A DNA stretch of 64,000 nt. Origin: an uncultured Gammaproteobacteria bacterium (lineage in GTDB: Bacteria > Patescibacteriota > Patescibacteriia > UBA9934). A program made the position numbers and the translations under genes. Below the pieces are notes generated by a model, which ran no database searches, was not told where the DNA came from, and saw nothing but the letters and a program-made list of their open reading frames with translations. Shown here piece after piece: positions 1 through 64,000 of the stretch. Numbering within the stretch: position 1 is the stretch's first letter; each line of letters begins with the position of its first letter. The stretch spans positions 8,895 through 72,894 of the forward strand of contig CAZTKG010000001.1 of NCBI GenBank assembly GCA_964613815.1, read 5' to 3'.

Positions 1-468
1 ATTGCCCACAATATTCGCAGTCTCTATAACGTTGGTTCCATTTTTCGGAATGCGGCGGGGTTTGGGGTTTTTAAATTGTATTTGACGGGGTATACGGGGG
101 TGCCGCCTCGGAAGGAGATTTCTAAGGTTGCGCTTGGGGCGGAGCGGTTTCAGGATTGGGAAGAGGGGGAGGTTTTTGGGGTTATTGATCGGCTTAAGAA
201 GGAGGGGTATCGGGTGGTTGGGCTTGAGCAGGGGGAAGGAGCGGTTGATTTGGATGGGTTTGAGGTTGGGGATGGGAAGGTTGCGGTTGTGCTTGGGAAT
301 GAGGTTGAGGGGATCGATGAGGGGGTGATTGAAGTGCTTGATGGACTTGTGGAGATTGGGATGGACAAGAAGAAGAGTTTGAATGTGGCGGTTGCTAGTG
401 GGGTGATGATGCATGTTTTGATGGGGAAAATTCGACGAAAAAGTCATGCGGCATATGGTACAATGTAG
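1..468 (+). CDS. SpoU/TrmH-family RNA 2'-O-methyltransferase, 5'-partial (continues upstream of window)
   Basis: Frame 1 is open from nt 1 (IAHNIRSLYNVGSIFRNAAGFGV = SpoU motif I region). Downstream motif SLNVAVASGV near the C-terminus. ORF track 76..468 is the same frame. Confidence 0.7.
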   Translation: MAHNIRSLYNVGSIFRNAAGFGVFKLYLTGYTGVPPRKEISKVALGAERFQDWEEGEVFGVIDRLKKEGYRVVGLEQGEGAVDLDGFEVGDGKVAVVLGNEVEGIDEGVIEVLDGLVEIGMDKKKSLNVAVASGVMMHVLMGKIRRKSHAAYGTM

Positions 469-472
469 GCAC

Positions 473-1240
473 ATGCATTCTGTTTCGATTGTGATTCCTG
501 TGAAGGATGAGGCTGATTGTTTGCCTCGGTTGCTTGATTGCATTTCGCGTCAGACGTTGCAGCCTGTTGAGGTGATTGTGGCGGATGCGGGGTCTAGCGA
601 TGAGACACGGGCGATTGCTCGTGCTCATGGGGCTACGGTTGTTGAAGGGGGATTACCTGGTGTTGGACGGAATCGTGGAGCTGTGGCGGCGCGCGGGGAA
701 TGGATTTTGTTTCTCGACGCGGATGTGGAGCTTCATAGTGAGCAATTGCTTGAGAATGCGATGAGTGAACTTTGCAGGCGGAATATTGATTGTGCGACGG
801 CTGATGTGGTGCCGCTTGATGCGACGCGATATGACGTTGGATCGCACAAGTTTTATAACCGATATGTTCGGTTTATTGAGCGCGGGTTTCCGCATGCGCC
901 TGGGTTCTTTATTTTTGTGAAGCGAGAATTTCACGACCGTGTTGGAGGGTTTGATGAGTCGATCGTGTTTTGCGAGGACCATGTGTATGTTGATCGCGTT
1001 GGTCGGCTTGGGACGTTTCGGTTTTTGAATGATGTGGTGGTGCATGCGTCTACACGGCGACAGCGGAAGGACGGACGGTTTTGGATGGGGGTGAAATTTA
1101 TTCTTGCGGAATTGCATTTGTGGACTATTGGACCGATTCGGCATCGCGGATTTAGATACGAGTTTGGTCATCAGAAAGATTTAGATATTAATGTGAATTA
1201 TGGGGGAGCGGAATCAGCTGTTCGATCAGCAGAACGTTAA
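473..1240 (+). CDS. family 2 glycosyltransferase
   Basis: VSIVIPVKDEA...VEVIVADAGSSDET...LFLDADV: classic GT2 N-terminal DxD architecture. Start chosen at MHSVSIV within ORF 446..1240. Confidence 0.75.
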   Translation: MHSVSIVIPVKDEADCLPRLLDCISRQTLQPVEVIVADAGSSDETRAIARAHGATVVEGGLPGVGRNRGAVAARGEWILFLDADVELHSEQLLENAMSELCRRNIDCATADVVPLDATRYDVGSHKFYNRYVRFIERGFPHAPGFFIFVKREFHDRVGGFDESIVFCEDHVYVDRVGRLGTFRFLNDVVVHASTRRQRKDGRFWMGVKFILAELHLWTIGPIRHRGFRYEFGHQKDLDINVNYGGAESAVRSAER

Positions 1241-1880
1241 ACATCAGGAGGTATTGGATCGTCTGGTGCGCGAGGCGTCGCCAAGGCGGACGTTTTTGAT
1301 GCTGATGATTATTTCGAGTTTGATTGCGGTTCTTGGTTTGTTGCATGAAAATACGGCGGTGGTGATTGGGGCGATGCTTGTTGCGCCGATGTTGTGGCCT
1401 ATTTTGGGAATTAGCATGTCGTTTGTGGTTCGGGATTGGCGGATGCTTCGACTTTCTATAGTGAGTATTGTCATGGGGGTGGCGCTCGCGCTCGCGACGT
1501 CTATTACGGTGACACTTTTTTATGTTCCGCTTGGGTCTGAACTTGAGGTTGTGCGTGACATGCCGTTTTTGGTGTCAGCACTTGTTGCTGTAGGTGCTGG
1601 TGCTGCTGCGGCGTTTGCGCTTTGTTTTGAGCATATTAAAGAAGCGGTTACTGGGGTTGCGATTAGTGTTGCGCTTGTTCCACCGCTTGCTGCTATCGGT
1701 ATTGGGCTAGGTGGGACGGATTGGGACTTGATGAGCATTTCTGTTAAGGCGCTTGTGGTGAATTTGGTTGGGATCATTTTGGTGTCGATGGTGATTTTTA
1801 TGATGCTTGGGTTTGGGAGGCATCGCCGTGAGGCGATGAATGCGTCGAAAAAAGAAGAAAAGGTTTTGAGCAAGAATTAG
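1200..1880 (+). CDS. polytopic membrane protein, DUF389/TIGR00341-like
   Basis: Multiple hydrophobic segments (AVVIGAMLVAPMLWPILG, GVAISVALVPPLAAIGIGLG). The start is uncertain because the ORF overlaps the GT2 stop; an internal start at about 1299 is possible. Confidence 0.5.
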   Translation: MGERNQLFDQQNVKHQEVLDRLVREASPRRTFLMLMIISSLIAVLGLLHENTAVVIGAMLVAPMLWPILGISMSFVVRDWRMLRLSIVSIVMGVALALATSITVTLFYVPLGSELEVVRDMPFLVSALVAVGAGAAAAFALCFEHIKEAVTGVAISVALVPPLAAIGIGLGGTDWDLMSISVKALVVNLVGIILVSMVIFMMLGFGRHRREAMNASKKEEKVLSKN

Positions 1881-1881
1881 C

Positions 1882-2790
1882 ATGCATAAGCAAATAAAAG
1901 GAAAGAAGTTTACTTGGTGGCATTTTTCTTCGCTTGAGGAGGCGGATTTTGGGGTTTTGGAAAAAGAGTTTAAATTTCATCCGCTTGATTTTGATGATTT
2001 GCGTGACGAAACAGAGATTCCAAAGTCGGATGTTTATAAATATTACGTGTTTAGCGTTTTTGCGGTTCCGAAGATTTCGGATGAGCTTTCACTTGTGAGA
2101 CGAAGTAATTTAGCGGTGTTTGTCGGTAAAGACTACGTGGTTACGGCAACGCGGAAGCCGATCGATACGGTTGATCGATTTTTTGCACGTGCTGGACGTA
2201 GTTCGGGGCTGAAAAGAGATGCACTTGGTCATTCTCCCGGATATTTTGTGTATAAACTTTTAGATTATGTTTTTCGAGATGCGAAAGTTGTTCTTCGGGA
2301 ATTGGTCCGAGAAACAGAGCAAATTGAGAGCGAGCTCTATGTTGCTCATACGAAGACGACGACAAAGCGACTTGGGATTTTGCGACGAAACGTGTTGTAT
2401 CTTCGGCATATCATTGAACCGCAGCGAATGTTGTTAGAGCATTACGTGCATAGCAAAAAGGCGTTTATTCCAAAATCGACGGAGATGTATTTTGATGACA
2501 TTCGAGATACGCTTGATGGGATTTCGCTTGTGACGGAAAATTTGAAAAGCATCGTTGATGGGCTTTTTGATGTGAATGAGGCGTTTCTTTCGCATAAGAC
2601 GAATCAGATTATTCGTATTTTGACGATTATTTCTGTTATTTTTATGCCGCCGATGCTCATTTCTAGTTATTATGGGATGAATGTGTCTGGATTGCCGTTT
2701 AAAGACAATTTGCCGCTTCTGACGGTGATTATATTGCTTTCGTTTGGGTCTTTTTTGTGGTTTGTGATAAAGCTGGATCGAAGAAATTGA
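1882..2790 (+). CDS. corA: CorA-family Mg2+/Co2+ transporter
   Basis: C-terminal two TM helices with the YGMNV (GMN) signature, plus a long acidic cytoplasmic N-domain. Confidence 0.8.
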   Translation: MHKQIKGKKFTWWHFSSLEEADFGVLEKEFKFHPLDFDDLRDETEIPKSDVYKYYVFSVFAVPKISDELSLVRRSNLAVFVGKDYVVTATRKPIDTVDRFFARAGRSSGLKRDALGHSPGYFVYKLLDYVFRDAKVVLRELVRETEQIESELYVAHTKTTTKRLGILRRNVLYLRHIIEPQRMLLEHYVHSKKAFIPKSTEMYFDDIRDTLDGISLVTENLKSIVDGLFDVNEAFLSHKTNQIIRILTIISVIFMPPMLISSYYGMNVSGLPFKDNLPLLTVIILLSFGSFLWFVIKLDRRN

Positions 2791-2794
2791 TTTT

Positions 2795-3361
2795 ATGGCA
2801 CGTCCAATCCCTGTTGACATTATCCCATCGCATGTGTATTTGAGTGTAGAAGATCAGTCTGTTTTGTTTGGGTCGGGTCACCCGATGACCGTAGGGGGAG
2901 AGCTTTCTCAGCCTGGCCAGCTTTATTATGAAGAAACTGTTGAAGTGTTTGGTAGATTGAAACGTGGATTAATATTGCGTGTTCTTGGGCCAAATTGGGC
3001 TCGAAGTATTGTTGAGGTTACTCCTACGGAAGCAGCTTATCTTGGAATCAGTGCGAAAGAATTGAAAACTGGGGAGGAGGGTGTGAAGTGTCGATTGGTG
3101 GGTCCTGCGGGAGAGGTGGTTCTTGATGAGGGGATTAGTGTTCCGAAGCCGCATGTGCTTTGCAGTGCGGATGAAGCAAGGGCACATCATTTACAAAATG
3201 GTTCTGAGGTAGCGGTGATGATTTCGGGAGATCGAATGCAACGAATTGAGGAGGTGGTTGTACGCGTTCATCCAATGTTTCGATGGAGATTAGAAATTCA
3301 TCAAGATTATGCACGAGATCTCTGGCTAACTCGGCCAACTCATGCAAGAATACAAGTATAG
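2795..3361 (+). CDS. PduL/EutD-like phosphate acyltransferase (two-repeat PTAC fold)
   Basis: RPIPVDIIPSHVYLS...LSQPGQ...VLGP in repeat 1 and KPHVLCSADEA...ISGDRMQ in repeat 2 align with PduL repeats. His motifs are partly substituted. Confidence 0.55.
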   Translation: MARPIPVDIIPSHVYLSVEDQSVLFGSGHPMTVGGELSQPGQLYYEETVEVFGRLKRGLILRVLGPNWARSIVEVTPTEAAYLGISAKELKTGEEGVKCRLVGPAGEVVLDEGISVPKPHVLCSADEARAHHLQNGSEVAVMISGDRMQRIEEVVVRVHPMFRWRLEIHQDYARDLWLTRPTHARIQV

Positions 3362-3374
3362 TTAGCAAGGATAT

Positions 3375-4706
3375 ATGAAACGTTTATTTTTTACATTTTT
3401 GTTCGGACTGCTTATCTTGCCTGGTAGTGCATTTGCAGACAATCCGGATATTGGGATTTATTCTAAGGATGTTCGATTCTCGGAAGAGGTTTTGGTTTCT
3501 GGATATGAGACTCGGATTTATTTCAAGTTGCGTAATGAGGGGGATGTTGATGCGATTGGGTACGTGTTTGTGTATCAAGGCACTGAAGTCGTTGGGGCAA
3601 GCCAGGTCGTAACGCTTGTTTCCGGTGGGCAGGAAGAGGAGGTTTGGGTCGATTTTACGGTTCCGAATGGCTCGTTCAATATTCGTGCAGAAATTCGTGG
3701 GCAGGACCCGGCAGATGTCAATCCAGATAATGATGTCGCGATTACTTCACTTTTTTATCCTATTTCTGATGATGATGGAGATGGGGTCGCTGATGATGAT
3801 GATAATTGTCCGGATGTCTCGAATGCTGATCAATTGGATACTGACGGAGATGGTTCGGGCGATGCATGTGATGACGATGATGATAATGATGGGTTGAGTG
3901 ATGATGTTGAGGATGAGTTAGGGACTGATCCGGCGAATTCTGATAGCGATGGAGATGGGGTTAGTGATTTGAGCGATGCGTATCCTACGGATGGGACTCG
4001 GAGTGAAGAGGAGGTTGTCGTTGAGGTTGAGGAGCCTACAGTCGCAGAGGTGATAGAGACGATTGTGGAGGATGTTGTCGTTGAGACGCCGACTATTGAA
4101 GGGATAGATGATTCGATTGTTGATCAGATTAGTAAACTTTGGGATTGGGATGGAGATGGAGAAGAGGGGGTTGATTCTGAAGATGATGAAGACGTTTCTG
4201 CTGTTTCCTTAGAGGAAGGAGATAGTGGTTTGCATATTTCTCCGAATGCGTCGTTTGCATTTGTGCATGAAGATTGGAAGACGTATCGATTTTATTCGCT
4301 TGCGCCTGAGGGGATGGAGATTACTGTTGATTGGGATTTTGGAGATGATGTTATTTCGAGTCAGCGGGAAGTGAGTCATACGTTTAGGAAGCCTGGAACG
4401 TACCTTGTGACGCATCGTGTGACTAATGATGCAGGAGATGTTTCTTATGATTCTCAGGAAATTGAGATTTCTCGGTTTCATTTAGATAATCCTTATATTA
4501 AGCTCTCTGTTGTTGGACTTGGGATTCTTGCCTTTTTAGCGCTTCTTCTAGCGGCGCGTCGGGATGATAAGTCCGACGAAGAGGAGGACTTAGAAGAATT
4601 TTTATCCAAGAAGAATTCGGTGCGTAAGAGTTCGGTAAGAAAGACGGTTAAAAAGGTTGCCGGAAAAAAGAAGGGATCGGTACGTAAGAGTTCAAAGAAA
4701 AAATAG
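3375..4706 (+). CDS. cell-surface protein: signal peptide, CARDB-like domain, thrombospondin type-3 Ca-binding repeats, PKD domain, C-terminal TM anchor and Lys-rich tail
   Basis: N-terminal signal peptide [21 protein letters not shown]. DxDxDGxxDxxD repeats ([35 protein letters not shown]). WDFGDD...[14 protein letters not shown] is PKD-like. A hydrophobic helix and a K-rich tail follow. Confidence 0.7.
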
Positions 4707-4714
4707 CGAGGAGC

Positions 4715-6319
4715 ATGTTTAAGAGGTTCTTTAAAAAAGCTTCTTATTCGATTACGAGCGCGGCATTTATTGTCGCGTCGTTTTCGTTGATTTCGCGATT
4801 TTTTGGATTTATTCGGGATCGTATTTTGGCAGGGGAGTTTGGGGCTAGTGACAGTCTTGATATTTATTTCGCGGCGTTTCGGGCTCCCGATTTGCTTTTT
4901 CAGCTCGTTGTTGTTGGGGGGATTTCTGCGAGTTTTATCCCGATTTTTAACCGGCTTGTGGTTAAGAAGAAGGGAGCAGAGTGGGCGTTTGTGAATCGTG
5001 CGTTGCATTTGATTTTGTGTTTGTTTGGGGTACTTGCGATTGTTGCGGCGGTGTTTGCGTTTGAACTTGCTGGGCTTGTGGCTCCTGGGTTTGATGCGGC
5101 GAAGCAGATGCAGGTGGCGGAGTTGATGCGGGTGATGTTTGTGGCGCAGTTTTTGCTTGCGGCGTCGATGGTGTTTGGGTCAGTGCTTCAAGGGATGAAG
5201 CGGTTTATGGTGTATTCGGTGGCGCCGATTTTGTACAACATGGGGATTATATTTGGGATTTTGGTGTTTTATCCTCGGTTTGGATTGGTTGGTCTTGCTT
5301 GGGGGGTGGTGTTTGGCGCGGGGCTTCATTTGTTGATGCAGGCGTTTGGAGCTTGGAATTTGGGGTACCGGTGGCGTCCGTCTGTGAAGCTTGATAAGGA
5401 TGTGAAGTTGATGATGAAGCAGAGTGTGCCGCGGGTTTTGGGGCTTGTGGTGAATCAGGTGAATTTTTTGGCGATGACGATTATTGCGTCGCTTTTGGTG
5501 GCAGGGTCGGTGACGGTGGTGCAGTTTGCGTATAATTTGAACTTTTTTGCGATTGGGATTATTGCGGTGAGTTATGCAGTGGCGGCGTTTCCGGCGTTTT
5601 GTGAATATGTGAATAAGAAGGAGATGGGGAAGCTTCGAAGTGGAATTTCTAGTACGGTGCGACAGACGTTGTTTTTTATCGTGCCGGCGACGGCGTTGTT
5701 TTTGATATTGCGGGCGCAGATTGTGCGTATTGTGTTTGGGGCTGGAGAGTTTGATTGGATTTCGACGGTTTTGACGGCTAATACGCTTGGGATATTTGCG
5801 CTTAGTTTTTTCGCGCAGGCGCTTGTGTATATTTTTGTGCGGGCGTTTTTTGCCATGCATGACACATGGACGCCGTTTGTGGTTGGGCTCATTGCGGCTG
5901 GGGTGAATGTTGGGGTGGCGATGATGCTTGTGGGTGAATATGGCGTGCTTGGGCTTGCGATGGGATTTTCTGTAGCGGCGGTGGTGCAGATGGGATTGCT
6001 TTGGATATTGCTTCGGCGGAAGGCTGGGGAGCTTGATGGGTGGCGGATTGCCTGGTCGTTTTTGATTATGCTTGGAGCTGGTGGGGCGTGCGCGGTGGTT
6101 GCTCAGTATGTGAAGACGGCGTATGGGACGTATGTGGATTTGGATACGTTTGTGGCGGTGCTTGGGCAGTTTGGGGTTGCGGCGGCGCTTGGTGGGGTGA
6201 CGTATTTAGTTGTGGCTGGATTGTTGCGGAGTGAGGAGCTTGGGGTGTTTATGGCTGGGGTGCGGAAGAAATTGCTTAGAAAGGTGAAGCCGGAGGAGGC
6301 TGTGGTGGATTTGGCGTGA
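4715..6319 (+). CDS. murJ: lipid II flippase MurJ (MviN family)
   Basis: N-terminal SRFFGFIRDRILAGEFGASDSLDIYFAAFRAPDLLFQL is the conserved MurJ start. About 14 predicted TM segments over 534 aa. Confidence 0.8.
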   Translation: MFKRFFKKASYSITSAAFIVASFSLISRFFGFIRDRILAGEFGASDSLDIYFAAFRAPDLLFQLVVVGGISASFIPIFNRLVVKKKGAEWAFVNRALHLILCLFGVLAIVAAVFAFELAGLVAPGFDAAKQMQVAELMRVMFVAQFLLAASMVFGSVLQGMKRFMVYSVAPILYNMGIIFGILVFYPRFGLVGLAWGVVFGAGLHLLMQAFGAWNLGYRWRPSVKLDKDVKLMMKQSVPRVLGLVVNQVNFLAMTIIASLLVAGSVTVVQFAYNLNFFAIGIIAVSYAVAAFPAFCEYVNKKEMGKLRSGISSTVRQTLFFIVPATALFLILRAQIVRIVFGAGEFDWISTVLTANTLGIFALSFFAQALVYIFVRAFFAMHDTWTPFVVGLIAAGVNVGVAMMLVGEYGVLGLAMGFSVAAVVQMGLLWILLRRKAGELDGWRIAWSFLIMLGAGGACAVVAQYVKTAYGTYVDLDTFVAVLGQFGVAAALGGVTYLVVAGLLRSEELGVFMAGVRKKLLRKVKPEEAVVDLA

Positions 6320-6338
6320 TGGAGTTGTGAGGCTTCTT

Positions 6339-6450
6339 CCCATCCTGAGGAGGGGGGATTTCGCCCCCGACGGAAGGATCTCACGGCAGGGCTGTGCCGC
6401 GCGGAGAGGGATCCTTCCGTCCGTCGGCTACGCTCCCTCCTCAGGATGGG
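6339..6450. repeat. about 110 bp nested palindrome (CCCATCCTGAGGAGG...GACGGAAGGATC...GATCCTTCCGTC...CCTCCTCAGGATGGG), left copy
   Basis: The outer 15 bp arms are perfect inverted repeats and the inner 12 bp arms are also inverted repeats. It sits immediately after the murJ stop. Confidence 0.7.
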
Positions 6451-6508
6451 AGATTAGAAGATATACGCTTTTTATATGGGAGGTGATGGCGTTATTGGGG
6501 TTTATATT

Positions 6509-6775
6509 ATGAGCAACCGGCGGAATACGGTTGTTTATGTTGGGTGCACTCATGACTTGATTCGGCGAGTTTATGAGCATCGTTTAAAGGCGGTAGATGG
6601 GTTTACGAAGAAATATAATTTGACGAAATTGGTTTATTATAAGCCTTTTGGTTGTCATGATTATGCGCGGGAATGGGAAATTGAGTTGAAGAAGTGGCGG
6701 AGAGCGAAGAAGGATAAGTTGATAGAAGAGGAGAATCCGACTTGGAGGGATTTGTGGGATGAGATTGTTGAGTGA
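6509..6775 (+). CDS. GIY-YIG nuclease family protein
   Basis: MSNRRNTVVYVGCTHDLIRRVYEHR...YYKPF...EWEIELKKW: canonical GIY-YIG motif layout. An upstream in-frame ATG at 6476 is possible. Confidence 0.8.
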   Translation: MSNRRNTVVYVGCTHDLIRRVYEHRLKAVDGFTKKYNLTKLVYYKPFGCHDYAREWEIELKKWRRAKKDKLIEEENPTWRDLWDEIVE

Positions 6776-6794
6776 TGTGCGATGTCTTCTGTAG

Positions 6795-6906
6795 CCATCC
6801 TGAGGAGGGAGCATCAGCGATGGACGGAAGGATCTTGTGTTGTGGTGGTGCTGCGCGGGATGGGATCCTTCCGTTCGTCGGCTACGCTCTCCTCTGCTCA
6901 GGATGG
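6795..6906. repeat. about 110 bp nested palindrome, right copy (same orientation as the left copy)
   Basis: CCATCCTGAGGAGG...GACGGAAGGATC...GGATCCTTCCGT...GTCGGCTACGC...CTCAGGATGG. It shares the asymmetric GTCGGCTACGC segment with the left copy, so the two are direct repeats. Confidence 0.7.
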
Positions 6907-6949
6907 CTGCTAGGGTTTTGGATAAAAAATAAGCGCTCGAGATGAGTGC

Positions 6950-7561
6950 TTAGATGCGTGGCGGTGCCATGAGGTTCACTGCGGCGTGTTGTGGGATGCG
7001 GGTTCCGTCGATGATGATTCGTGCGCGTGGGTTGGCTTCACGGATGGAAGGGATGCATTTTGGGCAGACGGGGGTTTCTGATCTGGGGCCGTCGGTTTGG
7101 ATCAGGAATGCGGTGTTGATGGTGAGGATGTTGAAGCATTCTTCCATGACGCATTCTCCTCCGCTGGTTTTGATGAGGCGCGCGAATTCGATGATGGCGT
7201 CGATTGATGTTTGTCCCTGCAGTACCATGGGTCGCGCGGGTGGTGTCGGCTTTCCTGCGAATGCACTTCGTGCACTGAGCGGATTGTGTGGCTTGAGCGA
7301 GGAGACGCCTTCTACGTGGATCAGTCCGTCTCTGAGGATGAGTTGACCCCAGTGTGTTCGGCGGTTTCCGGGGAGGTGATCCAGAAGTCTTGGGTGGATG
7401 TATATTTGTCCGTCACGGTCAGTGATGCATGCGCCGGGTGCGATGAGTCCGCCGGTTGAAAAGTGGCGGACTGGGCCGATGATTGGTGATTTGCGACCTT
7501 CGAAAACTTCGCGGGTGAGGGGGTGAAGGAGCTGGGTGAGTGAAATGACGACTCTTGACAT
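6950..7561 (-). CDS. hypothetical protein (204 aa) with ECVMEE ... PVCPKC cysteine motifs
   Basis: Start at MSRVV with GGAGG 5 nt upstream on the - strand; the longer ORF 6950..7750 is rejected. Not confidently assignable; a faint deaminase-like C..E/PxCxxC pattern. Confidence 0.5.
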   Translation of the reverse strand: MSRVVISLTQLLHPLTREVFEGRKSPIIGPVRHFSTGGLIAPGACITDRDGQIYIHPRLLDHLPGNRRTHWGQLILRDGLIHVEGVSSLKPHNPLSARSAFAGKPTPPARPMVLQGQTSIDAIIEFARLIKTSGGECVMEECFNILTINTAFLIQTDGPRSETPVCPKCIPSIREANPRARIIIDGTRIPQHAAVNLMAPPRI

Positions 7562-7608
7562 GGATGCCTCCTGTGGCGTGGTGATTAGACTTGTTTTTGA
7601 TTTACTTG

Positions 7609-8115
7609 TCAATGATGATTTTCGTGGCGAGTGCTTTGGTCCCACCAATCGGTTGCGTAGGGATTTTTTGAGGTTGATTTTTGGATCATTTTTGTCATGT
7701 AGGGGATGATGTTTTTTTCGTTTGGGGTGAGCCAGGCCAGCTTTGAGCATTTATGTGGTTCTGCGTTTTTGATTTCGCCTGTGTACGTGTTGCATGAAAA
7801 GAGAAAATCTATTCTATGAAAGTCTTCAGCGTTTCTATCTGTAACTGATAGGAATGTGAGGTCGCTTTGTTTGATGGTGATATCGATTTCTTCTTTTGCT
7901 TCACGGATCATTCCTTGGATGATTGGTTCACCGTACTCAACATGTCCTGATGGTAGGCCGAATAATCCGTCCATGAATCCGGTGTTTTGACGTTTTAGGA
8001 AGAGGTATTTTCCGTCTTGTTCGAGAAGAAGGTAGACGGCAGCGACGAGTTGGTGTCGGTTTTTTGCATAGGGAATGTCGTTGCTTTTGCGGGTGTTTTC
8101 TAATACACTCTTCAT
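7609..8115 (-). CDS. NUDIX hydrolase
   Basis: Nudix box GHVEYGEPIIQGMIREAKEEIDI (GX5EX7REUXEEXGU). Start at MKSVLE; the ORF extension to 8358 overlaps alaS and is rejected. Confidence 0.75.
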   Translation of the reverse strand: MKSVLENTRKSNDIPYAKNRHQLVAAVYLLLEQDGKYLFLKRQNTGFMDGLFGLPSGHVEYGEPIIQGMIREAKEEIDITIKQSDLTFLSVTDRNAEDFHRIDFLFSCNTYTGEIKNAEPHKCSKLAWLTPNEKNIIPYMTKMIQKSTSKNPYATDWWDQSTRHENHH

Positions 8116-8118
8116 TGT

Positions 8119-9894
8119 ATGACTTCCAACGAACTTCGACAAAAATTTATTTCCTTTTTTGTTTCTAAAGGCCATGAGCAGATTCCTTCTGCGAGTTTGG
8201 TGCCGGAGAATGATCCTTCTGTGTTGTTTACCACGGCGGGGATGCATCCGCTTGTGCCTTATTTGATGGGGGAGGAGCATCCGGCGGGGAAGCGGCTTGT
8301 GAATGCGCAGAAGTGTGTTCGGACCGGGGATATCGATGAGGTTGGGGATGATTCGCATTTGACGTTTTTTGAGATGCTTGGGAATTGGTCGCTGGGGGAT
8401 TATTTTAAGGAGGATGCGATTCGTTGGAGTTTTGAATTTTTGACGGAAGAGCTTGGTATTGGGATTGATGATCTTGCGGTGAGTGTTTTTGCTGGGGATG
8501 AGGATGCACCGTTTGATGAGGAGGCTTTTAAGGTTTGGAGGGAGCTCGGGGTGTCAGAATCTCGTATTGCGAAGTTGGGAAAGGGGGATAATTGGTGGCC
8601 TGCTGGTGGGAAGCATCCGGGGCCTCAGGGGCCGGATACGGAGATGTTTTATTGGACTGGGGAGGGGGATGCGCCGGAGGTTTTTGATGCTGAGGATGAG
8701 CGGTGGATGGAGATTTGGAATGATGTGTTTATGGAGTTCAATGAGGTTGGGGATGGGCTTCAGCCTTTGGAGAAGAAGAATGTTGATACGGGGATGGGGT
8801 TTGAACGAGTTGTTGCGGTTCTGCAGGGGAAGAAGAGCGTGTTTGAGACGGATGTGTTTGCGGGGATTTTTGAGGCGATTCGGTCGGTTTGTACGGAGGA
8901 TTGTGGGCCGGATAATGAGAGCGCTCGGATTGTGGCTGATCATGTGCGGAGTGCGGTGATGATGGTTTCTGATGGAGTGATGCCGAGTAATAAAGATCAA
9001 GGATATATTTTGCGGCGATTGATTCGGCGTTCGATTCGACATGCGAAGCATTTGGGGGTTGAGGGGCGTGATTTGATGGAGCCGGTTTGCGATGCGGTAG
9101 TTGCAAGTCTTGGGGATGCTTATCCGAGTTTGAAAGAGCAGCGAAATGCGATTGTAGATACGCTCATTGCGGAGGCGGAAAAGTTTGGGAAGACGCTGGA
9201 GAAAGGGCTTCGTCAGTTTGAGAAAATTTTTGATAAGAAAGGTGGGCTTGATGGGAATGATGCGTTTGATTTGTATCAGTCGTTTGGGTTTCCTTTGGAG
9301 TTGACGGAAGAGCTTGCGGCTGAAAAGGGTCAGCATGTGGATCGTGAAGTGTTTGAAAAAGAGTTTAAGGTTCATCAGGAAAAGAGTCGCGCTGGGGCTG
9401 GACAGAAGTTTGCCGGAGGGCTTGCGGATGATTCTGTGGAGACGACGCGGCTTCATACGGCGACGCACTTGGTGCATCAGGCGCTTCGTACGGTGCTTGG
9501 GGATCATGTTGGGCAGAAAGGGTCGAATATTACGAAGGAGCGGTTGAGGTTTGATTTTTCGCATTCTGAGAAGATGACGGATGAGCAGAAATTAGACGTT
9601 GAAAAGATTGTGAATGAGGTGATTCAGAAGGCGTTTCCTGTGCGGTATGAGTTGATGACGGTGGAGGAGGCGAAGGCTGCTCAAGCGATTGGATTTTTTG
9701 AGGATACGTATGCGCAGCTTGACGGGAAGGTGAAAGTGTATTTTATTGGGGACGATGCACTGGGTTACGCGAGTCGAGAGATTTGTGGTGGTCCGCATGT
9801 GCAGAATACTTCGGAGCTCGGTAGTGGGTTTCGGATAACGAAAGAACAGTCGTGCTCGCAGGGAGTGCGGCGAATCAAAGCGATCCTTGAATAG
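8119..9894 (+). CDS. alaS: alanine--tRNA ligase, compact form ending after the editing domain (no C-Ala domain)
   Basis: MTSNELRQKFISFFVSKGH...SASLVPENDPSVLFTTAGM. HTATHLVHQALRTVLGDHVGQKGS is the editing HxxxH motif. Ends ...GGPHVQNTSELGSGFRITKEQSCSQGVRRIKAILE. Confidence 0.9.
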   Translation: MTSNELRQKFISFFVSKGHEQIPSASLVPENDPSVLFTTAGMHPLVPYLMGEEHPAGKRLVNAQKCVRTGDIDEVGDDSHLTFFEMLGNWSLGDYFKEDAIRWSFEFLTEELGIGIDDLAVSVFAGDEDAPFDEEAFKVWRELGVSESRIAKLGKGDNWWPAGGKHPGPQGPDTEMFYWTGEGDAPEVFDAEDERWMEIWNDVFMEFNEVGDGLQPLEKKNVDTGMGFERVVAVLQGKKSVFETDVFAGIFEAIRSVCTEDCGPDNESARIVADHVRSAVMMVSDGVMPSNKDQGYILRRLIRRSIRHAKHLGVEGRDLMEPVCDAVVASLGDAYPSLKEQRNAIVDTLIAEAEKFGKTLEKGLRQFEKIFDKKGGLDGNDAFDLYQSFGFPLELTEELAAEKGQHVDREVFEKEFKVHQEKSRAGAGQKFAGGLADDSVETTRLHTATHLVHQALRTVLGDHVGQKGSNITKERLRFDFSHSEKMTDEQKLDVEKIVNEVIQKAFPVRYELMTVEEAKAAQAIGFFEDTYAQLDGKVKVYFIGDDALGYASREICGGPHVQNTSELGSGFRITKEQSCSQGVRRIKAILE

Positions 9895-9908
9895 AGAAGA
9901 GGTGTGAA

Positions 9909-10760
9909 GTGGCGTGGTATTCGAAGCAGATGGCGGCGGATAAGGCTCGGGCGGCGGCGGATTCGATTCGGGCTGGGACTGGGTATGATGGTGTGATTCA
10001 TTGCGCGATCATTGCTGGGACTGGGTGGAGTGAGGTGCTGGCGTTCGATGAGCTGCTCGGTGAGATGGGCATCAAGGACATCCACGGGTTTGAGAACTTT
10101 GGTACAATTGAGGGGCACGTTCCGCGGCTTGCGATTGGTCGGATTGGGATCCATGTGGTCCTTGTGCTGTTCAAGCGTGTGCACATGAACGAGGATACGT
10201 TCAACCCGGTGCCTGTGCGGAGCATGGCGCGGCTGCAGATCGAGATGCTCAATGCGCTTGGGATCGATCGTGTGATCGTGACGGCTGGTGTGGGCGGGCT
10301 GACTGCTGGCATTCAGTGGGGGGATGTGGGTGTTGTGACCTCGATGGTGACGAACCCGAGCGATGTGTTCCCGTTGTTCCCTGGTGAGTTTGGGTTGCCG
10401 GAGGATCCCATTTCGCAGGGCTGGTCTCATGACGTGTTTTCGGCGGCTCGGGATCAGGGCGGCGTTCAGGGTCTGCGGCTTCTGAAGGTTTGTCACGCGA
10501 TTCATCGTGGATCTCACTTTGAGACGTTCGCTGGTAAGCGGCACTTTGCTCGTATGGGTGGGGACATCGTTGGCATGAGTGGTCAGCCGGAATGTGCGGT
10601 TGCTGCTGTCTTTGTGCGGATGCGTGTGCTTTTCCTGACGTTCGTGACGAATGATGCTGTTGAGCCGATGAGTCACGAGAAGCATTGTGAGCGTGCGCGG
10701 CAGTCTGGATCTGGGCTCAATGCGGTTCTTCGATTGGCGCTTACGCTGATTCCTGGCTAG
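9909..10760 (+). CDS. purine nucleoside / MTA phosphorylase family protein (PNP family 2)
   Basis: AIIAGTGW, KRVHMNED, DRVIVTAGVGGL, GDIVGMSGQPE align with PNP/MTAP motifs. Locally GC-richer than flanks. Confidence 0.7.
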   Translation: MAWYSKQMAADKARAAADSIRAGTGYDGVIHCAIIAGTGWSEVLAFDELLGEMGIKDIHGFENFGTIEGHVPRLAIGRIGIHVVLVLFKRVHMNEDTFNPVPVRSMARLQIEMLNALGIDRVIVTAGVGGLTAGIQWGDVGVVTSMVTNPSDVFPLFPGEFGLPEDPISQGWSHDVFSAARDQGGVQGLRLLKVCHAIHRGSHFETFAGKRHFARMGGDIVGMSGQPECAVAAVFVRMRVLFLTFVTNDAVEPMSHEKHCERARQSGSGLNAVLRLALTLIPG

Positions 10761-10829
10761 TCCTTCTGGGCTGGTTTTTTTCTTTTGGGCGTGGTAGAAC
10801 GAAGGCGTTTTCTACGTTCTTTGGAGTGC

Positions 10830-11810
10830 GAGATGTATACTGCTGATTCTTCGATGAAGTTCGTGCGTGAGATGCTTCCTGATATTCGTGTGCGGCTTGG
10901 GCTTGATCCTGATGATGTGTTTGACGTGGGTGTTCTGCTGGGGTCTGGATGGTTCTCGTCCGAGAGCTGGCGCGGTGTTTGTCGTGTTGGTTTGATGACG
11001 TTCAATCCGTTTCGCGAGGTTCATGGTCGTCGATTGGAGCTTGTCATTGGCTGGCTCGGGGATGTTCGGGTCGTGGGGCTTCTGGATCGGGTTCACATGA
11101 ACGAGGCGCCGAACGAGCCTTTGGTTCCGGTGATTGTTCGGACGCAGGTGGAGCTGCTTTTGGCGCTCGGGATTCGTCGACTTGTGGTTACTGGGTCTGC
11201 GGGGGCTGTGAAGAGTGAGTATTTGGTCGGTGACTTGGCGCTCATTCGTGGTTTCGTGTCTGAGTCGACGGAAGGGATGCCTTTGTGGCGAGTGGAGGAG
11301 AAACATCGAGAAGCACCACGTGGTCGGCTTCATCCTTCGCGCGAGCTTGATCGGCCCCTTAGGGTTGCGGTGCAGGGAGTGTTTACTTCCGAAACCGCTG
11401 GAGCCATGTCTCGTCAGGCCTATACGCGAGAGGGTGCAGAGGGAGAGCGGGCTCCTGGACGGGATCGCACGATTCATTCTGTGGTTCTGATGTTCCACTT
11501 GGGGCCTCATCTCGAGGGGCTTACGCACGATCGTAGGTATCAATCACATCGCGGCGCTGGAGTGATTTCGAACGACATCAAGCCGCCGGTGCTTGTTGGT
11601 GGGGCGTGGAATCGTCGTGTGGGGCCGGCTGGATACGTTCAGGTTGTGGCGGCTGTGATTGTGACGAGCGATCATCGGCGTTCTCGATCCGAGACTTCTT
11701 CATCTGAGGTTGCGGGCGGGTATCTCGCTGCGAATCATGCGTTTTTGGATCATCTTGTTCAGCATCCGATCCCTGAGCGCAAGGTGCCTTCGGAAGAAGA
11801 TGAAGAGTAG
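10830..11810 (+). CDS. divergent PNP-family paralogue (tandem to previous)
   Basis: Shares LDRVHMNE, ALGIRRLVVTGSAGA and a C-terminal VVAAVIVTSD with the upstream gene but carries insertions and degenerate segments. Start taken at MYTADSS; the ORF begins at 10785. Confidence 0.5.
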   Translation, partial: EMYTADSSMKFVREMLPDIRVRLGLDPDDVFDVGVLLGSGWFSSESWRGVCRVGLMTFNPFREVHGRRLELVIGWLGDVRVVGLLDRVHMNEAPNEPLVPVIVRTQVELLLALGIRRLVVTGSAGAVKSEYLVGDLALIRGFVSESTEGMPLWRVEEKHREAPRGRLHPSRELDRPLRVAVQGVFTSETAGAMSRQAYTREGAEGERAPGRDRTIHSVVLMFHLGPHLEGLTHDRRYQSHRGAGVISNDIKPPVLVGGAWNRRVGPAGYVQVVAAVIVTSDHRRSRSETSSSEVAGGYLAANHAFLDHLVQHPIPERKVPSEEDEE

Positions 11811-11814
11811 CGTG

Positions 11815-11840
11815 GAGAGGTGAATGCCTCTTCTTTTTTA
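11815..11840 (+). terminator. weak intrinsic terminator after the PNP pair
   Basis: AGAGG-TGAATG-CCTCT hairpin followed by TCTTTTTTA. Confidence 0.35.
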
Positions 11841-11855
11841 TGCTCACGATGCCTA

Positions 11856-11930
11856 TTGACTATTTTTGAGGTTTCCGGTAACATCGCAGCACACGAAAAT
11901 CTTGTTAAAATATTGATTTTCTGGTATTAT
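11856..11930 (+). promoter_or_regulatory. two tandem sigma70-like promoters upstream of infA
   Basis: TTGACT-17-TAACAT (11856..11884) and TTGTTA-16-TATTAT (11903..11930). Confidence 0.4.
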
Positions 11931-11956
11931 TCGTCCGTAATTCGTTTTATAGAAGC

Positions 11957-12172
11957 ATGGCTGAAAAGCAGTTTCTGGAGATGAGAGCACATGTGGAGGA
12001 GTCGCTTCCGGGCGGTAAGTTCCGTGTTCGTCTCGAGAATGATCAAGAGATCATCGCATATTTGTCTGGTAAGATGCGGAAATTCCGTATTCGAATCATG
12101 CCAGGGGACGATGTCAAAGTTCAGATTAGTCCTTATGATCTGACAAAGGGTCGCATCACGTATCGGTTTTGA
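11957..12172 (+). CDS. infA: translation initiation factor IF-1
   Basis: [71 protein letters not shown], near-identical layout to bacterial IF1. Confidence 0.9.
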
Positions 12173-12238
12173 TACGGCATGCGGTTCTGACAGGAATCAC
12201 CTCTTTTTTGGTGATATTCTGATATCTAAGCAATTTGT

Positions 12239-12352
12239 ATGAAAGTACGCGCATCAGCAAAGAAAATGTGTCGCGATTGCCGAGTGATTCGTCGCAAGGG
12301 TCGCGTACGCGTGATTTGTAAGAATCCAAAGCATAAACAGCGACAGGGTTAG
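12239..12352 (+). CDS. rpmJ: 50S ribosomal protein L36
   Basis: Unlisted small [40 protein letters not shown] with the C-x2-C...C zinc-ribbon pattern, in the expected slot between infA and rpsM. Confidence 0.85.
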
Positions 12353-12375
12353 TTTTTAGTTTTAATTATCGTCAC

Positions 12376-12762
12376 ATGGCTCGAATTGCAGGTGTAAATA
12401 TTCCTAGTAAGAAGCGAATCGTGATTGGTCTCACGTATGTTTATGGTATTGGACCGTCTCGATCAAAAAAGGTTCTTGCTCAGGCGAATATTGATGAAAG
12501 TATTAAGGCGCAAGATCTTACGGATGAGCAAGTGAATGCGATTCGTCAGATTCTTGAGAAAGAATATCGTCTTGAGGGGGAGCTTCGACGAGACGTTTTA
12601 GGGAACATTAAGCGTTTGAAGGAGATTAAGTCTTATCGTGGATCTCGTCACAAGGCGCATTTGCCTGTGCGTGGACAGCGAACGAAAACAAATTCTCGAA
12701 CGGTTCGAGGGAATGTGCGACGGACGGCTGGAAGTGGTCGACGAACACTTACGAAGACCTAA
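12376..12762 (+). CDS. rpsM: 30S ribosomal protein S13
   Basis: MARIAGVNIPSKKRIVIGLTYVYGIGPSRSKKVL. Confidence 0.95.
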   Translation: MARIAGVNIPSKKRIVIGLTYVYGIGPSRSKKVLAQANIDESIKAQDLTDEQVNAIRQILEKEYRLEGELRRDVLGNIKRLKEIKSYRGSRHKAHLPVRGQRTKTNSRTVRGNVRRTAGSGRRTLTKT

Positions 12763-12776
12763 GTTTCTGATTTATT

Positions 12777-13271
12777 ATGGATACTCCAACGACAAATACT
12801 GAGGAGACAGCAACGCCTGAAGAGGCTGGGAAGGCAGCAGCACCTGCTGCAGCTTCTGCTCCGAAGAAAACAAATCAGCAGAAGTACGTTCGAACGGCGA
12901 AAGGAAAGCGACGGATTGCGAAGAAGCTTTCTCGCGGGAAGGCGTATGTTCATGCGTCTGTGAATAACACGATTATTTCTGTTACTGATCAGAATGGCAA
13001 CGTTGTTGCTTGGTCTAGTGCGGGAAACTGTGGGTTCCGCGGGCCAAAGAAGGCGACGCCGTATGCGGCTAGCATGATTGTGAATAAAATTGCTGAGCAG
13101 CTTGCTCCGCTTGGCATGAAAGAATTACAAGTCATCGTGAAAGGGATTGGGAATGGACGAGATGCGTCTGTGCGATCGCTTAATGCGAAAGGATTTAATA
13201 TTGTGAGCGTGAAAGAAGTGACGCCGATTCCACATAATGGATGTCGCGCACGACGCCCACGACGAGTTTAA
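12777..13271 (+). CDS. rpsK: 30S ribosomal protein S11 (with a roughly 35-aa N-terminal extension)
   Basis: ...AYVHASVNNTIISVTDQNGNVVAWSSAGNCGFRGPKKATPYAA... Confidence 0.9.
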   Translation: MDTPTTNTEETATPEEAGKAAAPAAASAPKKTNQQKYVRTAKGKRRIAKKLSRGKAYVHASVNNTIISVTDQNGNVVAWSSAGNCGFRGPKKATPYAASMIVNKIAEQLAPLGMKELQVIVKGIGNGRDASVRSLNAKGFNIVSVKEVTPIPHNGCRARRPRRV

Positions 13272-13272
13272 T

Positions 13273-13899
13273 ATGGGACGAACAACACAAAAAATTGGAA
13301 AGATGAGTCGACGCGAAGGCGTTGCGCTTTCGACTGGTGATGGCGTTTTGAAGTTGATGCAAAAGCGTCCGTATGCGCCTGGTGTGCATGGGAACGAAAG
13401 CGGAAAACGACGACGACGACTTTCTACCTTTGGAAAGCAGCTTCGAGAGAAGCAAAAAGCTAAGCGTCTTTATGGTGTGATGGAGAAGCAGTTCCGCAAT
13501 TATTTTGCGAAGGCTTCTCGTATGGATGGGAACACCGCAGAGAATCTTGGTCGACTTTTGGAAACGCGGCTCGATAATGCAGTGTTTCGACTTGGTTTTG
13601 CGAAAACTCGTCCGCAGGCTCGACAAATGGTCACGCACGCGCTCTTTAATGTGAATGGAAAAAAGGTTAATATTCCTTCATACAAGGTGCGAGTTGATGA
13701 TGTGATTTCGATTCGTGAAAATAAATTGAAAAAAGGGGTGTTTAACGACCTGGATGAACGTCTATCGTCACATGAAACACCGTCATGGCTCAGTATGGAC
13801 CTTGGTGAAAAGGCAGGAAAGGTCGTTGGCAGTCCAGAGGGGGAAGATTTGAAGGAAGTGTACGATCCAAAGCTCATTGTTGAGTTTTACTCTCGATAA
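13273..13899 (+). CDS. rpsD: 30S ribosomal protein S4
   Basis: MGRTTQKIGKMSRREG...RLDNAVFRLGFAKTRPQARQMVTHALFNVNGKKVNIPSYKV. The start follows 1 nt after the rpsK stop; the ORF-track start at 13237 is rejected. Confidence 0.9.
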   Translation: MGRTTQKIGKMSRREGVALSTGDGVLKLMQKRPYAPGVHGNESGKRRRRLSTFGKQLREKQKAKRLYGVMEKQFRNYFAKASRMDGNTAENLGRLLETRLDNAVFRLGFAKTRPQARQMVTHALFNVNGKKVNIPSYKVRVDDVISIRENKLKKGVFNDLDERLSSHETPSWLSMDLGEKAGKVVGSPEGEDLKEVYDPKLIVEFYSR

Positions 13900-13901
13900 T
13901 C

Positions 13902-14759
13902 TTGGCAGATTTGCCGATCAATTACTCTATATCTATGCAAAACATTTTGCTTCCATCTAAGATGACGTTCTCTGACGGAGAAAAAGAGAACGAACAGGTG
14001 CTCGTGATTGAGCCGCTTCATCATGGCTACGGAACAACCATTGGAAATGCGCTTCGACGTGTCATGCTTGCTTCTTTGAAGGGAGCTGCGGTTGTAAGTG
14101 TAAAGATTAAGGGAGCTCAGCACGAGTTTTCTACGGTTGATGGTGTGAAAGAAGACGTCCTTGATGTGATTTTGAACTTGAAAGGGCTTCGAATGAAGGT
14201 TCATAGCGAGGATGTTGTTGCGCTTCGACTTGAGGTTACTGGACGCGAAGGCGTTGTGACGGCAGCAGATATTGCGGCAAATGCAGATGTAGAGATTGCG
14301 AATCCTGATCTTGTGATCGCGACGCTTACAGATAAGAAGGCGACGCTTGCGATGGATATTCTTGTGTCTCAAGGGCGTGGGTTTGTTCCTACCGAAGAGC
14401 GCGATGATGAGCAGCGTGATATTGGGATGATTGCGATTGATTCAATGTTTAGTCCTGTTATTAGCGTCGGACTTAAGGTTGAGAATACGCGTGTTGGAGA
14501 GATTACCAACTATGACAAGGTGATCATGAATATTTTGACGGATGGAACCATGGAGGTGAAAGATGCGGTTCTTGAGTCAACAAAGATTATTCAAAATCAC
14601 TTCAACTGGATTGAGGGTCAGCTTAGCAATGCGTCGTTGACAGAGAAGCTAGAATCTGTTAAAGAGCAGGCTCTCGCTGCAAATCATGAAGAGGCATCTG
14701 AAGCTGAGGAAAAGAAGGATGATAGCGAAGAACCATCAGAAAAAGGAGAGGACGAATAA
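13902..14759 (+). CDS. rpoA: DNA-directed RNA polymerase alpha subunit, N-terminal domain only (acidic tail, no alpha-CTD)
   Basis: IEPLHHGYGTTIGNALRRVMLASL ... the protein ends in an EE/D-rich tail at 285 aa. The canonical helix-hairpin-helix alpha-CTD is absent. Confidence 0.85.
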   Translation: MADLPINYSISMQNILLPSKMTFSDGEKENEQVLVIEPLHHGYGTTIGNALRRVMLASLKGAAVVSVKIKGAQHEFSTVDGVKEDVLDVILNLKGLRMKVHSEDVVALRLEVTGREGVVTAADIAANADVEIANPDLVIATLTDKKATLAMDILVSQGRGFVPTEERDDEQRDIGMIAIDSMFSPVISVGLKVENTRVGEITNYDKVIMNILTDGTMEVKDAVLESTKIIQNHFNWIEGQLSNASLTEKLESVKEQALAANHEEASEAEEKKDDSEEPSEKGEDE

Positions 14760-14773
14760 TAGAGATTTGATTT

Positions 14774-15124
14774 ATGCGACATCGTAATACAACAAAGACG
14801 CTTGCTAGAAAGCCTACTGCTCGGAAGGCCTTGCTTCGTGATCTTGCAACGAGTGTGATTGTTTATGAAAACGTGAAGATTACTAAAGGAAAGGCAAAAG
14901 CGGTTCGGCCGGTTGTAGAGAAGTTGATTACCGTCGCGAAAAAGGGAGACCTTGCTGCACGACGACGACTGTTGGCATATTTTCCAACACGTCAGCCGGT
15001 AGACAAGCTTCTTGAGGTTATTGGGCCTCGATATAAAGATCGAAATGGAGGGTACACGCGGATGACAAATCTTGGTGCTCGAAAGGGTGACGGGGCTGAT
15101 GTTGTGCGTGTTGAACTTGTGTAA
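14774..15124 (+). CDS. rplQ: 50S ribosomal protein L17
   Basis: MRHRNTTKTLARKPTARKALLRDLATSVIVYENVKITKGKAKAVRPVVEKLIT. Confidence 0.9.
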   Translation: MRHRNTTKTLARKPTARKALLRDLATSVIVYENVKITKGKAKAVRPVVEKLITVAKKGDLAARRRLLAYFPTRQPVDKLLEVIGPRYKDRNGGYTRMTNLGARKGDGADVVRVELV

Positions 15125-15125
15125 T

Positions 15126-15491
15126 ATGAAGAGTACGTACAAAATTACGCGTGATGTTTATAAAGTAGATGCGACTGACCAGATTTTGGGTCGGTTTGCT
15201 TCGGACATTGCGATTCATTTGATTGGAAAGCATAAGCCAAACTGGCAGAAGCACGTTGATAGCGGTGACGTTGTTGAGGTTTCGAATGTTGGGAAGATTG
15301 CGCTTAGTGGTCAGAAAATTGATCAGAAAGTGTATCACCGACATAGTGGATTTCCTGGTGGAATTAAAGAAATGCCTCTTCGAAAGGCTTTTGAGAAGAA
15401 TCCTTCTTGGGTTTTGAAGATGGCGGTATCTCGAATGCTTCCGAAGAATAAGCATCGCACCGAGCGACTTAAGCGATTGAAGATTTCTTAA
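15126..15491 (+). CDS. rplM: 50S ribosomal protein L13
   Basis: MKSTYKITRDVYKVDATDQILGRFASDIAIHLIGKHKP; the ORF-track start at 15072 is rejected. Confidence 0.9.
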   Translation: MKSTYKITRDVYKVDATDQILGRFASDIAIHLIGKHKPNWQKHVDSGDVVEVSNVGKIALSGQKIDQKVYHRHSGFPGGIKEMPLRKAFEKNPSWVLKMAVSRMLPKNKHRTERLKRLKIS

Positions 15492-15492
15492 T

Positions 15493-15888
15493 ATGAGTGA
15501 TAAGTATTATCAGTGCGTTGGTCGACGAAAGACTGCTGTTGCGCAGGTACGAATTTTTCCTGGTGGAACAGGGAAGGTTACTGTGAACGGGAAGGAGATG
15601 AAGGTTTATTTTCCTGTGAAGCGATTGCAAGAGGTTGTTACTGGGCCGCTTAGTGCAACTGGACGAACAGAGAACACTGACGTAACTGTGCGAGCGGTTG
15701 GTGGTGGACCTGTTGGTCAGGCTGATGCGGTTCGGCTGGGAATTGCTCGTGCGCTTGTGAAGATGGATGAGAGCATGAAGGAGACGATTAAAGGAAAAGG
15801 AATGCTTACGCGAGATCCTCGAAAGAAGGAGCGAAAGAAGTTTGGAAAGCGTGGAGCGCGTCGTTCGAAGCAGTGGCGAAAACGATAA
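15493..15888 (+). CDS. rpsI: 30S ribosomal protein S9
   Basis: ...GGGPVGQADAVRLGIARALV...KKFGKRGARRSKQWRKR. Confidence 0.9.
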   Translation: MSDKYYQCVGRRKTAVAQVRIFPGGTGKVTVNGKEMKVYFPVKRLQEVVTGPLSATGRTENTDVTVRAVGGGPVGQADAVRLGIARALVKMDESMKETIKGKGMLTRDPRKKERKKFGKRGARRSKQWRKR

Positions 15889-15892
15889 TTGA

Positions 15893-15917
15893 GAAAGAGC
15901 TGAAAGGCTCTTTTTTG
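15893..15917 (+). terminator. intrinsic terminator after rpsI
   Basis: AAAGAGC-TGAAAG-GCTCTTT hairpin followed by TTTTTGATTTTTATTT. Confidence 0.6.
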
Positions 15918-15925
15918 ATTTTTAT

Positions 15926-16032
15926 TTCCCATCTCGACCTTGTGGAGAGATCTGATTGTGATAAAACTGCGAGATCTCTCCGTAAGGTCCCCACTTTGCA
16001 GAATGCTTCGTTAGGGGCAGGCGAGATGGGAG
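15926..16032. repeat. RPE-like palindromic element, copy 1 (long form)
   Basis: TTCCCATCTCGACC..GGAGAGATCT..AGATCTCTCC..AAGGTCCCCACTTTGCAGAATGCTTCGTTAGGGG..GAGATGGGAG. It shares its long right arm with copy 6. Confidence 0.8.
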
Positions 16033-16097
16033 TAGTAAAGAGCTGCATTGCTTATTCCATTCTGACTGAATAGATGCTATTGTTAGCAATAGATTCT

Positions 16098-17561
16098 ATG
16101 AAAAAAGCTTCAGCTTTAGCGAAAAATACGTTCTATTTGACGCTTGCGATGATTGGGCAGAAAGTGATTGCCTTTCTTTATTTTGCGCTCATTGCTCGAT
16201 ACATGGGGGCCGGGGATACGGGGGCGTATTTTTTGGCGTTGGCGGTGGTTACGGTGCTGACGGTGCTCGATGATGTGGGGGTGACAAGCGTGCTTATTCG
16301 TGAGGTGGCGAAGAAGACGAATGATGCGAAGGTCTGGTGTCGGACGGTGATGGGGGTGAAGGTGGTTACGGTGCCGCTGATGATTTTGATGGCGTTTTTG
16401 GTCCCATCCGTGTTTGGATATGAAGATGGCGTAGCGAAATTGATTCAACTTGCGCTTATTGTGATGGTGGCGGATTCGTTTACGATTTCTTGGTATGGCG
16501 TTTTGCGAGGGCTCCAGAAATTGAAGTTTGAGGCGCTTGGCGTGTTTGTTGGGCAGATTTTGATTGCGGCTGTTGGTGTTGGATGGCTTTTGACGGGGAC
16601 GGCCACGTTGCCTATTTTGATTCTAGCGCTTGCGGCTGGGAGTGTTTGGAATATGTGTTTTAGTGGGTTTTGGATTGCGCGGCATTTGGGGTTGGGGGCG
16701 TTTGTGCCTGGGTATGCGATGGGTTGGAAGCCTTTGAAGATGGCGTTTGCGTTTTTCTTAGCAGCCGTGTTTGTGAAGGTGTACTCGTATGTTGATAGTT
16801 TGATTTTGTCGATGGAGCTTGGGAATGATGCCGTTGGACGGTATGCGGTGGCGTATAAGTTGACGTATGCGTTTCAGTTTTTTCCGTTAGCGTTTGTAGG
16901 GGCGCTTTATCCGGCGATGAGTTCTTGCGCGCGGGATAAGGAGCGATTGAAGCATGTGTTTTTGCAAGCGCTTTGGTATTTGGCGATTATTGGGTTTCCG
17001 ATTGTGTTTGGGATTTGGGCGATGGCGCCGGAGATTATTGGATTGTTTTATGGAGCTGATTATTCGGCGTCGGTTTTGCCGTTGCAAATATTGATCTTTG
17101 TTCTTCTGTTCTTGTTTTTGGATTTTCCGATTGGATCTTTGCTTAACGCTTGTGATCGGCAGGGGACGAAGACGGCGATCATGGGTGGGACGATGGTGGT
17201 TAATGTGGTGGCGAATTTGATGTTGATTCCGATGTATGGCGTGGAAGGAGCGGCGATTGCAGGACTGATTAGTTTTGCATTCCTTTTCTTTGCTGGATGG
17301 GTGTTTATGCAGTCGGTTGTGCGTGTGACGATGGTTGATCTTTGGCGAAGTGTTGGGATGGTGTTGTTGATTTCGATTTTGATGGCGGTCTGTGTGGTGC
17401 TTGTTAAGGCGTGGGTGCATATGCTTGTCGCGATTGGTGTGGGAGCCGTTTTGTATGCCCTGTTATTGGTTTTATGTGGTGTTGTTCGAAAGGAGCACTT
17501 GGCACTCTTTATGTCGATTGTAAAACCTTCGTATGAAGCGCGTATTTCTTCCGACGTTTGA
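16098..17561 (+). CDS. Wzx-like oligosaccharide/polysaccharide flippase (MOP superfamily)
   Basis: About 14 TM helices in a polysaccharide-biosynthesis-protein layout; start taken at MKKASALAKNTF. Confidence 0.65.
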   Translation: MKKASALAKNTFYLTLAMIGQKVIAFLYFALIARYMGAGDTGAYFLALAVVTVLTVLDDVGVTSVLIREVAKKTNDAKVWCRTVMGVKVVTVPLMILMAFLVPSVFGYEDGVAKLIQLALIVMVADSFTISWYGVLRGLQKLKFEALGVFVGQILIAAVGVGWLLTGTATLPILILALAAGSVWNMCFSGFWIARHLGLGAFVPGYAMGWKPLKMAFAFFLAAVFVKVYSYVDSLILSMELGNDAVGRYAVAYKLTYAFQFFPLAFVGALYPAMSSCARDKERLKHVFLQALWYLAIIGFPIVFGIWAMAPEIIGLFYGADYSASVLPLQILIFVLLFLFLDFPIGSLLNACDRQGTKTAIMGGTMVVNVVANLMLIPMYGVEGAAIAGLISFAFLFFAGWVFMQSVVRVTMVDLWRSVGMVLLISILMAVCVVLVKAWVHMLVAIGVGAVLYALLLVLCGVVRKEHLALFMSIVKPSYEARISSDV

Positions 17562-18525
17562 GGGGCCTGATGGGGCGGGAGGGATTGGACGATACATTAA
17601 GGCGATTGCCGCGGAGTATCCGAGTGTTGATATTTGTGTCTGGGAAGCTGATAAGGGTCGATTTTGGTATTTTAAGGAGATGCTTCGAGCAAGGAAGCTG
17701 TTTGATGGTGTTTGGGTGCATCATGTGTTGCCGCTTGGGACATTTGCGTTGCTTGCACGTGTGAATTTTGTTGTGTTTTTGCATGGGATGGATTTTGATC
17801 TTGCTCGACGAAATTCTTGGAAGCGATGGCTTTTACGGAAGGTTTTGGTGAGGGCGAAGCGTGTTGTGGTGAATTCTTGCGCGCTTCGTGATGAGGTTAT
17901 GTTGTTTTGCGGGGTTGAAGCGATTGTCGTGTTTCCGTGTTTGGATGATTCTTTTGCTGCGGTTCCAGAGGTGGATCGTGGGGACGATTGTAAGCATCCT
18001 GTTGTGTTTTTGACGGTTGCCCGGCTTGTAGAACGGAAAGGGCATGTGAAAGTGCTTGAGGTTATCAAGAGCTTGCCTGATGTTCAGTATTGGATTGTTG
18101 GCGGCGGTGCGTATGCGCATGCGTTGCAGCGTCATGTGGAGAGACTTGGGCTTTCGGAGCGTGTGTTGCTTCTTGGAAAGGTGGATGATGATCAGCTCAA
18201 GGAGTGTTATCGATCAGCTGATGTGTTTGTGATGCCGACGTCTCAGACGGATCATGATCGAGAGGGGTTTGGGATTGTGTATTTGGAAGCAGGAGCATTT
18301 GGATTGCCTGTGATTGCAACTGACCTTGTTGGGGTGAATGAGGCGGTTGAGCATGGGGTTAATGGACTTTTGGTGGGTGAGGGATGTACGCTTGAGAGAG
18401 CGATTGCTCGACTTTTGCATGCGCCAGAGTTGCGTCGGGAGCTTGGGAAGCGAGGACGAGGGCGGGCGTTGCATCGTTTTTCTCGGAATGTTCAAATGGG
18501 GAAGCTTAAGGTGCTTTTTGAATAG
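17533..18525 (+). CDS. family 4 glycosyltransferase
   Basis: EX7E region EGFGIVYLEAGAFGLPVIATD plus GT4 Rossmann C-domain motifs. Confidence 0.8.
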   Translation: MKRVFLPTFEGPDGAGGIGRYIKAIAAEYPSVDICVWEADKGRFWYFKEMLRARKLFDGVWVHHVLPLGTFALLARVNFVVFLHGMDFDLARRNSWKRWLLRKVLVRAKRVVVNSCALRDEVMLFCGVEAIVVFPCLDDSFAAVPEVDRGDDCKHPVVFLTVARLVERKGHVKVLEVIKSLPDVQYWIVGGGAYAHALQRHVERLGLSERVLLLGKVDDDQLKECYRSADVFVMPTSQTDHDREGFGIVYLEAGAFGLPVIATDLVGVNEAVEHGVNGLLVGEGCTLERAIARLLHAPELRRELGKRGRGRALHRFSRNVQMGKLKVLFE

Positions 18526-18526
18526 T

Positions 18527-19225
18527 ATGAAGCTTGTATCTATTATTATTCCTAGTTATCAGCATGCGAAGGCGCTTCGTGTGTGTTTGGGGAGCGTAAC
18601 TCAGCAAAGCTATGATGAGGTTGAAGTGATTGTGGTTGATGATGGGTCAACGGATGAAACGAAGGAGGTGGTGAAGATGTTTGATGGGGTTCGGTATGTG
18701 TATCAGGAGAATGCGGGGCCGCAGGTGGCTCGGAATCGGGGGTTTGATGAGAGTCGGGGGGAATTTGTGATTTTTTGTGATGCGGACGTGGTGATGCAGC
18801 CTGGGATGATTGAGAAGATGGTGAAGGCGCTTGATGGTGGGGATGTGGCGTATGTGTATAGTGGGTTTCGGTTTGGGTGGAAGGTGTTTGGTGCGGTGGA
18901 ATTTGACGAGAAGAAGTTGAAAACACATAATTTTATTCATACAACGAGTTTGATACGTCGGGAGGTGTTTCCGGGGTTTGATGTGAAGGTGAAGCGGCTT
19001 CAGGATTGGGATTTGTGGTTGACGCTGCTTGAGAATGGGCATCGAGGGGTGTGTATTGATGAGGTGTTGTTTGCGGTTCAGGTGGATGGGGAGAGTCGGG
19101 TTGGGTCGTCTTGGTTGCCGCGGTTTATGTATGGAGCGGTTTGGCGGAAGGTGTTTGGGTGGGTGCCGGCACTTCGAACGTATGAGGCTGCTCGGGAGGT
19201 TATTTTTGAGAAGCATGGGTTATGA
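18527..19225 (+). CDS. family 2 glycosyltransferase
   Basis: MKLVSIIIPSYQHAKALRVCLGSVTQQSYDEVEVIVVDDGSTDET...FCDADV; the ORF-track start at 18338 is rejected. Confidence 0.75.
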   Translation: MKLVSIIIPSYQHAKALRVCLGSVTQQSYDEVEVIVVDDGSTDETKEVVKMFDGVRYVYQENAGPQVARNRGFDESRGEFVIFCDADVVMQPGMIEKMVKALDGGDVAYVYSGFRFGWKVFGAVEFDEKKLKTHNFIHTTSLIRREVFPGFDVKVKRLQDWDLWLTLLENGHRGVCIDEVLFAVQVDGESRVGSSWLPRFMYGAVWRKVFGWVPALRTYEAAREVIFEKHGL

Positions 19226-20067
19226 ATAAAGAGCTTTCCGTGATTGTGGTGACGTTTAATGAGGCTGAGAATGTCCTGCGGGCTTGTTTTGGGTCGGTTC
19301 GGGAGAGTGAGGTCGGGTGTGAGTTGATCGTGGTTGATAACGGATCTCGGAAGGCGACAGCTGATATCGTTGAGGCGTATAATGGGCGGTATGTTGATAT
19401 GGGGCGGAATGCGGGATTTGCGGCGGCGGTGAATGCGGGGATGAAGGTTCGTGGAGCTCGAGATGTGCTTTTGTTGAATCCTGATGCGCGGTTTGAGAAA
19501 GGGGTGCTTCGGAAGGTTTATGATCGGTTTAGAGGCGATGAAGATGTTGGGATTGGGAGCTCGGTGATTCGGTATCCGGATGGGCGTTTGCAAGAGAGCA
19601 TTCGGCGGTTTCCGACTGTTTTTGATCAATTGTTGATTTTGATGAAGGTGCCGCATGTGATGCAGTCGAAGACGATTGATCGGTATATGATGCGGGATGT
19701 TGATGCGCTCGGGACGCGTGATGTGGATTCGATTATGGGCGCGTTTATGCTCATTAAGGGTGATTTGATAGATGACATTGGGATGTTTGATGAGCGGTAT
19801 TTTATTTGGTTTGAAGAAGTGGATTACTGCAAAATGACGGTGGATGCGGGATGGAAGGTGCGACATTATGGAGATGTGGAGGTGGAACATCTGAAGGGGC
19901 ATGCGTTTAGTCGGCAAGCGACGTGGCGGAAGCAGCGATGGATGCGGGAGAGTTTGCGGAAGTATGTGCGGAAGCATTTAGGATTTGGGGCTTGGGTGTT
20001 TTTTTGGGGGATGACGCCGGTGTTTATTTTGATGGCTGCGGTGTCGTCGGTGGTTAAGCCGAGGTGA
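19222..20067 (+). CDS. family 2 glycosyltransferase (rhamnosyltransferase-like)
   Basis: LSVIVVTFNEAENVLRACFGSV...LIVVDNGS...LLLNPDARF. Confidence 0.75.
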   Translation: MNKELSVIVVTFNEAENVLRACFGSVRESEVGCELIVVDNGSRKATADIVEAYNGRYVDMGRNAGFAAAVNAGMKVRGARDVLLLNPDARFEKGVLRKVYDRFRGDEDVGIGSSVIRYPDGRLQESIRRFPTVFDQLLILMKVPHVMQSKTIDRYMMRDVDALGTRDVDSIMGAFMLIKGDLIDDIGMFDERYFIWFEEVDYCKMTVDAGWKVRHYGDVEVEHLKGHAFSRQATWRKQRWMRESLRKYVRKHLGFGAWVFFWGMTPVFILMAAVSSVVKPR

Positions 20068-20074
20068 TGTCTTT

Positions 20075-20158
20075 TTCCCATCTCGACCGAACGAAGTGAG
20101 TGGAGAGATCTGATTGTGGCAGAGCTGCGAGATCTCTCCGCGTTGGTCGAGATGGGAA
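20075..20158. repeat. RPE-like palindromic element, copy 2
   Basis: CCCATCTCGACC..GGAGAGATCT-(18 nt)-AGATCTCTCC..GGTCGAGATGGGAA. It fills the entire GT2/ligase intergenic region. Confidence 0.8.
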
Positions 20159-20166
20159 GTGGATAT

Positions 20167-21849
20167 ATGCTAGATCAATTTTTTGGAACATATACGTGGT
20201 GGACGGTTGGAGGCATTGTTGGGGTGTTTTTGTTGGCGCTTTTTGGGAAGATCGCGGGTTTGTCGGCGCTTGTTTTGATGTTGCTTGGAGTTTTGATTGC
20301 GTATGCTGCGTGGAATTCATTGGAAGTTGGGATGTTTGTCGCGTTTGTGGAGATGTTTGTTGGGGGGCATGGGCGATTGCTAGCTATGGAGGTGCTTGGG
20401 TTTTCGATGAGTTTGCGGATGGTGATTTTTGGCGTTGTGATGGGGGTGTTTTTGGTGCGGTTTTTGCAAGGTCGATTTAAGATCAATATTTTGCCTTGGC
20501 GGGACGGGCCTTGGATGCTTTTGATGGCTGCGGTGGTTTTGGGGGTTGTTGTGGGAGGGTTTGATCATGATGGAGGCGCGGTATTTGATGATGCGAATGG
20601 GTTTTTGGTTGTTGGCTACTTACTTCCTGTGATTGCAATTCGGTGGACGGCTGCATGGCGGCATCGGATGTTGCAGGCTTGTATGGGGGCGTATGTTTGG
20701 GTGACGGGTTTGACGCTTGGACTTGGATATTTGTTTACGCATTTACCAGGGAAGGCGCTTGATTTTGTATATAAGTTTGTGCGAGATGGGCGGATTGCGG
20801 AGGTGACGTTGCAGACGGTCGGGCATTTTGAAGGGGGGAGGTTTTATGAAGTTTTGATTGCTATGCTGGGGGATGGAGGGTATTGGTTTCGGGTGTTTTT
20901 GCCGAATCAGTTTACGATTTTGATTGGGATGTTTTTGCTTCTCGGTGCGGTGGTTTGGAGTAAGAAAGGGCAGTTGTCGGGACGTGTGATGCTGGTTGTT
21001 GGTGGTTTGATTGGGAGTGGGGCTGCGGCTCTTTTGCTTGGGGGATCGCGGAGTTTTTTGGTGGGAGTTTTGGCTGGTGGGGTTTGTTTGGTGGTTTTGA
21101 TGGTTCTTTCCCATCTCGACCGACCGCAGGGAGTGGAGAGATCTCTCCGCGTTGGTCGAGATGGGAGGATGGATGGTGTAATGAAGATTTTGATGATTGG
21201 TGTTGGGTCGTGTTTGGTTGCGTTCATGACGGCTTGGATTGTGGTGGAATTGCCGGTTCCTGCACGGCCTGATTTGAGTGATGCGTATTTTTACAGTACT
21301 TCTGCCGATGAGGGGCGGGCGAGTGCGGTGGCAAGTCGGTGGGATTTGCTTGATCCGATGATGGATGAGATTAAGGGCGCGCCGATGTTGGGATCTGGTT
21401 TTGGAGAAGAGATTACGTATCAGAGTAGCGATCCACGTGTGATTGCAGAGACTGGGGGCGGAGAGTGGACGACGTATCGGTTTGAGTGGGGGTATTTGGA
21501 TATTTGGTTGAAGATGGGAGTCTTGGGGGTGTTGGCGTTTGGGTGGTATTTGATGTCGATTTTTGTGGGCGTGCGACGGTTTGGTAGAGATCGAATATGG
21601 CTTGGGGTGGCTTTGATGTCGGCTGTTGTTGCGCTTTTTGGGACGCATATATTTTCGCCGTATTTGAATCACCCGATTGGGATTGGGTTTATGGTGTTTG
21701 TGTTGGTGTTTTTTGATGGTAGCGATGATGTCCGGCGAGGGAGGGTTGTTGATGAGGTTTTGGAAAAAATGGATTACGTTCGTGTTTCGGTTGGAGCCAC
21801 TTTTGGGCCGGCCGGACAAAAAGTGGTTCGGGAAGGTTTGGAAAAATAA
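20167..21849 (+). CDS. O-antigen ligase/polymerase-like (Wzy_C domain) membrane protein carrying an in-frame repeat-element insertion
   Basis: LLLGGSRSFLVGVLAGGV (the SR-containing helix) ... [element-encoded SHLDRPQGVERSLRVGRDGRMDG] ... MLGSGFGEEITY...EWGYLDIWLKMGVLGVL (GxGxG and ligase C-terminal motif). Start at MLDQFF; the 20116 start lies in repeat copy 2. Confidence 0.65.
   Translation: MLDQFFGTYTWWTVGGIVGVFLLALFGKIAGLSALVLMLLGVLIAYAAWNSLEVGMFVAFVEMFVGGHGRLLAMEVLGFSMSLRMVIFGVVMGVFLVRFLQGRFKINILPWRDGPWMLLMAAVVLGVVVGGFDHDGGAVFDDANGFLVVGYLLPVIAIRWTAAWRHRMLQACMGAYVWVTGLTLGLGYLFTHLPGKALDFVYKFVRDGRIAEVTLQTVGHFEGGRFYEVLIAMLGDGGYWFRVFLPNQFTILIGMFLLLGAVVWSKKGQLSGRVMLVVGGLIGSGAAALLLGGSRSFLVGVLAGGVCLVVLMVLSHLDRPQGVERSLRVGRDGRMDGVMKILMIGVGSCLVAFMTAWIVVELPVPARPDLSDAYFYSTSADEGRASAVASRWDLLDPMMDEIKGAPMLGSGFGEEITYQSSDPRVIAETGGGEWTTYRFEWGYLDIWLKMGVLGVLAFGWYLMSIFVGVRRFGRDRIWLGVALMSAVVALFGTHIFSPYLNHPIGIGFMVFVLVFFDGSDDVRRGRVVDEVLEKMDYVRVSVGATFGPAGQKVVREGLEK
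21107..21168. repeat. RPE-like palindromic element, copy 3 (short form, inside the ligase-like CDS)
   Basis: CCCATCTCGACC GACCGCAGGGAGT GGAGAGATCTCTCC GCGTT GGTCGAGATGGG: perfect 12 bp terminal inverted repeats and a central 14 bp palindrome. It is read through without a stop. Confidence 0.8.
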
Positions 21850-21929
21850 AACCACGTGAGCCGAAGCTTTTACGTGGTCGGTGCGAAGCGAAGCGCGGCA
21901 TGGCTCTGCGAAGCTACGCGCTGTGCATT

Positions 21930-22607
21930 CTAGAAACGTTTTGTGGAGCTTTGGGTGACGTCGGTGAAGGCGAGGCCGATGTTGTGGTCGTCTTTGTCCC
22001 GTGAGGTTGCGGTTTCCTCTGGGAAGCCCATTTGGCGAGCGAGCGCTTCTGTGTCGATGCCGAAGCCGTGGGCTGAAAGATGGACGCCGATTCTTCGCAT
22101 CTGAGCACATTGGGATGGAAGCGCGAGAAGTGTTCCTTGTCTTGATCCTCGGTCGTCGCCGTCGGTGAAGAGATGGAGGTGTGCTCGAACTGGATGTTCT
22201 CTTGAGATGTTCTGTATGCAGTACACGAATTGCAACAGCATGTGACTGCTACCGCAGGTTGCGTCGTGGATTCGGCTGCCGCCTCCGACGTTGAGCGTTC
22301 TTCGTTCGCGGACGCTTCCGGCTTCTGCGAGACCGATATCGATCGCGATGTGTCCGTTGAAAGTGATAATGGAGATGAGATGACGGTTGTTTGTGTCTGC
22401 TGCGAGAGTTCTGATCAGCTCGGCGAGTTCACGCCGAACTGTCTCCATGTGTCTTCTCATCGACGTTGAGCAGTCGATGATCAGCATGGTGATGACGGTC
22501 GGACGGTGATCGATGCGCCCAAGAAGGTTGAGGCATCCACTGGCGATGTCGGACCAACGGTCTCCGGTTGTGTCGCCTTGCATGGTTTCAGTTACTTTGG
22601 TGGACAT
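21930..22607 (-). CDS. von Willebrand factor type A (vWA) domain protein
   Basis: MIDAS DxSxS motif VITMLIIDCSTSM, later LHLFTDGDD. AGGAGA 5 nt upstream of ATGTCCACC. GC-richer than surroundings. Confidence 0.6.
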   Translation of the reverse strand: MSTKVTETMQGDTTGDRWSDIASGCLNLLGRIDHRPTVITMLIIDCSTSMRRHMETVRRELAELIRTLAADTNNRHLISIITFNGHIAIDIGLAEAGSVRERRTLNVGGGSRIHDATCGSSHMLLQFVYCIQNISREHPVRAHLHLFTDGDDRGSRQGTLLALPSQCAQMRRIGVHLSAHGFGIDTEALARQMGFPEETATSRDKDDHNIGLAFTDVTQSSTKRF

Positions 22608-22886
22608 GAAGTCTCCTGTTTGAAAGAGTGAAGGGAGCGTATCTTGTTTTTTCGGTTTTGTCAATGTTTTTTGGTCACTTTCTTGACAGGATCTTCGAGG
22701 GGGTGTAGGGTCGCTATTACATTTGAATATGTTTCATTCAGCAAACAACAACTCAGCCAAATTTTGTGTCGATCTTCGACGCGGATTTGTGACACCTGGA
22801 GGACGAGACGCATTTAAGAATGCGGGGGCTGATTTTGATATGGCGCAGTGTATTGAGTGATTTTAATGAAAATTGAGATCAGTTAA

Positions 22887-22922
22887 GACCCTGCGGTGAT
22901 CGCAGGGTCTTTGTTCTTTTTT
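22887..22922 (+). terminator. intrinsic terminator / attenuator hairpin immediately upstream of the ABC exporter RBS
   Basis: GACCCTGCG-GTGAT-CGCAGGGTC followed by TTTGTTCTTTTTT, then AGGAGA and the ATG at 22934. Confidence 0.55.
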
Positions 22923-22933
22923 AGGAGAATACT

Positions 22934-24791
22934 ATGTCGGAGGAAAATGTGCAGGAGCTGGAGCATCAGGACAAGAAGAGTTTTCTTGATTATACGCGCG
23001 GGATTCGTGCGACGTGGACGCTGATTCAGTGGCTTGGGGAGGCGTTCGTGTCTCGTCGAGCGTTCAAGTACATGACGCGGATGTGGATCTGGGTGATGGT
23101 CGCTCATGCTGTGGGTCTTTTGTATCCGTGGTTTATGGGGCTTGCGATCGAGGAGCTGGCGCATGGGACGCAGGGTTCGTTCCGGTTTCGTGTGTGGGGG
23201 ATGTGCGGGCTGATGGCCTGGGCGACGCTCATGCATTGGCGTCGATGGCACAACGTCGAGATGATGATCGTGGAGAACTTTCGGACGCTTGATCGAGAGT
23301 CTCTTGCGATGTTCTTGCGGAAGTCGCTCGGCTTGCACTTGCAGGAGGATTCAAAGCTTTCGTATGGGAATATGGAGAAGGGGTATAATCGAATCGATAA
23401 GATTCAGAGCTCTCTTCTGTTCGTTGCGATTGATGCGTTTGTGTCGCTTGTACTCATCTCGATCATGATGCTTGTCGTCAGTCCGGTGACGTTTGCGATT
23501 ATGGGGGGGTGTCGCTGTGGTCAATGCATTCATTTCGCTTGTGCTCAATCATCGCATGATTGTGCATGGGGAGGTGATTGATGTGGAGTGGCGCGCCTTG
23601 AATCGATGGCGGTTGCAGTTGATTCGGAATGTGCAGCGGGTGATTACGGTTGGGCGTGTAGAAGAGGTGATCGCGGAGTTTGATCGGCGGTTTATGGAGA
23701 TCGCGCCCAAGGATCACAAGCTGTGGATTCCGTATATGCGTGATAGTAATCTCCGTTCCCTTGTGGGTGTGGTTGGGATTGCGGCGCTTGGGCTCTATGT
23801 CGAGCATGCGTATTACGGTGGCACGATGTCGCTTGCGGTTGCGGTGCCTGTGTTTGCGTGGGCGTCGATGATTACGCAGCTTATCCGTGTGCTGAGTGGC
23901 GTGGAGCGAGAGGTCAACTGGTGTACGCCTGCGGCTCGGTCGTTTATGGAGGCGCTTACGACGGAAGATCCTGTTCAGGACGTTGAAGATCCGCATGTGT
24001 TGCCCTCGGATGAGCTTGCTCGGATTGAGTTTCGCAATGTGAGTCATTCTTATGGTGCTGATCTTGTGCTTCAGAACGTTTCCTTTGTGCTTGAGCCTGG
24101 CAAGACGGTGGCGTTGATTGGGCGAAGTGGGAGCGGGAAGAGTACGCTTGGGAATTTACTCTTGCGTGCGATGGATCCGACTTCTGGTTCGATTCTGGTC
24201 AATGGCGTTGATTTGCGTGAAGTTCAGTATTCGTCTTGGATTCGATTGCTTGGGGTGATTCTGCAGAAGCCTCTGGTGATGGATGGGACGATTCGAGACA
24301 ATTTGTTGTTCGGGATCTTTGAGGCAGATCGTTCGCGGTTTACCGATGAGGTTCTGTGGCAGCTGTTGCGTGATCTTGGGATCGACTTTGGGAAGCGGTT
24401 GAAGGACGGCCTCGACACGCGCGTGGGTCACAACGGCTTGAAGCTTTCGGGGGGAGAGCAGCAGCGGCTTATGATTGCCGCGGCGGTGATTCGTGATCCC
24501 AAGGTGATGCTGATCGATGAGGCGACGAGTTCGCTTGATGCGGTTGCGCAGCGGCAGGTTCAAGAAGGGATTGGTCGGGTGCTTTCTCGCGGCATGAGCG
24601 CTGTGATGATTGCACATCGGCTTTCGACGATTCTTGGGGCTGATATGTTCGTGGTGCTTCGGCCTGTGGATGAGCTTGGTCCTGGCGAGAGTCAGATTGA
24701 GACGATTGCGTATTCGGTCGAGGATTTGCACGCTCGGTCCTTGATTTTCCGTGAGCTTGCTGAGCTTGAGGGACTTCAGATTGGAGGGTGA
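22934..24791 (+). CDS. ABC exporter, fused permease/ATP-binding (MsbA-like), reading frame broken by +1 at a G7 tract (23503..23509)
   Basis: ORFs 22934..23581 and 23493..24791 are one gene. FAIMGG | VAVVNAFISLVL becomes continuous if the tract is G6. Walker A GRSGSGKST, signature LSGGEQQR, Walker B MLIDEATSSLD. Confidence 0.7.
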
Positions 24792-24805
24792 GTTTGGACT
24801 CTGTC

Positions 24806-24832
24806 TCCGGTGATTGTGCCGGAGATTTTTTG
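24806..24832 (+). terminator. intrinsic terminator after the ABC exporter
   Basis: CTCCGG-TGATTGTG-CCGGAG followed by ATTTTTT. Confidence 0.6.
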
Positions 24833-24874
24833 CTTGATACAAAAGTGGTCCGTACGGACCACTTTTGTATCAAG
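24833..24874. repeat. 42 bp perfect palindrome CTTGATACAAAAGTGGTCCGTACGGACCACTTTTGTATCAAG (copy 1); a half-copy lies at 24955..24985
   Basis: Identical to the palindrome at 34854..34897. Both copies lie just 3' of an ABC exporter gene and are followed about 100 bp later by a degenerate right-arm copy. Confidence 0.75.
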
Positions 24875-24995
24875 GAGAGATTTTTGGAATGATGCGCGTT
24901 GTCTTTAGTTTGTGTTTTTTTGGAATGGTTGTTTGTATTGTCTTGTTTTGATTTTGGTCCGTACGGATCATTTATGTATCAAGGTGGATGATTAG

Positions 24996-25025
24996 AAAAA
25001 CCCGTGACTTGTATTGGGTCACGGG
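24996..25025 (-). terminator. intrinsic terminator (- strand), second of a tandem pair downstream of fmt
   Basis: On the - strand: CCCGTGACCCAATACAAGTCACGGG + TTTTT. Confidence 0.5.
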
Positions 25026-25123
25026 ATCGGTGCGTTGCTACGCTTTGCATCGCTTTGCTCGGCGACGCCTAGCTTTGCGTGATGTTTTTATCTTTATTTT
25101 GTAGAAGTGTCAATGGGAATGAT

Positions 25124-25146
25124 AAAATCCCGCATTGGGTGCGGGA
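25124..25146 (-). terminator. intrinsic terminator (- strand) downstream of fmt
   Basis: On the - strand: TCCCGCACCCAATGCGGGA + TTTT. Confidence 0.55.
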
Positions 25147-25203
25147 TCGGTGCGTTGCCGTGCGTTGCGCCGCGAAGCGCAGCGGTGCGATGGCCGTTGT
25201 TGT

Positions 25204-26133
25204 TTATCGGTTTGTTGTTCCAATGTCAATGGCTTGATGGCCTTTTGTGAATTTTTCGGTAGTCATTTTAGGTTTTCCTTCTGGTTGGAGAGTGTGGATT
25301 TTTAGGGCGGTTGTGATTGTGCCGATGTGGATTGTGTTGTTTTCGATGAGGACTTGGGCTGGTTTGAGTTTTTTGGTTGAGATGGATGCTTCGTGGATTT
25401 TTAGGCGTTTTCCGTCAGTGAGTATCGTAAATGTTCCGGGCCAGGGGGTTAGGCCTCGGATTTGGTTGTAGATGGTTTGCGCAGGTTGGTTCCAGTTGAT
25501 TTTTCCGTCTTCTCGTTTGAGGATGTGGCAGTAGGTGGCGGCATCATGATTTTGTTCCTGGGGGGTGATCGTGCCTGCTGCGTAGTTTTTGATGGTTTTG
25601 ATGAGGAGTGGGGCGCCGATGGTCTCTACGTTGGCTTTGAGCGTTTCGGGGGTATCGGTTTTTGATACGGTGATTGGCTCTTGGGCGAGGATTGGGCCGT
25701 GGTCCATTTGGTCGTCTAGGAGCATGATGGAGATGGCTGTTTCTGTGTCTCCGGCGACAATGGCGGATTGGATGGGGGATGGGCCTCGGTAGGCGGGGAG
25801 TTTTGAAGGGTGGACGTTGATGGAGCCTTGTTTTGGAATATCTAAAATTGTTTGGGGGATGATTTTGCCGTAGGCGATGACGATGAAGAGGTCGGGAGAT
25901 TCGTTTGTGAGGGTTTTGATGAGGGCATCAGTTTTAAGTGATGTTGGTTGGTGGACGAGGATGTTATGTGATTCTGCCCAGGTTTTCGCGGGAGGGGGAG
26001 TGATGGTTTTTTTGCGGCCGACGGGTTTGTCTGGTTGGGTGATGAGGGAAGTGATGGTGAGGTCGGGGTCGGCGTGGACGGCCTCGAAGAAGGGGATGGC
26101 GAATTTGGGGGTGCCTAGGAGGGTGATGTTCAT
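25204..26133 (-). CDS. fmt: methionyl-tRNA formyltransferase
   Basis: N-terminal formyltransferase fold (HPSKLPAYRGPSPIQSAI) plus C-terminal Fmt domain. Confidence 0.9.
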   Translation of the reverse strand: MNITLLGTPKFAIPFFEAVHADPDLTITSLITQPDKPVGRKKTITPPPAKTWAESHNILVHQPTSLKTDALIKTLTNESPDLFIVIAYGKIIPQTILDIPKQGSINVHPSKLPAYRGPSPIQSAIVAGDTETAISIMLLDDQMDHGPILAQEPITVSKTDTPETLKANVETIGAPLLIKTIKNYAAGTITPQEQNHDAATYCHILKREDGKINWNQPAQTIYNQIRGLTPWPGTFTILTDGKRLKIHEASISTKKLKPAQVLIENNTIHIGTITTALKIHTLQPEGKPKMTTEKFTKGHQAIDIGTTNR

Positions 26134-26134
26134 A

Positions 26135-26620
26135 TTAGAGATAAGCTTCTTCGGGGATGTCGCCTTTTGTGATTTTTTTGGCTTTTTCGATGAAGAGGAT
26201 GCCGTCTAGGTGGTCGATTTCGTGTTGGAAGACGATGGAGAGGAGTTTGTCGGCTTTGATGCGGACGGGGTCACCGTTTCGATCTTTGGCTTTGATTTTG
26301 CAGGATTTGTGGCGTTCGACAATGCCCCAGACGCCTGGGATGGAGAGGCAGCCCTCTTGGAAGTCGATCTTCGTGTTTGAGGTGGAGATGATTTTGGGGT
26401 TGATGAAGGCTTGTGGGCCTTTTTTGGTTTCGGCGATGATGATGCGGACGTTTTCTCCGATTTGTGGAGCGGCGATACCGATGCCATTTTCTGCCGCCAT
26501 GGTTTCGATCATGTTGTCGATGAGGGTTTGGATTTTTTCTGACTGAATATCGGCATCAGGTACGGGGGCTGATGGGGTGTTAAGGGTTTTGTTTGGGTGG
26601 GTGAGGACGTTGAGTTTCAT
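26135..26620 (-). CDS. def: peptide deformylase
   Basis: GIGIAAPQIG, EGCLSIPG, HEIDHLDG: the three PDF motifs. Confidence 0.9.
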   Translation of the reverse strand: MKLNVLTHPNKTLNTPSAPVPDADIQSEKIQTLIDNMIETMAAENGIGIAAPQIGENVRIIIAETKKGPQAFINPKIISTSNTKIDFQEGCLSIPGVWGIVERHKSCKIKAKDRNGDPVRIKADKLLSIVFQHEIDHLDGILFIEKAKKITKGDIPEEAYL

Positions 26621-28379
26621 AGGTTGTTAGGGTGGTTTCGATGATGCAGGCGTCGGGGAGGGTTTTTAAGAGAGGGGTTATGGAAGGGGTTTGTAATGGA
26701 TGCGTTCTGATGGTGATTTTGTTGTCTTGTTGTTCTGTTTCTGCTTGAGGGGGGAGGGCGCCAATGAAGTCTGGAGGGACTTGATGGGTTTTTGGGGTGA
26801 TGGTGATTTCATCAAATGCAGGTGGGAGGTGGTAGTCGTTTGCGAGGTCGGTTTGGGATTTGATGAAGGATTCTGCGTTTAGGGTTGGGGTGACGATTTC
26901 TGGGATCCAGGTTTGGACGATGTGCGTTGCGTTTTGTTGTTTTGCGATGTAGTGGGAGCGGTAGAGTGTTCGTGCCATTCTTTGTGTTGCGTCTTGGTCA
27001 GCCATGGAAAGTTCTTGGTCGATGCTGATGTGGGCGATGAGGTTGAACGTTTGAGGAAAGAATGGTTTCCAGATTTGGTTGAAGAAGTATTCTGTGGCGA
27101 TGTTGATGTCGGCGTCTGGGTTGCCTGGATGCTGTTTGTCGATAATTTTGATGGAAGCTTTTGGAAACGCTTTTTGGATGATGGATTTGAGGCGGGCGTT
27201 TCCGATGCCTTTTTGTTTCCAGTCCATGGATCTGCAGTTTGGGCAGGAGGAGGCTTTTTGTGGAAGTTTGCAGAGGGTGCAGAATGGAGCGTTGTCTTGG
27301 TTTTTGAGGATCGATTGGCAGGTTTTGCAGCGGAGAATTTGTTTACAGGTGCCGCATTGGAAGCGTCTTGAAGTACCTTTTCGATTGAATGAAAGTAGCA
27401 CGGATTTAGGGGTTTGTAAAGCGTCAGTGATGGCATCGATGAGGCTAGAGGAGAGGAGTGGGAAGGGGGATTGCTGTTCTTCTGCTTTGAGGTCGATGAT
27501 GGTCAGGGTGGGGTGATTATCGAAAACGGATGCTTGGTAGGGAAGGGGGTCTGTTTGGAGGAGGGTGGCGTTATGCTGTTTGGTGAGAAGTTTTGCGGCG
27601 GTGCGGGCGTCGAATCTTGGGTTTCGTTTGGTGTTTTTGTGGGCTTCGTCGGAGGCGCATTCGATAATGACAAATGAAAGGTTGTGAGCTGGGAGAAGAG
27701 CGCCAACTTTTGTGGCGATGAGTGTTGTGCAAGTGCCAGTGCGCCAGGCTTTTTGGATGGTTTGACGGTGGGGTTTTGACGTTTTGCCGTGGATAGCGAG
27801 AGCGTTTGGGAATGAGAGGGATTTGGCGAGATTGTCGACATCTCTTCCTGTGGGAAGGAGGATGAGGGTTTGGTTTGGGGCGTTTTTGGCGAGGATGGAA
27901 AAAAGCGTCCAGGCGGTTTCTGGAGAAGATTGGATGGTGAGGGATTTGGTGGTTTTGATGGTTGGGAGGAGGGATTTGATGCGGTCGGCTGCGTGTTTTG
28001 AGATGGAGGTCTGGGGGTTTGTTGGATTTTCCCATCTCGACCTTGTGGAGAGATCTCTCGACTGCGCTCGAGATGGGGAAGAAGGGAATATGAAAAAGAG
28101 GAGACTTGGGACGGATTGGCCGATGGAAGTAGCAATAGATTCAAGGCGGGTGATGTCGGCTGAGGTTATTAGATTTTTGATCGCGATGCCGGAGATCGGT
28201 TTGGCGTTTGGAACTTCTGCGGTTTGGTTGATTTTGGCGACGATACCGGTTGTCTTGAAACCTCGGATGGTGATGTAGACGAGGTCGCCGATATTAGTGT
28301 TTACTCCTGCTGGAATTTGGTAATCAAAAACACCGAACCTCCTTGGCATTCGGCGGATTGGGTAGACCTGGGCAATCAT
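26580..28379 (-). CDS. priA: primosomal protein N' (PriA helicase) carrying an in-frame repeat-element insertion near residues 95-115
   Basis: N-terminal MIAQVYPIRRMPRRFGVFDYQIP...GDLVYITIRG. Cys4-Cys4 zinc fingers CGTCKQILRCKTCQS...CTLCK...CPNCRS. Helicase motifs are present. The element encodes FPSSPSRAQSRDLSTRSRWE. Confidence 0.85.
   Translation of the reverse strand: MIAQVYPIRRMPRRFGVFDYQIPAGVNTNIGDLVYITIRGFKTTGIVAKINQTAEVPNAKPISGIAIKNLITSADITRLESIATSIGQSVPSLLFFIFPSSPSRAQSRDLSTRSRWENPTNPQTSISKHAADRIKSLLPTIKTTKSLTIQSSPETAWTLFSILAKNAPNQTLILLPTGRDVDNLAKSLSFPNALAIHGKTSKPHRQTIQKAWRTGTCTTLIATKVGALLPAHNLSFVIIECASDEAHKNTKRNPRFDARTAAKLLTKQHNATLLQTDPLPYQASVFDNHPTLTIIDLKAEEQQSPFPLLSSSLIDAITDALQTPKSVLLSFNRKGTSRRFQCGTCKQILRCKTCQSILKNQDNAPFCTLCKLPQKASSCPNCRSMDWKQKGIGNARLKSIIQKAFPKASIKIIDKQHPGNPDADINIATEYFFNQIWKPFFPQTFNLIAHISIDQELSMADQDATQRMARTLYRSHYIAKQQNATHIVQTWIPEIVTPTLNAESFIKSQTDLANDYHLPPAFDEITITPKTHQVPPDFIGALPPQAETEQQDNKITIRTHPLQTPSITPLLKTLPDACIIETTLTTYETQRPHPPKQNP
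28029..28079. repeat. RPE-like palindromic element, copy 4 (short or truncated form, inside the priA CDS)
   Basis: TTCCCATCTCGACC TTGT GGAGAGATCTCTC GACTGCGC TCGAGATGGGG. Confidence 0.75.
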
Positions 28380-29170
28380 CAGATGATGGTGAAGTTGACG
28401 ATAAGTTCTCCGACGCCGAATGGGGCTTCGTAGCTGATGATGTGAGGACGGTTTGCGGTTCTGTCGAGGACGCCGAGGAGCATGCAGAGTGGGAGGTGGG
28501 CGGTTTCTTGGGCGTTTGTTTTGAGGGTTTCGTCGATACCCATGATGCCTGTGGAGTTTTGGGAGGTGATGAGGTCTTGGATGGTTTTATCGAACGCAGC
28601 GCCGTCGTCGTGAAATCCTCCTGGGGCGTAGCTTGAGAGGGTGTGAGCGAGGTCGCCGCTTGCGATGATAGCGATACGGCGGGTTGAGCTAATGAGCGAT
28701 TCTCGAAGCGCTTGGCCGAATTGGAAGTGAGCTTTGGGTGATGCCGCGGATGTGCTGATGGGGAGGAGTTTGATGTTTTTGATGTTTGTTGCGAGGGCGT
28801 TTAGGGGGATGGCGGCGGTGTGATTGAGGTGGGCTTCTGTGGTGAGGGTGATGGGTTGGTGTTCGCTGCGGAGGTGGCGTTGGAGTGTATCGACAAGATG
28901 GAGGTCGGGGTGGAATTTGGATTTAAATGTTGAGTCTCCGAGGGCGGAGAGGTCAAATTCGAAGGGGTCGTGGACGTAGAGAGTGAACGCGTCTTTTTCT
29001 GCGTTTGGATGAGAGGAGATGAGGACGATGGTGTCTGGATGGGTAGCGTAGAGTTCGTGGGAGAGTTCTTCGAGGCCTGTGAGGGTCTTTTTGGCTTCTT
29101 TAAGGCGCTCCTTGTTGATGGATTCAAGAAGGAGGGGGGAGTGAGGTGTGAAGGCGGCGAAGACGATCAT
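28379..29170 (-). CDS. LigB-family (class III extradiol dioxygenase / Memo-like) protein
   Basis: MIVFAAFTPHSPLLL ... ISSHPN ... IIASGDLAHTLS resembles YgiD/Memo/AmmeMemoRadiSam protein B layout. The start could also be at 29215. Confidence 0.5.
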   Translation of the reverse strand: MIVFAAFTPHSPLLLESINKERLKEAKKTLTGLEELSHELYATHPDTIVLISSHPNAEKDAFTLYVHDPFEFDLSALGDSTFKSKFHPDLHLVDTLQRHLRSEHQPITLTTEAHLNHTAAIPLNALATNIKNIKLLPISTSAASPKAHFQFGQALRESLISSTRRIAIIASGDLAHTLSSYAPGGFHDDGAAFDKTIQDLITSQNSTGIMGIDETLKTNAQETAHLPLCMLLGVLDRTANRPHIISYEAPFGVGELIVNFTII

Positions 29171-29171
29171 A

Positions 29172-30554
29172 TTAGTTTGAGGCGATGGAGGAGTCTGCTC
29201 CTTCGATTGGGTCACCGAGGTCGTGGAGGTTTAGGGTTTTGTCGGAAACGGTGAGGATGTCGTCCCAGCTCCATCCGTAGTCGAGGAAGATTTCTGCCGA
29301 TGGGATGGCGAGACGGCGTGTTTCTGAGATGACGTAGACGGTTGGGTCTTCTGTGGCTTTGATAAGGCGGCCGTCGGGGATGCCGAGGGGGGTGCCTTCG
29401 CGGAATTGTTCGATTTCGACGGGGGCGGCGGCTCCGACGAGTGCGCCTGGGAAGCGGGATTCTAGGACAGCGTTATCGAAAATAGGGTGACGGATGCCGT
29501 CTTGGACGAAGAAGAGTGCTCCTGTAGTCGCGAGCCTGAGGAGGGTGCCTTTGGGGTGGATGGATTCTTGGGTGATGGTGGATCCGATCTCGTAGAGGCC
29601 GACGTCTTCGTCTGAGACTTGGTTGATTTCGTCTTCCATGAAGCCGATGGATTGGAAGGTTTCTAGGCTGTCGATTGGGCGGAGTGTGTCGTTGACGAGG
29701 AGGTAGATTGTGCCGTCTTCATCTTGGAGTAATGAGTAGTTTGGGAAGCTGATTGGGGTGCCGTCTGGGTAGTTGTCTAGTGATGTGTCGGAAACCGTGA
29801 TGATAAGGTTTGAATCGAATCGAGAAATGAGTGCACTCATGCTTTTGATGGCGCGTTTGTAGCCGTACTGAATGAGGTAGACGGTTTCGTCGATGTCTGA
29901 TTTGACGAGGGTTCCTGTGGGGTATTCGGTGCTGAACCAGCGCTTCCAGATGATGGAGAGGTTTTCGTTGCCGTGGAGGTGGGGGGTGTAGGCGTACATG
30001 GAGGCGGTGGCGGCGTTTTGTGGGATGACGGTGGTGCCATCGATGCTCACTGCGACGCCTGGGCCGTATTTGCCTTTTGTGGTGCCGTCAGCTTCGATAT
30101 CGGCGAGGTAGCCTTCGATGAATTGCATGGAAGATGATCGAATTTGTTTGGCAAATCCTTTCCAGCGCTGGATGTTTGGGTCGGATTTTGAGCAGTCGTC
30201 GCAAACGGCATAGCCGGCTGCCCAGTCTAGTTGGGAGTCTGATGGGTTGTCGTCTTCGACGAGGCTTTGTTCTTTTTGGATGAGAGCGAGGATGAATTTG
30301 GGTGAGATGAGGTGTTGTTGTGCGGCGCGCCAGATGATGTCTGCGGCATAGCGTGTTTTACCATCCGTGTCTTCTGTTTTGTAATCGCCGAGGTAGCCCC
30401 TGTCGAGGAAGGCTTGGATTTGGTTTCGATCAAGCGCAAAGGGGTTTGTGAGGTCGTAGTCGGAGATGATGTAGTTTGGGTCAAATGCGAGAGAATTTGC
30501 GGGGATTGTAAGAATGGTGAGAGCGATGACGAGGGTTTTGAGTGGGTGAGTCAT
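29172..30554 (-). CDS. secreted protein with signal peptide; possible glucosaminidase-like N-domain
   Basis: MTHPLKTLVIALTILTIPANSLA signal peptide. ISPKFILALIQKEQSL is weakly FlgJ/glucosaminidase-like. The ORF-track extension to 30725 is rejected. Confidence 0.55.
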   Translation of the reverse strand: MTHPLKTLVIALTILTIPANSLAFDPNYIISDYDLTNPFALDRNQIQAFLDRGYLGDYKTEDTDGKTRYAADIIWRAAQQHLISPKFILALIQKEQSLVEDDNPSDSQLDWAAGYAVCDDCSKSDPNIQRWKGFAKQIRSSSMQFIEGYLADIEADGTTKGKYGPGVAVSIDGTTVIPQNAATASMYAYTPHLHGNENLSIIWKRWFSTEYPTGTLVKSDIDETVYLIQYGYKRAIKSMSALISRFDSNLIITVSDTSLDNYPDGTPISFPNYSLLQDEDGTIYLLVNDTLRPIDSLETFQSIGFMEDEINQVSDEDVGLYEIGSTITQESIHPKGTLLRLATTGALFFVQDGIRHPIFDNAVLESRFPGALVGAAAPVEIEQFREGTPLGIPDGRLIKATEDPTVYVISETRRLAIPSAEIFLDYGWSWDDILTVSDKTLNLHDLGDPIEGADSSIASN

Positions 30555-30622
30555 AGTGGGGGTAGTATAGCATGATATTGAGGGGGATTTGGGTAAAATA
30601 ATACCCTCGATGGAGTCGAGAG

Positions 30623-31231
30623 TTACTGTTTGCGGAGGATGAGTCCGTAGAGGTGCCAGCGTTTTTGTTCGTCGACGAACGAGGGGCTGTATTGGATTTT
30701 TTCCCAGAAGGAGACAGTTTCCCATCCGGTGCGCATGTGATGGATGGTGTCTCGGTCGGTGAAGGTGATGGAGGCGTCTGGAGTGTTCCAGGTGTCTTCT
30801 GGTCCGACGAGGGTGAAGGCGAAGATGCCTCCTAGTTTGAGACTCGTCTGGATGGCGGCGATGAGGTCGTAGAAGTCATCGCCAGTTGCGAAGAAGAGAC
30901 AGTGGCGAGCGAGGACGAGGTCGAATCGTTCTGTGCCGAAGTCGTAGTCGAGGAAGTCGGAGATGACGATGTCGATGCCTGGGACGCCGTGTTTTGCTGC
31001 GAGAACGGCGACTTCTGGTTCGGCGTCAAGGCCGATGACGGTGTCGAAATCGGCTTCGAGGAGGTAGTAGGTGTCGGTGAGGCCTCCGCAGCCGATTTCG
31101 ATGGCGGTGCCTCGCGTGTGGACGGCGGCGACGGCGGCGCGGACGAGGGGGGTGGGGGCGTCGTTTGCGTGGGCACGGACGAAGTTGGCCCAGGAGAAGT
31201 CGGAAGGGGGAGGGGTGTCGGTGGTGGTCAT
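30623..31231 (-). CDS. class I SAM-dependent methyltransferase
   Basis: Motif I IEIGCGGLTDTYYLL, motif II DIVISDFL, LKLGGIFAF. Confidence 0.7.
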   Translation of the reverse strand: MTTTDTPPPSDFSWANFVRAHANDAPTPLVRAAVAAVHTRGTAIEIGCGGLTDTYYLLEADFDTVIGLDAEPEVAVLAAKHGVPGIDIVISDFLDYDFGTERFDLVLARHCLFFATGDDFYDLIAAIQTSLKLGGIFAFTLVGPEDTWNTPDASITFTDRDTIHHMRTGWETVSFWEKIQYSPSFVDEQKRWHLYGLILRKQ

Positions 31232-31240
31232 GAGGGGCTC

Positions 31241-31483
31241 CTAGATGAGGCGTTTGTTTCGGAAGGCTATTCCGGAGGAGGTTTTTAGGTATTTTTCAAA
31301 GTTCGATGCTGTTTGTCGATTTGGAAAGGCTGCGTAGAAGATGATTTTCCAGGGTTTGAATCGAGCGGTGTGCGGGGATCGTCCGGCGTTGTGGGATTTG
31401 AGTCGGGACGCGAGGTGTTGGGATATGCCTACGTAGGTTTTTGTCGGGAAGCGGGTGCTTCGGAGGATGTAAACGTAGTGCAT
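31241..31483 (-). CDS. GIY-YIG nuclease family protein (second copy in window)
   Basis: MHYVYILRSTRFPTKTYVGISQHLASRLKSHN; the longer ORF to 31552 is rejected. Confidence 0.7.
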   Translation of the reverse strand: MHYVYILRSTRFPTKTYVGISQHLASRLKSHNAGRSPHTARFKPWKIIFYAAFPNRQTASNFEKYLKTSSGIAFRNKRLI

Positions 31484-31512
31484 GCAGACGTTGCTTAGTC
31501 TTGGGTGTGGCC

Positions 31513-31652
31513 CGTTCTTCGCTCTGCGAGCTACGAAGGGCATTCTTCGCATTTTTTTTGATGCGAGTTCGTGCCTTCGAGTTTGTTAGCAATATGGCTT
31601 GCCATTCGTGCCCGTTCTTCGCTCAGCGGCGCCGAGCTACGAAGGGCAAACT
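31513..31652. repeat. two direct copies (31513..31547 and 31606..31652) of GCCCGTTCTTCGCTC(N)GCGAGCTACGAAGGGCA between GIY-YIG-2 and tRNA-Ala
   Basis: Seen directly in the sequence. A palindrome AAACTTCCCCCCGGGAAGTTT (31646..31666) abuts the tRNA 3' end. Confidence 0.4.
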
Positions 31653-31667
31653 TCCCCCCGGGAAGTT

Positions 31668-31743
31668 TGGTGGACCCTAGCGGATTTGAACCGCTGACCT
31701 CCTGCATGCCATGCAGGCGCTCTACCAGCTGAGCTAAGGGCCC
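31668..31743 (-). tRNA. tRNA-Ala (anticodon GGC), CCA encoded
   Basis: - strand: GGGCCCTTAGCTCAGCTGGTAGAGCGCCTGCATGGCATGCAGGAGGTCAGCGGTTCAAATCCGCTAGGGTCCACCA. Cloverleaf fits. G3:U70 Ala identity pair. Anticodon loop AUGGCAU. Confidence 0.85.
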
Positions 31744-31968
31744 GGAAATACACTCTCCCTGCTGGGACTTCATTGTTGTTGACAGGATAACTATATGGAT
31801 GAGGGTCTTTGCAGGGAGAGTGTGAGAAGGAGAGTCCTTGCGAGGTTCGGTGCGCGGCGAGGGTCCGAATCCATCCGCGCGCTGTCTTGCATGGACCTGG
31901 TGCGATATTATTGTTTTTTTGGCTGATTGTCAATAAAAAGAACTCGCTTTTGGCGAGATCACGAGGCG

Positions 31969-32304
31969 TTATTGCGAGTTGAAGATTTCGAGAAGTTCCG
32001 TAAACGGAGCGTTGACTTCTTTTGGGGGTCTGAAGGTTCGGATGGGGCCGGTGCCGTGGGGGAAGTCGAAGGCGAAATGGCAGTATGCGCCTCTATCATC
32101 GGGATTTGCTCTGCACTTGTCTGCGTGGCCGCCGGCGTTGTAGAGGCAATCTTGTGGGGCGCAGGTGATGCCGCCTCCGGCGAGGAGGGAGTCGTCGCGG
32201 AAGAGGAGTCCGACGGTGACGGGGTGCGAGGTCTGAAGGGCTGGGTCTCCGTTGCTGGTTCTGCCTGGGCATTGGACGACGATGGTGCGTTCTGCGGTGT
32301 TCAC
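31969..32304 (-). CDS. hypothetical cysteine-rich protein (111 aa), GC-rich
   Basis: AGGAGA 5 nt upstream of the ATG; five Cys residues. The antisense ORF 31927..32343 is low-complexity and rejected. Confidence 0.45.
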   Translation of the reverse strand: MNTAERTIVVQCPGRTSNGDPALQTSHPVTVGLLFRDDSLLAGGGITCAPQDCLYNAGGHADKCRANPDDRGAYCHFAFDFPHGTGPIRTFRPPKEVNAPFTELLEIFNSQ

Positions 32305-32402
32305 ATGTCTCCTAGGGAGGGTGAAAGTGGAATATATGTGTAGATTTGGTTGATGTCAAGGGTTGTATTGTTTTGAGATTTTGGTAAGGTCTTGGGGTTC
32401 TT

Positions 32403-33005
32403 TTGGAGGTTCTTGTGTCAAAGATTCTTGGTATTGTCGCCATCATCGTTGCGCTTATGTCGGCGGTTCTCTACGTCAAGCAGCTTCTGACGACCGGGAA
32501 GAAGTTGAGCATCTCTACGTGGACGATTTCATCGGTGGTGCTGATGATCAACGCGTTCGTTTTTCACGATTTGGCCGAATCGAATTGGTACGAATCTGGA
32601 AATGTGTTCGTTGTCGCGTTCAGTGTCGTGTTTGTGACCGTTTGGTCGTGGTTTACCGGGCAGTTGACCATGGTGACGATTCCGGATGCTGTTGCTGTGA
32701 CTGGTGCGCTCGGGATTGGATATTTTTGGTTCACGGGTGGTGATACAGCGCTTGCGAGTGGGGCGCTTGTGGCCGTGTGCGGGATTTCGCTTGCAATGAC
32801 AGTGATCGGTCTTGTGGATGGTGATCTTGAAGATGAGCCTGAGGCGTGGTTTTTGACTGCGATTTCGTCGGTGTTTCAGATCTCGGCGATTTATTTCAAT
32901 CCTGATGGGTGGGTTTGGCACCGGTTTATGTATCCGATGGCGATTGGGTTGGTGGGAAACTTGACCGTCGCCTTGGTGATCATGTTCTCGGTGGTGAGGC
33001 GCTGA
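32403..33005 (+). CDS. hypothetical polytopic membrane protein
   Basis: Six hydrophobic segments; no recognised motif. Confidence 0.5.
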   Translation: MEVLVSKILGIVAIIVALMSAVLYVKQLLTTGKKLSISTWTISSVVLMINAFVFHDLAESNWYESGNVFVVAFSVVFVTVWSWFTGQLTMVTIPDAVAVTGALGIGYFWFTGGDTALASGALVAVCGISLAMTVIGLVDGDLEDEPEAWFLTAISSVFQISAIYFNPDGWVWHRFMYPMAIGLVGNLTVALVIMFSVVRR

Positions 33006-33012
33006 ATTCTAG

Positions 33013-33036
33013 CTCTCGATGCGTCGAGGGTTTTTT
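33013..33036 (+). terminator. intrinsic terminator
   Basis: CTCGA-TGCG-TCGAG followed by GGTTTTTT. Confidence 0.55.
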
Positions 33037-33074
33037 GTTAGAATTAGTGCATTGCTCGATTATTGATTTTTTAC

Positions 33075-34835
33075 ATGTTTGGAGATTTTGGAAAGTATAA
33101 AAAAGTTTATTCGCATCTTTTTGATACGTATGGGAGGTCATGGCAGGTTTGTTTGTCGTTTATTCTTCAGATTATCAGTCGGGCTTGTAAGTTTATTTTT
33201 CTTCCGATTGCAATTAGTTTGATTATTGCGAATTTATCGGTTCAGGATTTTGATGGAGCGTATCGGTCTGTGTATTTGTTTGTTGCGTTTTCTTTGACGC
33301 TTGGGATTTTGACGCCAATGGTTCAATATCTTGGGATGAAGGGGGAGAATCCTGTGTATCAGGAATTGACAGGTTCTTATTTTTCCCGGTTGATTACATC
33401 TGATATTGAATATTTGAATTCTCATTTGGCTGGCTACCTCACGGCTGCGACTCGTCATTATGTTGATGCTGGTGTGACGCTTGTTCGGGTGTTTCGCGAT
33501 CGGTTTATAAATACGATTTTGGGGATTTTATTGCCTCTTGTGGTGATTTTTTGGGTAGACATTGTTTTGGGGTTTGTTGCATTAGGGTTGAGTATTGTGC
33601 AAGCGGTTTATTTGGTTTGGGCTTCTCATGCTATTTCGCCATATCGAACAATGTCTCGAGAGCTTTATAAGAAAAATTCTGGAAGAATTGCTGATGTTGT
33701 TTCGAATATTCTCGCTGTGCGTTCTTTTGCTATGGAAGAGCATTACGCGAACCGTGCTCGGAGAGATGCATCTCGTGAGGCGGATGTTTTTACTAAACGT
33801 TATGGTGTTCAGGCTAAGTTGATTGGTGTTCGAACGGGTATTACAGTCATTTTTTTCATGATTCTTCTTTGGCTTGTTGTGGAGCGAATGAGCGGAGGAG
33901 CACTTGATATTGCTGAGGCGGTGCTTATTGTGACGTATACGGGAACTATTTTGACGGGCATTCAGAGCCTTTCTAGTAATTTGGATGAGCATGATGATCT
34001 TGTTGATAAGATTGTGCCCGCGTTTGAGATTTTGGATCGTCAGAATAAGATTTGTGATCTAGATGAGCCGGCGACGTTTGATCATGTGGGAGGAGAGATT
34101 GTTTTTGACCATATTTCGTTTTCATACTATGAGGGGAAGAAGGGGCAAAATGTGTTTGATGGGTTTTCTTTGCGGATTCCGGAAGGGCAGAAGCTTGGGG
34201 TTGTTGGGCTTAGTGGGGCGGGGAAGAGTACGATTACGAAGTTGCTTTTGCGATTTAATGATGTAGATCGTGGACGTGTTTTGATTGATGGGGTTGATAT
34301 TCGAGATGTTCGTCAGCAGGATTTGCGGCGACAGATTTCGTATGTGCCGCAGGAGCCGTTGTTATTTCATGCATCAATTAAGGACAATGTTCTTTTGTCA
34401 GATCCTGACGCTTCTGTGCGTGCATTAAATAAGGCGCTTCGATCGGCGCATGCGTTTGATTTTATTCAGCGGCTTCCGGATGGGGTGGATAGTATTGTTG
34501 GTGAGCGTGGGGTGAAGTTAAGTGGTGGGCAGAAGCAGCGCGTTGCTATTGCTCGGGCGGTGCTTCAGAGTGCGCCTATTATAATTTTGGATGAGGCGAC
34601 AAGCGCGCTTGATAGTGAGAGTGAGCAGATTATTAAGGATTCATTTAGTGAGATATTGAAAGGGAAGACGGCGATTGTTGTTGCGCATCGTTTGAGTACG
34701 CTTTCTGATATGGATCGGATTATTGTGATTGAGGATGGAAAGATTGCAGAGGATGGGACGCATGCGTCGCTACTGAGAAAGCGAGGTGTTTATGCGAATA
34801 TGTGGAAGCGGCAGCTGCGGCACGAGGAAGGTTGA
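33075..34835 (+). CDS. ABC exporter, fused permease/ATP-binding
   Basis: Walker A GLSGAGKST, LSGGQKQR, IIILDEATSALD, VVAHRLST, with an N-terminal 6-TM domain. Confidence 0.85.
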   Translation: MFGDFGKYKKVYSHLFDTYGRSWQVCLSFILQIISRACKFIFLPIAISLIIANLSVQDFDGAYRSVYLFVAFSLTLGILTPMVQYLGMKGENPVYQELTGSYFSRLITSDIEYLNSHLAGYLTAATRHYVDAGVTLVRVFRDRFINTILGILLPLVVIFWVDIVLGFVALGLSIVQAVYLVWASHAISPYRTMSRELYKKNSGRIADVVSNILAVRSFAMEEHYANRARRDASREADVFTKRYGVQAKLIGVRTGITVIFFMILLWLVVERMSGGALDIAEAVLIVTYTGTILTGIQSLSSNLDEHDDLVDKIVPAFEILDRQNKICDLDEPATFDHVGGEIVFDHISFSYYEGKKGQNVFDGFSLRIPEGQKLGVVGLSGAGKSTITKLLLRFNDVDRGRVLIDGVDIRDVRQQDLRRQISYVPQEPLLFHASIKDNVLLSDPDASVRALNKALRSAHAFDFIQRLPDGVDSIVGERGVKLSGGQKQRVAIARAVLQSAPIIILDEATSALDSESEQIIKDSFSEILKGKTAIVVAHRLSTLSDMDRIIVIEDGKIAEDGTHASLLRKRGVYANMWKRQLRHEEG

Positions 34836-34853
34836 TCGTTTGATGTTTCTTCT

Positions 34854-34897
34854 GCTTGATACAAAAGTGGTCCGTACGGACCACTTTTGTATCAAGC
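34854..34897. repeat. 42 bp perfect palindrome (copy 2, CTTGATACAAAAGTGGTCCGTACGGACCACTTTTGTATCAAG); a half-copy lies at 34980..35008
   Basis: Identical to 24833..24874. Confidence 0.75.
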
Positions 34898-35057
34898 AGG
34901 CATGGGGGTGTTTTTTTTGGAAATGATTGATGACTGCCAGTTTTGTCATTGTCTTTTCGATTCTGCCTGTATTTTTTTTGGTCCGTACGGACCATTTTTG
35001 TTACAAGGAGACGGGAGCATCATTTGGTTTAAATGGGGTGTGTTAAAATGGTGGCCT

Positions 35058-35387
35058 ATGCAAATGAATGACTATCAATTTGAGGCTCGGAAGACGGCTA
35101 TTTATCCGGATGTTGGGAGGAATGTGTATTATCCGACGCTTGGTTTGGCTGGAGAAGCTGGAGAGGTTGCGGGGAAGGTGAAGAAGATTCAGCGGGATGA
35201 TGGGGGGATTGTTACGGACGAGCGGCGGGCGGCGCTTGGGAAGGAGCTTGGGGATGTGCTTTGGTATGTTGCGCAGGTGGCGACGGAGCTTGGGTTGACG
35301 ATGGATGGAATTGCGCAGGGGAATTTGGATCGGTTGAAGAGTCGTCAGGATCGGGGGGTTTTGACGGGGGATGGGGATAATCGTTAG
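35058..35387 (+). CDS. MazG-like nucleotide pyrophosphohydrolase
   Basis: GLAGEAGEVAGKVKK (EExGE-like) and ELGDVLWYV; the 57-aa N-terminal extension of ORF 34887 runs through the repeat and is rejected. Confidence 0.65.
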   Translation: MQMNDYQFEARKTAIYPDVGRNVYYPTLGLAGEAGEVAGKVKKIQRDDGGIVTDERRAALGKELGDVLWYVAQVATELGLTMDGIAQGNLDRLKSRQDRGVLTGDGDNR

Positions 35388-35551
35388 TTTTTGGAAAAAA
35401 AGAGGACCCTGCAGACTGCTCGAGGAGTAGTTTGCAGGGTGAGGTCGGCTGATCGTCTTTTGGGATGGTCAGCCTGACACGTCTTCAGCGATTTAAGGAT
35501 CGCATTTTTTTGTTTTCGATCAAGAAAAAAGCCGCCTTTGGGGCGGGGAGG

Positions 35552-36076
35552 CTAGGAGGTCTGGCGGACGGTGTTCGTGGTGGGTCTTGTGATGTTGTTG
35601 AGGTCTTCTCGGGCGTTTAGGCAGAGAGTGAGGCAGCGTTGGCTCAGGGCTTCGGAGGCTTCAGCGTGTGGGAGGGTGCCGAATTGCATGGCTGCGAGGT
35701 GGGTGGCGTCGGATTTGATGCCCTTGAGCGCATCTCGCCAGCCGATGAGGGATTCCATGAATCTCGTCTGCTGATCGGTTGCGTCTTCTCGGTTTGAGAG
35801 TGCTGAGAACGCTTCGCGGAATCTTGGGAGGAAGGGTCGGATGATTTGTATCAGGTCTGTCTTGATGTTGAGGGTCTTGAGGCGAATGGTGGTGCTTGTG
35901 TCGAGCTCGTTGAGGATGTCTCGGATCTCGGACATGACGTCGTCGAGAGTGGGGTTCTTTGGCCTGATGAAGAGGTTGGTCTTGGCGGCGAATTTGGCCA
36001 TTAAGACTAAGATGATGATTCCGAAGAATGCCAGGATGAATTCAGGAGGGAATTCGATTGCCATGGGATAGATCAT
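35552..36076 (-). CDS. hypothetical membrane-anchored protein
   Basis: Start at MIYPMAIEFPPEF with GGAGA 5 nt upstream; one N-terminal TM helix. An intrinsic terminator (GCCGCC-TTTG-GGGCGG + T-run on the - strand) lies at 35525..35550. Confidence 0.5.
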   Translation of the reverse strand: MIYPMAIEFPPEFILAFFGIIILVLMAKFAAKTNLFIRPKNPTLDDVMSEIRDILNELDTSTTIRLKTLNIKTDLIQIIRPFLPRFREAFSALSNREDATDQQTRFMESLIGWRDALKGIKSDATHLAAMQFGTLPHAEASEALSQRCLTLCLNAREDLNNITRPTTNTVRQTS

Positions 36077-36813
36077 GTTGATCTCCGTGTGAAAGAAGAA
36101 GGGCCCTGTAGGCTTGTGTCTGGAAGCTGAGTCCGGGCACATGCCTGCAGGGCGAGGGTGGAGCACACCTGGTTGTTTTAGATGCACCTGTTACCATTTT
36201 TAGTGTGGCATGGGGCTAGGAAGATGTCAAGTCTCAGTAGGATATAAAAGTACCCCGTTCTTTCGATTGTGCGCACGAGTAGCATATGCAGTCGGTTTGG
36301 TTTGATTGCCGTGCGAGGATTCACAATTAAGAGACGGGGCAGAGAGGGTCCCTCGGCCGTCAGGGTTGAGCTGTTGGACCAACGAGAAGGGAATTTCCCG
36401 GTGAGATTCTGAGGCCGAGGGAAGGTGGGGTGGTTGGAATATAACAGTCGGTTTGGATCGAGGCAAATAAAAAACTTCCCCCTCTCAGAATCTTTACTAT
36501 GCTTTGGTAGTTGCAACTACTGAAGCGGAATGCTTCAGCGAAGTATTGAGATTCTGAGGGAGGAAGGGTGAAAGGTCCCCGCGACTCGTGTTTAGGCTGG
36601 GCGGGTGAGATGCCGATAGCAGGATGATGCTGGGCCTGAAACACGAGACGGGGGAGGTGGATCCCTCCCGAGGCGGTGCAGATTGCGCGTCATCGCGCCT
36701 TTTGACTTTTGCTGCGTTACCGTCCCGGGAGGGAAGATATTCCTTCTGTTCGTTGGTTGGAAACCCCCGAGGCAATGGCCGACGAACAGAAGGGATGAAA
36801 TGATCGACGGATA

Positions 36814-36842
36814 AGAATAGCAAAGATTTGGGGTTTTGTCAA
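36814..36842 (-). promoter_or_regulatory. sigma70-like promoter (- strand) heading the long non-coding region
   Basis: - strand TTGACA-17 nt-TATTCT (-35 at 36837..36842, -10 at 36814..36819). Confidence 0.45.
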
Positions 36843-36867
36843 GGGGGAGGAGATGATGGGAAGAAAA

Positions 36868-36890
36868 AAGACCCTTTATTGGTCTTTTTT
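36868..36890. terminator. bidirectional intrinsic terminator downstream of clpB
   Basis: AAGACC-CTTTATT-GGTCTT flanked by an A-run and a T-run. Confidence 0.55.
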
Positions 36891-36897
36891 GGCTGTT

Positions 36898-36972
36898 TTC
36901 CCATCTCGACCTTGTGGAGAGATCTCTGCGATGATCAAGAAGGAAGGATCTCTCCGCAAGGTTGAGATGGGA
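36898..36972. repeat. RPE-like palindromic element, copy 5
   Basis: TTCCCATCTCGACC TTGT GGAGAGATCTCT-(20 nt)-ATCTCTCC GCAAGG TTGAGATGGGAA. Confidence 0.8.
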
Positions 36973-37052
36973 AGGCGGAGGGTTTTTTGAATCAGAATAG
37001 CTTTTCGGTCTCGTTGGATTCGGCCTTCGCAGGACGTTATTTTAAGGGTGGG

Positions 37053-39689
37053 TTATTTTCGTTGTCGGATTTCTAGCATGCCTTTTGTGGCGTCGATGGT
37101 GACGTTTGCGCCTTCTTTGATTTCTCCTGTGATGATTTTCATGGCTAGTGGGTCGAGGATTTCGGTTTGGAGGATGCGTTTGAGGGGGCGGGCGCCGAAT
37201 TCTTGGGAGTAGCCGAGGTCGCCGAGGGTTTTTTGGGCTCTGGCGGTGACTTTGAGGTTCATGGCGCGTTGTTCTTTGAGTCGGGCGGCGATTTGTTCGA
37301 TTTGGAGTTTGACGATTTGGGTGATCTCCTCCTTCTTAAGAGCGTCGAAGAAGATGATTTCATCGATTCGGTTGAGGAATTCGGGTTTGAATTGTTCCTT
37401 TAGCATGTTTAGCACTCTGTCCTTGGTAGTGCTAGGTGCTTGATCTGCGGTGCCGTCCTCGAATCCGATGTCGCCGGTTTTGTGGCCGTTTAGGATGACG
37501 TTTGATCCGACGTTGGAGGTCATGATGATGATGGTGTTTTTGAAGTTGATTTTGCGACCTTTGGAGTCGGTGACATGGCCGTCGTCAAGAATCTGCAACA
37601 AAATGTTGAAGATGTCTGGATGGGCTTTTTCGATTTCGTCGAAGAGGATGACGGAGTAGGGCTTTCGGCGGATGGTCTCGGTAAGTTGGCCGGCTTCGTC
37701 GTAGCCAACATATCCAGGAGGGGAGCCGATCATTTTGCTGATGGCGTGTTTTTCCATGAACTCGGACATGTCGACGCGGACGAGGGCGTCTTCGTCGTTG
37801 AACATGAACTCTGCCAGAGCTTTGGCGAGCTCGGTTTTTCCGACACCGGTAGGGCCGAGGAACATGAAGGAGCCGATGGGTTTGTTCTCCTCGTTAATGC
37901 CGGCTCGGGAGCGTCTGAGGGCGTTTGAGACGGCGGAGAGGGCTCTTGATTGGCCGATGACGCGGCCGGCGAGGTTTGCCTCCATTTTGCTTAAGCGCTC
38001 CATTTCGCTCTGGAGCATTTTGACGACAGGGATGTGGGTCCAGCGGCTGACGACGGTTGCGATGTCTTCTTCTGAGATGTGCTCTTTGAGGAGGCCGCGT
38101 TCTGCTTGGAATTTCTTGAGTTCGTCTTGGAGTCTTTCGAGGCTTTCTCGTAGGGCGGGAATGTCGTTGTAGCGGATTTGGGCGACTTTTTGGAGGTCAC
38201 CTCGACGTTCGGCAATTTCTGCTTCGTTTGAGAGTTTATCGGTTTCGTCTTTTAGGGATCGGATTTGTTCGATGAGAGATTTTTCGTTTTTCCAGCGGAG
38301 TTCGAGTTCGTTTGACTCTTCCTTGATGTCGGCGATTTGTTTTTCGATTTCTTTTTTCCGAGATTTGGATTTTTTACTATCCTCCTTGAGGAGTGATTGG
38401 CGTTCGATTTCCAGGCGCATGATGTCGCGTTTGTAGCGGTCGAGTTCTTCTGGCATGGAATCGATTTGCATGCGGAGGCCAGCGCTTGCTTCGTCCATGA
38501 GGTCAATGGCTTTGTCTGGGAGTTGGCGAGTGGTGATGTAGCGGTTTGAAAGTTCGGCGGCAGAAATGATTGCTTCGTCAGTGATGCGGATGCCGTGGTG
38601 GATTTCGTATTTTTCTTTGATTCCGCGGAGGATCGCGATGGTGTCTTTAACGGTTGGTTCTTTGATCATGACGGTTTGGAATCGGCGTTCAAAGGCGGCG
38701 TCTTTTTCGATGTATTTTTGGTATTCCTTGAGCGTCGTTGCGCCGACAACGCGAAGTTCACCGCGGGCGAGGGCGGGTTTGAGCATGTTTGATGCGTCCA
38801 TGGGGGACTCGTCACCTTTTCCTGCGCCGACGAGGGAATGGAGTTCATCGATGAAGAGGATGATTTGGCCGTTTGAGGCTTCGATTTCGCGGATGACAGC
38901 CTTGAGTCGTTCTTCGAATTCTCCTCGAAATTTGGTTCCGGCGACAAGGGCGCCAAGGTCTAGTGAAACGATTTCTTTGTCTTTGAGCATTTCTGGGACG
39001 TCGCCAGTAGCAATGCGTTGTGCGAGCCCTTCTGCGACGGCTGTTTTTCCGACGCCGGCTTCGCCGATAAGGACAGGGTTATTCTTGGTTCGGCGGACGA
39101 GGACCTGCATGGTTCGGCGGATTTCTTCGTCACGGCCGATGATCGGGTCGATTTTTCCTTGGCGCGCTGCCTCGGTGACGTTGACAGAGTATTTTTCTAG
39201 GGCTTGGAATTTGGCTTCTGGATTGGCAGAATCGACTTTTTGGTTTCCGCGAACGTCTTTGAGCGCTTCGAGGATCGCTTCTTCGTTGACGCGATGTTGG
39301 TTGAGAAGTTTGGAAATTGGGCCGTCGTGAAGGAGGCCGAGAAGCATGTGCTCGGTGGAGATGAATTCATCGCCAAAGTCTTTAGCGCGGTTGCCGGATT
39401 CTTGGAGGACTTTTGCGAGGTTTGGAGAAAGGAGGACCTGGCCAATACCGCCGGTTGCGAATCCTTGTGTTTTTGGAAGGCGTTCGAGAATGCGGTTGAT
39501 GGACATGCGTAGGTTTTCTACGTCGATGTTCATTTTGAGAAGAGTGGAAATGACAATGCCGTCTTCTTGGTTGAGAAGGGCAGAGATGAGGTGAATGGGT
39601 TCAACGCCTTGCTGACCGTTTTCGTTGGCGAGCATTTGGGCGAATTGGATGGCTTGTTGTGATTTTGAGGTGAAATTGTTGGGGATCAT
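37053..39689 (-). CDS. clpB: ATP-dependent chaperone ClpB
   Basis: Two AAA+ modules (GEAGVGKT...; GPTGVGKT...), Clp N-domain and a long coiled-coil M-domain. Start at [12 protein letters not shown]; the 12 extra N-terminal residues of the ORF are translation of the 120 bp repeat. Confidence 0.9.
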
Positions 39690-39698
39690 AATGGGAGG

Positions 39699-39830
39699 GT
39701 TGAATCGCTTCGCTCGTTGAATCACTCGCCTGCGGCATCGTTCGTTTAAAGCGTTGATTCCGGAATCAACGAGCGCAGCGATTCAACGAGTTTCGGCGAT
39801 TAGTCGAACGATTCAACGATTTAAACGTTA
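39699..39830. repeat. about 120 bp palindromic intergenic repeat, copy A (TCGTTGAATCACTCGCC...CGTTGATTCCGGAATCAACG...GATTCAACGATTTAAACGTT)
   Basis: Three copies: A 39699..39830, B 59109..59255, C 60629..60747. Contains the 20 bp perfect palindrome CGTTGATTCCGGAATCAACG. Each copy abuts the 5' end of a - strand gene. Confidence 0.8.
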
Positions 39831-39857
39831 TTAGCAGTCTTTAGTGTAGAGTGCTAA
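39831..39857. promoter_or_regulatory. CIRCE element (HrcA operator) upstream of clpB
   Basis: TTAGCAGTC-N9-GAGTGCTAA versus consensus TTAGCACTC-N9-GAGTGCTAA (one mismatch). Confidence 0.65.
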
Positions 39858-39871
39858 TCTGAATTTGTCAA
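39843..39871 (-). promoter_or_regulatory. sigma70-like promoter for clpB overlapping CIRCE
   Basis: - strand TTGACA-17-TACACT. Confidence 0.4.
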
Positions 39872-39922
39872 TGCGTTTTTTGGTTGAAAATTGTGGGTAA
39901 AGTTGCTACTCTTGGTTCAGAT

Positions 39923-40351
39923 ATGACAACGAAATCACTTTCATTATTTTCGATTTTTGCAATTGTTATTGCGATTGTGGGGATTTTGCATTCCGCCGGA
40001 CTTGTATGGGACTTGTACGGGCTTTATGACTGGTATGACACGGTTTTGCATTTTGGTGGTGGGTTGACGGCTGGGGTGTTTGCGCTTGCTGTTTGGCGGC
40101 ATTTTGGGGTTGAGGTGAAGGGCGGACACTTGAAAATTATTCGGTCGCTCGTACATTTGACATGGGTTCTTGGTGTGGTTTCGATTATTAGTATTGTTTG
40201 GGAGCTGCATGAGTATGGTCTTGATCAAATTATGCTTGGGGTAGGTGGGCAATTGCGGCAGCTTTCGACGGCAGATACAATGGGAGACTTTGTTCTTGAT
40301 TTACTCGGAGGATTTGTGGCGTATGCGGTCTTCCGAAATGGACGGGTTTAA
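39923..40351 (+). CDS. hypothetical membrane protein
   Basis: MTTKSLSLFSIFAIVIAIVG..., four hydrophobic segments; start uncertain (the ORF begins at 39884). Confidence 0.45.
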   Translation: MTTKSLSLFSIFAIVIAIVGILHSAGLVWDLYGLYDWYDTVLHFGGGLTAGVFALAVWRHFGVEVKGGHLKIIRSLVHLTWVLGVVSIISIVWELHEYGLDQIMLGVGGQLRQLSTADTMGDFVLDLLGGFVAYAVFRNGRV

Positions 40352-41153
40352 GGTTTTTGGGGTGCGGGTCGACGCCGTTGACGCGGCGGTTTTTGATTCT
40401 TTGATGATGGAGTGGCTTCAGGGTGATCGGTTGAAGCGGATTGTGACGCCGAATGCGGAGATGGTTCTTGCTGCGCGAAATGATGTGGTATTTACGTCGG
40501 CGCTTGTTGGGGCGGATTTGGCGCTTCCTGATGCGGTGAGTTTGGAGTTTGCGGCGCGTGCGTTTGGTCATCAGAATTTTGCGCATCGGTATACGGGGGT
40601 GGATGCGGTGATTAGGCTTGCGGAGTTATGTAGAGATCAGAATAAGCGGATGATGTTGTTTGGTGGCGTTGATAATGTTGCTGCACTTGCGGCGGAGGAA
40701 TTGCGTGGGAGATATCAGCATCTTGATGTGCTTGGAGTGAATCCTGGAGATGTGCATGTGGATGGGGGAGGGAAGTGCACGGTGCATATGGAGGCGATTC
40801 GGCAGGTGCGAGAGTTTAAGCCGGATGTGATGGTTGTTGCGCTTGGGCATCGGAAGCAGGAGTTGTTTATGGAGGGGTTTCGGGCTTGGTTTCCGTCGAT
40901 TCGCATTGCGATTGGGGCTGGTGGGGCGCTTGATATGATTGCGGGCGTGATTCCGCGATCGCCTCGATGGATGCGGAAGCGTGGATTTGAATGGGTTTGG
41001 CGGGCCCTCCGGCAGCCGAGTCGGATTGGGAGGATTGTGCAGGCTAGCCTTGTTTTTCCGCTGTTTGTGGCGTACGATTGCGCTAAACAAGGACGATTTA
41101 TTCAAGCATGTCGCGACGTGATTCCGGCGGTTATTGAGCGGACGCGCGGCTAA
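40338..41153 (+). CDS. WecB/TagA/CpsF-family glycosyltransferase (GT26)
   Basis: FKVFGVRVDAVD...RIVTPNAEMVLAARND...GVDNVAALAAE...HRKQELFM is the GT26 layout. Confidence 0.7.
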   Translation: MDGFKVFGVRVDAVDAAVFDSLMMEWLQGDRLKRIVTPNAEMVLAARNDVVFTSALVGADLALPDAVSLEFAARAFGHQNFAHRYTGVDAVIRLAELCRDQNKRMMLFGGVDNVAALAAEELRGRYQHLDVLGVNPGDVHVDGGGKCTVHMEAIRQVREFKPDVMVVALGHRKQELFMEGFRAWFPSIRIAIGAGGALDMIAGVIPRSPRWMRKRGFEWVWRALRQPSRIGRIVQASLVFPLFVAYDCAKQGRFIQACRDVIPAVIERTRG

Positions 41154-41163
41154 CATCAACACT

Positions 41164-42615
41164 ATGGGACATCGAACACGAATTGCTCCGTCACCGACGG
41201 GGTATATGCATATTGGAACGCTGCGGACTGCACTTTTTGATTATTTTGTTTCACGGCAGTCTGGTGGAGCGTTTGTGCTTCGTGTTGAGGATACGGATCG
41301 GAATCGGATGGTTGAGGGGGCGACGGAATCGCTTTTGCGGACATTTAAGAAGATGGGGATTCAGGCAGATGAGGGGTTGTTTATTGATGAGGATGGAGCG
41401 GTTCAATCACGAGGAGAGTTTGGGCCGTATGTGCAGAGTGAGCGGTTAGGGATTTATGAGGATTTTATTCGGACGCTTCTTGAGCAGGATGATGCGTATT
41501 ACTGTTTTTGTTCGAAGGAGCGGCTCGATGAGGTTCGGGAGGCGCAGAAGATGACGAAGCAGACGACGAAGTATGATCGGGCGTGTTTGGGGTTGGATGC
41601 GGATGACATCAAAACGCGTTTGGATGCTGGGGAGAGTCATGTGGTGCGGATGCGGGTTCCTGAGGGGGAGACGGTGTTTGAGGATGTCGTCCGGGGGCGT
41701 GTGCGTGTTTCTAATCAGGAAGTGGATGATCAGGTTTTGATCAAGGCGGATGGGTTTCCGACGTATCATTTTGCGGTGGTCGTGGATGATCATTTGATGA
41801 AGATTTCTCACATTTTGCGAGGAGAAGAATGGATCAGCTCGACGCCAAAGCAAGTTATTTTGTATGGTATGTTTGGATGGGATGTGCCGAAGTTTGCGCA
41901 TACGCCGAATTTGTTGAATGCAGATAAGACGAAGTTGTCTAAGCGTCAGGGAGATGTTGCTGTTGAGGATTATTTGGAAAAGGGGTATTTGCCTGAAGCG
42001 CTGATTAATTTTGTTGGGACGCTTGGGTTTAATCCTCGTGGGGATCGGGAGATTTATACGCTTGAAGAGCTTGTGGAGATGTTTGATTTGTCGAAAGTGA
42101 AGCCGGCTGGGGCGGTGATGAATGTGGAGAAGCTTGATTGGATGAATAATCAGTATTTGAGCAAGTTGGAGATTGACGAAGTGAAACGTGTGGCTGAGCC
42201 GTTTGTGGGAGAGCTTTCTGATGAGCGGTTGCGCGCCGCGTTTGTGGAGGTGAAGCGGGTGGATCGGCTGGATCAGCTTGAAGAGCGGTTGGCGTCTTAT
42301 GGTGATGTCGGGGGGTATGATGGTGAGATTTTGGTTTGGAAAAAGTCTGATGCTGCTGCGGCTAAAGCGGCGCTTGAGCATGTGCGAGCTTTTATTGATT
42401 CGCTTGATGATGCGGTGTTTGAGGATGCCGAGAAGCTTGAAAGTGAGATTTTGCGACACATCGAAGAGAGAGGGGTAGGGAAAGGGGAGGTTTTGTGGCC
42501 CCTTCGCGTTTCACTTTCGGGATTGCAGAAATCGCCGAGCCCGTTTGAATTGTTGTGGGTGCATGGGAAGGATGGTTCAGTTGCGCGGATTGATGACGGA
42601 ATTGTAAAATTGTAA
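41164..42615 (+). CDS. gltX: glutamate--tRNA ligase
   Basis: RTRIAPSPTGYMHIGTLRTALFDYF (HIGH), KLSKRQG (KMSKS). Confidence 0.9.
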   Translation: MGHRTRIAPSPTGYMHIGTLRTALFDYFVSRQSGGAFVLRVEDTDRNRMVEGATESLLRTFKKMGIQADEGLFIDEDGAVQSRGEFGPYVQSERLGIYEDFIRTLLEQDDAYYCFCSKERLDEVREAQKMTKQTTKYDRACLGLDADDIKTRLDAGESHVVRMRVPEGETVFEDVVRGRVRVSNQEVDDQVLIKADGFPTYHFAVVVDDHLMKISHILRGEEWISSTPKQVILYGMFGWDVPKFAHTPNLLNADKTKLSKRQGDVAVEDYLEKGYLPEALINFVGTLGFNPRGDREIYTLEELVEMFDLSKVKPAGAVMNVEKLDWMNNQYLSKLEIDEVKRVAEPFVGELSDERLRAAFVEVKRVDRLDQLEERLASYGDVGGYDGEILVWKKSDAAAAKAALEHVRAFIDSLDDAVFEDAEKLESEILRHIEERGVGKGEVLWPLRVSLSGLQKSPSPFELLWVHGKDGSVARIDDGIVKL

Positions 42616-42632
42616 TCATGATATAATCGTCT

Positions 42633-43838
42633 GTGTATATGCATGGACGATTTTTTGTTTCTCCGCGTGTTTTGATCATGATGATGGTCATGGCGGTTTT
42701 TTTGGTTGTTTCTCCGCGTGTTTCGCTTGGGAATGCGAGCAATGAGATTAATCAGCTTCAGGATCAGATTGAGCAGACGGAGTCTCGAATGGATAGTTTG
42801 GATTCTCAGGTGGATGCGTATCGGCAAAAAGTTCAGGAAAGTGCGGCGAAGTCGGCGAGTTTAGTGAATGATGTTGAGTTGATTGAGAACCAGGCGGCGT
42901 TGACGGAGCTTGATATTGTGGTGACTCAGGTTGAGATTGAGCATCAGGAGTTGCAAATTGATTTGCTTACGGAGAAGATTTCTGCCCTTAGTTTGGAGCT
43001 TGAGCAGCAGCAGAAGATCATGGCGGAGCTGATGTTTACGTTGTATCGGAAGGATCGTATGGGGCTTGTTGAGGTGCTTTTTGGGTCAAATACGTTTGAT
43101 GGGTTTTTTAATCAGGTTGAAGAGCTTGAAAGTGTAAATAGTGATTTGAGTAATACGGTTGAACGTACGAGGGTGACACGGATGTCGCTTGCGGATGATC
43201 GTGCTGAGCAGGAGGTGCGTCTTGGGGATCTTGTGGATTTGGAGGGCGAGCTTGAGAGTCAGCTCGCGATTCTTGATAGTCAGCTTGAGGCGAAGGAAAC
43301 GCTTTTGGTTGAAACGCAGAGTTCCGAGGCGCAGTATCGGGTTTTGATGAGTGAGTTGCGTCAGGAGCGTCAGGCGATTACGTCGGCGCTTGCGAGTTTG
43401 CAGGCTGAAGTTGAAGAGAAGATTCGTCAGGCGGATATGTTTGAGGATGCGGCGGTGATTTCGATGCCGGTGCATGATTACGTGCTGACAGCGTACTACC
43501 ATGACCCAACGTATCCGTTTCGACATTTGTTTGAACATTCTGGGATTGATCTTGCTGCTTGGCGTGGTACGCCGGTTTATGCGGCGGCTCCGGGTGTTGT
43601 CGCTTGGGCGCGCACAGGGCGATCTTACGGAAATTACGTTATGATAATTCATAGTGGAGGCCTTGCGACGCTCTACGCGCATTTGGATGCTATGTACGTG
43701 GTTTCTGATCAGTTCGTATCTCGTGGAGAACAGATTGGAGCTGTGGGAAGTACGGGGTTTTCTACGGGACCGCATTTGCACTTTGAGGTTCGGTTGAATG
43801 GGATTCCGGTGGATCCGTATGCGTATTTGATTGACTAG
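42633..43838 (+). CDS. M23-family peptidase with N-terminal coiled coil (EnvC-like)
   Basis: HSGIDLAA...GNYVMIIHSGGLATLYAHL...GSTGFSTGPHLHFEVR (HxxxD / HxH metal site). Signal peptide plus long coiled coil. Confidence 0.8.
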   Translation: MYMHGRFFVSPRVLIMMMVMAVFLVVSPRVSLGNASNEINQLQDQIEQTESRMDSLDSQVDAYRQKVQESAAKSASLVNDVELIENQAALTELDIVVTQVEIEHQELQIDLLTEKISALSLELEQQQKIMAELMFTLYRKDRMGLVEVLFGSNTFDGFFNQVEELESVNSDLSNTVERTRVTRMSLADDRAEQEVRLGDLVDLEGELESQLAILDSQLEAKETLLVETQSSEAQYRVLMSELRQERQAITSALASLQAEVEEKIRQADMFEDAAVISMPVHDYVLTAYYHDPTYPFRHLFEHSGIDLAAWRGTPVYAAAPGVVAWARTGRSYGNYVMIIHSGGLATLYAHLDAMYVVSDQFVSRGEQIGAVGSTGFSTGPHLHFEVRLNGIPVDPYAYLID

Positions 43839-44509
43839 GGTGTAGACAGGGGAGGGATGGTTGTAAAGGCTCTGTCGCGGCTTGTCTTGTGTGCCGTTTG
43901 TTTGTACGGCATCGTGTCGAATGTTAGACGCTCTGTTATTCATTGAGTGACCTTGATTGAGAGTTACTCACCTACCTTTCCCCGATTGATTCGTTTTACG
44001 ACACATTATTTTCTTTGTGCATGGATTGAGAGACGTTTGTGTCTTGTTAAATCACGGTTCCGATCATGGCGGGGCGGGTGAGCGTTTCATTATTGTTTAT
44101 AGATATTTTCGCAGATTTCTTCTTAAGGAGATTTTTGGTCTAGCCTCACGGTTTTGAGTCCTTTATTGAGGTGTTCGTAGAACGGTGTTTTGTTTTTAGA
44201 TGACCTCTATTACCCCCTATTGACGGGTTTGTATTCTGTAGTGTCGTATAAGATATATTGTGCGACGCCAAGGATTTGTCAGATGGTTGATGGGTGATGA
44301 GAGGGTCATGAGGATTTGAAATTGGTTTAGGTGCTTACCTCTCCCTTCTATGTCTTGCTGCGTTTGAAAGATGTTCTGTCAATGGATTTGGATGATCGTT
44401 TCTGCGTGGTGGACTCAGGGTTTGTGCTTTATTGTTGTTTTGGATTGTGCCTTGCGCCCTTCCCCTCCCTGGGGTGAATGCAGTTTTGTGTCGCAAAATA
44501 AAGAGCGCC

Positions 44510-44689
44510 TGTTTGGGCGCTAGAGTCTTTGGACGCGTTCGTTGGCGGGGATTGCAACGAGTGTGCCTCTGTTTTGTACGTTGACGGCTTTTTCCTTGCC
44601 GTGTTTTTGCCAGACAATCTCACTGTTCCCTGCCCTGACGAAAAACGTTCCAGACGTGATGTCTGAAAATTTTACGTTGTGGATGGGTG
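44510..44689 (-). CDS. hypothetical small protein (59 aa), unlisted ORF
   Basis: - strand AGAGG-6 nt-ATG. Translation MCEAPIHNVKFSDITSGTFFVRAGNSEIVWQKHGKEKAVNVQNRGTLVAIPANERVQRL. The stop is embedded in a hairpin AGCGCC-CAAACA-GGCGCT + CTTTATTTTG. Confidence 0.4.
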
Positions 44690-44758
44690 CTTCACACATG
44701 TAAGCCTCTAATGAACGAGATCACTATAACTTGATTGTGTAGGCATGCCAAATCCGAT

Positions 44759-45640
44759 TTATTTGATGTAGACGTGATCGCCAAATCGAAGATCAATATA
44801 TTCTAATGCTGCTGGATCTTCTTGTTCGCGTATGAGCACCTGGAGACGCTCTAGTTGGGATTTGATGTCATCTTCAATAGTGAACAGGATATAATATTCT
44901 GGGAGGCTGATCTCTGCCCATGCTTCGGTGGGAGTTTCTATCCTGAATCGTAGTGGCGTGATTTGCATTTGGCGTGCAACTGTGTCGATTTTGATGAATG
45001 CTTGTGTGCGTTCGGGTGAGATTATTTTTGTGTTTGTTTCTATTGAGGCTGGGTTTTTATGGTCAATGATTGGGATTTGATCGTGAAGTGTTGTGCTTTC
45101 GATGATTGGTTCATTCGGCTTCATTCGACTTTGGATACTTGCACGTTCTTCATCTGTGAGATTTCGGATGGCGATGCCGTTTAAATCTGTCAGGATATAT
45201 TGGTCTCCTGAGGTCCAGACGACCCCTGTGACGCGTTCTGTGATGTCGATGTGGAGATTGTGTTTATCAATATTGATTTGAATGGTTTCGAAGGCGTATG
45301 CCTCCATGAGTTCATCATGAAGTGCCTGTGTATTGAATACGGGTTTGAATGACTGTTTGAGGCCGTATCTTCTTGAATTCAATTGTGTTTGTGCAATAGA
45401 GATGATTTCCTCTTTGGTTGCGGATTTGATGTCTGATGCGGTGATTGAATTGATTCTGAGAATGCCTGAGGTGACAATGGCAGCAAAGGTAAATATTAAA
45501 AGTAGTATAAAGCCAAGGAGGGTGACGAGCGGTCGCCATTTTTGCCAAAGTGATGGCTCGTTAGAAAAATAGGGATTGTTGAATTTCCCTTTGTTATACT
45601 CTTTGGCTCGTTGTTTTTTGAAAAAGTTCCTCCGTTTCAT
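44759..45640 (-). CDS. FtsQ/DivIB-like cell-division protein
   Basis: Basic cytoplasmic N-terminus, one TM helix, then a POTRA-like domain and C-terminal beta domain. Confidence 0.55.
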   Translation of the reverse strand: MKRRNFFKKQRAKEYNKGKFNNPYFSNEPSLWQKWRPLVTLLGFILLLIFTFAAIVTSGILRINSITASDIKSATKEEIISIAQTQLNSRRYGLKQSFKPVFNTQALHDELMEAYAFETIQINIDKHNLHIDITERVTGVVWTSGDQYILTDLNGIAIRNLTDEERASIQSRMKPNEPIIESTTLHDQIPIIDHKNPASIETNTKIISPERTQAFIKIDTVARQMQITPLRFRIETPTEAWAEISLPEYYILFTIEDDIKSQLERLQVLIREQEDPAALEYIDLRFGDHVYIK

Positions 45641-46803
45641 GGGGTTTGGTTAGATTGAGATGGGATCAGGACGCGCGGGATGTTTTCTCTGATACGTGTC
45701 GTGATTTCGTAATTGATTGTTTTGAGTCGTTCGGCCATGGAATCTGCCGTGAATTCGTGCATACCTTGTTTGCCAAGTAGCGTGACAGGGTCGCTGACGT
45801 TGATTTTTGGAACGGTGCTGATGTCGATCATGCACATGTTCATGCATATTCTACCAACAATTGAGCAGAGTTGTCCTTTGACAAGGACGTTTCCGTTTGA
45901 GGAGAGCCCCCTGTCGTAGCCATCGTAATAGCCTATTGGGAGAACGGCGATGCGGATTGGGCGGTTAGGTTTGTAGAACCTGCCGTAGCCGATGGATGCA
46001 CCTGAGGGAACGTCTTTTATTTGGGCGATGCGCGTTTTCCAGGTGAGAGCTGGCTTGAGTATGAGTGATGGATTTTTGCTCCGTAGACGTTTTTTGATGC
46101 TTTCTGACGGCCAGAGTCCGTAGAGGGCAATGCCAAGTCGGCTCATGCTGAGATGTGTTTCTGGGTTGAGGATTGCGGCAGCTGAGCAGGCGATGTGTTT
46201 GTATGGTGGGTTGAAGCCGAGGTTGGTGATTTGGTCGATGGAGCCTGCGAATGTGCGAAATTGAGATTTTGTGAAGCTTGGGTCGGTGATGTTTTCGGCG
46301 TCGGCGAAGTGTGTAGAAATACCAATGAGTTCTAAGGCGTCTGCGGCTTGTTTGATGGTGATGAGGGTTTGACGGAGATGGTTTAGTCCAACACCTTGGC
46401 GTTGTGTCCCTGTTTCGATTTTGAGATTGATGAATCCTCGTTTTTTTTGTTCTCTGGCCTTGAGGGCCATGAGCATGATGGATTCCTCGTTGTAGACGGT
46501 TTGGATGAGATGGTATTTGATGACATCGTCTAGTCGTTCTGGGACGGTGTAGCCGAGAATGAAGATGATGTGTTCTGGGTGGAGTTTTCTGATGGCGATT
46601 GCTTCATCGACAGAGTCGACGCCAATTTCGGTAATCCCCTGCTCTGCGACGATGTTCGAGACGATATCTGTGCCATGCCCGTAGGCATTTGCTTTGAGGA
46701 TGGCGCAAAAGACGCTTCCTTCTGAAAGCGTGCCTTTGAGTTTTTTGATGTTGTTTATGAGCGCTGCTTCATCGATTTCCACCCATGTCTTCGCTCCATG
46801 CAT
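45637..46803 (-). CDS. alr: alanine racemase
   Basis: PLP-lysine motif AILKANAYGHG; TIM-barrel plus C-terminal beta domain length. Confidence 0.85.
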   Translation of the reverse strand: MHGAKTWVEIDEAALINNIKKLKGTLSEGSVFCAILKANAYGHGTDIVSNIVAEQGITEIGVDSVDEAIAIRKLHPEHIIFILGYTVPERLDDVIKYHLIQTVYNEESIMLMALKAREQKKRGFINLKIETGTQRQGVGLNHLRQTLITIKQAADALELIGISTHFADAENITDPSFTKSQFRTFAGSIDQITNLGFNPPYKHIACSAAAILNPETHLSMSRLGIALYGLWPSESIKKRLRSKNPSLILKPALTWKTRIAQIKDVPSGASIGYGRFYKPNRPIRIAVLPIGYYDGYDRGLSSNGNVLVKGQLCSIVGRICMNMCMIDISTVPKINVSDPVTLLGKQGMHEFTADSMAERLKTINYEITTRIRENIPRVLIPSQSNQTP

Positions 46804-46807
46804 AGTT

Positions 46808-48127
46808 TTATCGAGGTTCGATGACTGTTTTGCCTCCCATGTATGGTTGTAAGACGGTTGGGATTTTGACGGTGCCGTCTTTTTGTTGGTTGTTTTCGAG
46901 AATGGCGACCAAAAGGCGTCCGATAGCGATTGCGGTGGCGTCGTTCATGTGGGCGAATTCGGAGGTGCCGTCTTCGTGTTTGATTTTGGTTCCAAGGCGC
47001 CTTGATTGGTAGTTGGTCATGTAATCGGCGGTGTGGGTCTCTCGATAGGTCTCTTGTGTTGGAATCCAGGTTTCGATATCGATTTGTTTGGCGTCTGGCG
47101 TTCCCGTGTCACCGGTGCACATTTCGATTATTTGGTATGGGAGCTCCAGTTGATTGAGGAGATATTCTTGGATTGCGACGAAAAATAGCTGTTCGGTCTC
47201 CCCTGCTTCTGATGTGGTGAAGGATTCCATTTCGAGTTTGTCGAATTGGTGGACGCGGATGATGCCCTTTGTATCTTTTCCGTATGAGCCAGCTTCTCGG
47301 CGAAATGCTGAAGAGTAGCCGATCATGCGGATTGGGAGGTCGGCTTCGGGGATGGATGTTTTCATGTACATTGGGCCGAGGGCGTGCTCGGCGCTTCCAA
47401 CGAGATAGACGTTGTCTTTTTTGAGGTAATAGCGCTCATCGGCGTTTTCGGCATCAAGACGAGCCATTTTTTGCATGACGTCTGGTTTGATCATGACCGG
47501 TGGGAGGACGGGGGTGAACGGTTTTGCGTTGCATTCGAGGCCGGCGGATTTGATGATGGACTCAAGCGTTGATTTATTGGTTAGGGTTGCCATCACGAGC
47601 TGCACGAGTGCGAATTGCATTAATACGGCATCGCCTTTGAGGTATGCAAAGCGTGAGCCGCTGACTTTTGCTGCGGTTTTGATGTCGATAATGTCGAGTA
47701 TCTCTCCGAGTTCAACGTGGTCTTTTGGTGTGAATGTGAATGCAGGTTTGTCGCCAACTGTTTTGATGACGGTGTTTTCTGTTTCGTCTTTTCCGATTTT
47801 GACACTGTCTAAACAGGGGTTTGGAATTTTCCAAAGAAGGTCGTTTAGTTCATCTTGAATGGGTGTGAGCTTTGTCTTGAGTTCTTCTTCCTTCTTCCCT
47901 ACCATTTTCATTTCCTCGATCATGCGGTCTCGCTCTCCTCCGTGGGCGCTTGCGATATGTTCAGAGGCTTGGTTTTTTTGTGCGGCAAGAGATTCAATTT
48001 CTTGTTTGAGAGATCGGACTTCTTTGTCGAGTTTGAGGATTGTGTCTACTTCAATCGTTTTGTTTTTTGCTTTTGCGGCAGCTTGGACCTTATTTGGGTC
48101 GTCGCGGAGGAGTTTGATGTCGATCAT
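46808..48127 (-). CDS. serS: serine--tRNA ligase
   Basis: N-terminal coiled-coil arm plus class II core (motif 2/3 region FRREAGSYGKDTKGIIRVHQF). Confidence 0.9.
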   Translation of the reverse strand: MIDIKLLRDDPNKVQAAAKAKNKTIEVDTILKLDKEVRSLKQEIESLAAQKNQASEHIASAHGGERDRMIEEMKMVGKKEEELKTKLTPIQDELNDLLWKIPNPCLDSVKIGKDETENTVIKTVGDKPAFTFTPKDHVELGEILDIIDIKTAAKVSGSRFAYLKGDAVLMQFALVQLVMATLTNKSTLESIIKSAGLECNAKPFTPVLPPVMIKPDVMQKMARLDAENADERYYLKKDNVYLVGSAEHALGPMYMKTSIPEADLPIRMIGYSSAFRREAGSYGKDTKGIIRVHQFDKLEMESFTTSEAGETEQLFFVAIQEYLLNQLELPYQIIEMCTGDTGTPDAKQIDIETWIPTQETYRETHTADYMTNYQSRRLGTKIKHEDGTSEFAHMNDATAIAIGRLLVAILENNQQKDGTVKIPTVLQPYMGGKTVIEPR

Positions 48128-48531
48128 AGTAAGGAGGATTTGTATTTTGTTGGTTCAATGGGGTTGATGGTGACGAGTTTTATATCAAGGTTGTTTTTTT
48201 TGAGCCATGTTTTGAGATCTGCTTTGAGTTCTTCTTGATCGTATCCGAGTGCGATGATGTGGGGTTTGACTTGCTTGATGACGGTGTATGTTCCTAGCTC
48301 TGTATCGCCAATGCGTACTTCATTGATGTTTGGGAGGTTTTTTATGGCTTTGATCCGATCTCGGATTTGATTTTTAGGCGCCTTGCCCTTCAATTTTTTT
48401 ACGATTTCGTCTGGGGGGAGAACGACGGTTATGTATGTTCCGAGATATCTTGCTTTTTGCAAGAAGTATTCATGGCCGGGGTGCAGGCCGTCGAATGTGC
48501 CAAAAACGAGGATTTTAATCAGTTTTTTCAT
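48124..48531 (-). CDS. cytidylyltransferase-family nucleotidyltransferase (TagD / HldE domain II-like)
   Basis: ILVFGTFDGLHPGHEYFL = (H/T)xGH nucleotidyltransferase motif. Confidence 0.65.
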   Translation of the reverse strand: MKKLIKILVFGTFDGLHPGHEYFLQKARYLGTYITVVLPPDEIVKKLKGKAPKNQIRDRIKAIKNLPNINEVRIGDTELGTYTVIKQVKPHIIALGYDQEELKADLKTWLKKNNLDIKLVTINPIEPTKYKSSLL

Positions 48532-50008
48532 CTTGTTCTCCGTGGTTTGATTCGGGTCTGAGTGTTGGGAAAATGATGACTTCTTTAATACTATGCGAGC
48601 CTGAAAGAAGCGCGCAGATCCGATCGATGCCCATGCCGTAGCCTGATGCTGGTGGCATACCGATTTTGAGCGCTTCTAAGAAGTCTTCGTCGACTTGGTG
48701 TGCCTCGTCGTTTCCTCGTTCTCTGAGTTTTTCTTGTTCACGGAAGCGGGCCTCTTGTTCCAATGGGTCGTTTAGCTCATCCCAGCCGTTTAGAACTTCC
48801 ATGCCTTTGATGAGAAGTTGAACGTTGGATGATTTGTGAGCGTCATCTTTACTTACTTTTGCTAGTGGTTTCATGGAGGCTGGATAGCCTATGACAAATG
48901 TGGGTTGAATAATATTGGGACGTACTTTTGTCTTCCAAAGACTGTCGGTTAGCTCGCCATAGCCAATAATGCCATCTGTATTGATTTTGGCTTTGTTCAT
49001 TGCTGCGCGGAGTTCTTCCTCTGTCTTGAGCGTTCCTAGATCGATGTTGGTTTTTTCCTTGATGAGTTCGAAAAATTCTTTTCTTGGGATTGGTGTGTTG
49101 AAGTCTAACTCGCAATCTTCGTGGGTGATTTTTGTTCCACCGCCGGTGACTGTTTTTACGATATGCGCAATGAGTCGTTCGAGGTGGTCAAGCATTTGGT
49201 CTCTGTCGGTGTAAGCGGCGTAGACTTCCACTTGGGTGAACTCTGGGTTGTGTTGGAAGCTGATGCCTTCGTTTCGGAAGCATCGAGCGAATTCAAAAAC
49301 ACGTTCAAATCCTCCCACCATGCAGCGTTTGAGGAAAAGTTCTGGAGCGATGCGGAGATAGAAGTCGGCATCGAGGGCGTTGTGGTGTGTTTTGAATGGT
49401 CGTGCTTCTGCGCCGCCAGCTTGTGCTTGGAGGATTGGTGTTTCGACTTCCATGTAGCCCTCTTGATGGAAGAGATCGCGCATTGCATGGATGATTTTTG
49501 AACGTAATGCGATTTTTGTCTTTGCTTCTGGGTTTGCAATGAGGTCGAGATAACGTTTTCGGTAGCGTTTTTCGACATCTGTAAGACCGTGCCATTTTTC
49601 TGGAAGTGGGAGGAGGGTTTTGGTGAGCATTTTGATGCTGTCGAGTGCAACGGACATTTCGCCTTTTTTTGTTTTGATTGCTGTCCCCTGCCCTTCAACG
49701 ATGTCACCAATGTCGTAAAGGTCGTGGAAGCCATTGTAGGTATCGATGCCGATATGGTCACGATGCATCATGAGCTGGATTTTTCCGGATTGATCTTCGA
49801 GTACGCAAAAAGTTACTCCGCCGTGTTTTCGGATCGCGCGAAGGCGACCGCTAACGGTGAGTTTTTCTTTTGTTGTTTCTAATGTTGAGAAGGTGTCGAT
49901 TACTTCCTTTGCCATGTGTGTTCTTGATGACCCGATTGGGTAGGGTTCAACTCCAGCTTCTCGGAGGTTTTTGAGGCGTTCTCGGCGAGCGATCTCTTCT
50001 GGGATCAT
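48515..50008 (-). CDS. lysS: lysine--tRNA ligase (class II)
   Basis: OB-fold anticodon-binding N-domain plus class II core FRNEGISFQHNPEFTQVE. Confidence 0.9.
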   Translation of the reverse strand: MIPEEIARRERLKNLREAGVEPYPIGSSRTHMAKEVIDTFSTLETTKEKLTVSGRLRAIRKHGGVTFCVLEDQSGKIQLMMHRDHIGIDTYNGFHDLYDIGDIVEGQGTAIKTKKGEMSVALDSIKMLTKTLLPLPEKWHGLTDVEKRYRKRYLDLIANPEAKTKIALRSKIIHAMRDLFHQEGYMEVETPILQAQAGGAEARPFKTHHNALDADFYLRIAPELFLKRCMVGGFERVFEFARCFRNEGISFQHNPEFTQVEVYAAYTDRDQMLDHLERLIAHIVKTVTGGGTKITHEDCELDFNTPIPRKEFFELIKEKTNIDLGTLKTEEELRAAMNKAKINTDGIIGYGELTDSLWKTKVRPNIIQPTFVIGYPASMKPLAKVSKDDAHKSSNVQLLIKGMEVLNGWDELNDPLEQEARFREQEKLRERGNDEAHQVDEDFLEALKIGMPPASGYGMGIDRICALLSGSHSIKEVIIFPTLRPESNHGEQDEKTD

Positions 50009-50010
50009 AG

Positions 50011-50475
50011 CTATGTGATTGAAATAACTTTGTAGGTTGTGATTCCTGATGGTGTTTTGATTTCGACGTCGGTTCCAACTTCTTTTCCGAGGAAGGCTTT
50101 TCCAAATGGTGATTCATTGCTGATTTTGCCAGTCATCGGATCGGTTTCTGTGGCGCCAACAAGTTCGTAAGGACGTTCGTTTCCGTTTGCATCTGCGGCG
50201 ACAAATTTTGTGCCGAGATTGATCGTGGACTCCCCTTCTCTTGCTTCTACGATGACGGCGTTTTTGAGGAGGTCGTTGAGTTCGTGAATGCGCGCTTCAT
50301 TTTGTCCTTGCATTTCTTTTGCGGCATGATATTCAAAGTTTTCTGAAAGATCACCCTGTTCTTTGGCAACGCCAATTTTTTCGGAAATTTCTTTTCGGAG
50401 GGTTTTTGTTCGGTGGTTGTATTCTTCTTTAATCTTTTCGAGTCCTTCCGGAGATACGAAGTGTTGGTTGTTCAT
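50011..50475 (-). CDS. greA: transcription elongation factor GreA
   Basis: N-terminal coiled coil with acidic tip (QGDLSENFEYHAAKE) plus C-terminal FKBP-like domain. Confidence 0.9.
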   Translation of the reverse strand: MNNQHFVSPEGLEKIKEEYNHRTKTLRKEISEKIGVAKEQGDLSENFEYHAAKEMQGQNEARIHELNDLLKNAVIVEAREGESTINLGTKFVAADANGNERPYELVGATETDPMTGKISNESPFGKAFLGKEVGTDVEIKTPSGITTYKVISIT

Positions 50476-50536
50476 AATGCAATCATATCAGACGCTCAAT
50501 GAGCGTCTTTTCGTTAGTGATCGTAGCATATGAAGT

Positions 50537-52438
50537 CTATTGATACCAGTAGTCGAGAATGTCTTTTGTGATGGGTACGGCGAGGTAATCGTCCCCGCCT
50601 TCTTCTATCAAGACGGTGATAACGATTTCTGGATTTTCGTAAGGCGCGAAGCCAGTAAACCACGAATGAGGTGGTTTTGTGGACGACCATTGAGCTGTTC
50701 CTGTTTTCCCAGCAACTTCAACAGCGACACTTTGGAGCATCTGTGCAGATCCTTGAGTTATTGTGCGTCGCATGCCGGTGGCGACGATGTTCACGATTTC
50801 TGTTGAAATTACTCGTGAAGAGGATGTTTCAAGGGAGTTGTTTACATGTGGTGTTACTAGATGTCCGTCATTGGCAAACATCGCCGTCGCTCTTGCGATC
50901 TGTAAAGGTGTTGCAAGGAAGTCTCCTTGACCAATTGCGGCGTGATACGTGTCGCCGATGTACCACGGTTCCCCTTTTGCCTCAATTTTCCATTCTTTTG
51001 TTGGAAGGAACCCGTCTTGTTCACCTGCAATGTCTAAGCCTGTTTGTGAACCGAAGCCATAGCTGGCTGCATATTCCATCATTTTTTCGATTCCTAGGCC
51101 GTCGAAGTGTTCATTTCCGCCGCCGATGAGGTAGAAAAATGTATTTACTGAGTCGGCGATTGCGTGGTAAACGTTTGTATTTCCGTGTCCATCTGCTCGC
51201 CAATCAGGGAAATACCAGATCCCAATTTGTATTCCCCCTGTTGAGATAAAGGAGGTTTCCGGAGTGATGATGCCTTCGATTAGCGCAGAAGCGGCGTTCA
51301 TGGGTTTAATTGTGGATCCAGATGGGAATTCTCCTGAGAAGGCTCTTGCAAAGAGTGGGCGGTCCTCATCTTCAATAAGGGCTCTGTATGATGCTGTATC
51401 GATTCCTCCGGTGAACGCGTTTGCGTCGTACGCTGGCCAGGAAACGAGTGCATAAATTTCTCCATTTTTTGGGTTCATCGCGATGACGGAGGCTTTTGAT
51501 GCTGGGGTTCCTTCGAGTCGTGTTTTTAACACTTCTTCAATGTATTTCTGAAATGCGGCATCTACGGTGAGTGTAATGTTTTGTCCTTGAGTTGGTTCAG
51601 TTTTTGAAACAACTCTTCCGATGGATCCAAGGGCGTTTATTTCTAAGAGTTCAAGTCCGAATTGTCCTCGAAGACGTTGTTCGTAGGCTTGTTCGATCCC
51701 CATTTTTCCAATGGAGTCAAAGGGACGATATCCTTCTGATTTTTTTTCTTCATATTCGTCTTCGTTTAAGCCTCCTGAATAGCCGATGATGTGTGAAAGC
51801 GATGGAATTTCGTTTGTGATGTATCCTCGTTTTGATGAGAGTTCTGTGGTGATGCCTGGGAAAGACGTTGGGCTTGATTCGACAGTGAGCGCGAGTTCGT
51901 ATGGGACGTTTGCTGCAAGAAGGATTGATGTTTTAGGTTCCGTTGTGTCTGATTCTTCAAGAGCGATGTACAATTCGTTGATCGGAGTCTCTGAATTTTT
52001 TGCAATATGTGACAATATTTGATGTTGATGTTCACGGTCTTTTGTCATTGATGCAGGTGTTGCAAGGAGGTTAAATACTGCTTCGTTCCAAGCAAGCTCA
52101 GTTCCTGTGCGATCATAGATAATGCCACGTTGAGACGGTAGAATATGATTCCAAAGTCTGTTTTGTTCTGCTTGCGTTCGGTATTCTTGACCTTTTACAA
52201 TTTGTAAATATCCGGATTTTCCAAGGAGTATTGCAATGATGAAGCCGGTGATAATAAATGACAGTTTAAAGCGTTTTGCATGAATTGCTGGTCCGATGAA
52301 GGATGTGTTTGTGTCATCGCTTGGATTTTTGGCATCGGAAAAAATGTCGGCGAAGATTTCTTCGTTTTGTATCTCTCGATTTTTTGATAGATCGATTGAT
52401 GGGGGAAGTGGGAATAAACTGTTTTGTTTTTTTACCAT
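50537..52438 (-). CDS. mrdA: penicillin-binding protein 2 (peptidoglycan D,D-transpeptidase)
   Basis: SxxK FPSGSTIKP, SxN, KTGT in a transpeptidase domain; start at MVKKQN directly after the mreD stop. Confidence 0.85.
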   Translation of the reverse strand: MVKKQNSLFPLPPSIDLSKNREIQNEEIFADIFSDAKNPSDDTNTSFIGPAIHAKRFKLSFIITGFIIAILLGKSGYLQIVKGQEYRTQAEQNRLWNHILPSQRGIIYDRTGTELAWNEAVFNLLATPASMTKDREHQHQILSHIAKNSETPINELYIALEESDTTEPKTSILLAANVPYELALTVESSPTSFPGITTELSSKRGYITNEIPSLSHIIGYSGGLNEDEYEEKKSEGYRPFDSIGKMGIEQAYEQRLRGQFGLELLEINALGSIGRVVSKTEPTQGQNITLTVDAAFQKYIEEVLKTRLEGTPASKASVIAMNPKNGEIYALVSWPAYDANAFTGGIDTASYRALIEDEDRPLFARAFSGEFPSGSTIKPMNAASALIEGIITPETSFISTGGIQIGIWYFPDWRADGHGNTNVYHAIADSVNTFFYLIGGGNEHFDGLGIEKMMEYAASYGFGSQTGLDIAGEQDGFLPTKEWKIEAKGEPWYIGDTYHAAIGQGDFLATPLQIARATAMFANDGHLVTPHVNNSLETSSSRVISTEIVNIVATGMRRTITQGSAQMLQSVAVEVAGKTGTAQWSSTKPPHSWFTGFAPYENPEIVITVLIEEGGDDYLAVPITKDILDYWYQ

Positions 52439-52440
52439 GA

Positions 52441-52962
52441 TTATGTTGCTGTTCTTGGCAAGAACTGGTTTTTTGCATCTTGCCATTTTCTGGCAGTAAT
52501 TTGGGCGATGTAAAGCCCTGTAATGAGCCATGCAAGTATGACAATTTGTTCAGAAAAAAATGGCTTAAAGAACGCATCGTGGATTGTGTCTCGATTGAAA
52601 AATTGAAATAGGATCGTGGGCAGGGTTTGCGCCAATGATCCTACGACGAACATGGAAATGCCAAGTCCTTGAAGCCCCCATAGCGATCGTTGTGCGAAGA
52701 TGCGTAAGCAAAGTGGAATCGCAGCGCAAAGCATCAGAGTGTAGATTCCGCTTGGTATTGTAGGGAACCCGGTGAGCTTGATGAAGATGACGCATGTTAA
52801 TGTCCAGATGATGCCAAGCGGGATTGTTGTTCTATGAAGAAGTGTTGTGCCAATGATGAGCGGGAGGGGGATGAGGTTAAGAGGAGTTGGAAGGCTGCCA
52901 ATAAGACTTGTTTGTATGAGTGCGATAATGAGTGCACTTAGGGCGACGATAACTTCTTTCAT
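52441..52962 (-). CDS. mreD: rod shape-determining protein MreD
   Basis: Five-TM small membrane protein in the mreBCD slot. Confidence 0.7.
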   Translation of the reverse strand: MKEVIVALSALIIALIQTSLIGSLPTPLNLIPLPLIIGTTLLHRTTIPLGIIWTLTCVIFIKLTGFPTIPSGIYTLMLCAAIPLCLRIFAQRSLWGLQGLGISMFVVGSLAQTLPTILFQFFNRDTIHDAFFKPFFSEQIVILAWLITGLYIAQITARKWQDAKNQFLPRTAT

Positions 52963-52965
52963 ACA

Positions 52966-53781
52966 TCAGATTGAGGGAGATGTTTCAATCAGGACCCTTG
53001 AGATTGTATTTACGTCAATGAGAGGTTCTATGTTAGCTGTTTGAAATAGAGCCGTTTCGTTTTTTATGATTTCTCGAATAATGCCGATTATCAAGCCTGC
53101 CGGGATGTCGTCTTGAAGGCCAGAAGTAAGAATGAGCGTTCCTTCAGTGATGATTTTTTCTTGAGGGATGAACCCTAGTTCAAGATAGAATCCCTCTTTC
53201 CCTTCAACGATGCCGATTGTTGCTTCGTCGGATTGAAGCATGGCGGTGATTTTGCTTTCCGGACTAGACAAAAGTTGCGCAGTGGATGTGTTTTGTGTTG
53301 TTTTGCTAATGGTGCCAATGATATGGCCGTTTTCTGCGATAACAGGCATGCCGATGTTGATTCCGGCTCGTTCTCCTTGATTGATGAGGATCTTTGCGTC
53401 TTCTTTGATGTTTTTCGCGAGGACGTGCGCGAGGACGAGATTTGCATCGACAGATTGTTTGTAGTTTAGTAATTCTTCAAGCTCTGCGATTCTTGATTCC
53501 AAAATGGTCACATACGCTTTGTCACTTGCGAGAGCATTTCGGTCGGATTCACATATCTGCAATTGTCCCGCAAGACTTTCTGGCGATGCCGTATTTACCT
53601 CATAGATTGTGTAAAATGTTGTTCCAATTGTTGAAAATGTTGATTGAATGAAGTTAATCGATGCTGATATAGGGCCCCAGTTTCTGAAAAGAAGAATGAG
53701 AATAAGTGAAATGGTAAAAGTGATCAGCTTTTTAGCGATTTGTTTATTTTGTTTTGTAATGCGTTGGCGGGATACTGGCAT
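52966..53781 (-). CDS. mreC: rod shape-determining protein MreC
   Basis: N-terminal TM helix, coiled coil, then two beta domains. Confidence 0.75.
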   Translation of the reverse strand: MPVSRQRITKQNKQIAKKLITFTISLILILLFRNWGPISASINFIQSTFSTIGTTFYTIYEVNTASPESLAGQLQICESDRNALASDKAYVTILESRIAELEELLNYKQSVDANLVLAHVLAKNIKEDAKILINQGERAGINIGMPVIAENGHIIGTISKTTQNTSTAQLLSSPESKITAMLQSDEATIGIVEGKEGFYLELGFIPQEKIITEGTLILTSGLQDDIPAGLIIGIIREIIKNETALFQTANIEPLIDVNTISRVLIETSPSI

Positions 53782-53782
53782 G

Positions 53783-54835
53783 TTATGCGAAGCCGTCTTC
53801 TGATGTCGAAGGAAGCGTGACGTCTTTGAGGAGCTCTTCGTTGCTGAGCAAAATTCCGTTCCCTCTCACGACGGCTGTGAGTGGGTCGTTTGCGATTGTG
53901 ACGGGAATGTCTGTAGCTTTTGACATGAGCGTGTCGAGTCCCTTTAGAAGCGCGCCTCCGCCTGCGAGCACGATGCCGTGTTCGTAAATGTCTGCGACCA
54001 ATTCCGGGGGAGTCATTTCAATTGTAACTTTGACGTTTTCGATGATTGCTTGGACGGATTTTTGGAGTGCTTCTCTGATTTCATTGTCGCTTACGATGAC
54101 TTGTTTTGGTAAACCTGTGATGAGGTCTCTCCCCCGCATTTCGATTTGTAGCGGTTCTGCGGGTTCCACCGCTGTTCCGATGGACCACTTTACGATTTCG
54201 GCAACGCGTTCGCCGATGAGAAGGTTGAAGACGTCTCGTGCATATTGGACAATATTTTTTGTCATTTCCTCTCCGGCGATGGACATGGTTTTTGAAGTGA
54301 CAACGCCGCTTAGAGCGATGACGGCAATCTCGGTTGTTCCTCCGCCGATGTCAACGATCATGCTGCCCGTTGACTCTGTGACTGGAAGAGATGCTCCAAT
54401 GGCTGCTGAAATGGGTTCTTCGATAAGAAAAACTTGTCTTGCGCCGGCGCTTATTGCCGCGTCTTCAACTGCTTTTTGTTCCACTTCCGTGATTTCTAGA
54501 GGAACTCCGATGACGATTCTGGGTCTTGGTATGATTGTGAATGATTCTTCATGAATTTTGTCGATAAAGAATTTGAGCATGCGTTCTGCGATTTCGAAAT
54601 CTGAGATAACGCCTTTTGTTAGTGGTCGCGAAGTTTTGATGTGTGGCGGTGTTTTGCCAAGCATGTCTTTAGCTGAGTGGCCGACGGCGATGATTTGGTT
54701 TGTTCTGACGTTTAAAGAGACGATTGAGGGTTCGTTCATGACGATCCCTTTCTTTTTGATGTAGATAAGCGTGTTTGCGGTGCCAAGATCTACAGCGACA
54801 TCTTCTGAGAATTTTCCTAGGAATTTATTCAGCAT
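53783..54835 (-). CDS. mreB: rod shape-determining protein MreB
   Basis: Actin-fold ATPase motifs DLGTANTLIY, DIGGGTTEIAVI. Confidence 0.9.
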   Translation of the reverse strand: MLNKFLGKFSEDVAVDLGTANTLIYIKKKGIVMNEPSIVSLNVRTNQIIAVGHSAKDMLGKTPPHIKTSRPLTKGVISDFEIAERMLKFFIDKIHEESFTIIPRPRIVIGVPLEITEVEQKAVEDAAISAGARQVFLIEEPISAAIGASLPVTESTGSMIVDIGGGTTEIAVIALSGVVTSKTMSIAGEEMTKNIVQYARDVFNLLIGERVAEIVKWSIGTAVEPAEPLQIEMRGRDLITGLPKQVIVSDNEIREALQKSVQAIIENVKVTIEMTPPELVADIYEHGIVLAGGGALLKGLDTLMSKATDIPVTIANDPLTAVVRGNGILLSNEELLKDVTLPSTSEDGFA

Positions 54836-54897
54836 ACGGGGTCATGAGATGTTATCTTAACAAAAAAAATTCTGTATGCAAGCAGAATTTTGTTGTT

Positions 54898-55284
54898 TTA
54901 TTGATGCTTGCTATGTGTTGCGGCGAGGAAAATGTATTCAATGGTGCTTATTACAGCGATGCAAACGAGAAGAAGCCACCATGAAAGTAGGTTTGATTTG
55001 AGGAGTATGAGCGTGGTTACGATGAGGATGGTGAGAATGATGGCTTGTCTTAGTGATGTTTTTACGATTTCGTCGATTTTGCGATTTGGATATTTGTTGA
55101 TACGGATGAGGGTACCGCAACTCGTGAAGAGTCCGGCGGATGCGGTGAAAAGCGTGATATAAAAGCTGCTTATCGTAAAGCTGTTTGCGTTTATTGGATT
55201 GATGCCAAAAAGTACAATAATCCAGGCGAGCGCGGCCAAGAGTGTTCCCGAGAATAAGGCGATGATGTATTGCTTGACGGTCAT
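54898..55284 (-). CDS. hypothetical small membrane protein (4 TM)
   Basis: Hydrophobicity only. Confidence 0.4.
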   Translation of the reverse strand: MTVKQYIIALFSGTLLAALAWIIVLFGINPINANSFTISSFYITLFTASAGLFTSCGTLIRINKYPNRKIDEIVKTSLRQAIILTILIVTTLILLKSNLLSWWLLLVCIAVISTIEYIFLAATHSKHQ

Positions 55285-55622
55285 GAGTGCATTATATCAC
55301 GCTGGATGCGAAGGTCTGCTTGGGAATTAGGGTCGATAAAGGTAAAAATTTCGATGATATTTGATTGTGGAAATTCACGTTTGAGACCATCGAGGAGAGG
55401 CTGCTTGAATCTATTCATTAGTGATTTTGCTTGTGTGTTGAGACAGGCGATGCGGATTTGATCGTGCAGGAACGACCGGATTTCGATGTCTTGCTTGGCA
55501 CGTTCTGGGAGCATGTTAAATAGAATCATTTCTGCTTTTTTGACGATCATTGCAGCGGTGACAGATCTGCCGATGTTGTGGCGCGCAAGTGTTTGATTGA
55601 TGAGACTGGAAAAGGTGTCCAT
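55281..55622 (-). CDS. hypothetical protein, possibly DUF721/DciA-like
   Basis: Start at MDTFSSLIN right after the helicase stop; weak family resemblance only. Confidence 0.4.
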   Translation of the reverse strand: MDTFSSLINQTLARHNIGRSVTAAMIVKKAEMILFNMLPERAKQDIEIRSFLHDQIRIACLNTQAKSLMNRFKQPLLDGLKREFPQSNIIEIFTFIDPNSQADLRIQRDIMHS

Positions 55623-55623
55623 A

Positions 55624-58509
55624 TTACGTTTGAGCGAATTCGCAGATGTCTTTGAAGTCACAGTAGTTGCATCCGAAGCCTGGTGTTGGCTTGAAGTCAC
55701 TTGATTTGATGGCTTCTACGGATGATTTGATTTCTTCAATGAGACGTTCTTTGAGTTTGTCTTTTGGTTCAAAGGAAACGGTGCTGTTGTTTTCGAGATA
55801 GTGATATTCGAGTTCTGTGACGTGAAGTGGAGGGTCAAAGCATTTTTCGGCTGCGATAGCGTAGAGAATCAACTGTTTTTTGTCGTCCCAATTCAGTTTA
55901 CCATCTTTTTTTGGATTACCGGTTTTGTAGTCGACGATTTTGTAGGCGTTGTTAATTTTGTCTATTCTGTCGATGCGTCCCTTGATGGTGATGTCGCCGA
56001 TCTTGATCGTGAAAGGTTTTTCGATGAAGGCGACGGTTGGCGGGGTTGCTGTGATCTGGGTGTGGTATTCAATGAGCGATTCCCTTCCTTTTTTGCGATA
56101 CTCATCTCGAATAGCGTCTGAGGGGTACCACTCATTAATCCAGTTTTGATCATACAGAGCGAGGAGATTTTTGAGAGATGGGATGTCTGACTGGGGAGCG
56201 CTTTCGAATAGCGATGTTTGTGTATCCCCTGCCCCGGATTCGAAAAAGTGTTGCAAGGTGTTGTGCATGGTTTTTCCGAAACTCATTTGGTGTTTGCCGA
56301 AGATGGGAATGCGGAGGATATGAGCGAATTTGTATTGGAGTGGGCATTTGGCGAAGGCGGCGAGTTGGGTGAAGCTGACGCGTTTGAGTTCATGCCCTTT
56401 TTGGCTAGACGGGAGTGGAGTTTCGATGGTCGTTTGGGTGGTGATGTCTTTTTGAGATTCGCCTTCGTCTGCTTGGATGTTGAGTTCTTGTAAGAATCTT
56501 GATGGTTTTCGTGTGCGTTTGCCGCCGTAGTCTTTTGCAGCGAGGAGATAGAGGCCTTCTTTGGCGCGAGTGATGGCGACGTAAAAAAGGCGTCGTTCTT
56601 CTTCGACGTGGTCGTGGTCTATGTTTGATGTGATGAGTTCTTGCGGGAGCGGGATCGCGTCTGGACGCGCACGAGATGGGAAACGTTGTTCGATGAGGTT
56701 GATGATGAATACGTAAGGAAATTCGAGGCCTTTTGATCCATGGATGGTCATGATGTTGATGGCGTCGTTATGATCGGTTTCTGATGTTGAGAGGGCGCCT
56801 GTCTCCCCTGCTTGGCGTTCATGTTCGAATTCTTCGAGGAAATGTGTGAGGGTTTTGTCCCCGGTGTTTGATTCGAAGGATTTTAGGCGGGTGAGAAATT
56901 GTTGCAAATAATCGTACTGTTCGGCCTGTTGGATTTCCGGGAGGGTGCCTACGTGTCCGAGGATACCGGTTTGTTTGAGGACTTCTAGATACAGTTCGGT
57001 GATTGGGGCTCGGCGGGATTTTGTATGGAGCTGGTCGATTGTTGTTGTGATGGATTGGAGGCGTTTTGCGGTACCCGTGTCTTCTGGTGTTTTAGCGGTC
57101 ATTGCTTTGTAGAGTGAGGAGCCGTCTTGTTTGGCGGTGAGCGCGATGTTTGCGATGTCTTTGTGCGCAAGGCCGAGTTCTGGGTGCGCAAGGATGCGGT
57201 AGATGGAGATGCTGTCATGGTGGAAGGCGATGGCGCGGAAGTAGGCGAGAATATCGAGGATGATTGGCTGGGTGTAGAGGCCGGCTCTTGCTTGGAATGT
57301 GTATGGAGCACCGATTTGGTCTAGTTTGTTGACGAGTTCTGTGGCGTGGGCATTTGCTCGAACGAGGATAGCGAAGTCTCCCCAGTTTGTTTCTGAAGCT
57401 TCTTTTTTGGTGAGGATTTCTTGAATGGTGAAATCGATTTCGTCTTCGAGGGTTGGGAATATTAGATGTCGAACAAAGCCCTCCCCTTCTTTGTGGGGTT
57501 TGAGTTCTTTGTTGAGGCCTTCGCGGGCTTCGAGACGGTTTGGATTGTTGTTTTGGATGAGGCTATAGGCGGCGTTTAGGATGCTGGCTTTTGATCTGTA
57601 GTTTGTGGTGAGGACAACGGTGGTGGTTTGGGGGAAGTCGGATTTAAAAGAGAGGATATTTGAGAGGGATGCGCCGCGGAATTTGTAAATGGATTGGTCG
57701 TCATCTCCGACGATGGTGATGTTTTGTTCTTTGTTTATCAAGAGCTTTACGAGTTCGTATTGTGAGCTGTTGGTGTCTTGGAATTCGTCGACGAGGATGT
57801 GTTTGAATTGGGTTTGATAGTGCTCGCGGATGTTTGGGCGTGTTTTGAGGAGTTCGAGGGTGTAAGCGATCAGGTCGGCGAAATCAAGCGCGTTGTTTTC
57901 GAGCATGATTTGTTGATAGGTGTGGTAGGCGCTTGCGAGTTCTTGATATTTGGCCGGTTCCGAGAGTGCCTTGTCTGCTTCGGCAATGTCGTCATTTAGC
58001 CGGAGAGACTCGGCAAAGGTGTGGTAGTCGTTTGGGGTGACGCCTTCGTCTTTTGCTCTTGAGATGTGATTGATGATGGCTTTGATGAATCGGGTTGGAT
58101 TGGATTTTGGTTTGTAGTAGTCCAGGGTGAATTTATCGAGATTGCGGTTGATGGTGAGGAGGGTTTGGACTTCGTCGAGGAGCGTAAAGTCGTTTGCGAG
58201 GCCGATTTCTACGGCGTGGGCACGGAGGACGCGTTCGCAAAAGGCATGAAATGTGGAGATCCATGTTTCTAGGTAGCCGATTGGGAGGAGTTCGTCGATA
58301 CGTTCTTCCATTTCTGTGGCGGCTTTTTCGGTGAATGTGAGTGCAAGGATTTCTTCTGGTTTTGCGCCTTGTTCGATGAGCCAGGCGACGCGTTTGGTGA
58401 TGACGGTGGTCTTCCCTGTTCCAGCACCGGCGATAATCATGAGTGGACCGGTTTTGTGTGTGACGGCGGTGTGTTGTTCTGGGTTTAGGGCGGAGAGGTC
58501 GATTGGCAT
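55624..58509 (-). CDS. UvrD/PcrA-family SF1 helicase fused to a C-terminal PD-(D/E)xK (Cas4/AddB-like) nuclease domain with a Cys cluster
   Basis: Walker A AGAGTGKT, helicase motifs across about 650 aa. C-terminal DYKTG (nuclease motif III) with Cys in FAKCPLQYKF and GCNYCDFKDIC (4-Cys Fe-S-like). Confidence 0.85.
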   Translation of the reverse strand: MPIDLSALNPEQHTAVTHKTGPLMIIAGAGTGKTTVITKRVAWLIEQGAKPEEILALTFTEKAATEMEERIDELLPIGYLETWISTFHAFCERVLRAHAVEIGLANDFTLLDEVQTLLTINRNLDKFTLDYYKPKSNPTRFIKAIINHISRAKDEGVTPNDYHTFAESLRLNDDIAEADKALSEPAKYQELASAYHTYQQIMLENNALDFADLIAYTLELLKTRPNIREHYQTQFKHILVDEFQDTNSSQYELVKLLINKEQNITIVGDDDQSIYKFRGASLSNILSFKSDFPQTTTVVLTTNYRSKASILNAAYSLIQNNNPNRLEAREGLNKELKPHKEGEGFVRHLIFPTLEDEIDFTIQEILTKKEASETNWGDFAILVRANAHATELVNKLDQIGAPYTFQARAGLYTQPIILDILAYFRAIAFHHDSISIYRILAHPELGLAHKDIANIALTAKQDGSSLYKAMTAKTPEDTGTAKRLQSITTTIDQLHTKSRRAPITELYLEVLKQTGILGHVGTLPEIQQAEQYDYLQQFLTRLKSFESNTGDKTLTHFLEEFEHERQAGETGALSTSETDHNDAINIMTIHGSKGLEFPYVFIINLIEQRFPSRARPDAIPLPQELITSNIDHDHVEEERRLFYVAITRAKEGLYLLAAKDYGGKRTRKPSRFLQELNIQADEGESQKDITTQTTIETPLPSSQKGHELKRVSFTQLAAFAKCPLQYKFAHILRIPIFGKHQMSFGKTMHNTLQHFFESGAGDTQTSLFESAPQSDIPSLKNLLALYDQNWINEWYPSDAIRDEYRKKGRESLIEYHTQITATPPTVAFIEKPFTIKIGDITIKGRIDRIDKINNAYKIVDYKTGNPKKDGKLNWDDKKQLILYAIAAEKCFDPPLHVTELEYHYLENNSTVSFEPKDKLKERLIEEIKSSVEAIKSSDFKPTPGFGCNYCDFKDICEFAQT

Positions 58510-58512
58510 AGG

Positions 58513-59091
58513 TTAATGTTGTTTGCCCCAGGCGACGATGAGGGCATGGTATTCGTTGAAGAGGGCTGCGTCGTTATCAAGATTTGAAGTGAAGAGATGC
58601 TTGTATTCGTCGTAGGTTGACAATGTTAGCCTTTTTGATGCGCAGAGGCGTTTGGTGTAGGTGTCGATGACGAATTCTGGGCGATTTCCGGCGTAGAGAA
58701 GAATAGAATCGGCCGTTTCTGGGCCGATCCCCCATTGTGCAAGGACATGGTTTCTTGATGCGGATTCTGCGAAGTGTTTGGCCGATTGCCAGTTGTTCGT
58801 GATTTCTGCGGCGATGAGACGGAGTTTTTTGGCTTTTTGGTTGTAGTATCCGCTTGGCTTGATGGCGGCTTTGAGATCGTCTTCTGGGAGGGTTAGGAGT
58901 GCTTGTGGTGATAACGCCTTGCGTGTTTTTAGGTTTGCGATGGCTTTTTCGACATTTTTCCAAGTGGTGTTTTGGGTGAGGATGGTGCCGATGATGATTT
59001 CGAAGGCGGGATCCTGTTTTGATGTGGTTGGCCACCAGTGCTGCGGGCCGAATTCATCAAGTAGCTCTTGGTAGGTCTGGTTGATGTCCAT
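58513..59091 (-). CDS. HhH-GPD superfamily base-excision DNA glycosylase (EndoIII/MagIII-like)
   Basis: WWPTTSKQDPAFEIIIGTILTQNTTWKNVEKAIANL is the HhH-GPD N-terminal helix pattern. The ORF extension to 59121 is translation of repeat copy B. Confidence 0.65.
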   Translation of the reverse strand: MDINQTYQELLDEFGPQHWWPTTSKQDPAFEIIIGTILTQNTTWKNVEKAIANLKTRKALSPQALLTLPEDDLKAAIKPSGYYNQKAKKLRLIAAEITNNWQSAKHFAESASRNHVLAQWGIGPETADSILLYAGNRPEFVIDTYTKRLCASKRLTLSTYDEYKHLFTSNLDNDAALFNEYHALIVAWGKQH

Positions 59092-59108
59092 GTTGTGGGG
59101 GCGTTTAA

Positions 59109-59255
59109 GTCGTTGAATCACTCCCGGCGGGGCCGGGTTGTTCGTTTAAGGCGTTGATTTCGGAATGAACGAGCGGAGTCACGTCGTTCGCGAACGACGT
59201 GGCGGAGCGATTAAACGAGTTAGGGCGTTAGCCCACGATTCAACGACTTAAACGT
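59109..59255. repeat. about 120 bp palindromic intergenic repeat, copy B (with a 24 nt hairpin insertion)
   Basis: Aligns end-to-end with copies A and C. Confidence 0.8.
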
Positions 59256-59257
59256 TT

Positions 59258-59665
59258 TCAGCTCGCGGGCTGCATGGAGACGTTTCCTTCTTCGTCGATG
59301 TCGGCGATGAGGGTGATGATGTTGAGGTTTGGGTAGCGGACAGCGAGGGTTTGTTTGGCAGACATTAGCTCGCTTTGATGGTGTTTGTATTCTTCTTCTT
59401 TTGATGGAAATGCCGCTCTTCCGCCGTAGCCTCCGCAGTCTGTGTGGTTGATGAGAATGAGGTCTTGGATGTCGTGTAATTGTTTTGAGAGGGCGATTTG
59501 GTTTTCGACGGAGCTGTCTGCTGGGTCGTTGACGCCTTTTGTGGCACCAGCAATGGAGATGATATCGGCGTCGCCACAGATGTCGTGGGATGTGAGGTAG
59601 TCGTGGATCGCGTGTTCGAGTCGGAAGTCCATGCATCGGACGAGAGCTGCTTTGCATGAGGCCAT
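59258..59665 (-). CDS. short beta-carbonic-anhydrase-like protein
   Basis: CMDFR ... HTDCGG zinc-ligand pattern (CxDxR...HxxCG). Confidence 0.5.
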   Translation of the reverse strand: MASCKAALVRCMDFRLEHAIHDYLTSHDICGDADIISIAGATKGVNDPADSSVENQIALSKQLHDIQDLILINHTDCGGYGGRAAFPSKEEEYKHHQSELMSAKQTLAVRYPNLNIITLIADIDEEGNVSMQPAS

Positions 59666-59744
59666 ATGATTTTGTGAGTGTTTATTGGAGGTAGTTTAGC
59701 ATCTTTAATAGAAAAACACCCACGTTTTGACGTGGATGGTGTGA

Positions 59745-59996
59745 CTAGTTGATGGTGAAGATCTCGTTGATCTTCGGGATCAGGACTCGTCTGTCTGTGA
59801 TCCCGCTGTCGCGGAGCTCGGTGAGGCCCGCGATCGTGTCGACAGCATCGGTGCGAGCACGTCGGATGGCGTCGTTGAAGATAGCTGGATAGTTCGACGG
59901 CGAGTCAGCCCACAGGGCGGATTCGAGCATTGCGACGATGCGTCGTCTGGGAGAAAATGGTGCCGGAGTTGTTCTGGTTTTTGCGAGCGCGGCCAT
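59745..59996 (-). CDS. hypothetical small protein (83 aa), GC-rich, with its own promoter/operator-like palindrome and terminator
   Basis: - strand TTGACA-17-TATCAT with the -10 inside the loop of an 11 bp inverted repeat (AAGAACGACAT...ATGTCGTTCTT). AGAGGA 5 nt before the ATG. A hairpin + T-run lies downstream at about 59712..59745. Confidence 0.45.
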   Translation of the reverse strand: MAALAKTRTTPAPFSPRRRIVAMLESALWADSPSNYPAIFNDAIRRARTDAVDTIAGLTELRDSGITDRRVLIPKINEIFTIN

Positions 59997-60083
59997 GAGA
60001 TCCTCTTGATGAAAACGAAAAGAACGACATGCGGCGGATGATAGCGCAAAATGTCGTTCTTGTCAATGCTGGGTTGTCATCAT

Positions 60084-60190
60084 TCCCATCTCGAGCATCG
60101 TTGAGAGATCTGATGGGGGCAGGGCTGCAAGATCTCTCCACAAGGTCCCCACTTTGCAGAATGCTTCGTTAGGGGTAGGCGAGATGGGAG
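60084..60190. repeat. RPE-like palindromic element, copy 6 (long form)
   Basis: TTCCCATCTCGAGC..GAGAGATCT-(18 nt)-AGATCTCTCC..AAGGTCCCCACTTTGCAGAATGCTTCGTTAGGGG..GAGATGGGAG. Confidence 0.8.
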
Positions 60191-60204
60191 AGCGGTTTTT
60201 TTGA

Positions 60205-60618
60205 TTATTGTTTTCCTACATCGCGGTATTTCCCTTTTCGCGCGATACGTAGACGGGCCATTTCTCTTTCTAGCATCATCATGGCATCTGCGTGGTCGGT
60301 TCCGGATTCTTTTGCTTTTTTGATGCGTTCTTCTGCGAGTTGTTTAGCTTTTTCGATTTCTTCGAGGATGAGCTCGTCGGATCGTTCTGCGGTGTCGGCA
60401 AGGATCATGACTTGGTTGCCGGTTTTTACCTCGAGAAGTCCGGTTGAGATGGCGAAGACTTGGTTATCGATTCGCACCTCCCCTGCCCTCAAAAGTGAGG
60501 CAAGCGGGACGTGGCCTGGGAGGATGGTGACTTCGCCGGTTTCTGTCATGACAGAAATTGAAGATGACTCGCCTTCGAAAAGCGTGCGTTCTGGGGTGAC
60601 GATTTTGATTGTTAGCAT
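60205..60618 (-). CDS. atpC: F0F1 ATP synthase subunit epsilon
   Basis: MLTIKIVTPERTLFEGE... beta-sandwich plus C-terminal helices. Confidence 0.85.
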   Translation of the reverse strand: MLTIKIVTPERTLFEGESSSISVMTETGEVTILPGHVPLASLLRAGEVRIDNQVFAISTGLLEVKTGNQVMILADTAERSDELILEEIEKAKQLAEERIKKAKESGTDHADAMMMLEREMARLRIARKGKYRDVGKQ

Positions 60619-60628
60619 AGGCGGAGTT

Positions 60629-60745
60629 TAAATCGTTGAATCACTCGCCGACGGCATCGTTCGTTTAAGGCGTTGATTCCGGAATCAACGAGCGGAGCGA
60701 TTAAACGAGTTTGGGCGATTAGTCCACGATTCAACGATTTAAACG

Positions 60746-60747
<2 letters not shown>
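60629..60747. repeat. about 120 bp palindromic intergenic repeat, copy C (fills the atpD-atpC intercistronic gap)
   Basis: AATCGTTGAATCACTCGCCGACGGCATCGTTCGTTTAAGGCGTTGATTCCGGAATCAACGAGCGGAGCGATTAAACGAGTTTGGGCGATTAGTCCACGATTCAACGATTTAAACGTT. Confidence 0.8.
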
Positions 60748-62122
<1,375 letters not shown>

Positions 62123-63013
62123 TTATTCGATTGCAGCGGCTCCTGAGGAGATTTCCGCGATTTCTTGGGTGATTCCGGCTTGGCGGATTCGGTTATAGGT
62201 AAGTTTGAGATCTCCTAGCATGTCCTTTGCGTTTTCTGTGGCGTTTTTCATGGCGACCATTCTTGCAGCGTGTTCGGATGCGGCGGATTCGAGGAGGGCC
62301 TGGAAGACCATGGTTTCTGCAATCTTTGGCAGGATGTAGTTTAGGACGTCTGGCGCGGAAGGTTCGAATACATGGTCGGAAATTTGTGTTTGCTCTGTTT
62401 CCGATGATTGATTGGTTTCCCCGAGCTCTGTATCTGGTTTTGATAGCGGGAGGAGTTCGATGACTCTGGCCTTTTGCGTGAGTCCAGAGATGTAGTCTGT
62501 GTAGGCGATGAAGACTTTTTCGTAAGCGCCTTTGCCGTATTCGTTTAAGATGAGTTTTCCGACCGGGATAATATCTTCTGCTTTTGGTTTGCTTGTGAAG
62601 CCTTCGAATTGGGCGATGATTGGGATATCTTGGCGTGTCAGTGCTGCAGTTCCGCGCTTTCCGATGGTAATGGCTTCGACAGGTTTTTCGAGTGATTTGA
62701 TTTTTGTTGTTGCTTCTTTGAGGACGTTTGTATTGAGTCCGCCTGCAAGTCCTCTGTCTGCGGTGAAGAGGACGATGAGGTGTTTGGGGGCGGTTTCGTT
62801 TGCTTGCAGGAGCGGATGCGTGACGTCGGGCGCTGATGCGGTGACAGATTTGACCATGTCCCATGCTGCTTTGGCGTATGGTCGCGCGTTAAGCACGGCG
62901 CTTGTTGCTCGGCGCATTTTGGATGCGGCAACAAGTTCCATTGCTTTGGTGATTTTCATCGTGTTGGCAATGGATTTGATGCGGCGTTTTACTACTTTTG
63001 CGTTGGCAGCCAT
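62123..63013 (-). CDS. atpG: F0F1 ATP synthase subunit gamma
   Basis: MAANAKVVKRRIKSIANTMKITKAMELVAASKMRRA ... C-terminal LTYNRIRQAGITQEI. Confidence 0.9.
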   Translation of the reverse strand: MAANAKVVKRRIKSIANTMKITKAMELVAASKMRRATSAVLNARPYAKAAWDMVKSVTASAPDVTHPLLQANETAPKHLIVLFTADRGLAGGLNTNVLKEATTKIKSLEKPVEAITIGKRGTAALTRQDIPIIAQFEGFTSKPKAEDIIPVGKLILNEYGKGAYEKVFIAYTDYISGLTQKARVIELLPLSKPDTELGETNQSSETEQTQISDHVFEPSAPDVLNYILPKIAETMVFQALLESAASEHAARMVAMKNATENAKDMLGDLKLTYNRIRQAGITQEIAEISSGAAAIE

Positions 63014-63018
63014 GGGGA

Positions 63019-64000
63019 TTATTCAGCGGTTTCTGAGGGGGCGTTGGTTTTTTTATAGTCTTCTGCAGCGGTGAGGATTCTTGCTTTCATTTCATCGTCG
63101 ACTTTTCGTTCGTCGTGGATTTTGTTGATGATTTCTGGTGTCTGTGTTTTGAGATGCTTCAAGAATGACTTTTCGAAGTCTTGGATGTTTTCTGGCTTTA
63201 CAGAGTCGAGCGCTCCTTCGTTCAAGAGGAGGATCATGACAGATTGTTCCGCGAAGTCGATTGGTGAGTACTGTGGTTGCTTCATGAGTTCCATGGCGCG
63301 TTTTCCTCGGTCGAGTTGTTTCTTTGTTGCTTCGTCGAGATCTGTTGCGAATTGCGCAAAAGCTTCGAGCTCTCGGAATTGCGCGAGGTCGACTTTGAGG
63401 GTTTTTGCAACGGACTTCATTGCTTTTGTTTGCGCAGCTGATCCGACACGTGAGACAGATAGTCCAACGTTGAGTGCTGGGCGTTGACCTTTGTAGAATA
63501 GATCAGATTCAAGATAGATTTGTCCGTCGGTAATTGAAATCACGTTTGTTGGGATGTATGCGGAAACATCGCCAGCTTGCGTTTCGATGATTGGAAGGGC
63601 GGTGATGGACCCTCCACCTGCTTCGTCGTTTAGCTTTGCTGCGCGTTCGAGAAGGCGTGAGTGGAGGTAGAAGACGTCTCCTGGGTAAGCCTCTCGTCCT
63701 GGTGGACGACGGAGCAAGAGGGAGATTTCTCGGTAGGCCCATGCGTGCTTGGAAAGATCATCATAAATGATGAGGACGTCGTCTCCTTTTGCCATGAAGT
63801 ATTCTGCGATGGCGCAGCCGGCGTATGGGGCGATGTAGCTTAGTGATGCTGGATCTGATGCACCGGCAAGGACGACGGTGGTGTATTCCATCGCGCCTGC
63901 TTTTTCTAGGCGTGAAACGATGTTTGCAATTTTTGATTCTTTTTGTCCGATGGCGACATAAACACACTTCATTCCTTCATCTTTTTGGTTGATGATGGTG
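63019..64000 (-). CDS. atpA: F0F1 ATP synthase subunit alpha, 3'-portion (gene continues beyond window end)
   Basis: ...[21 protein letters not shown]..., alpha C-terminal domain. The reading frame is open to nt 64000. Confidence 0.9.

What the first reader, a model, noticed from the sequence alone, without database searches (positions are those of the whole stretch)
6339..6906. GIY-YIG nuclease gene bracketed by two direct copies of a roughly 110 bp nested-palindrome repeat
Left copy 6339..6450 and right copy 6795..6906. They share outer arms CCCATCCTGAGGAGG/CCTCCTCAGGATGGG and inner arms GACGGAAGGATC/GATCCTTCCGTC. They also share an asymmetric GTCGGCTACGC segment, so they are same-orientation direct repeats.

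Between them lies a stand-alone 88-aa GIY-YIG protein (6509..6775). The unit sits between murJ and a convergent gene.

This looks like a compact mobile or homing cassette with structured ends: a GIY-YIG endonuclease paired with REP-like hairpins. Alternatively the hairpins are elaborate bidirectional terminators that the nuclease gene has invaded.
Basis: seen in the sequence. Interest (0 to 1): 0.65.

Follow-up and report, generated by a model that had tools for sequence, protein, structure and literature searches.

The report
Ssn-type nuclease gene with hairpin flanks
A tiny GIY-YIG nuclease gene sits between two copies of a long DNA hairpin, and this matches the recently described Ssn family of single-strand DNA nucleases whose genes are flanked by their own hairpin recognition repeats, so it is a new member of a known kind.

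Summary
Two direct ~112-nt copies (6339-6450 and 6794-6907, 82% identical) each fold into a very stable nested hairpin and bracket an intact 99-aa GIY-YIG gene. The gene runs 6476-6775, not from 6509.

The pairing is a family trait. In 49 of 61 homolog loci the two gene flanks resemble each other, against 6 of 121 control genes. The flanks carry 'GTC + stem-loop + C' units.

This architecture was published in 2025 (PMC11893778). Ssn nucleases are single-domain GIY-YIG enzymes that bind hairpin repeats (NTS/SRM) on single-stranded DNA only and nick just upstream. The published layout is NTS-ssnA-NTS.

Homologs 48-57% identical to the window protein are flanked by the exact Neisseria NTS. The window's hairpins are a variant with a CCC/GCC head instead of GTC, so the published SRM pattern misses them. 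They belong to a dispersed hairpin-doublet family with six further sites in the window, at least one of them in frame inside a gene.

Relatives have murJ...alaS without the cassette, but in this population it is fixed and invariant. Mobility is plausible: one relative has near-identical copies in three contexts. It is not shown for this copy.

Verdict: new member of a known kind.

The parts
4715..6319 (+). murJ (lipid II flippase), the upstream neighbour. Its stop codon lies 20 nt before the left hairpin.
   Evidence: Pfam PF03023, 4e-79. The block corA-PTAC-PKD-murJ is conserved in relatives.
6339..6450 (.). Left hairpin doublet: two inverted half-units around a central loop (6381-6409).
   Evidence: Inverted repeats I4 and I9. 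RNA fold -79.2 kcal/mol, z -6.7. DNA fold -39.9 kcal/mol, z -5.6.
6339..6380 (+). Left doublet, distal half-unit: CCC-ATCCT-[27 nt]-AGGAT-C. It carries its own GGGGGG..CCCCC insert.
   Evidence: Matches the unified pattern CCATCYYGA..GGARRGATC, which has 11 hits against 0 expected. Also found by the generalized scan.
6410..6450 (-). Left doublet, gene-proximal half-unit on the minus strand: CCCATCCTGAGGAGGGAGCGTAGCCGACGGACGGAAGGATC. This is the better conserved half.
   Evidence: It resembles the unit GTCATTGCGAGGAGCGTAGCGACGAAGCAATC that flanks a distant homolog (27 of 32 identical, z 3.6).
6476..6775 (+). ssn-like gene: a 99-aa single-domain GIY-YIG nuclease.
   Evidence: Pfam PF01541, 3e-10. 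The invariant family residues Y10, Y21, G23, R31, H35, E68 and N87 are all present. It is 48-57% identical to homologs flanked by the exact Neisseria NTS. The identical protein is found on 19 contigs.
6794..6907 (.). Right hairpin doublet, a direct copy of the left one (82% identical).
   Evidence: RNA fold -80.9 kcal/mol, z -9.4. DNA fold -35.1 kcal/mol, z -7.8.
6794..6834 (+). Right doublet, gene-proximal half-unit: GCC-ATCCT-[..]-AGGAT-C.
6864..6907 (-). Right doublet, distal half-unit on the minus strand: GCCATCCTGAGCAGAGGAGAGCGTAGCCGACGAACGGAAGGATC.
   Evidence: It is 30 of 32 identical to the L036-type unit (z 5.6).
6922..6951 (-). Small stem with a T-run just after the stop of the convergent 203-aa gene, probably that gene's own terminator.
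   Evidence: Read from the sequence: AAGCACTC-ATCTC-GAGCGCTT followed by ATTTTTT on the minus strand, with one mismatch in the stem. The consensus scan did not list it.
6950..7561 (-). Convergent 203-aa ORF of unknown function, the downstream neighbour.
   Evidence: Called as a 203-aa gene on public contigs. No Pfam, NCBIfam or PADLOC hit. Absent from relatives.
15928..16030 (.). Dispersed hairpin doublet of the related family (CCCATCTCGACC..GGAGAGATC / inverted partner), intergenic.
   Evidence: (MFE -56 kcal/mol).
20077..20156 (.). Dispersed hairpin doublet, lying between a glycosyltransferase-like ORF and a membrane-protein ORF.
   Evidence: (MFE -58 kcal/mol).
21110..21165 (.). Dispersed hairpin doublet inside the 577-aa ORF 20116-21849, read through in frame.
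   Evidence: (MFE -44 kcal/mol). Whether the ORF is a single gene was not confirmed; it has no Pfam hit.
28031..28077 (.). Dispersed hairpin doublet inside the PriA-like ORF (26580-28379, minus strand), in frame between the 3'BD and helicase domains.
   Evidence: Pfam places 3'BD at aa 16-89 and Helicase_C at aa 159-228 in the same ORF.
36900..36971 (.). Dispersed hairpin doublet, intergenic.
   Evidence: (MFE -61 kcal/mol).
60085..60188 (.). Dispersed hairpin doublet, intergenic. It shares the loop motif GGCAGGGCTG with the left ssn-flanking hairpin.

Best explanation
The gene at 6476-6775 encodes a member of the Ssn family. These are roughly 95-aa single-domain GIY-YIG enzymes that bind a specific hairpin repeat only when the DNA is single-stranded and nick a few nucleotides 5' of it.

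The two ~112-nt repeats are the nuclease's cognate hairpin elements. Each is a doublet of two inverted half-units of the form xCC-ATCCT-(loop)-AGGAT-C. The outermost half-units lie in the usual family orientation: plus strand upstream and minus strand downstream.

The repeats are diverged members of a hairpin-doublet family scattered through this genome (CCC-ATCTC-..-GAGAT-C).

Inferred, not shown:
- When DNA becomes single-stranded (replication, repair, DNA uptake), the protein recognises these hairpins and nicks beside them. That would influence recombination or integration of DNA carrying the repeats, as shown for Neisseria SsnA.
- The hairpin-gene-hairpin unit arrived in the variable murJ...alaS interval as a block and is now a fixed resident of this Uhrbacteria-like lineage.
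For: **Protein**
- PF01541 at 3e-10, 99 aa, single domain.
- Y10, Y21 and E68 have exactly the spacing of the residues proven essential in Neisseria SsnA, Y6, Y17 and E64.
- Homologs 48-57% identical to it (L011, L032, L049, L060, L077) are flanked by the exact published NTS, CGTCATTCCCGCGMAVGCGGGAATCYRG.

**Association between gene and hairpins**
- In 49 of 61 homolog loci the upstream and downstream flanks are significantly similar, against 6 of 121 control genes.
- 'GTC + 5-nt stem + loop + stem + C' units occur at 5.4 per kb in the flanks and 0.72 per kb elsewhere. They are present in 52 of 55 loci and on both sides in 41.
- GAATGAC/GTCATTC is enriched 20-fold in the flanks.

**Published match**
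- PMC11893778 describes the NTS-ssnA-NTS layout, ssDNA-only binding and cutting, dispersed repeats, and family-wide variation in specificity.

**Window**
- One pattern, CCATCYYGAN{3,32}GGARRGATC, hits the four flanking half-units and seven dispersed ones. None is expected by chance.
- The alignment shows shared ends, inner arms and loop motif.
- The stem pair changes in concert between the two subfamilies, ATCTC/GAGAT versus ATCCT/AGGAT.

**Insertion**
- Relatives have the same corA-PTAC-PKD-murJ...alaS block without the gene or the hairpins.
Against: - The published degenerate SRM pattern has no match anywhere in the window. The three bases before the stem are CCC/GCC rather than GTC, and those are the bases reported as most important for cleavage by the Neisseria enzyme.
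- Isolated half-units are not significantly stable as ssDNA (z about 0). Only the whole doublet is. The recognised structure in this genome is therefore uncertain.
- Three near-invariant family positions are changed in the window protein: E56K, R67W and K69I, the last two flanking the catalytic Glu. The enzyme could have altered specificity or weakened activity.
- Homology to Neisseria SsnA itself and assignment to cd10448 were not tested directly. The link is transitive.
- No biochemical data exist for this protein or for any Patescibacteria homolog.
Confidence: 0.72

Rival explanations
1. Active autonomous mobile element. The hairpin-ssn-hairpin unit is a transposon-like or homing cassette. 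The GIY-YIG nuclease cuts at the outer hairpin heads and so drives copying of itself and of the solo hairpins to new sites, analogous to RAYT/REPIN or IS200/IS605.
For: - Across the family the units are mostly oriented inward, like terminal inverted repeats: upstream + 80 versus - 36, downstream - 81 versus + 47.
- Some loci have near-identical long flanking repeats, for example L050 with 117 nt at about 98%.
- The identical protein P0045 lies in at least three contexts. The shared DNA is limited to the gene plus inverted TTCTGTCAYYCTGAG units, and homology breaks a few nt outside the GTC heads, which is where SsnA is reported to cut.
- The cassette is absent from relatives' murJ...alaS interval.
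- The nearest protein homologs come from unrelated phyla.
- Hairpins are found in frame inside genes.
Against: - This copy has a single context in all 19 plus 14 contigs and is 100% identical across samples.
- Its two repeats are only 82% alike, so they are old.
- There is only one ssn gene in the 64 kb.
- Four of five multi-contig family members checked have a single context.
- No strand-transfer or ligation activity is known for GIY-YIG enzymes.
- The authors of the Ssn paper raise mobility only as a hypothesis.
Confidence: 0.18
2. The hairpins are transcription terminators or mRNA-stabilising stem-loops for murJ, ssn and the convergent gene, and the nuclease gene simply landed between them.
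For: - The position is right: the left hairpin starts 20 nt after the murJ stop, and the right hairpin starts 19 nt after the ssn stop with TTTT 8 nt beyond it.
- The stems are very stable as RNA.
Against: - The terminator scan finds nothing at either hairpin.
- There is no T-run directly after the stems.
- The convergent gene has its own small terminator-like stem at 6922-6951.
- The same bracketing recurs around homologs in many phyla with family-specific motifs.
- At least one related hairpin lies inside a coding sequence.
Confidence: 0.06
3. The hairpins act as structured RNA: a cis-regulatory element or small RNA controlling the nuclease gene.
For: - Strong predicted RNA folds.
- The units lie in the untranslated regions of ssn.
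Against: - No Rfam family matches. The only hits are noise well below the gathering scores.
- Both strands fold about equally, as a DNA palindrome would.
- The characterised SsnA does not bind RNA.
- Copies occur in both orientations and inside ORFs.
Confidence: 0.03

Closest known systems
Ssn family of site-specific single-stranded DNA nucleases with NTS/SRM hairpin repeats (Chenal et al., Nat Commun 2025, PMC11893778)
   Same: - Single-domain GIY-YIG protein of about 95-100 aa with the same catalytic Tyr/Tyr/Glu spacing.
- The gene is bracketed on both sides by hairpin-forming repeats.
- Related repeats are dispersed through the genome.
- Close homologs carry the exact NTS.
- The hairpins form inverted doublets.
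   Different: - The head trinucleotide is CCC/GCC, not GTC, and the published SRM search pattern does not match.
- The units have long loops (27-31 nt), and the stable structure is the ~112-nt doublet.
- The two doublets are direct copies of each other.
- The host is a Patescibacteria (Uhrbacteria-like) genome.
- Activity is untested.
REP/REPIN elements with RAYT (Y1/HUH) transposases, and IS200/IS605
   Same: - A small single gene is flanked by hairpin repeats that are also dispersed as inverted doublets.
- The enzymes act on hairpins in single-stranded DNA.
   Different: - The enzyme here has the GIY-YIG fold, not a HUH/Y1 transposase.
- No strand-transfer chemistry is known for it.
- Mobility has not been demonstrated.
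Neisseria dRS3/NIME repeats and Rickettsia palindromic elements (RPE)
   Same: - Dispersed palindromic repeats cluster around genes.
- RPEs, like at least one of the window's hairpins, sit in frame inside protein-coding genes (stated from general knowledge of RPEs).
   Different: - The sequences are unrelated: the window half-units against the NTS give z about 0.
- The in-frame status was only partly checked here.
GIY-YIG homing endonucleases (I-TevI, SegA-type)
   Same: - The GIY-YIG catalytic domain.
- A free-standing small gene in an intergenic position that is absent from relatives.
   Different: - Those enzymes are over 200 aa with a separate DNA-binding domain. They cut double-stranded DNA at long asymmetric sites and are typical of phages and introns.
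- This protein is 99 aa with no extra domain. The NCBIfam group I intron endonuclease model scores only 16.7 bits against a cut-off of 56.
UPF0213 / YhbQ-type small GIY-YIG proteins (PDB 1zg2, 1ywl)
   Same: - Similar size.
- Single GIY-YIG domain.
   Different: Only a weak profile match (1.7e-7 and 8e-4), so this is a different subfamily. I know of no hairpin association for it.

Membership tests
Ssn nuclease / SRM module | Single-domain GIY-YIG protein of about 94-100 aa | tested here: met
   99 aa. PF01541 covers residues 2-68 of the 88-aa reading, and no other domain is present. It aligns end to end with 93-102-aa homologs.
Ssn nuclease / SRM module | Catalytic residues equivalent to SsnA Y6, Y17 and E64 | tested here: met
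   Y10, Y21 and E68 have identical spacing and are invariant in alignment A2, together with G23, R31, H35 and N87.
Ssn nuclease / SRM module | Sequence homology to N. meningitidis SsnA (E < 1e-10), or assignment to CDD cd10448 | not testable with these tools
   Neither the SsnA sequence nor CDD was available. Indirect support: the protein is 48-57% identical to homologs flanked by the exact NTS.
Ssn nuclease / SRM module | Flanked by repeats matching the published SRM pattern HGTCWYN(0-2)YYVSBRHN(0-5)WNVSBRGN(0-2)RNCYNB | tested here: not met
   There are 0 matches in the whole window. Among homolog loci, only 14 of 55 have a match in their flanks.
Ssn nuclease / SRM module | Gene bracketed on both sides by hairpin-forming inverted repeats of SRM layout (3-nt head, stem, loop, stem, C) | tested here: inconclusive
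   The layout is present four times, with a CCC/GCC head and the conserved trailing C, and the whole doublets are very stable. The isolated half-unit stems are not significantly stable (z about 0).
Ssn nuclease / SRM module | Related repeats dispersed in the same genome | tested here: met
   Six further doublets lie in the 64 kb. The unified pattern gives 11 hits against 0 expected.
Ssn nuclease / SRM module | Binds and cuts next to the hairpin on ssDNA only | not testable with these tools
   This needs biochemistry.
REP/RAYT or IS200/IS605 | Y1 (HUH) transposase encoded between the hairpins | tested here: not met
   The only ORF between the hairpins is a GIY-YIG protein.
GIY-YIG homing endonuclease | Catalytic domain joined to a DNA-binding domain, and a match to the intron-endonuclease model | tested here: not met
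   99 aa with a single domain. TIGR01453 scores 16.7 bits against a cut-off of 56.
Intrinsic terminator | G+C-rich stem directly followed by a T-run | tested here: not met
   The scan lists no terminator-like site at 6339-6450 or 6794-6907.
Known structured RNA (Rfam) | Match at or above a family's gathering score | tested here: not met
   No match at gathering scores. In E-value mode there are only 20-bit noise hits.

The most novel reading that the evidence does not exclude
Hairpin-ssn-hairpin cassettes may be a true class of prokaryotic mobile element in which a roughly 95-aa GIY-YIG single-strand nuclease plays the role that Y1 transposases play for REPINs and IS200/IS605. On this reading the nuclease cuts just outside the two inward-facing hairpin heads, and the unit and its solo hairpins spread, including in frame into genes. 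The window's copy would then be an old, now immobile insertion whose specificity has drifted from GTC to CCC together with the genome's whole hairpin family.
Probability: 0.3. Interest if true: 0.75.

Novelty: new member of a known kind. Interest (0 to 1): 0.35.

Why it matters
The case extends the recently described Ssn nuclease/hairpin pairing to a reduced Patescibacteria genome. It also shows a variant recognition element that the published search pattern misses: the GTC head is replaced by CCC, the loops are long, and the units are organised as ~112-nt doublets. That is useful in two ways.

- **Surveys.** The published motif detects only about a quarter of the flanking repeats in this branch of the family. 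A structural definition catches nearly all of them.
- **Biotechnology.** The family is being developed as a source of site-specific ssDNA cutters, and this pair offers a candidate new specificity.

The side evidence touches the open question of whether these cassettes are mobile. One relative has near-identical copies in several contexts, bounded just outside the hairpin heads, and here hairpins lie in frame inside genes.

For this window, though, the feature is an instance of something already described.

Tried and rejected
- **Exact-arm searches in the window.** They found only the two copies. This first suggested that the hairpin was unique to the nuclease gene. A looser structural scan later showed a related dispersed family.
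- **Scan of GTDB representative genomes with the inner palindrome.** The only hit was an unrelated terminator in a Saprospiraceae contig, L008.
- **Rfam.** Nothing at gathering scores or in E-value mode.
- **Literature.** Searches for GIY-YIG with REP, REPIN or COG2827 found nothing relevant. Searching for the DNA motif itself found the Ssn paper.
- **Empty-site polymorphism.** All 14 contigs with the identical MurJ and all 19 with the identical nuclease carry the cassette, and it is 100% identical in the seven loci compared. The nearest other MurJ is only 60% identical, so only coarse synteny could be compared.
- **Integron attC cassette.** Rejected by eye: there are no GTTRRRY/RYYYAAC core sites at the hairpin ends.
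- **First Python run of the flank statistics.** It timed out and was redone with simple shuffles.
- **PADLOC.** It gave no defence-system assignment for the nuclease. The only hit was a 14.8-bit match to UzuA.
Full report
**1. Checking the observation**

The region reads as described. The repeat finder reports a 67-nt direct family (6369-6435 and 6823-6889) plus the outer and inner inverted arms. A pairwise alignment of 6325-6465 with 6780-6920 gives 82% identity in the same orientation.

The two arm sequences each occur 5 times in the window, counting both strands and near matches. Only 0.2-0.4 are expected, and no shuffle reached 5.

Each copy folds into a long nested hairpin. As RNA the energies are -79.2 and -80.9 kcal/mol (z -6.7 and -9.4). 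As DNA they are -39.9 and -35.1 kcal/mol (z -5.6 and -7.8).

One correction is needed: the ORF starts at 6476 and encodes 99 aa. The 6509 start would delete the strand carrying the GIY tyrosine, Y10, which is invariant in the family. Gene callers on public contigs also aa. Pfam gives GIY-YIG at 3e-10 and MurJ at 4e-79 for the upstream gene.

**2. Is the pairing of gene and hairpins more than a local accident?**

The identical protein is on 19 contigs, all in the same context. The nearest other homologs are only about 60% identical and come from unrelated phyla: WOR-3, Rhodanobacteraceae, Caldithrix, Thermodesulfovibrio and Paceibacterota.

The first three homolog loci I fetched were all bracketed by hairpin repeats of different sequence. 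I then collected 80 metagenome loci with homologs and measured the similarity between the 220 nt upstream and downstream of each gene.
- 49 of 61 usable loci exceed z = 4, in direct or inverted orientation.
- Only 6 of 121 other genes in the same sequences do so.
- The flanks are enriched for GTCATTC/GAATGAC (20-fold), and TGTCATT occurs in the flanks of 52 of 83 loci.
- A structural scan for 'GTC + 5-nt stem + loop of 3-45 + complementary stem + C' finds 5.4 units per kb in the flanks against 0.72 per kb elsewhere. It hits 52 of 55 loci, and both sides in 41. Control trinucleotide heads show no enrichment.
- Upstream units are mostly on the gene strand (80 versus 36) and downstream units mostly on the opposite strand (81 versus 47). 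The heads therefore face outward, like terminal inverted repeats.

**3. What is known**

Searching papers for the motif strings led to Chenal et al., Nat Commun 2025 (PMC11893778). The paper reports the following.
- The Neisseria repeat NTS, CGTCATTCCCGCGMAVGCGGGAATCYRG, flanks a 94-aa single-domain GIY-YIG gene, ssnA.
- SsnA binds the NTS only as single-stranded DNA and cuts a few nucleotides upstream. It does not act on dsDNA or RNA.
- Y6, Y17 and E64 are essential.
- The three bases before the palindrome matter most for cutting, and the C after it matters most for binding.
- Thousands of homologs (roughly CDD cd10448) are flanked by their own 'Ssn-related motifs' (SRM). 71% have at least one SRM nearby and 42% have them on both sides.
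- The NTS-ssnA-NTS layout resembles an insertion sequence and the REP/RAYT system, but the authors raise mobility only as a hypothesis.

I found no later paper on the family.

**4. Does the window's gene belong to that family?**

In favour:
- The size and single domain fit.
- Y10, Y21 and E68 have the exact spacing of SsnA's Y6, Y17 and E64.
- All invariant family residues are present.
- Homologs 48-57% identical to the window protein are flanked by the exact NTS. In L011, L049 and L060 it lies in the flank; L032 has it 14 nt before the start codon and 1 nt after the stop; in L077 the exact match overlaps the called ORF, with a near-NTS (up to 2 substitutions) 14 nt upstream.

Against or open:
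- The published SRM pattern has no match in the window.
- I could not compare directly with SsnA or cd10448.
- Three near-invariant positions are changed: E56K, R67W and K69I.
- The family is distinct from UPF0213/YhbQ, with only weak profile matches to 1zg2 and 1ywl.
- It is not an intron-type homing endonuclease.

**5. Anatomy of the window's hairpins**

Each ~112-nt repeat is a doublet of two inverted half-units, each of the form xCC-ATCCT-(27-31 nt)-AGGAT-C.
- Left doublet: 6339-6380 on the plus strand and 6410-6450 on the minus strand.
- Right doublet: 6794-6834 on the plus strand and 6864-6907 on the minus strand.

The minus-strand halves are the better conserved. They resemble the units flanking distant homologs, for example GTCATTGCGAGGAGCGTAGCGACGAAGCAATC in L036 (27-30 of 32 identical, z 3.6-5.6). 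They do not resemble the Neisseria NTS (z about 0).

The head is CCC or GCC instead of GTC, and the trailing C is kept.

There is a caveat. As isolated ssDNA the half-units are not significantly stable (z about 0); only the doublet is. Which structure the protein would see is therefore open.

**6. A dispersed related family**

The looser scan revealed six more hairpin doublets in the window:
- 15928-16030
- 20077-20156
- 21110-21165
- 28031-28077
- 36900-36971
- 60085-60188

They are built from CCC-ATCTC-GACC..GGA-GAGAT-C units, with MFE between -28 and -61 kcal/mol.

The alignment shows shared ends (TTCCCATC..GA and ..GATGGGA), shared inner arms (GGA[GA][AG]GATCT) and even a shared loop motif, GGCAGGGCTG. 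One pattern, CCATCYYGAN{3,32}GGARRGATC, hits 11 half-units of both kinds with none expected by chance.

Between the two subfamilies the stem changes in concert, ATCTC/GAGAT against ATCCT/AGGAT. This is one compensatory event. It is compatible with selection on the half-unit stem or on a recognition sequence that occurs twice per unit.

One doublet lies inside the PriA-like ORF, in frame between its 3'BD and helicase domains. Another is read through in frame inside a 577-aa membrane ORF. This picture, a nuclease gene flanked by diverged members of a dispersed hairpin family, is what the Ssn/SRM model predicts.

**7. Insertion and mobility**

The nearest MurJ orthologs are 57-60% identical and come from Uhrbacteria and other Patescibacteria. 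They sit in the same corA-PTAC-PKD-murJ...alaS block.
- In one relative, alaS follows murJ after 43 nt.
- In two others, unrelated small genes fill the gap.
- None has the nuclease or these hairpins.

The cassette, like the 203-aa and NUDIX genes beside it, is therefore lineage-specific content in a variable interval.

Within the population it is fixed. Every contig carrying the identical MurJ also has the cassette, and its sequence is 100% identical in seven loci from different samples.

Across the family, four of the five proteins seen on several contigs have a single context. The fifth, P0045, lies in at least three contexts.
- The contexts are HisK-ssn-CdhD, TPR-ssn-OEP, and ssn-PeriplaBP-HisK.
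- Two of these contexts overlap the same histidine-kinase gene. That places two copies about 4.5 kb apart, inferred by joining contigs from different samples.
- The copies are 96-99% identical over the gene and its immediate flanks only.
- They are bounded by inverted TTCTGTCAYYCTGAG units, and homology ends a few nucleotides outside the GTC heads.

That boundary is where SsnA is reported to cut. It is suggestive evidence that the cassettes can be copied as units, but it is not evidence that this copy moves or that the nuclease catalyses the movement.

**8. Verdict**

The best explanation is an Ssn-type single-strand nuclease together with its cognate hairpin repeats. The recognition element is a variant, and the host is Patescibacteria. 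'Mobile' is plausible for the family but unproven here. 'Homing' and 'invaded terminators' are not supported.

Because the architecture was described in 2025, I rate this a new member of a known kind, of moderate interest.

Noticed in passing
window 15928-16030, 20077-20156, 21110-21165, 28031-28077, 36900-36971, 60085-60188: A dispersed family of 50-105-nt hairpin doublets (CCCATCTCGACC..GGAGAGATC plus an inverted partner), about one per 10 kb. It is related to the ssn-flanking hairpins.
   Followed up: yes
window 28031-28077 (in ORF 26580-28379, minus strand) and 21110-21165 (in ORF 20116-21849, plus strand): Two of the hairpin doublets are read through in frame inside long ORFs. One lies between the 3'BD and helicase domains of a PriA-like protein, which recalls Rickettsia palindromic elements. 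No comparison with orthologs lacking the insert was made.
   Followed up: partly
window 6950-8115; loci L093, L094: The interval between murJ and alaS is a variable spot. Here it also holds an orphan 203-aa gene and a NUDIX gene (PADLOC PDC-S07, 3e-12). Relatives have other small genes there, or none.
   Followed up: partly
L094 about 6179-6265: A relative carries a different long perfect hairpin (CGCGCACGTTGTCCTAAATTCG...CGAATTTAGGACAATGTGCCGCG) in an 855-nt gap after murJ. No nuclease gene is detectable there.
   Followed up: no
L104, L105, L106, L107, L108, L110, L111: The identical Ssn protein P0045 lies in at least three genomic contexts, embedded in arrays of many short repeat units. Two copies appear to bracket a Peripla_BP-histidine kinase operon about 4.5 kb apart, inferred by joining contigs from different samples.
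   Followed up: partly
L013-L092 (homolog loci): The published SRM search pattern finds a flanking unit in only 14 of 55 loci of this branch of the family. A simple structural definition (GTC + 5-nt stem + loop + stem + C) finds one in 52 of 55.
   Followed up: yes
L089 93-407 and from 1835: Two GIY-YIG homolog genes lie within one 1.9-kb contig. The second runs off the end of the contig.
   Followed up: no
L050 (-159..-43 upstream and +1..+117 downstream of the gene): 117-nt direct repeats, about 98% identical, abut the stop codon and lie 43 nt before the start of a homolog. They look like a very recent duplication of the flanking hairpin block.
   Followed up: no
window 6476-6775: The window protein keeps all catalytic residues but changes three near-invariant family positions: E56K, R67W and K69I, the last two next to the catalytic Glu. 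This coincides with the change of the hairpin head from GTC to CCC/GCC, so specificity may have co-evolved.
   Followed up: no

Follow-up and report, generated by a model that had tools for sequence, protein, structure and literature searches.

Head-to-head palindromic repeats in a CPR genome, probably CCC-tagged relatives of the CGTC-tagged REPs and SRM/NTS repeats with a GIY-YIG Ssn homologue as candidate partner

The window (the whole 64,000-nt stretch of DNA that was analysed) carries six dispersed copies of a main repeat family and, near its left end, two dimers of a sister family that stand on either side of a small gene for a GIY-YIG nuclease (Table 1). The six copies lie where the sequence-only reading had placed them. 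With at most one mismatch, CCCATCTCGACC matches the window 10 times against 0.87 expected, all 10 matches fall inside the six copies, and none of 100 shuffles reached that number; GGAGAGATCT matches 16 times against 5.9 expected, with 12 of the 16 inside the copies. An independent repeat search of the window reproduced the repeat families, and an nhmmer profile of the repeat unit recovered 10 complete units (E 1.7e-9 to 1.6e-7) together with two units split by an insert, and no further credible unit in the window. An additional main-family copy is found about 4 kb past the window's right end (L165 593-640). The repeats are not an artefact of assembly, a concern raised earlier, as the window sequence recurs at 99.97-100% identity in independently assembled contigs from several samples.

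Table 1. Positions of the nuclease gene and of the repeat dimers in the window.
Feature	Position	Strand	Description
Sister-family dimer 1	6337..6454		ends 22 nt upstream of the ssn start codon
ssn homologue	6476..6775	+	99-aa single-domain GIY-YIG nuclease; Pfam GIY-YIG E=2.4e-13
Sister-family dimer 2	6792..6908		tags GCC; starts 17 nt downstream of the ssn stop codon
Main-family dimer, copy 1	15926..16032		107 nt; intergenic, between rpsI (15493-15888) and a polysaccharide flippase gene
Main-family dimer, copy 2	20075..20158		84 nt; intergenic
Main-family dimer, copy 3	21107..21168		62 nt, without apex; inside an O-antigen-ligase-like ORF (20116-21849)
Main-family dimer, copy 4	28029..28079		51 nt = 17 codons, without apex; inside PriA
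Main-family dimer, copy 5	36898..36972		75 nt; intergenic, downstream of clpB (37053-39725, - strand)
Main-family dimer, copy 6	60084..60190		107 nt; 15 nt downstream of the atpC stop (60205-60618, - strand)

Each copy had been read as one palindrome; it is instead an inverted pair, with the tags pointing outward ('head-to-head'), of a directional unit of about 29-38 nt, and this arrangement is found in 8/8 elements of the two families. The unit is composed of a 4-nt tag (TCCC), a stem that starts with AT, a loop, a return stem (GGAGAGAT or TCGAGAGAT) and a CTC tail, in the order TCCC, ATCTCGA(C/G)C, loop, GGAGAGAT, CTC. Tag and anatomy are consistent in the 12 main-family units and in the two TCCC-tagged units of the first sister dimer, while the AT start of the stem and the CTC tail are common to all units. 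Immediately 5' of the palindrome, the directional tag is CCC in 14/16 units and GCC in 2/16. On the other side, the palindrome ends in GAGAT followed by C in 12/12 main-family units and in AGGAT followed by C in 2/2 units of the first sister dimer; the raw sequence of the second sister dimer has the same C 3' of its palindrome. The stems comprise 5+2 bp, or 6-7 bp with a bulge. Most loops have 4-7 nt, but 13-nt loops occur in copies 2 and 3, and in copies 1 and 6 the loop with its insert reaches 36 nt.

The identical 12-bp termini described from the sequence alone hold in part. The left terminus is exact in five of the six copies, copy 6 reading CCCATCTCGAGC. Only copies 2 and 3 match the right terminus, GGTCGAGATGGG, exactly, and copies 4 and 5 have one mismatch to it. 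The supposed conserved right arm of copies 1 and 6 is common to both and is actually a 32-nt insert (GGTC...CGAGATGGG) that splits the right terminus. The apex insert that had been put at 18-20 nt measures 18 nt in copies 1, 2 and 6 and about 20 nt in copy 5. Thus copy 1 consists of a + strand unit, TCCCATCTCGACC-TTGT-GGAGAGATCTG, the 18-nt apex and a - strand unit split by the insert, and copy 6 repeats this composite layout at 87% identity over 91 nt. Copy 2 has a + strand unit with the 13-nt loop, then the apex, then a - strand unit with the loop AACGC; copy 4 is a heterodimer, its + strand carrying an A-type and its - strand a B-type unit (ATCTCGAGC-GCAG-TCGAGAGAT); in copy 5 the - strand unit is degenerate. 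The suggestion that the element is actively proliferating finds no support, as the main-family copies are 76-92% identical in the repeat search and no presence/absence difference was seen among the contigs of this strain.

With one unit on each strand, a dimer folds as a single long hairpin. RNA folding of the copies, which had been proposed as a check, gave -26 to -79 kcal/mol, with z -3.6 to -9.5 in 7/8 dimers. Single units fold weakly as single-stranded DNA (-2 to -4 kcal/mol, z non-significant), compared with -8.9 kcal/mol and z -4.6 for the NTS, which makes recognition of a unit hairpin less certain in these families. A GTC-tagged unit that flanks an ssn gene in a metagenome (L103) folds as weakly as the window units.

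Two copies lie within genes and leave the frame intact, as had been noticed from the sequence. These are copies 3 and 4, the two shortest forms, neither of which has a stop codon in any frame. Copy 3 is read as residues 331-351 (LSHLDRPQGVERSLRVGRDGR) of the ligase-like ORF, at a position where 13/13 aligned homologues have a 15-residue gap. Copy 4 is read on the - strand as residues 101-117 (SPSRAQSRDLSTRSRWE) of PriA, in a variable linker after the 3'-DNA-binding domain, and this places an RPE-like palindrome inside priA, an essential replication-restart gene. Copy 2 is intergenic, filling the gap between the stop of a GT2 gene (20067) and the ligase-like gene, whose true start is Met17 at 20164.

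Apart from the GIY-YIG ORF between the two sister dimers, the window has no gene for a nuclease or a mobile element, and no transposase, Y1 included, was found among the window genes scanned. The predicted product of this ORF is an Ssn homologue, placed as such through a protein 51% identical to it that has canonical NTS on both sides (L104). Among 1946 scored candidates, 1932 are homologues at E<1e-8, and the best 120 of these 1932 are 91-127 aa long. The Ssn family (cd10448) has a single GIY-YIG domain of about 94 aa with catalytic Tyr, Tyr and Glu residues. Among the residues invariant in the homologues are the two tyrosines of the GIY-YIG motif, Tyr10 and Tyr21, then Arg31, His35, Glu68 and Asn87, as well as W90, D92 and L93 of the C-terminal NPxWxDL motif. 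Both sister dimers have the same orientation; the first has the TCCC tag and the layout of the main family, with stems changed in a compensating way (ATCCTGAGG...GGAAGGAT). The flanks of this gene belong to the sister family and not to the six-copy main family, and this genome yielded no ssn gene with main-family units at its flanks. The gene, the two sister dimers and the main-family copy beyond the right end had all escaped the sequence-only reading.

The same units accompany ssn genes in other genomes. Two Anaerococcus loci (L038 and L060) have ssn homologues, 50% identical to that of the window, between main-family units, and at the metagenome locus L103 the ssn gene has TGTCATCTCGAGCGCAGTCGAGAGATCTC at its flanks, a form of the window unit in which GT replaces CC in the tag. 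A near-identical unit is present in CPR bacteria, Firmicutes and one Bacteroidetes genome. Across 80 ssn loci, with a flank long enough to score downstream in 76 and upstream in 75, AT-stem hairpin units were found downstream of the gene in 46/76 and upstream in 41/75, compared with 18% in shuffles. The tags point outward around these genes: of the GTC units, 33 upstream are forward and 12 reverse, and downstream 13 are forward and 29 reverse. The tag is GTC 172 times across the 80 loci, and CCC is rare (L121). Anaerococcus holds many singleton units, its elements have an internal segment of about 95 nt (0-20 nt in the window), and relative to GC skew its units are biased by strand (A-type 47:16, B-type 27:58).

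The elements are best explained, with a probability of roughly 0.8, as tags-outward dimers of a REP-like unit that belongs to the class of the CGTC-tagged REPs and SRM/NTS and has Ssn as its partner. The repeats differ from the described form of this class mainly in the three-base tag, which is CCC and not GTC. Against this reading weigh the TCCC tag itself, the zero matches to the published SRM motif, the weak folding of single units and the sister-family flanks of the window's ssn gene. The partner would be Ssn, a single-domain GIY-YIG endonuclease of about 95 aa, whose homologue is encoded between the sister dimers. When DNA becomes single-stranded in replication, repair or uptake from outside, the unit would be bound by Ssn on whichever strand presents it tag-first, and Ssn would cut a few nucleotides 5' of the tag, a scheme drawn from homology to the Neisseria meningitidis enzyme. 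The repeats would act as non-autonomous passengers of the ssn cassette, copied as whole dimers, and this has been partly shown: copying of whole dimers is indicated by copies 1 and 6, which have the same apex and the same 32-nt insert at a distance of 44 kb. Copies would persist where they are tolerated, in short intergenic gaps and, as stop-free short forms, in frame in protein loops and linkers.

Alternatively, the repeats may be hairpins that serve the host as terminators, mRNA stabilisers or attenuators at gene ends, the link to Ssn being incidental. Four of the six copies lie directly after stop codons or beside T-runs, the hairpins are very stable as RNA, and Di Nocera et al. make the case that REPs are in many instances transcribed and work at the RNA level (PMC3733652). 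However, two copies stand within genes that are essential or conserved, a setting in which a terminator would do harm. Relative to transcription the copies face either way, and the repeats match no Rfam family, even at E<=10. The sequence identity across phyla, taken with the association with ssn, speaks for a selfish or domesticated system linked to a nuclease. A purely host-serving role is unlikely; the repeats may have a secondary role as terminators. Less probable still are REPINs, doublets of GTAG-type REPs copied by the single-copy Y1 (HUH) transposase RAYT. The doublets of imperfect palindromes, the many singleton units of Anaerococcus and a GTAG in the loop of the L165 593 unit recall them, but the units have a TCCC tag in place of a 5' GTAG and share the AT-starting stem of the CGTC class, the genes scanned in the window and next to it included no Y1 transposase, and the flanked gene codes for a GIY-YIG nuclease in this window as well as in Anaerococcus and at the 80 metagenome loci. 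Classical MITEs, internally deleted derivatives of DDE-transposase IS that move by cut-and-paste, would share the long terminal inverted repeats, variable internal segment and many copies, but are a similarly poor account, as there is no target-site duplication or direct repeat at the element flanks (TT...A(A/G), which merely prolong the inverted repeat), a transposase gene lies between the arms at 0/76 loci, and the arms correspond to a directional unit that is also found on its own beside ssn genes.

The change from GTC to CCC falls on precisely the three bases that control cleavage in Neisseria, and the cognate enzymes of CCC-tagged units therefore probably have an altered cleavage specificity; alternatively, CCC-tagged units may be bound and left uncut. 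More tentatively, the CCC-tagged units and the ssn genes that they flank, in the CPR genome, in Anaerococcus and at rare metagenome loci such as L121, could represent a distinct specificity class of Ssn, shifted from GTC to CCC, that has moved between very distant phyla. In a bolder version, suggested by the strand bias in Anaerococcus and by the copying of whole composite dimers, Ssn or a replication-coupled process would mobilise the dimers through a single-stranded intermediate, which would constitute a GIY-YIG counterpart of IS200/IS605 and REPIN-RAYT transposition. To our knowledge, no site-specific endonucleases other than Ssn enzymes cut exclusively single-stranded DNA, and each pair of Ssn enzyme and motif is a potential tool. 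A natural pair with changed cleavage-determining bases, missed by the published motif, suggests that the diversity of Ssn is under-counted, especially in CPR and Firmicutes.

Comparison with known systems begins with the Rickettsia elements after which the repeats had been called RPE-like. Ogata and colleagues are said to have described, in 2000, RPE-1 palindromes of Rickettsia that stand in frame in protein-coding genes and leave these genes intact. RPE-1 is about 100-150 nt long and specific to Rickettsia, and we know of no nuclease partner described for it. By description, the elements resemble RPE-1 in being palindromic and inserted in frame within genes, and RPE-1 differs in being longer and Rickettsia-specific. 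The comparison stands for this behaviour and, as to class, only to a degree, through RPE-4 and RPE-6, which are CGTC-tagged REPs; the RPE-like in-frame palindromes of a minimal genome would gain a concrete partner enzyme in Ssn. The likeness to REPIN-RAYT (Bertels and Rainey 2011; Nunvar 2010) lies in REP units that pair as inverted doublets to give a long hairpin, in a small nuclease gene, present once, between its own repeats, and in non-autonomous copies dispersed in intergenic DNA. The partner here is a GIY-YIG nuclease and not a Y1 HUH transposase, the GTAG tag is absent, and vertical inheritance and restriction to lineages are ascribed to REPIN-RAYT systems, whereas the window unit is nearly identical across phyla.

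Closer are the CGTC-tagged REPs, which form mainly tags-outward (HH) dimers, include dRS3 of Neisseria and RPE-4 and RPE-6 of Rickettsia conorii, are found in frame within genes for replication and repair and 'lack a dedicated transposase' (Di Nocera 2013, BMC Genomics, PMC3733652). The window repeats share with them the succession of tag, AT-starting stem, short loop and 3-nt tail, the predominance of HH dimers, often heterodimers, and in-frame copies in genes, notably of replication and repair, of which priA is the case in the window. They differ in the tag, TCCC in place of CGTC, TGTC or CCTC (only the final C is common with CGTC and TGTC, and two positions with CCTC), in the tail (CTC and not CCA), in stems of 5+2 bp or 6-7 bulged bp as opposed to 8-9 bp, and in some loops of 13 nt as opposed to 4-5 nt.

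The SRM/NTS repeats, whose units form hairpins of 20-50 nt in single-stranded DNA, flank genes of a ssDNA-specific GIY-YIG nuclease of about 94 aa, Ssn, which is strand-specific, binds the NTS and cuts upstream of it; SRMs flank 71% of ssn genes, and in N. meningitidis the C after the palindrome is key to binding and the three bases before it to cleavage (Chenal 2025, Nat Commun, PMC11893778). The present repeats agree in the directional unit, here a putative hairpin, with its short 5' tag, AT-starting stem and C right after the palindrome, in many additional genomic copies, and in their spread across phyla. Flanking of a single-domain GIY-YIG gene of about 95 aa on both sides, tags outward, is likewise seen, for the sister dimers of the window, for the main-family units of the two Anaerococcus loci and for the GTC form at L103. 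Unlike in SRMs (HGTC), the conserved directional tag is TCCC, with CCC or GCC where GTC would stand, and the unit stem is interrupted and weak, with loops of up to 13 nt. The published motif, HGTCWYN(0-2)YYVSBRHN(0-5)WNVSBRGN(0-2)RNCYNB, has 0 matches on both strands of the window, and 0 also when GTC is changed to CCC. The host, too, differs from those of that report: it is a CPR (Uhrbacteria-like) genome, and the main text of PMC11893778 makes no mention of CPR or Firmicutes. The system is not of a new kind, and probably represents a known class of repeat and nuclease with a different tag.

The six palindromic copies of the ATCTCGAC family that the sequence-only reading had placed in the window are borne out by motif counts against shuffles, by reading of the copies and by a repeat search. 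More specifically, CCCATCTCGACC with at most one mismatch is matched at 10 places in the window where 0.87 would be expected, a count that none of the shuffles reaches, and all 10 matches fall inside the six copies; a search of the window with GGAGAGATCT gave a like result. Reading of the copies together with the repeat search reveals an outer pair, CCCATCTCGACC / GGTCGAGATGGG, and an inner pair, GGAGAGATCT / AGATCTCTCC, with an apex of 18-20 nt as an optional module. The termini reported as shared hold as such modular pairs but are not identical in every copy, the right terminus being exact in copies 2 and 3 only. Copies 1 and 6 have in common both the apex and a 32-nt insert in the right arm (87% identity over 91 nt), showing that whole composite dimers have been copied. 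Because the same sequence is found at 99.97-100% identity on contigs assembled independently from several samples, the repeats are not an assembly artefact. The same near-identity means that these contigs carry no presence/absence information: all other contigs compared belong to the same strain, and no presence/absence polymorphism of the copies was seen among them. The idea of an actively proliferating element is not supported, the copies differing from each other by 8-24% and showing no polymorphism within the strain.

Each element consists of two directional units of the form TTCCCATCTCGACCTTGTGGAGAGATCTC, one on each strand, with their tags facing outward. Units were located by a scan for the tag followed by a stem beginning AT, and the main-family unit reads TCCC / ATCTCGA(C/G)C / loop / (G/T)(G/C)GAGAGAT / CTC, where the loop is TTGT, AACGC, GCGCAGT or a 13-nt stretch. 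With an nhmmer profile built from the units, all 12 units in the six dimers were recovered from the window, and no other match was credible. A sister family shares the TCCC tag and the layout but has compensating differences in the stem (ATCCTGAGG...GGAAGGAT). As RNA the dimers fold with energies of -26 to -79 kcal/mol, and single units fold weakly as DNA. Rfam had no match to the window as a whole at gathering thresholds, nor to 15.8-21.3 kb at E<=10. Uniform orientation of the copies was considered as a sign of strand-specific insertion and set aside as weak, since only three subfamily pairs in the window bear on it.

Positions of the repeats and the ssn gene (window coordinates, except the seventh dimer)
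Feature	Position	Setting or description	Identity or support
Copy 1	15926-16032	after rpsI	
Copy 2	20075-20158	fills the gap from a GT2 gene to the next gene, whose true start is Met17, 20164	
Copy 3	21107-21168	inside a 577-aa ORF of the O-antigen-ligase family	
Copy 4	28029-28079	inside PriA, in the variable linker following the 3'-DNA-binding domain; frame open	
Copy 5	36898-36972	downstream of clpB	
Copy 6	60084-60190	15 nt past atpC	
Seventh main-family dimer	593-640 of metagenome locus L165	~3.9 kb past the right end of the window; short heterodimer of A-type and B-type units, like copy 4	
Sister-family dimers	6337-6454 and 6792-6908		repeat search and sequence reading
ssn homologue	6476-6775	between the two sister dimers; 99-aa ORF, single GIY-YIG domain	Pfam E=2.4e-13
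Perfect TTGATACAAAAGTGGTCCGTACGGACCACTTTTGTATCAAG palindrome, ~40-48 nt	24831-24878 and 34851-34898		98% identity
Weaker TTGATACAAAAGTGGTCCGTACGGACCACTTTTGTATCAAG-type copies	24955-24983 and 34979-35011	~110 nt after each perfect copy	
Third repeat family, ~130 nt	39699-39829, 59100-59256 and 60626-60747		90-95% identity

The claim that two copies lie within coding sequence without breaking the frame stands for copy 3, in the ligase-family ORF, and copy 4, in PriA. These are the shortest forms (62 and 51 nt) and the only copies free of stops in all six frames, and copy 3 appears as a 15-residue insertion absent from all 13 aligned homologues. The stop-free short forms are tolerated inside genes. 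The PriA-like proteins of the lineage (window 26580-28379, minus strand, and homologues P0002-P0013) are themselves short, at ~575-650 aa, and Pfam detects in them a 3'-DNA-binding domain and a Helicase_C segment but no N-terminal DEAD/ResIII helicase lobe. The seventh dimer has a Colicin_V-family gene on one side and a TatD gene on the other.

The source of the window is a small-genome CPR bacterium. Its sequence, obtained from metagenomes, lies on a 579-kb scaffold, and most homologues of its PriA and O-antigen ligase carry a Candidatus Uhrbacteria or Patescibacteria annotation. The window is strongly asymmetric between strands (G 32.4% vs C 16.7%, T 31.3% vs A 19.6%; GC skew +0.32, AT skew -0.23), visibly affecting amino-acid composition, and the GC skew is above zero in every 4-kb bin. 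Because it is positive over genes of both strands (+0.41 for plus, +0.28 for minus), the skew goes with the strand rather than with transcription direction. Comparable G/C disparity (29.8% C vs 15.0% G), without A/T disparity, has been described in the CPR Microgenomates Ch65 and its relatives (PMC7143001). Two further, unrelated repeat families are present in the window. Each of the two TTGATACAAAAGTGGTCCGTACGGACCACTTTTGTATCAAG palindromes closely follows the 3' end of a gene with an ABC-transporter ATPase domain (PF00005; 23493-24791 and 33063-34835). They bear no relation to the Ssn-type units and may serve as a pair of operators or terminators. The ~130-nt family has CGTTGAATC / GATTCAACG and TTTAAACG motifs surrounding a CGTTGATTCCGGAATCAACG palindrome, one copy overlapping the clpB start and another lying between atpC and atpD.

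The sister family flanks an ssn gene on both sides, and no transposase was found among the window genes scanned. The window Ssn has 1932 homologues at E<1e-8 in many phyla, the best 120 of these being 91-127 aa long, and many homologues sit on ~1-kb contigs. Tyr10, Tyr21, Arg31, His35 and Glu68 are among the invariant residues, as is a C-terminal NPxWxDL motif. The residue following the conserved G-x-T, which is His or Tyr here vs Asn, Ser or Arg where the tag is GTC, is a candidate for co-variation with the tag. A PDB sequence search with the nuclease matched solely a distant UPF0213 protein, 1zg2 (E=5e-4), and no specific NCBIfam model matched it. Two homologues on long contigs, P0211 and P0232, were rejected as a second ssn of the same genome, coming from other samples.

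Among 80 metagenome loci with ssn homologues, the stop codon very often stands directly before a unit ending in ...AATGAC (for example GATTGCTTCGCTCCGCTCGCAATGACA and CTGGATTCCCGCCTTCGCGGGAATGACG). A perfect 6-nt AT-stem unit was present on the downstream side of ssn at 46 of 76 loci and on the upstream side at 41 of 75, compared with 18% in shuffles. Because upstream GTC units are mostly tag-first (33 vs 12) and downstream ones mostly reversed (29 vs 13), the tags point outward, as in insertion sequence ends. At one locus (L104) the canonical Neisseria NTS flanks ssn on both sides, another (L103) carries TGTCATCTCGAGCGCAGTCGAGAGATCTC, which is the window main-family unit with GT for CC in its tag, and at two Anaerococcus loci Ssn homologues of 50% identity lie between main-family units. 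These loci link the window families to the ssn-flanking pattern.

The left arm, read in frame, gives ...WRDL, and in the Anaerococcus locus L048 (4081-4123) PSRPKWRDLWD*, resembling the nuclease C-terminus NPxWRDLWD (window 6734-6775); in L103 (around 1545-1600) the downstream unit overlaps the WRDL codons of ssn. This likeness may be chance, or a hint that the stem family originated from the ssn 3' end. Descent of the left arm from that end was set aside as unproven, given a tblastn E of 5.5 and other SRM families that abut the stop with unrelated stems.

Species-representative genomes were scanned with CCCATCTCGACCN{4,13}GGAGAGATCT, and the matches listed, which are lower bounds, include dozens of loci from at least 8 species of Anaerococcus (Firmicutes, ~30% G+C) and further loci in Candidatus Uhrbacteria, Candidatus Doudnabacteria and Pedobacter alluvionis; a few high-G+C matches were dismissed as coincidences within coding sequence. 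The Anaerococcus dimers have an AT-rich apex of up to ~95 nt and form dense clusters, in tandem at ~300-400 nt spacing, with up to 13 unit termini per 8 kb (L001-L076). In Anaerococcus the A-type unit favors the G-rich strand (47 vs 16, p=1e-4), and the bias is opposite for the B-type unit (27 vs 58, p=1e-3). This strand bias is a lead for the mechanism, but in Firmicutes it is confounded with transcription direction. No published description of these dense dimers was found in the literature searched; a full-text search for the repeat strings gave only primer and shRNA matches, searches on palindromic elements with CPR or with Anaerococcus gave nothing relevant, and copy 2 had no BLAST match in plasmid and phage collections.

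Chenal et al. 2025 (PMC11893778) showed that the NTS (CGTCATTCCCGCGMAVGCGGGAATCYRG) and related SRMs flank ssnA, the gene for a single-domain GIY-YIG protein of 94 aa, and likened the NTS-ssnA-NTS arrangement to an insertion sequence; 71% of homologues have such a motif on one side or both, and 42% have it on both. Binding by SsnA is restricted to the motif as ssDNA and to one of the strands, and depends most on the cytosine directly after the palindrome; cleavage, a few nucleotides upstream, depends most on the three nucleotides preceding the palindrome (PMC11893778). The main text of that paper makes no mention of Patescibacteria, Firmicutes or Anaerococcus. The binding-critical C is present in every listed unit of the window. 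By homology, the window Ssn would bind and cut the unit on single-stranded DNA, and since the unusual tag is common to both families, it is plausible that the main family too is acted on by this nuclease, whose own gene the sister family flanks.

CGTC-tagged REPs, as defined by Di Nocera et al. 2013 (PMC3733652), have a stem of 8-9 bp with A and T at its first two positions, a loop of 4-5 nt and a tail of 3 nt, and form dimers mostly with tags outward. Neisseria dRS3 and Rickettsia conorii RPE-4 and RPE-6 were placed among them, in-frame copies occur within genes, many of them replication/repair genes, and the class "apparently lacks a dedicated transposase" (PMC3733652). The window elements share with the CGTC REP/SRM class its defining layout and the association with an ssn gene. 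They differ from that class in their TCCC tag, which places CCC where cleavage is determined, in the length of some loops and in a weak unit stem; the degenerate SRM motif as published has 0 matches in the window, even with an edited tag. Among tags in the 80 ssn loci, GTC was counted 172 times whereas CCC is convincing in one locus only (L121), and the window elements are therefore filed as a variant within the CGTC REP/SRM class, nothing categorically new.

What the first reader, a model, noticed from the sequence alone, without database searches (positions are those of the whole stretch)
21107..21168. Palindromic element inserted in-frame inside the O-antigen-ligase-like (Wzy_C) gene
The ORF 20167..21849 reads straight through copy 3, which encodes SHLDRPQGVERSLRVGRDGRMDG. 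The insert sits between the SR-containing helix (LLLGGSRSFLVGVLAGG) and the periplasmic GxGxG loop (MLGSGFGEE...EWGYLDIWL).

The element adds about 20 residues in a predicted loop and leaves the ligase motifs on both sides intact. The host protein may tolerate it, or the insertion may create a new loop.

On the opposite strand the same element would encode an RDLSTRSRWE-type peptide, as it does in priA. Both orientations are therefore stop-free.
Basis: partly seen in the sequence, partly recalled or inferred. Interest (0 to 1): 0.8.

Follow-up and report, generated by a model that had tools for sequence, protein, structure and literature searches.

The report
Selfish palindromic repeat inside a gene
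A roughly 60-base hairpin-forming repeat that is scattered around this small Uhrbacteria (CPR) genome sits in-frame inside an O-antigen-ligase-like membrane protein gene and adds about 15 residues to a short cytoplasmic loop; this is a real but already known kind of event, like the palindromic elements of Rickettsia.

Summary
Window 21107-21168 is one of six copies of a nested palindrome: outer stem TCCCATCTCGACC/GGTCGAGATGGGA, inner stem GGAGAGATCT/AGATCTCTCC. ORF 20167-21849 reads straight through it; 21109-21168 is exactly 20 codons, SHLDRPQGVERSLRVGRDGR.

In about 108 homologues (45% identity or less) the distance between the SRSF and SRW anchors is 74-80 residues. Here it is 92, and no homologue has the segment. 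All 65 invariant columns of the 24-sequence alignment are kept. An AlphaFold model places the segment in a lower-confidence loop between two transmembrane helices, on the predicted cytoplasmic side. Eight contigs from independent assemblies encode the same protein.

The best reading is a REP/MITE-like selfish repeat tolerated in a loop, analogous to Rickettsia palindromic elements. It probably derives from the near-identical copy about 1 kb away, just upstream of the same gene.

Several things remain unshown:
- No empty-site allele was found.
- No target-site duplication and no transposase were found.
- The priA copy is not a clear net insertion.

One unexpected result: three arm subtypes recur almost base-for-base in Anaerococcus, and related arms occur in Pedobacter and Doudnabacteria.

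Verdict: new member of a known kind, moderate interest.

The parts
21107..21168 (+). Copy C of the nested palindromic repeat, inside the ligase-like gene. 21109-21168 is 20 in-frame codons, SHLDRPQGVERSLRVGRDGR, residues 315-334 of the 560-aa protein.
21109..21121 (.). Left outer stem of copy C, TCCCATCTCGACC.
21135..21148 (.). Fused inner stems of copy C, GGAGAGATCTCTCC. It is a perfect 14-nt palindrome with no apical loop. Copy B carries 24 more nt here, between two AGATCT hexamers.
21154..21166 (.). Right outer stem of copy C, GGTCGAGATGGGA.
20167..21849 (+). Host gene: Wzy_C/WaaL-like membrane glycan ligase or polymerase homologue, 560 aa. It lies in a polysaccharide cluster (Wzx-like flippase, GT4, GT2, GT2, this gene).
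20076..20157 (.). Copy B, 82 nt, intergenic. It ends 10 nt before the ligase ATG and is the closest relative of copy C: the right arms are identical and the left arms differ at 3 spacer positions. Gene callers start the ORF at GTG 20116, inside this copy.
   Evidence: (families D5, D16)
15927..16032 (.). Copy A, 106 nt, intergenic between rpsI and the flippase gene. It carries a 32-nt extra segment in the right arm.
28030..28078 (.). Copy D, 49 nt, inside the priA-like ORF 26580-28379 (minus strand). It encodes PSSPSRAQSRDLSTRSRWE in the variable linker after the 3'BD domain.
36899..36972 (.). Copy E, 74 nt, intergenic, downstream of clpB (minus strand). It is partly decayed, for example by a C->T change in the right outer stem.
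60084..60190 (.). Copy F, 107 nt, intergenic, immediately downstream of atpC (minus strand). It carries the same 32-nt extra segment as copy A.
   Evidence: (family D4)

Best explanation
Copy C is a member of a short, non-coding, hairpin-forming interspersed repeat family (REP/REPIN- or MITE-like) of this Candidatus Uhrbacteria genome. It has become lodged in the coding sequence of a Wzy_C/WaaL-like membrane protein.

Shown:
- The DNA belongs to a dispersed family whose other members are mostly intergenic.
- The copy occupies exactly 20 codons with no stop.
- It coincides with a lineage-specific gain of 15-16 residues in a short inter-helix loop that is cytoplasmic by the positive-inside rule.
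- Every residue that is invariant in the family is retained.

Inferred:
- The copy arose by local spread from copy B, which lies about 1 kb away just upstream of the same gene. That step was either transposition in trans or recombination/gene conversion. C is B minus the 24 nt between the two AGATCT hexamers, plus 3 spacer substitutions, one of which removes the only in-frame stop of B.
- It survives because only short, stop-free, in-frame copies in tolerant loops escape purifying selection.
- The extra loop is neutral baggage rather than a new function.
- Because the genome has an extreme strand bias (G far exceeds C on this strand), the still-perfect 13+10 bp stems indicate a recent insertion, or homogenisation or selection on the hairpin.
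For: Family and significance: six elements, 12 arms, nothing else; stable hairpins; the z-score is -4.5 or lower for five of six, and the longest copy, F, gives only -1.5.

In-frame and stop-free.

Lineage-specific gain: columns 364-378; 92 residues against 74-80 in about 108 homologues.

Intact gene: (all 65 invariant columns of the 24-sequence alignment include this protein). One search gives pLDDT 84 and pTM 0.85, with insert blocks at 61-76 between helices 295-317 and 337-361. One search gives WaaL 7tpg as the top fold hit.

Loop sidedness.

Not an assembly artefact: (8 contigs, several samples).

Selection against coding insertions: 5 of 8 copies in about 84 kb are intergenic although 90% of the DNA is coding, P = 4e-4. 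The two fully intragenic copies are the two shortest and the only ones open in all six frames.

B-C relatedness: (D5 87%, D16 92%).

Compositional contrast: GC skew is 0.11 in the copy against 0.54 in the rest of the gene.

Precedent: Rickettsia palindromic elements, and REPs inside genes including replication and repair genes (PMC3733652, PMC10969869).
Against: No empty-site allele or close orthologue exists in the databases searched; the next relative is 45% identical. The insertion event is therefore inferred, not observed.

The net gain is 15-16 residues, not 20. Either a few native codons were lost or the boundaries are wrong.

No target-site duplication is seen at any boundary choice. 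No transposase was found: nothing in the window ORFs that were Pfam-scanned (about ten ORFs of 150 aa or more between 46.8 and 55 kb were not scanned) and nothing in the precomputed Pfam annotations of the genes in the flanking loci.

The priA copy shows no clear net insertion.

Pfam Wzy_C does not hit the protein even after the insert is removed in silico.

There are no expression data. A -40 kcal/mol hairpin inside an mRNA could affect translation or stability.
Confidence: 0.75

Rival explanations
1. Exaptation. The inserted sequence now does something. Either the arginine-rich cytoplasmic loop has a role as protein (interaction or regulation), or the very stable hairpin acts as RNA (ribosome pausing during membrane insertion, an RNase III processing site, or mRNA stabilisation).
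For: The stems are still perfect despite an extreme strand-biased composition. The hairpin is very stable. The copy is fixed in all 8 contigs. The loop is net positive, as expected for a cytoplasmic loop.
Against: None of about 108 homologues needs such a loop. The same sequence occurs in unrelated contexts and reading frames. Model confidence in the segment is low. Perfect stems are equally explained by a recent insertion. Every strain sampled is near-identical, so fixation says little.
Confidence: 0.1
2. Silent inactivation. The ORF is intact but the protein is non-functional, a young pseudogene that has not yet accumulated stops.
For: Pfam Wzy_C does not recognise the protein. The insertion appears recent.
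Against: Pfam also misses the insert-free version and the homologue P0002, so this is a sensitivity limit of the model. All family-invariant residues are retained. The model is confident outside the loop. The insert lies in a short connecting loop, far from the conserved outer-loop motifs.
Confidence: 0.1
3. Not an insertion. The segment is native to the gene and the intergenic copies derive from it. Alternatively, the resemblance is convergent or an assembly artefact.
For: No empty site has been observed. In priA the element replaces linker residues rather than adding them.
Against: Homologues lack the segment. The same arms occur in intergenic DNA of unrelated phyla. Independent assemblies agree.
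Confidence: 0.03

Closest known systems
Rickettsia palindromic elements (RPEs; Ogata et al. 2000, as summarised in PMC10969869 and PMC3733652)
   Same: Both are dispersed palindromic repeats found in intergenic DNA and also in-frame inside housekeeping genes of a small genome. Both add a peptide segment without destroying conserved motifs and are readable without stops.
   Different: RPEs are about 100-150 bp and confined to Rickettsia. This element is 49-107 nt, occurs in a CPR bacterium and has a different sequence (my own knowledge; sequence homology to RPEs was not tested). Only 2 fully intragenic copies were seen here, against dozens in R. conorii.
REP / REPIN elements mobilised by RAYT transposases (GTAG- or CGTC-tagged REPs, PMC3733652)
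   Same: Both consist of short palindromic units paired in inverted orientation to make a larger hairpin. Both sit mostly downstream of genes or between them, with some copies inside or overlapping ORFs, notably replication and repair genes (here priA). Tandem clusters occur in Anaerococcus.
   Different: There is no conserved GTAG or CGTC tag in the arms. No RAYT/Y1 transposase turned up in the Pfam scans and precomputed gene annotations covering the window and its flanks (about 84 kb, incomplete for 46.8-55 kb) or, by ORF reading without a Pfam scan, next to the Anaerococcus clusters.
Bacterial MITEs (Correia/NEMIS, ERIC, RUP, QMITE1 and others; PMC10969869)
   Same: Both have terminal inverted repeats, a small size and no coding capacity of their own, and both occasionally form in-frame fusions with host ORFs.
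   Different: No target-site duplication and no parent IS with matching ends was identified.
[quoted passage not shown]
   Same: Both are coding DNA with dyad symmetry and a punctate distribution across distant taxa.
   Different: PARCELs are tandem arrays of 25-residue amphipathic repeats in surface proteins. This is a single interspersed copy whose relatives are mostly non-coding.

Membership tests
RPE-like in-frame palindromic insertion (functional class) | Member of a dispersed palindromic repeat family | tested here: met
   Six copies in 64 kb, plus two more in the flanks.
RPE-like in-frame palindromic insertion (functional class) | Lies inside a conserved protein gene, in frame and without a stop, and is absent from homologues | tested here: met
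   The closest insert-free homologue is only 45% identical.
RPE-like in-frame palindromic insertion (functional class) | The encoded segment sits in a loop or on the surface, compatible with the fold | tested here: met
   The AlphaFold model and hydropathy profile agree on a loop between helices 295-317 and 337-361.
Rickettsia RPE families proper | Sequence homology to RPE-1..10 | not tested
The host phylum and the element length differ.
REP/REPIN-RAYT | Conserved GTAG or CGTC tetranucleotide at the REP 5' end | tested here: not met
   The aligned arms contain neither tag at a conserved position.
REP/REPIN-RAYT | Cognate RAYT (Y1_Tnp) gene in the genome, typically flanked by REPs | tested here: inconclusive
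   None appeared in the window ORFs scanned against Pfam or in the precomputed annotations of the flanking loci. About ten window ORFs between 46.8 and 55 kb were not scanned, and the rest of the 579-kb scaffold could not be read.
REP/REPIN-RAYT | Inverted pairs forming a long hairpin, mostly extragenic and downstream of genes | tested here: met
MITE | Terminal inverted repeats | tested here: met
   13-bp outer stems.
MITE | Target-site duplication | tested here: not met
   No direct repeat of 2-8 nt is shared by two or more copies at any boundary offset from 0 to 7.
Wzy_C / WaaL-like O-antigen ligase family (host gene) | Pfam PF04932 match | tested here: not met
   No hit with or without the insert. 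Most homologues carry PF04932, and P0005 scores 3e-11.
Wzy_C / WaaL-like O-antigen ligase family (host gene) | WaaL-like multi-helix fold with a large outer loop | tested here: met
   The top PDB match is WaaL 7tpg: E = 8e-4, probability 1.0, but TM-score only 0.36/0.46.

The most novel reading that the evidence does not exclude
The element may belong to an undescribed, unusually sequence-conserved super-family of nested palindromes shared across phyla.

Three arm subtypes are shared almost base-for-base between this 49%-GC Uhrbacterium and 31%-GC Anaerococcus genomes:
- CCATCTCGACC-TTGT-GGAGAGATCT
- CCATCTCGAGC-GCAGTC-GAGAGATCT
- the 34-nt CCATCTCGACCGAaCGaAGtGAGTGGAGAGATCT

For example, one arm is 35 of 36 identical to an A. 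nagyae arm. Related arms occur in Pedobacter and Doudnabacteria.

Such conservation would imply a conserved trans-acting partner (an unidentified transposase, nuclease or host factor) and horizontal spread. It would also suggest that the six-frame-open core lets the family colonise coding DNA in gene-dense genomes.
Probability: 0.25. Interest if true: 0.65.

Novelty: new member of a known kind. Interest (0 to 1): 0.4.

Why it matters
The finding shows that selfish hairpin repeats can invade conserved genes in CPR/Patescibacteria, which have very small, about 90% coding genomes, and can persist as extra protein loops. That extends the Rickettsia RPE phenomenon to a very different lineage.

There is a practical consequence for annotation:
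- Gene callers start the ligase ORF inside copy B.
- A half copy supplies the C-terminal tail of a Dus gene.
- Profile models may under-score such proteins.

The cross-phylum near-identity of the arms is the part that could lead somewhere new, namely to an unknown mobilising or binding factor.

Tried and rejected
- **Rfam.** No family matches any copy at gathering or permissive thresholds.
- **Element-encoded peptides.** A search of the 5.8-billion-protein index with the peptides from all six frames gave nothing. Twenty-residue matches are below the statistical power of that search; even the host protein did not score.
- **Metagenome scan.** The exact pattern returned only two loci, both Anaerococcus-like, and not the source contig.
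- **Viral contigs.** No exact match. A degenerate pattern gave isolated single arms or coding coincidences.
- **Plasmid BLAST.** No match.
- **Genome-scan hits L009 and L010.** These sit in GC-rich sequence with no partner arm or palindrome around the match, so I set them aside as chance or coding matches. I did not translate or Pfam-scan them; they look like a conserved efflux-pump motif from memory only.
- **Target-site duplication.** None found.
- **Transposase or RAYT.** None in the ORFs and gene annotations examined in the window and flanking loci. Next to the Anaerococcus clusters, ORFs were only listed and read, not scanned.
- **'All copies share one orientation'.** Rejected. By arm subtype, copy D is inverted relative to B and C.
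- **Literature search by sequence strings.** This returned only primers and shRNA loops. No paper on REPs or MITEs in CPR was found.
- **PARCELs.** Considered and rejected, because they are tandem coding repeats.
- **Pfam miss caused by the insert.** Rejected, because the in-silico deletion is also missed.

Full report
**What is at the coordinates.** Window 21107-21168 reads TT-TCCCATCTCGACC-GACCGCAGGGAGT-GGAGAGATCTCTCC-GCGTT-GGTCGAGATGGGA-GG. It is a nested palindrome. A 13-bp outer stem encloses a 14-nt perfect inner palindrome made of two fused 10-nt arms, GGAGAGATCT and AGATCTCTCC. As single-stranded RNA it folds at -40.7 kcal/mol, with z = -5.4 and 0 of 200 shuffles as stable.

The 13-mer GGTCGAGATGGGA (up to 1 mismatch) occurs 9 times in the window against 0.19 expected. 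A profile of the arms finds exactly 12 arms, i.e. six elements, and nothing else down to E of about 50. The copies are:
- A, 15927-16032
- B, 20076-20157
- C, 21109-21166 (this finding)
- D, 28030-28078
- E, 36899-36972
- F, 60084-60190

**Coding context.** The ORF 20116/20167-21849 reads through copy C. Homologues begin at the residue aligned with ATG 20167. Gene callers instead used GTG 20116, which lies inside copy B. Residue 315 starts at 21109, so 21109-21168 is exactly 20 codons, SHLDRPQGVERSLRVGRDGR.

The neighbours are a Wzx-type flippase, a GT4 and two GT2 genes, so this is a polysaccharide cluster. Best hits name Candidatus Uhrbacteria / Patescibacteria.

**Is it an insertion?** The protein database holds only a near-identical cluster, then homologues at 45% identity or less. 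That cluster comprises P0001 and P0121 on 8 contigs from JGI, ENA, NCBI and Logan, all carrying the segment.

In a 24-sequence alignment the window protein has about 15 extra columns (364-378) exactly at the element. I also measured the distance between two invariant anchors, SRSF and SRW, across the retrieved homologues. In 108 of them it is 74-80 residues (median 76), and the apparent outliers are regex misfires. In the window protein it is 92. No homologue has the segment.

All 65 invariant columns of that alignment include this protein.

The limit is that no close empty-site orthologue exists. Removing 60 nt would leave 72 residues, slightly below the family minimum of 74. The event was therefore not demonstrably a clean 60-nt indel.

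**Where in the protein.** A hydropathy and positive-inside analysis puts residues 313-341 between a helix containing SRSF and the next helix. The 89-residue acidic loop 361-449, which carries the conserved GSGFG and YRFEWGY motifs, falls on the opposite (outer) side. The insert loop is therefore predicted to be cytoplasmic.

An AlphaFold2 model built with the alignment has mean pLDDT 84 and pTM 0.85. The insert lies between helices 295-317 and 337-361, in blocks of pLDDT 61-76. The best PDB fold match is the WaaL O-antigen ligase 7tpg, with E = 8e-4 and probability 1.0 but TM-score only 0.36/0.46.

Pfam Wzy_C does not hit the protein. It also misses a version with the insert deleted and the homologue P0002, while it hits P0005 at 3e-11. 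Family assignment therefore rests on homology and fold.

**The family and selection on it.** Copies C and D, the two fully intragenic ones, are the two shortest (58 and 49 nt) and the only ones open in all six frames. A, B, E and F carry stops in 1-3 frames, mostly from their apical loops or extra segments.

I fetched about 10 kb on either side of the window and found two more copies. One is a short copy filling the spacer between the Colicin_V and TatD genes. The other is a half copy that encodes the last roughly 15 residues of a Dus gene.

Of these 8 copies, 5 are intergenic although 90% of the DNA is coding (P = 4e-4). This fits purifying selection against most coding insertions.

Copy B sits 10 nt upstream of the ligase start and is C's closest relative. 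Their right arms are identical and their left arms differ at 3 spacer positions. B has 24 more nt, lying between two AGATCT hexamers (families D5 and D16). In C's reading frame, B has one stop (TGA), which is GGA in C. I infer a local origin of C from B or from a B-like copy.

No target-site duplication is detectable. The arms carry no GTAG or CGTC tag. No transposase appeared in the window ORFs I scanned against Pfam or in the precomputed annotations of the flanking loci. About ten window ORFs of 150 aa or more between 46.8 and 55 kb were not scanned. The mobilisation mechanism is therefore unknown.

**The priA copy.** Copy D encodes PSSPSRAQSRDLSTRSRWE on the minus strand, in the linker after the 3'BD domain. 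That linker is 45 residues here and 37-46 in 12 homologues. The element occupies a variable linker without a clear net gain. The observation that a second gene is read through is correct, but it is not independent proof of a clean insertion.

Di Nocera et al. noted that REPs inside genes often lie in replication and repair genes (PMC3733652). PriA fits that pattern.

**Composition.** The plus strand has a GC skew of 0.32 over the whole window. At third codon positions the skew is 0.60-0.86 for genes on both strands. Copy C has a skew of 0.11, against 0.54 for the rest of the gene.

A palindrome cannot be skewed. Perfect stems in such a mutational regime imply a recent insertion, homogenisation or selection on the hairpin. 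Copies E and F show decay in the expected directions, C->T and G->T.

**Beyond this genome.** A scan of one genome per GTDB species with TCCCATCTCGACC-N(2-15)-GGAGAGATCT gave 9 loci. Two sit in GC-rich sequence with no palindrome around the match and were set aside as chance or coding matches; I did not translate them. The other seven are similar nested palindromes in four Anaerococcus genomes, Pedobacter alluvionis and a Doudnabacteria MAG. The metagenome scan added two more Anaerococcus-like loci.

Three arm subtypes are shared nearly base-for-base. For example, window B's arm TCCCATCTCGACCGAACGAAGTGAGTGGAGAGATCT is 35 of 36 identical to an A. nagyae arm. Window C's arm and D's right arm have counterparts in L013 that differ at 1-2 positions.

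In Anaerococcus the elements form tandem clusters in intergenic DNA between housekeeping genes. No transposase-like ORF was evident nearby, though those ORFs were only listed and read, not scanned.

REP families are usually species-specific (my own knowledge), so this conservation is unexplained.

**Comparison with known systems.** The case works like Rickettsia palindromic elements, and like REPs or MITEs that fuse in-frame with host ORFs (PMC10969869, PMC3733652). It fails two REP-RAYT criteria (no tag, no RAYT seen) and one MITE criterion (no target-site duplication). I therefore file it by behaviour, not as a member of either family.

I found no report of such elements in CPR bacteria in the held library.

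**Verdict.** This is a new member of a known kind. Interest is moderate (0.4), with some upside from the cross-phylum conservation of the arms.

Noticed in passing
window 1-64000: The strand asymmetry is extreme. Plus-strand GC skew is 0.32 overall and up to 0.5 in places, and AT skew is -0.23. At third codon positions GC skew is 0.60-0.86 for genes on both strands, so the bias follows the DNA strand (replication?) and not transcription. There is no skew switch in 64 kb. Long spurious antisense ORFs result, because the AC-rich strand lacks stops.
   Followed up: partly
window 6369-6889: A 99-aa stand-alone GIY-YIG nuclease gene (6476-6775, Pfam E = 2e-13) is bracketed by two copies of a different 67-nt palindromic repeat (6369-6435 and 6823-6889). 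This may be a small mobile unit.
   Followed up: partly
L003-L008, L011-L013 (Anaerococcus, Pedobacter, Doudnabacteria): Nested palindromes with arms nearly identical to the window's three arm subtypes occur in distant phyla (35 of 36 identity to an A. nagyae arm). In Anaerococcus they form tandem intergenic clusters with a period of about 121/242 nt.
   Followed up: partly
window 20116-20166: Public gene calls start the ligase ORF at GTG 20116, inside repeat copy B (577 aa). Homologues align from ATG 20167 (560 aa). The right end of the element (GAGATGGGAAG) lies 6-10 nt upstream of that ATG and might serve as its ribosome-binding site.
   Followed up: partly
L014 414-1463 (about 9 kb upstream of the window): A half copy of the element supplies the last roughly 15 codons and the stop region of a Dus (dihydrouridine synthase) gene. 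The Dus domain ends at residue 319 of 349.
   Followed up: yes
window 24828-24986 and 34850-35010; 39714-39829, 59140-59256, 60633-60747: At least two further palindromic repeat families exist. One is TTGATACAAAAGTGGTCCGTACGGACCACTTTTGTATCAAG. The other is a roughly 90-nt family containing CGTTGATTCCGGAATCAACG. One copy of the second family overlaps the called start of clpB.
   Followed up: no
window about 23510: The window differs from the JGI contigs L001 and L002 by a 1-nt indel in the ABC-transporter region (ORFs 22934-23581 and 23493-24791) and by one SNP at 16357. Otherwise the strains are identical over the stretches that could be compared base-by-base (about 13 kb and 7 kb upstream of the indel).
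   Followed up: no
window 36360-36850: This stretch of about 500 nt upstream of copy E has no convincing ORF and no Rfam hit at gathering threshold. It may be an unrecognised RNA gene or decayed DNA.
   Followed up: no
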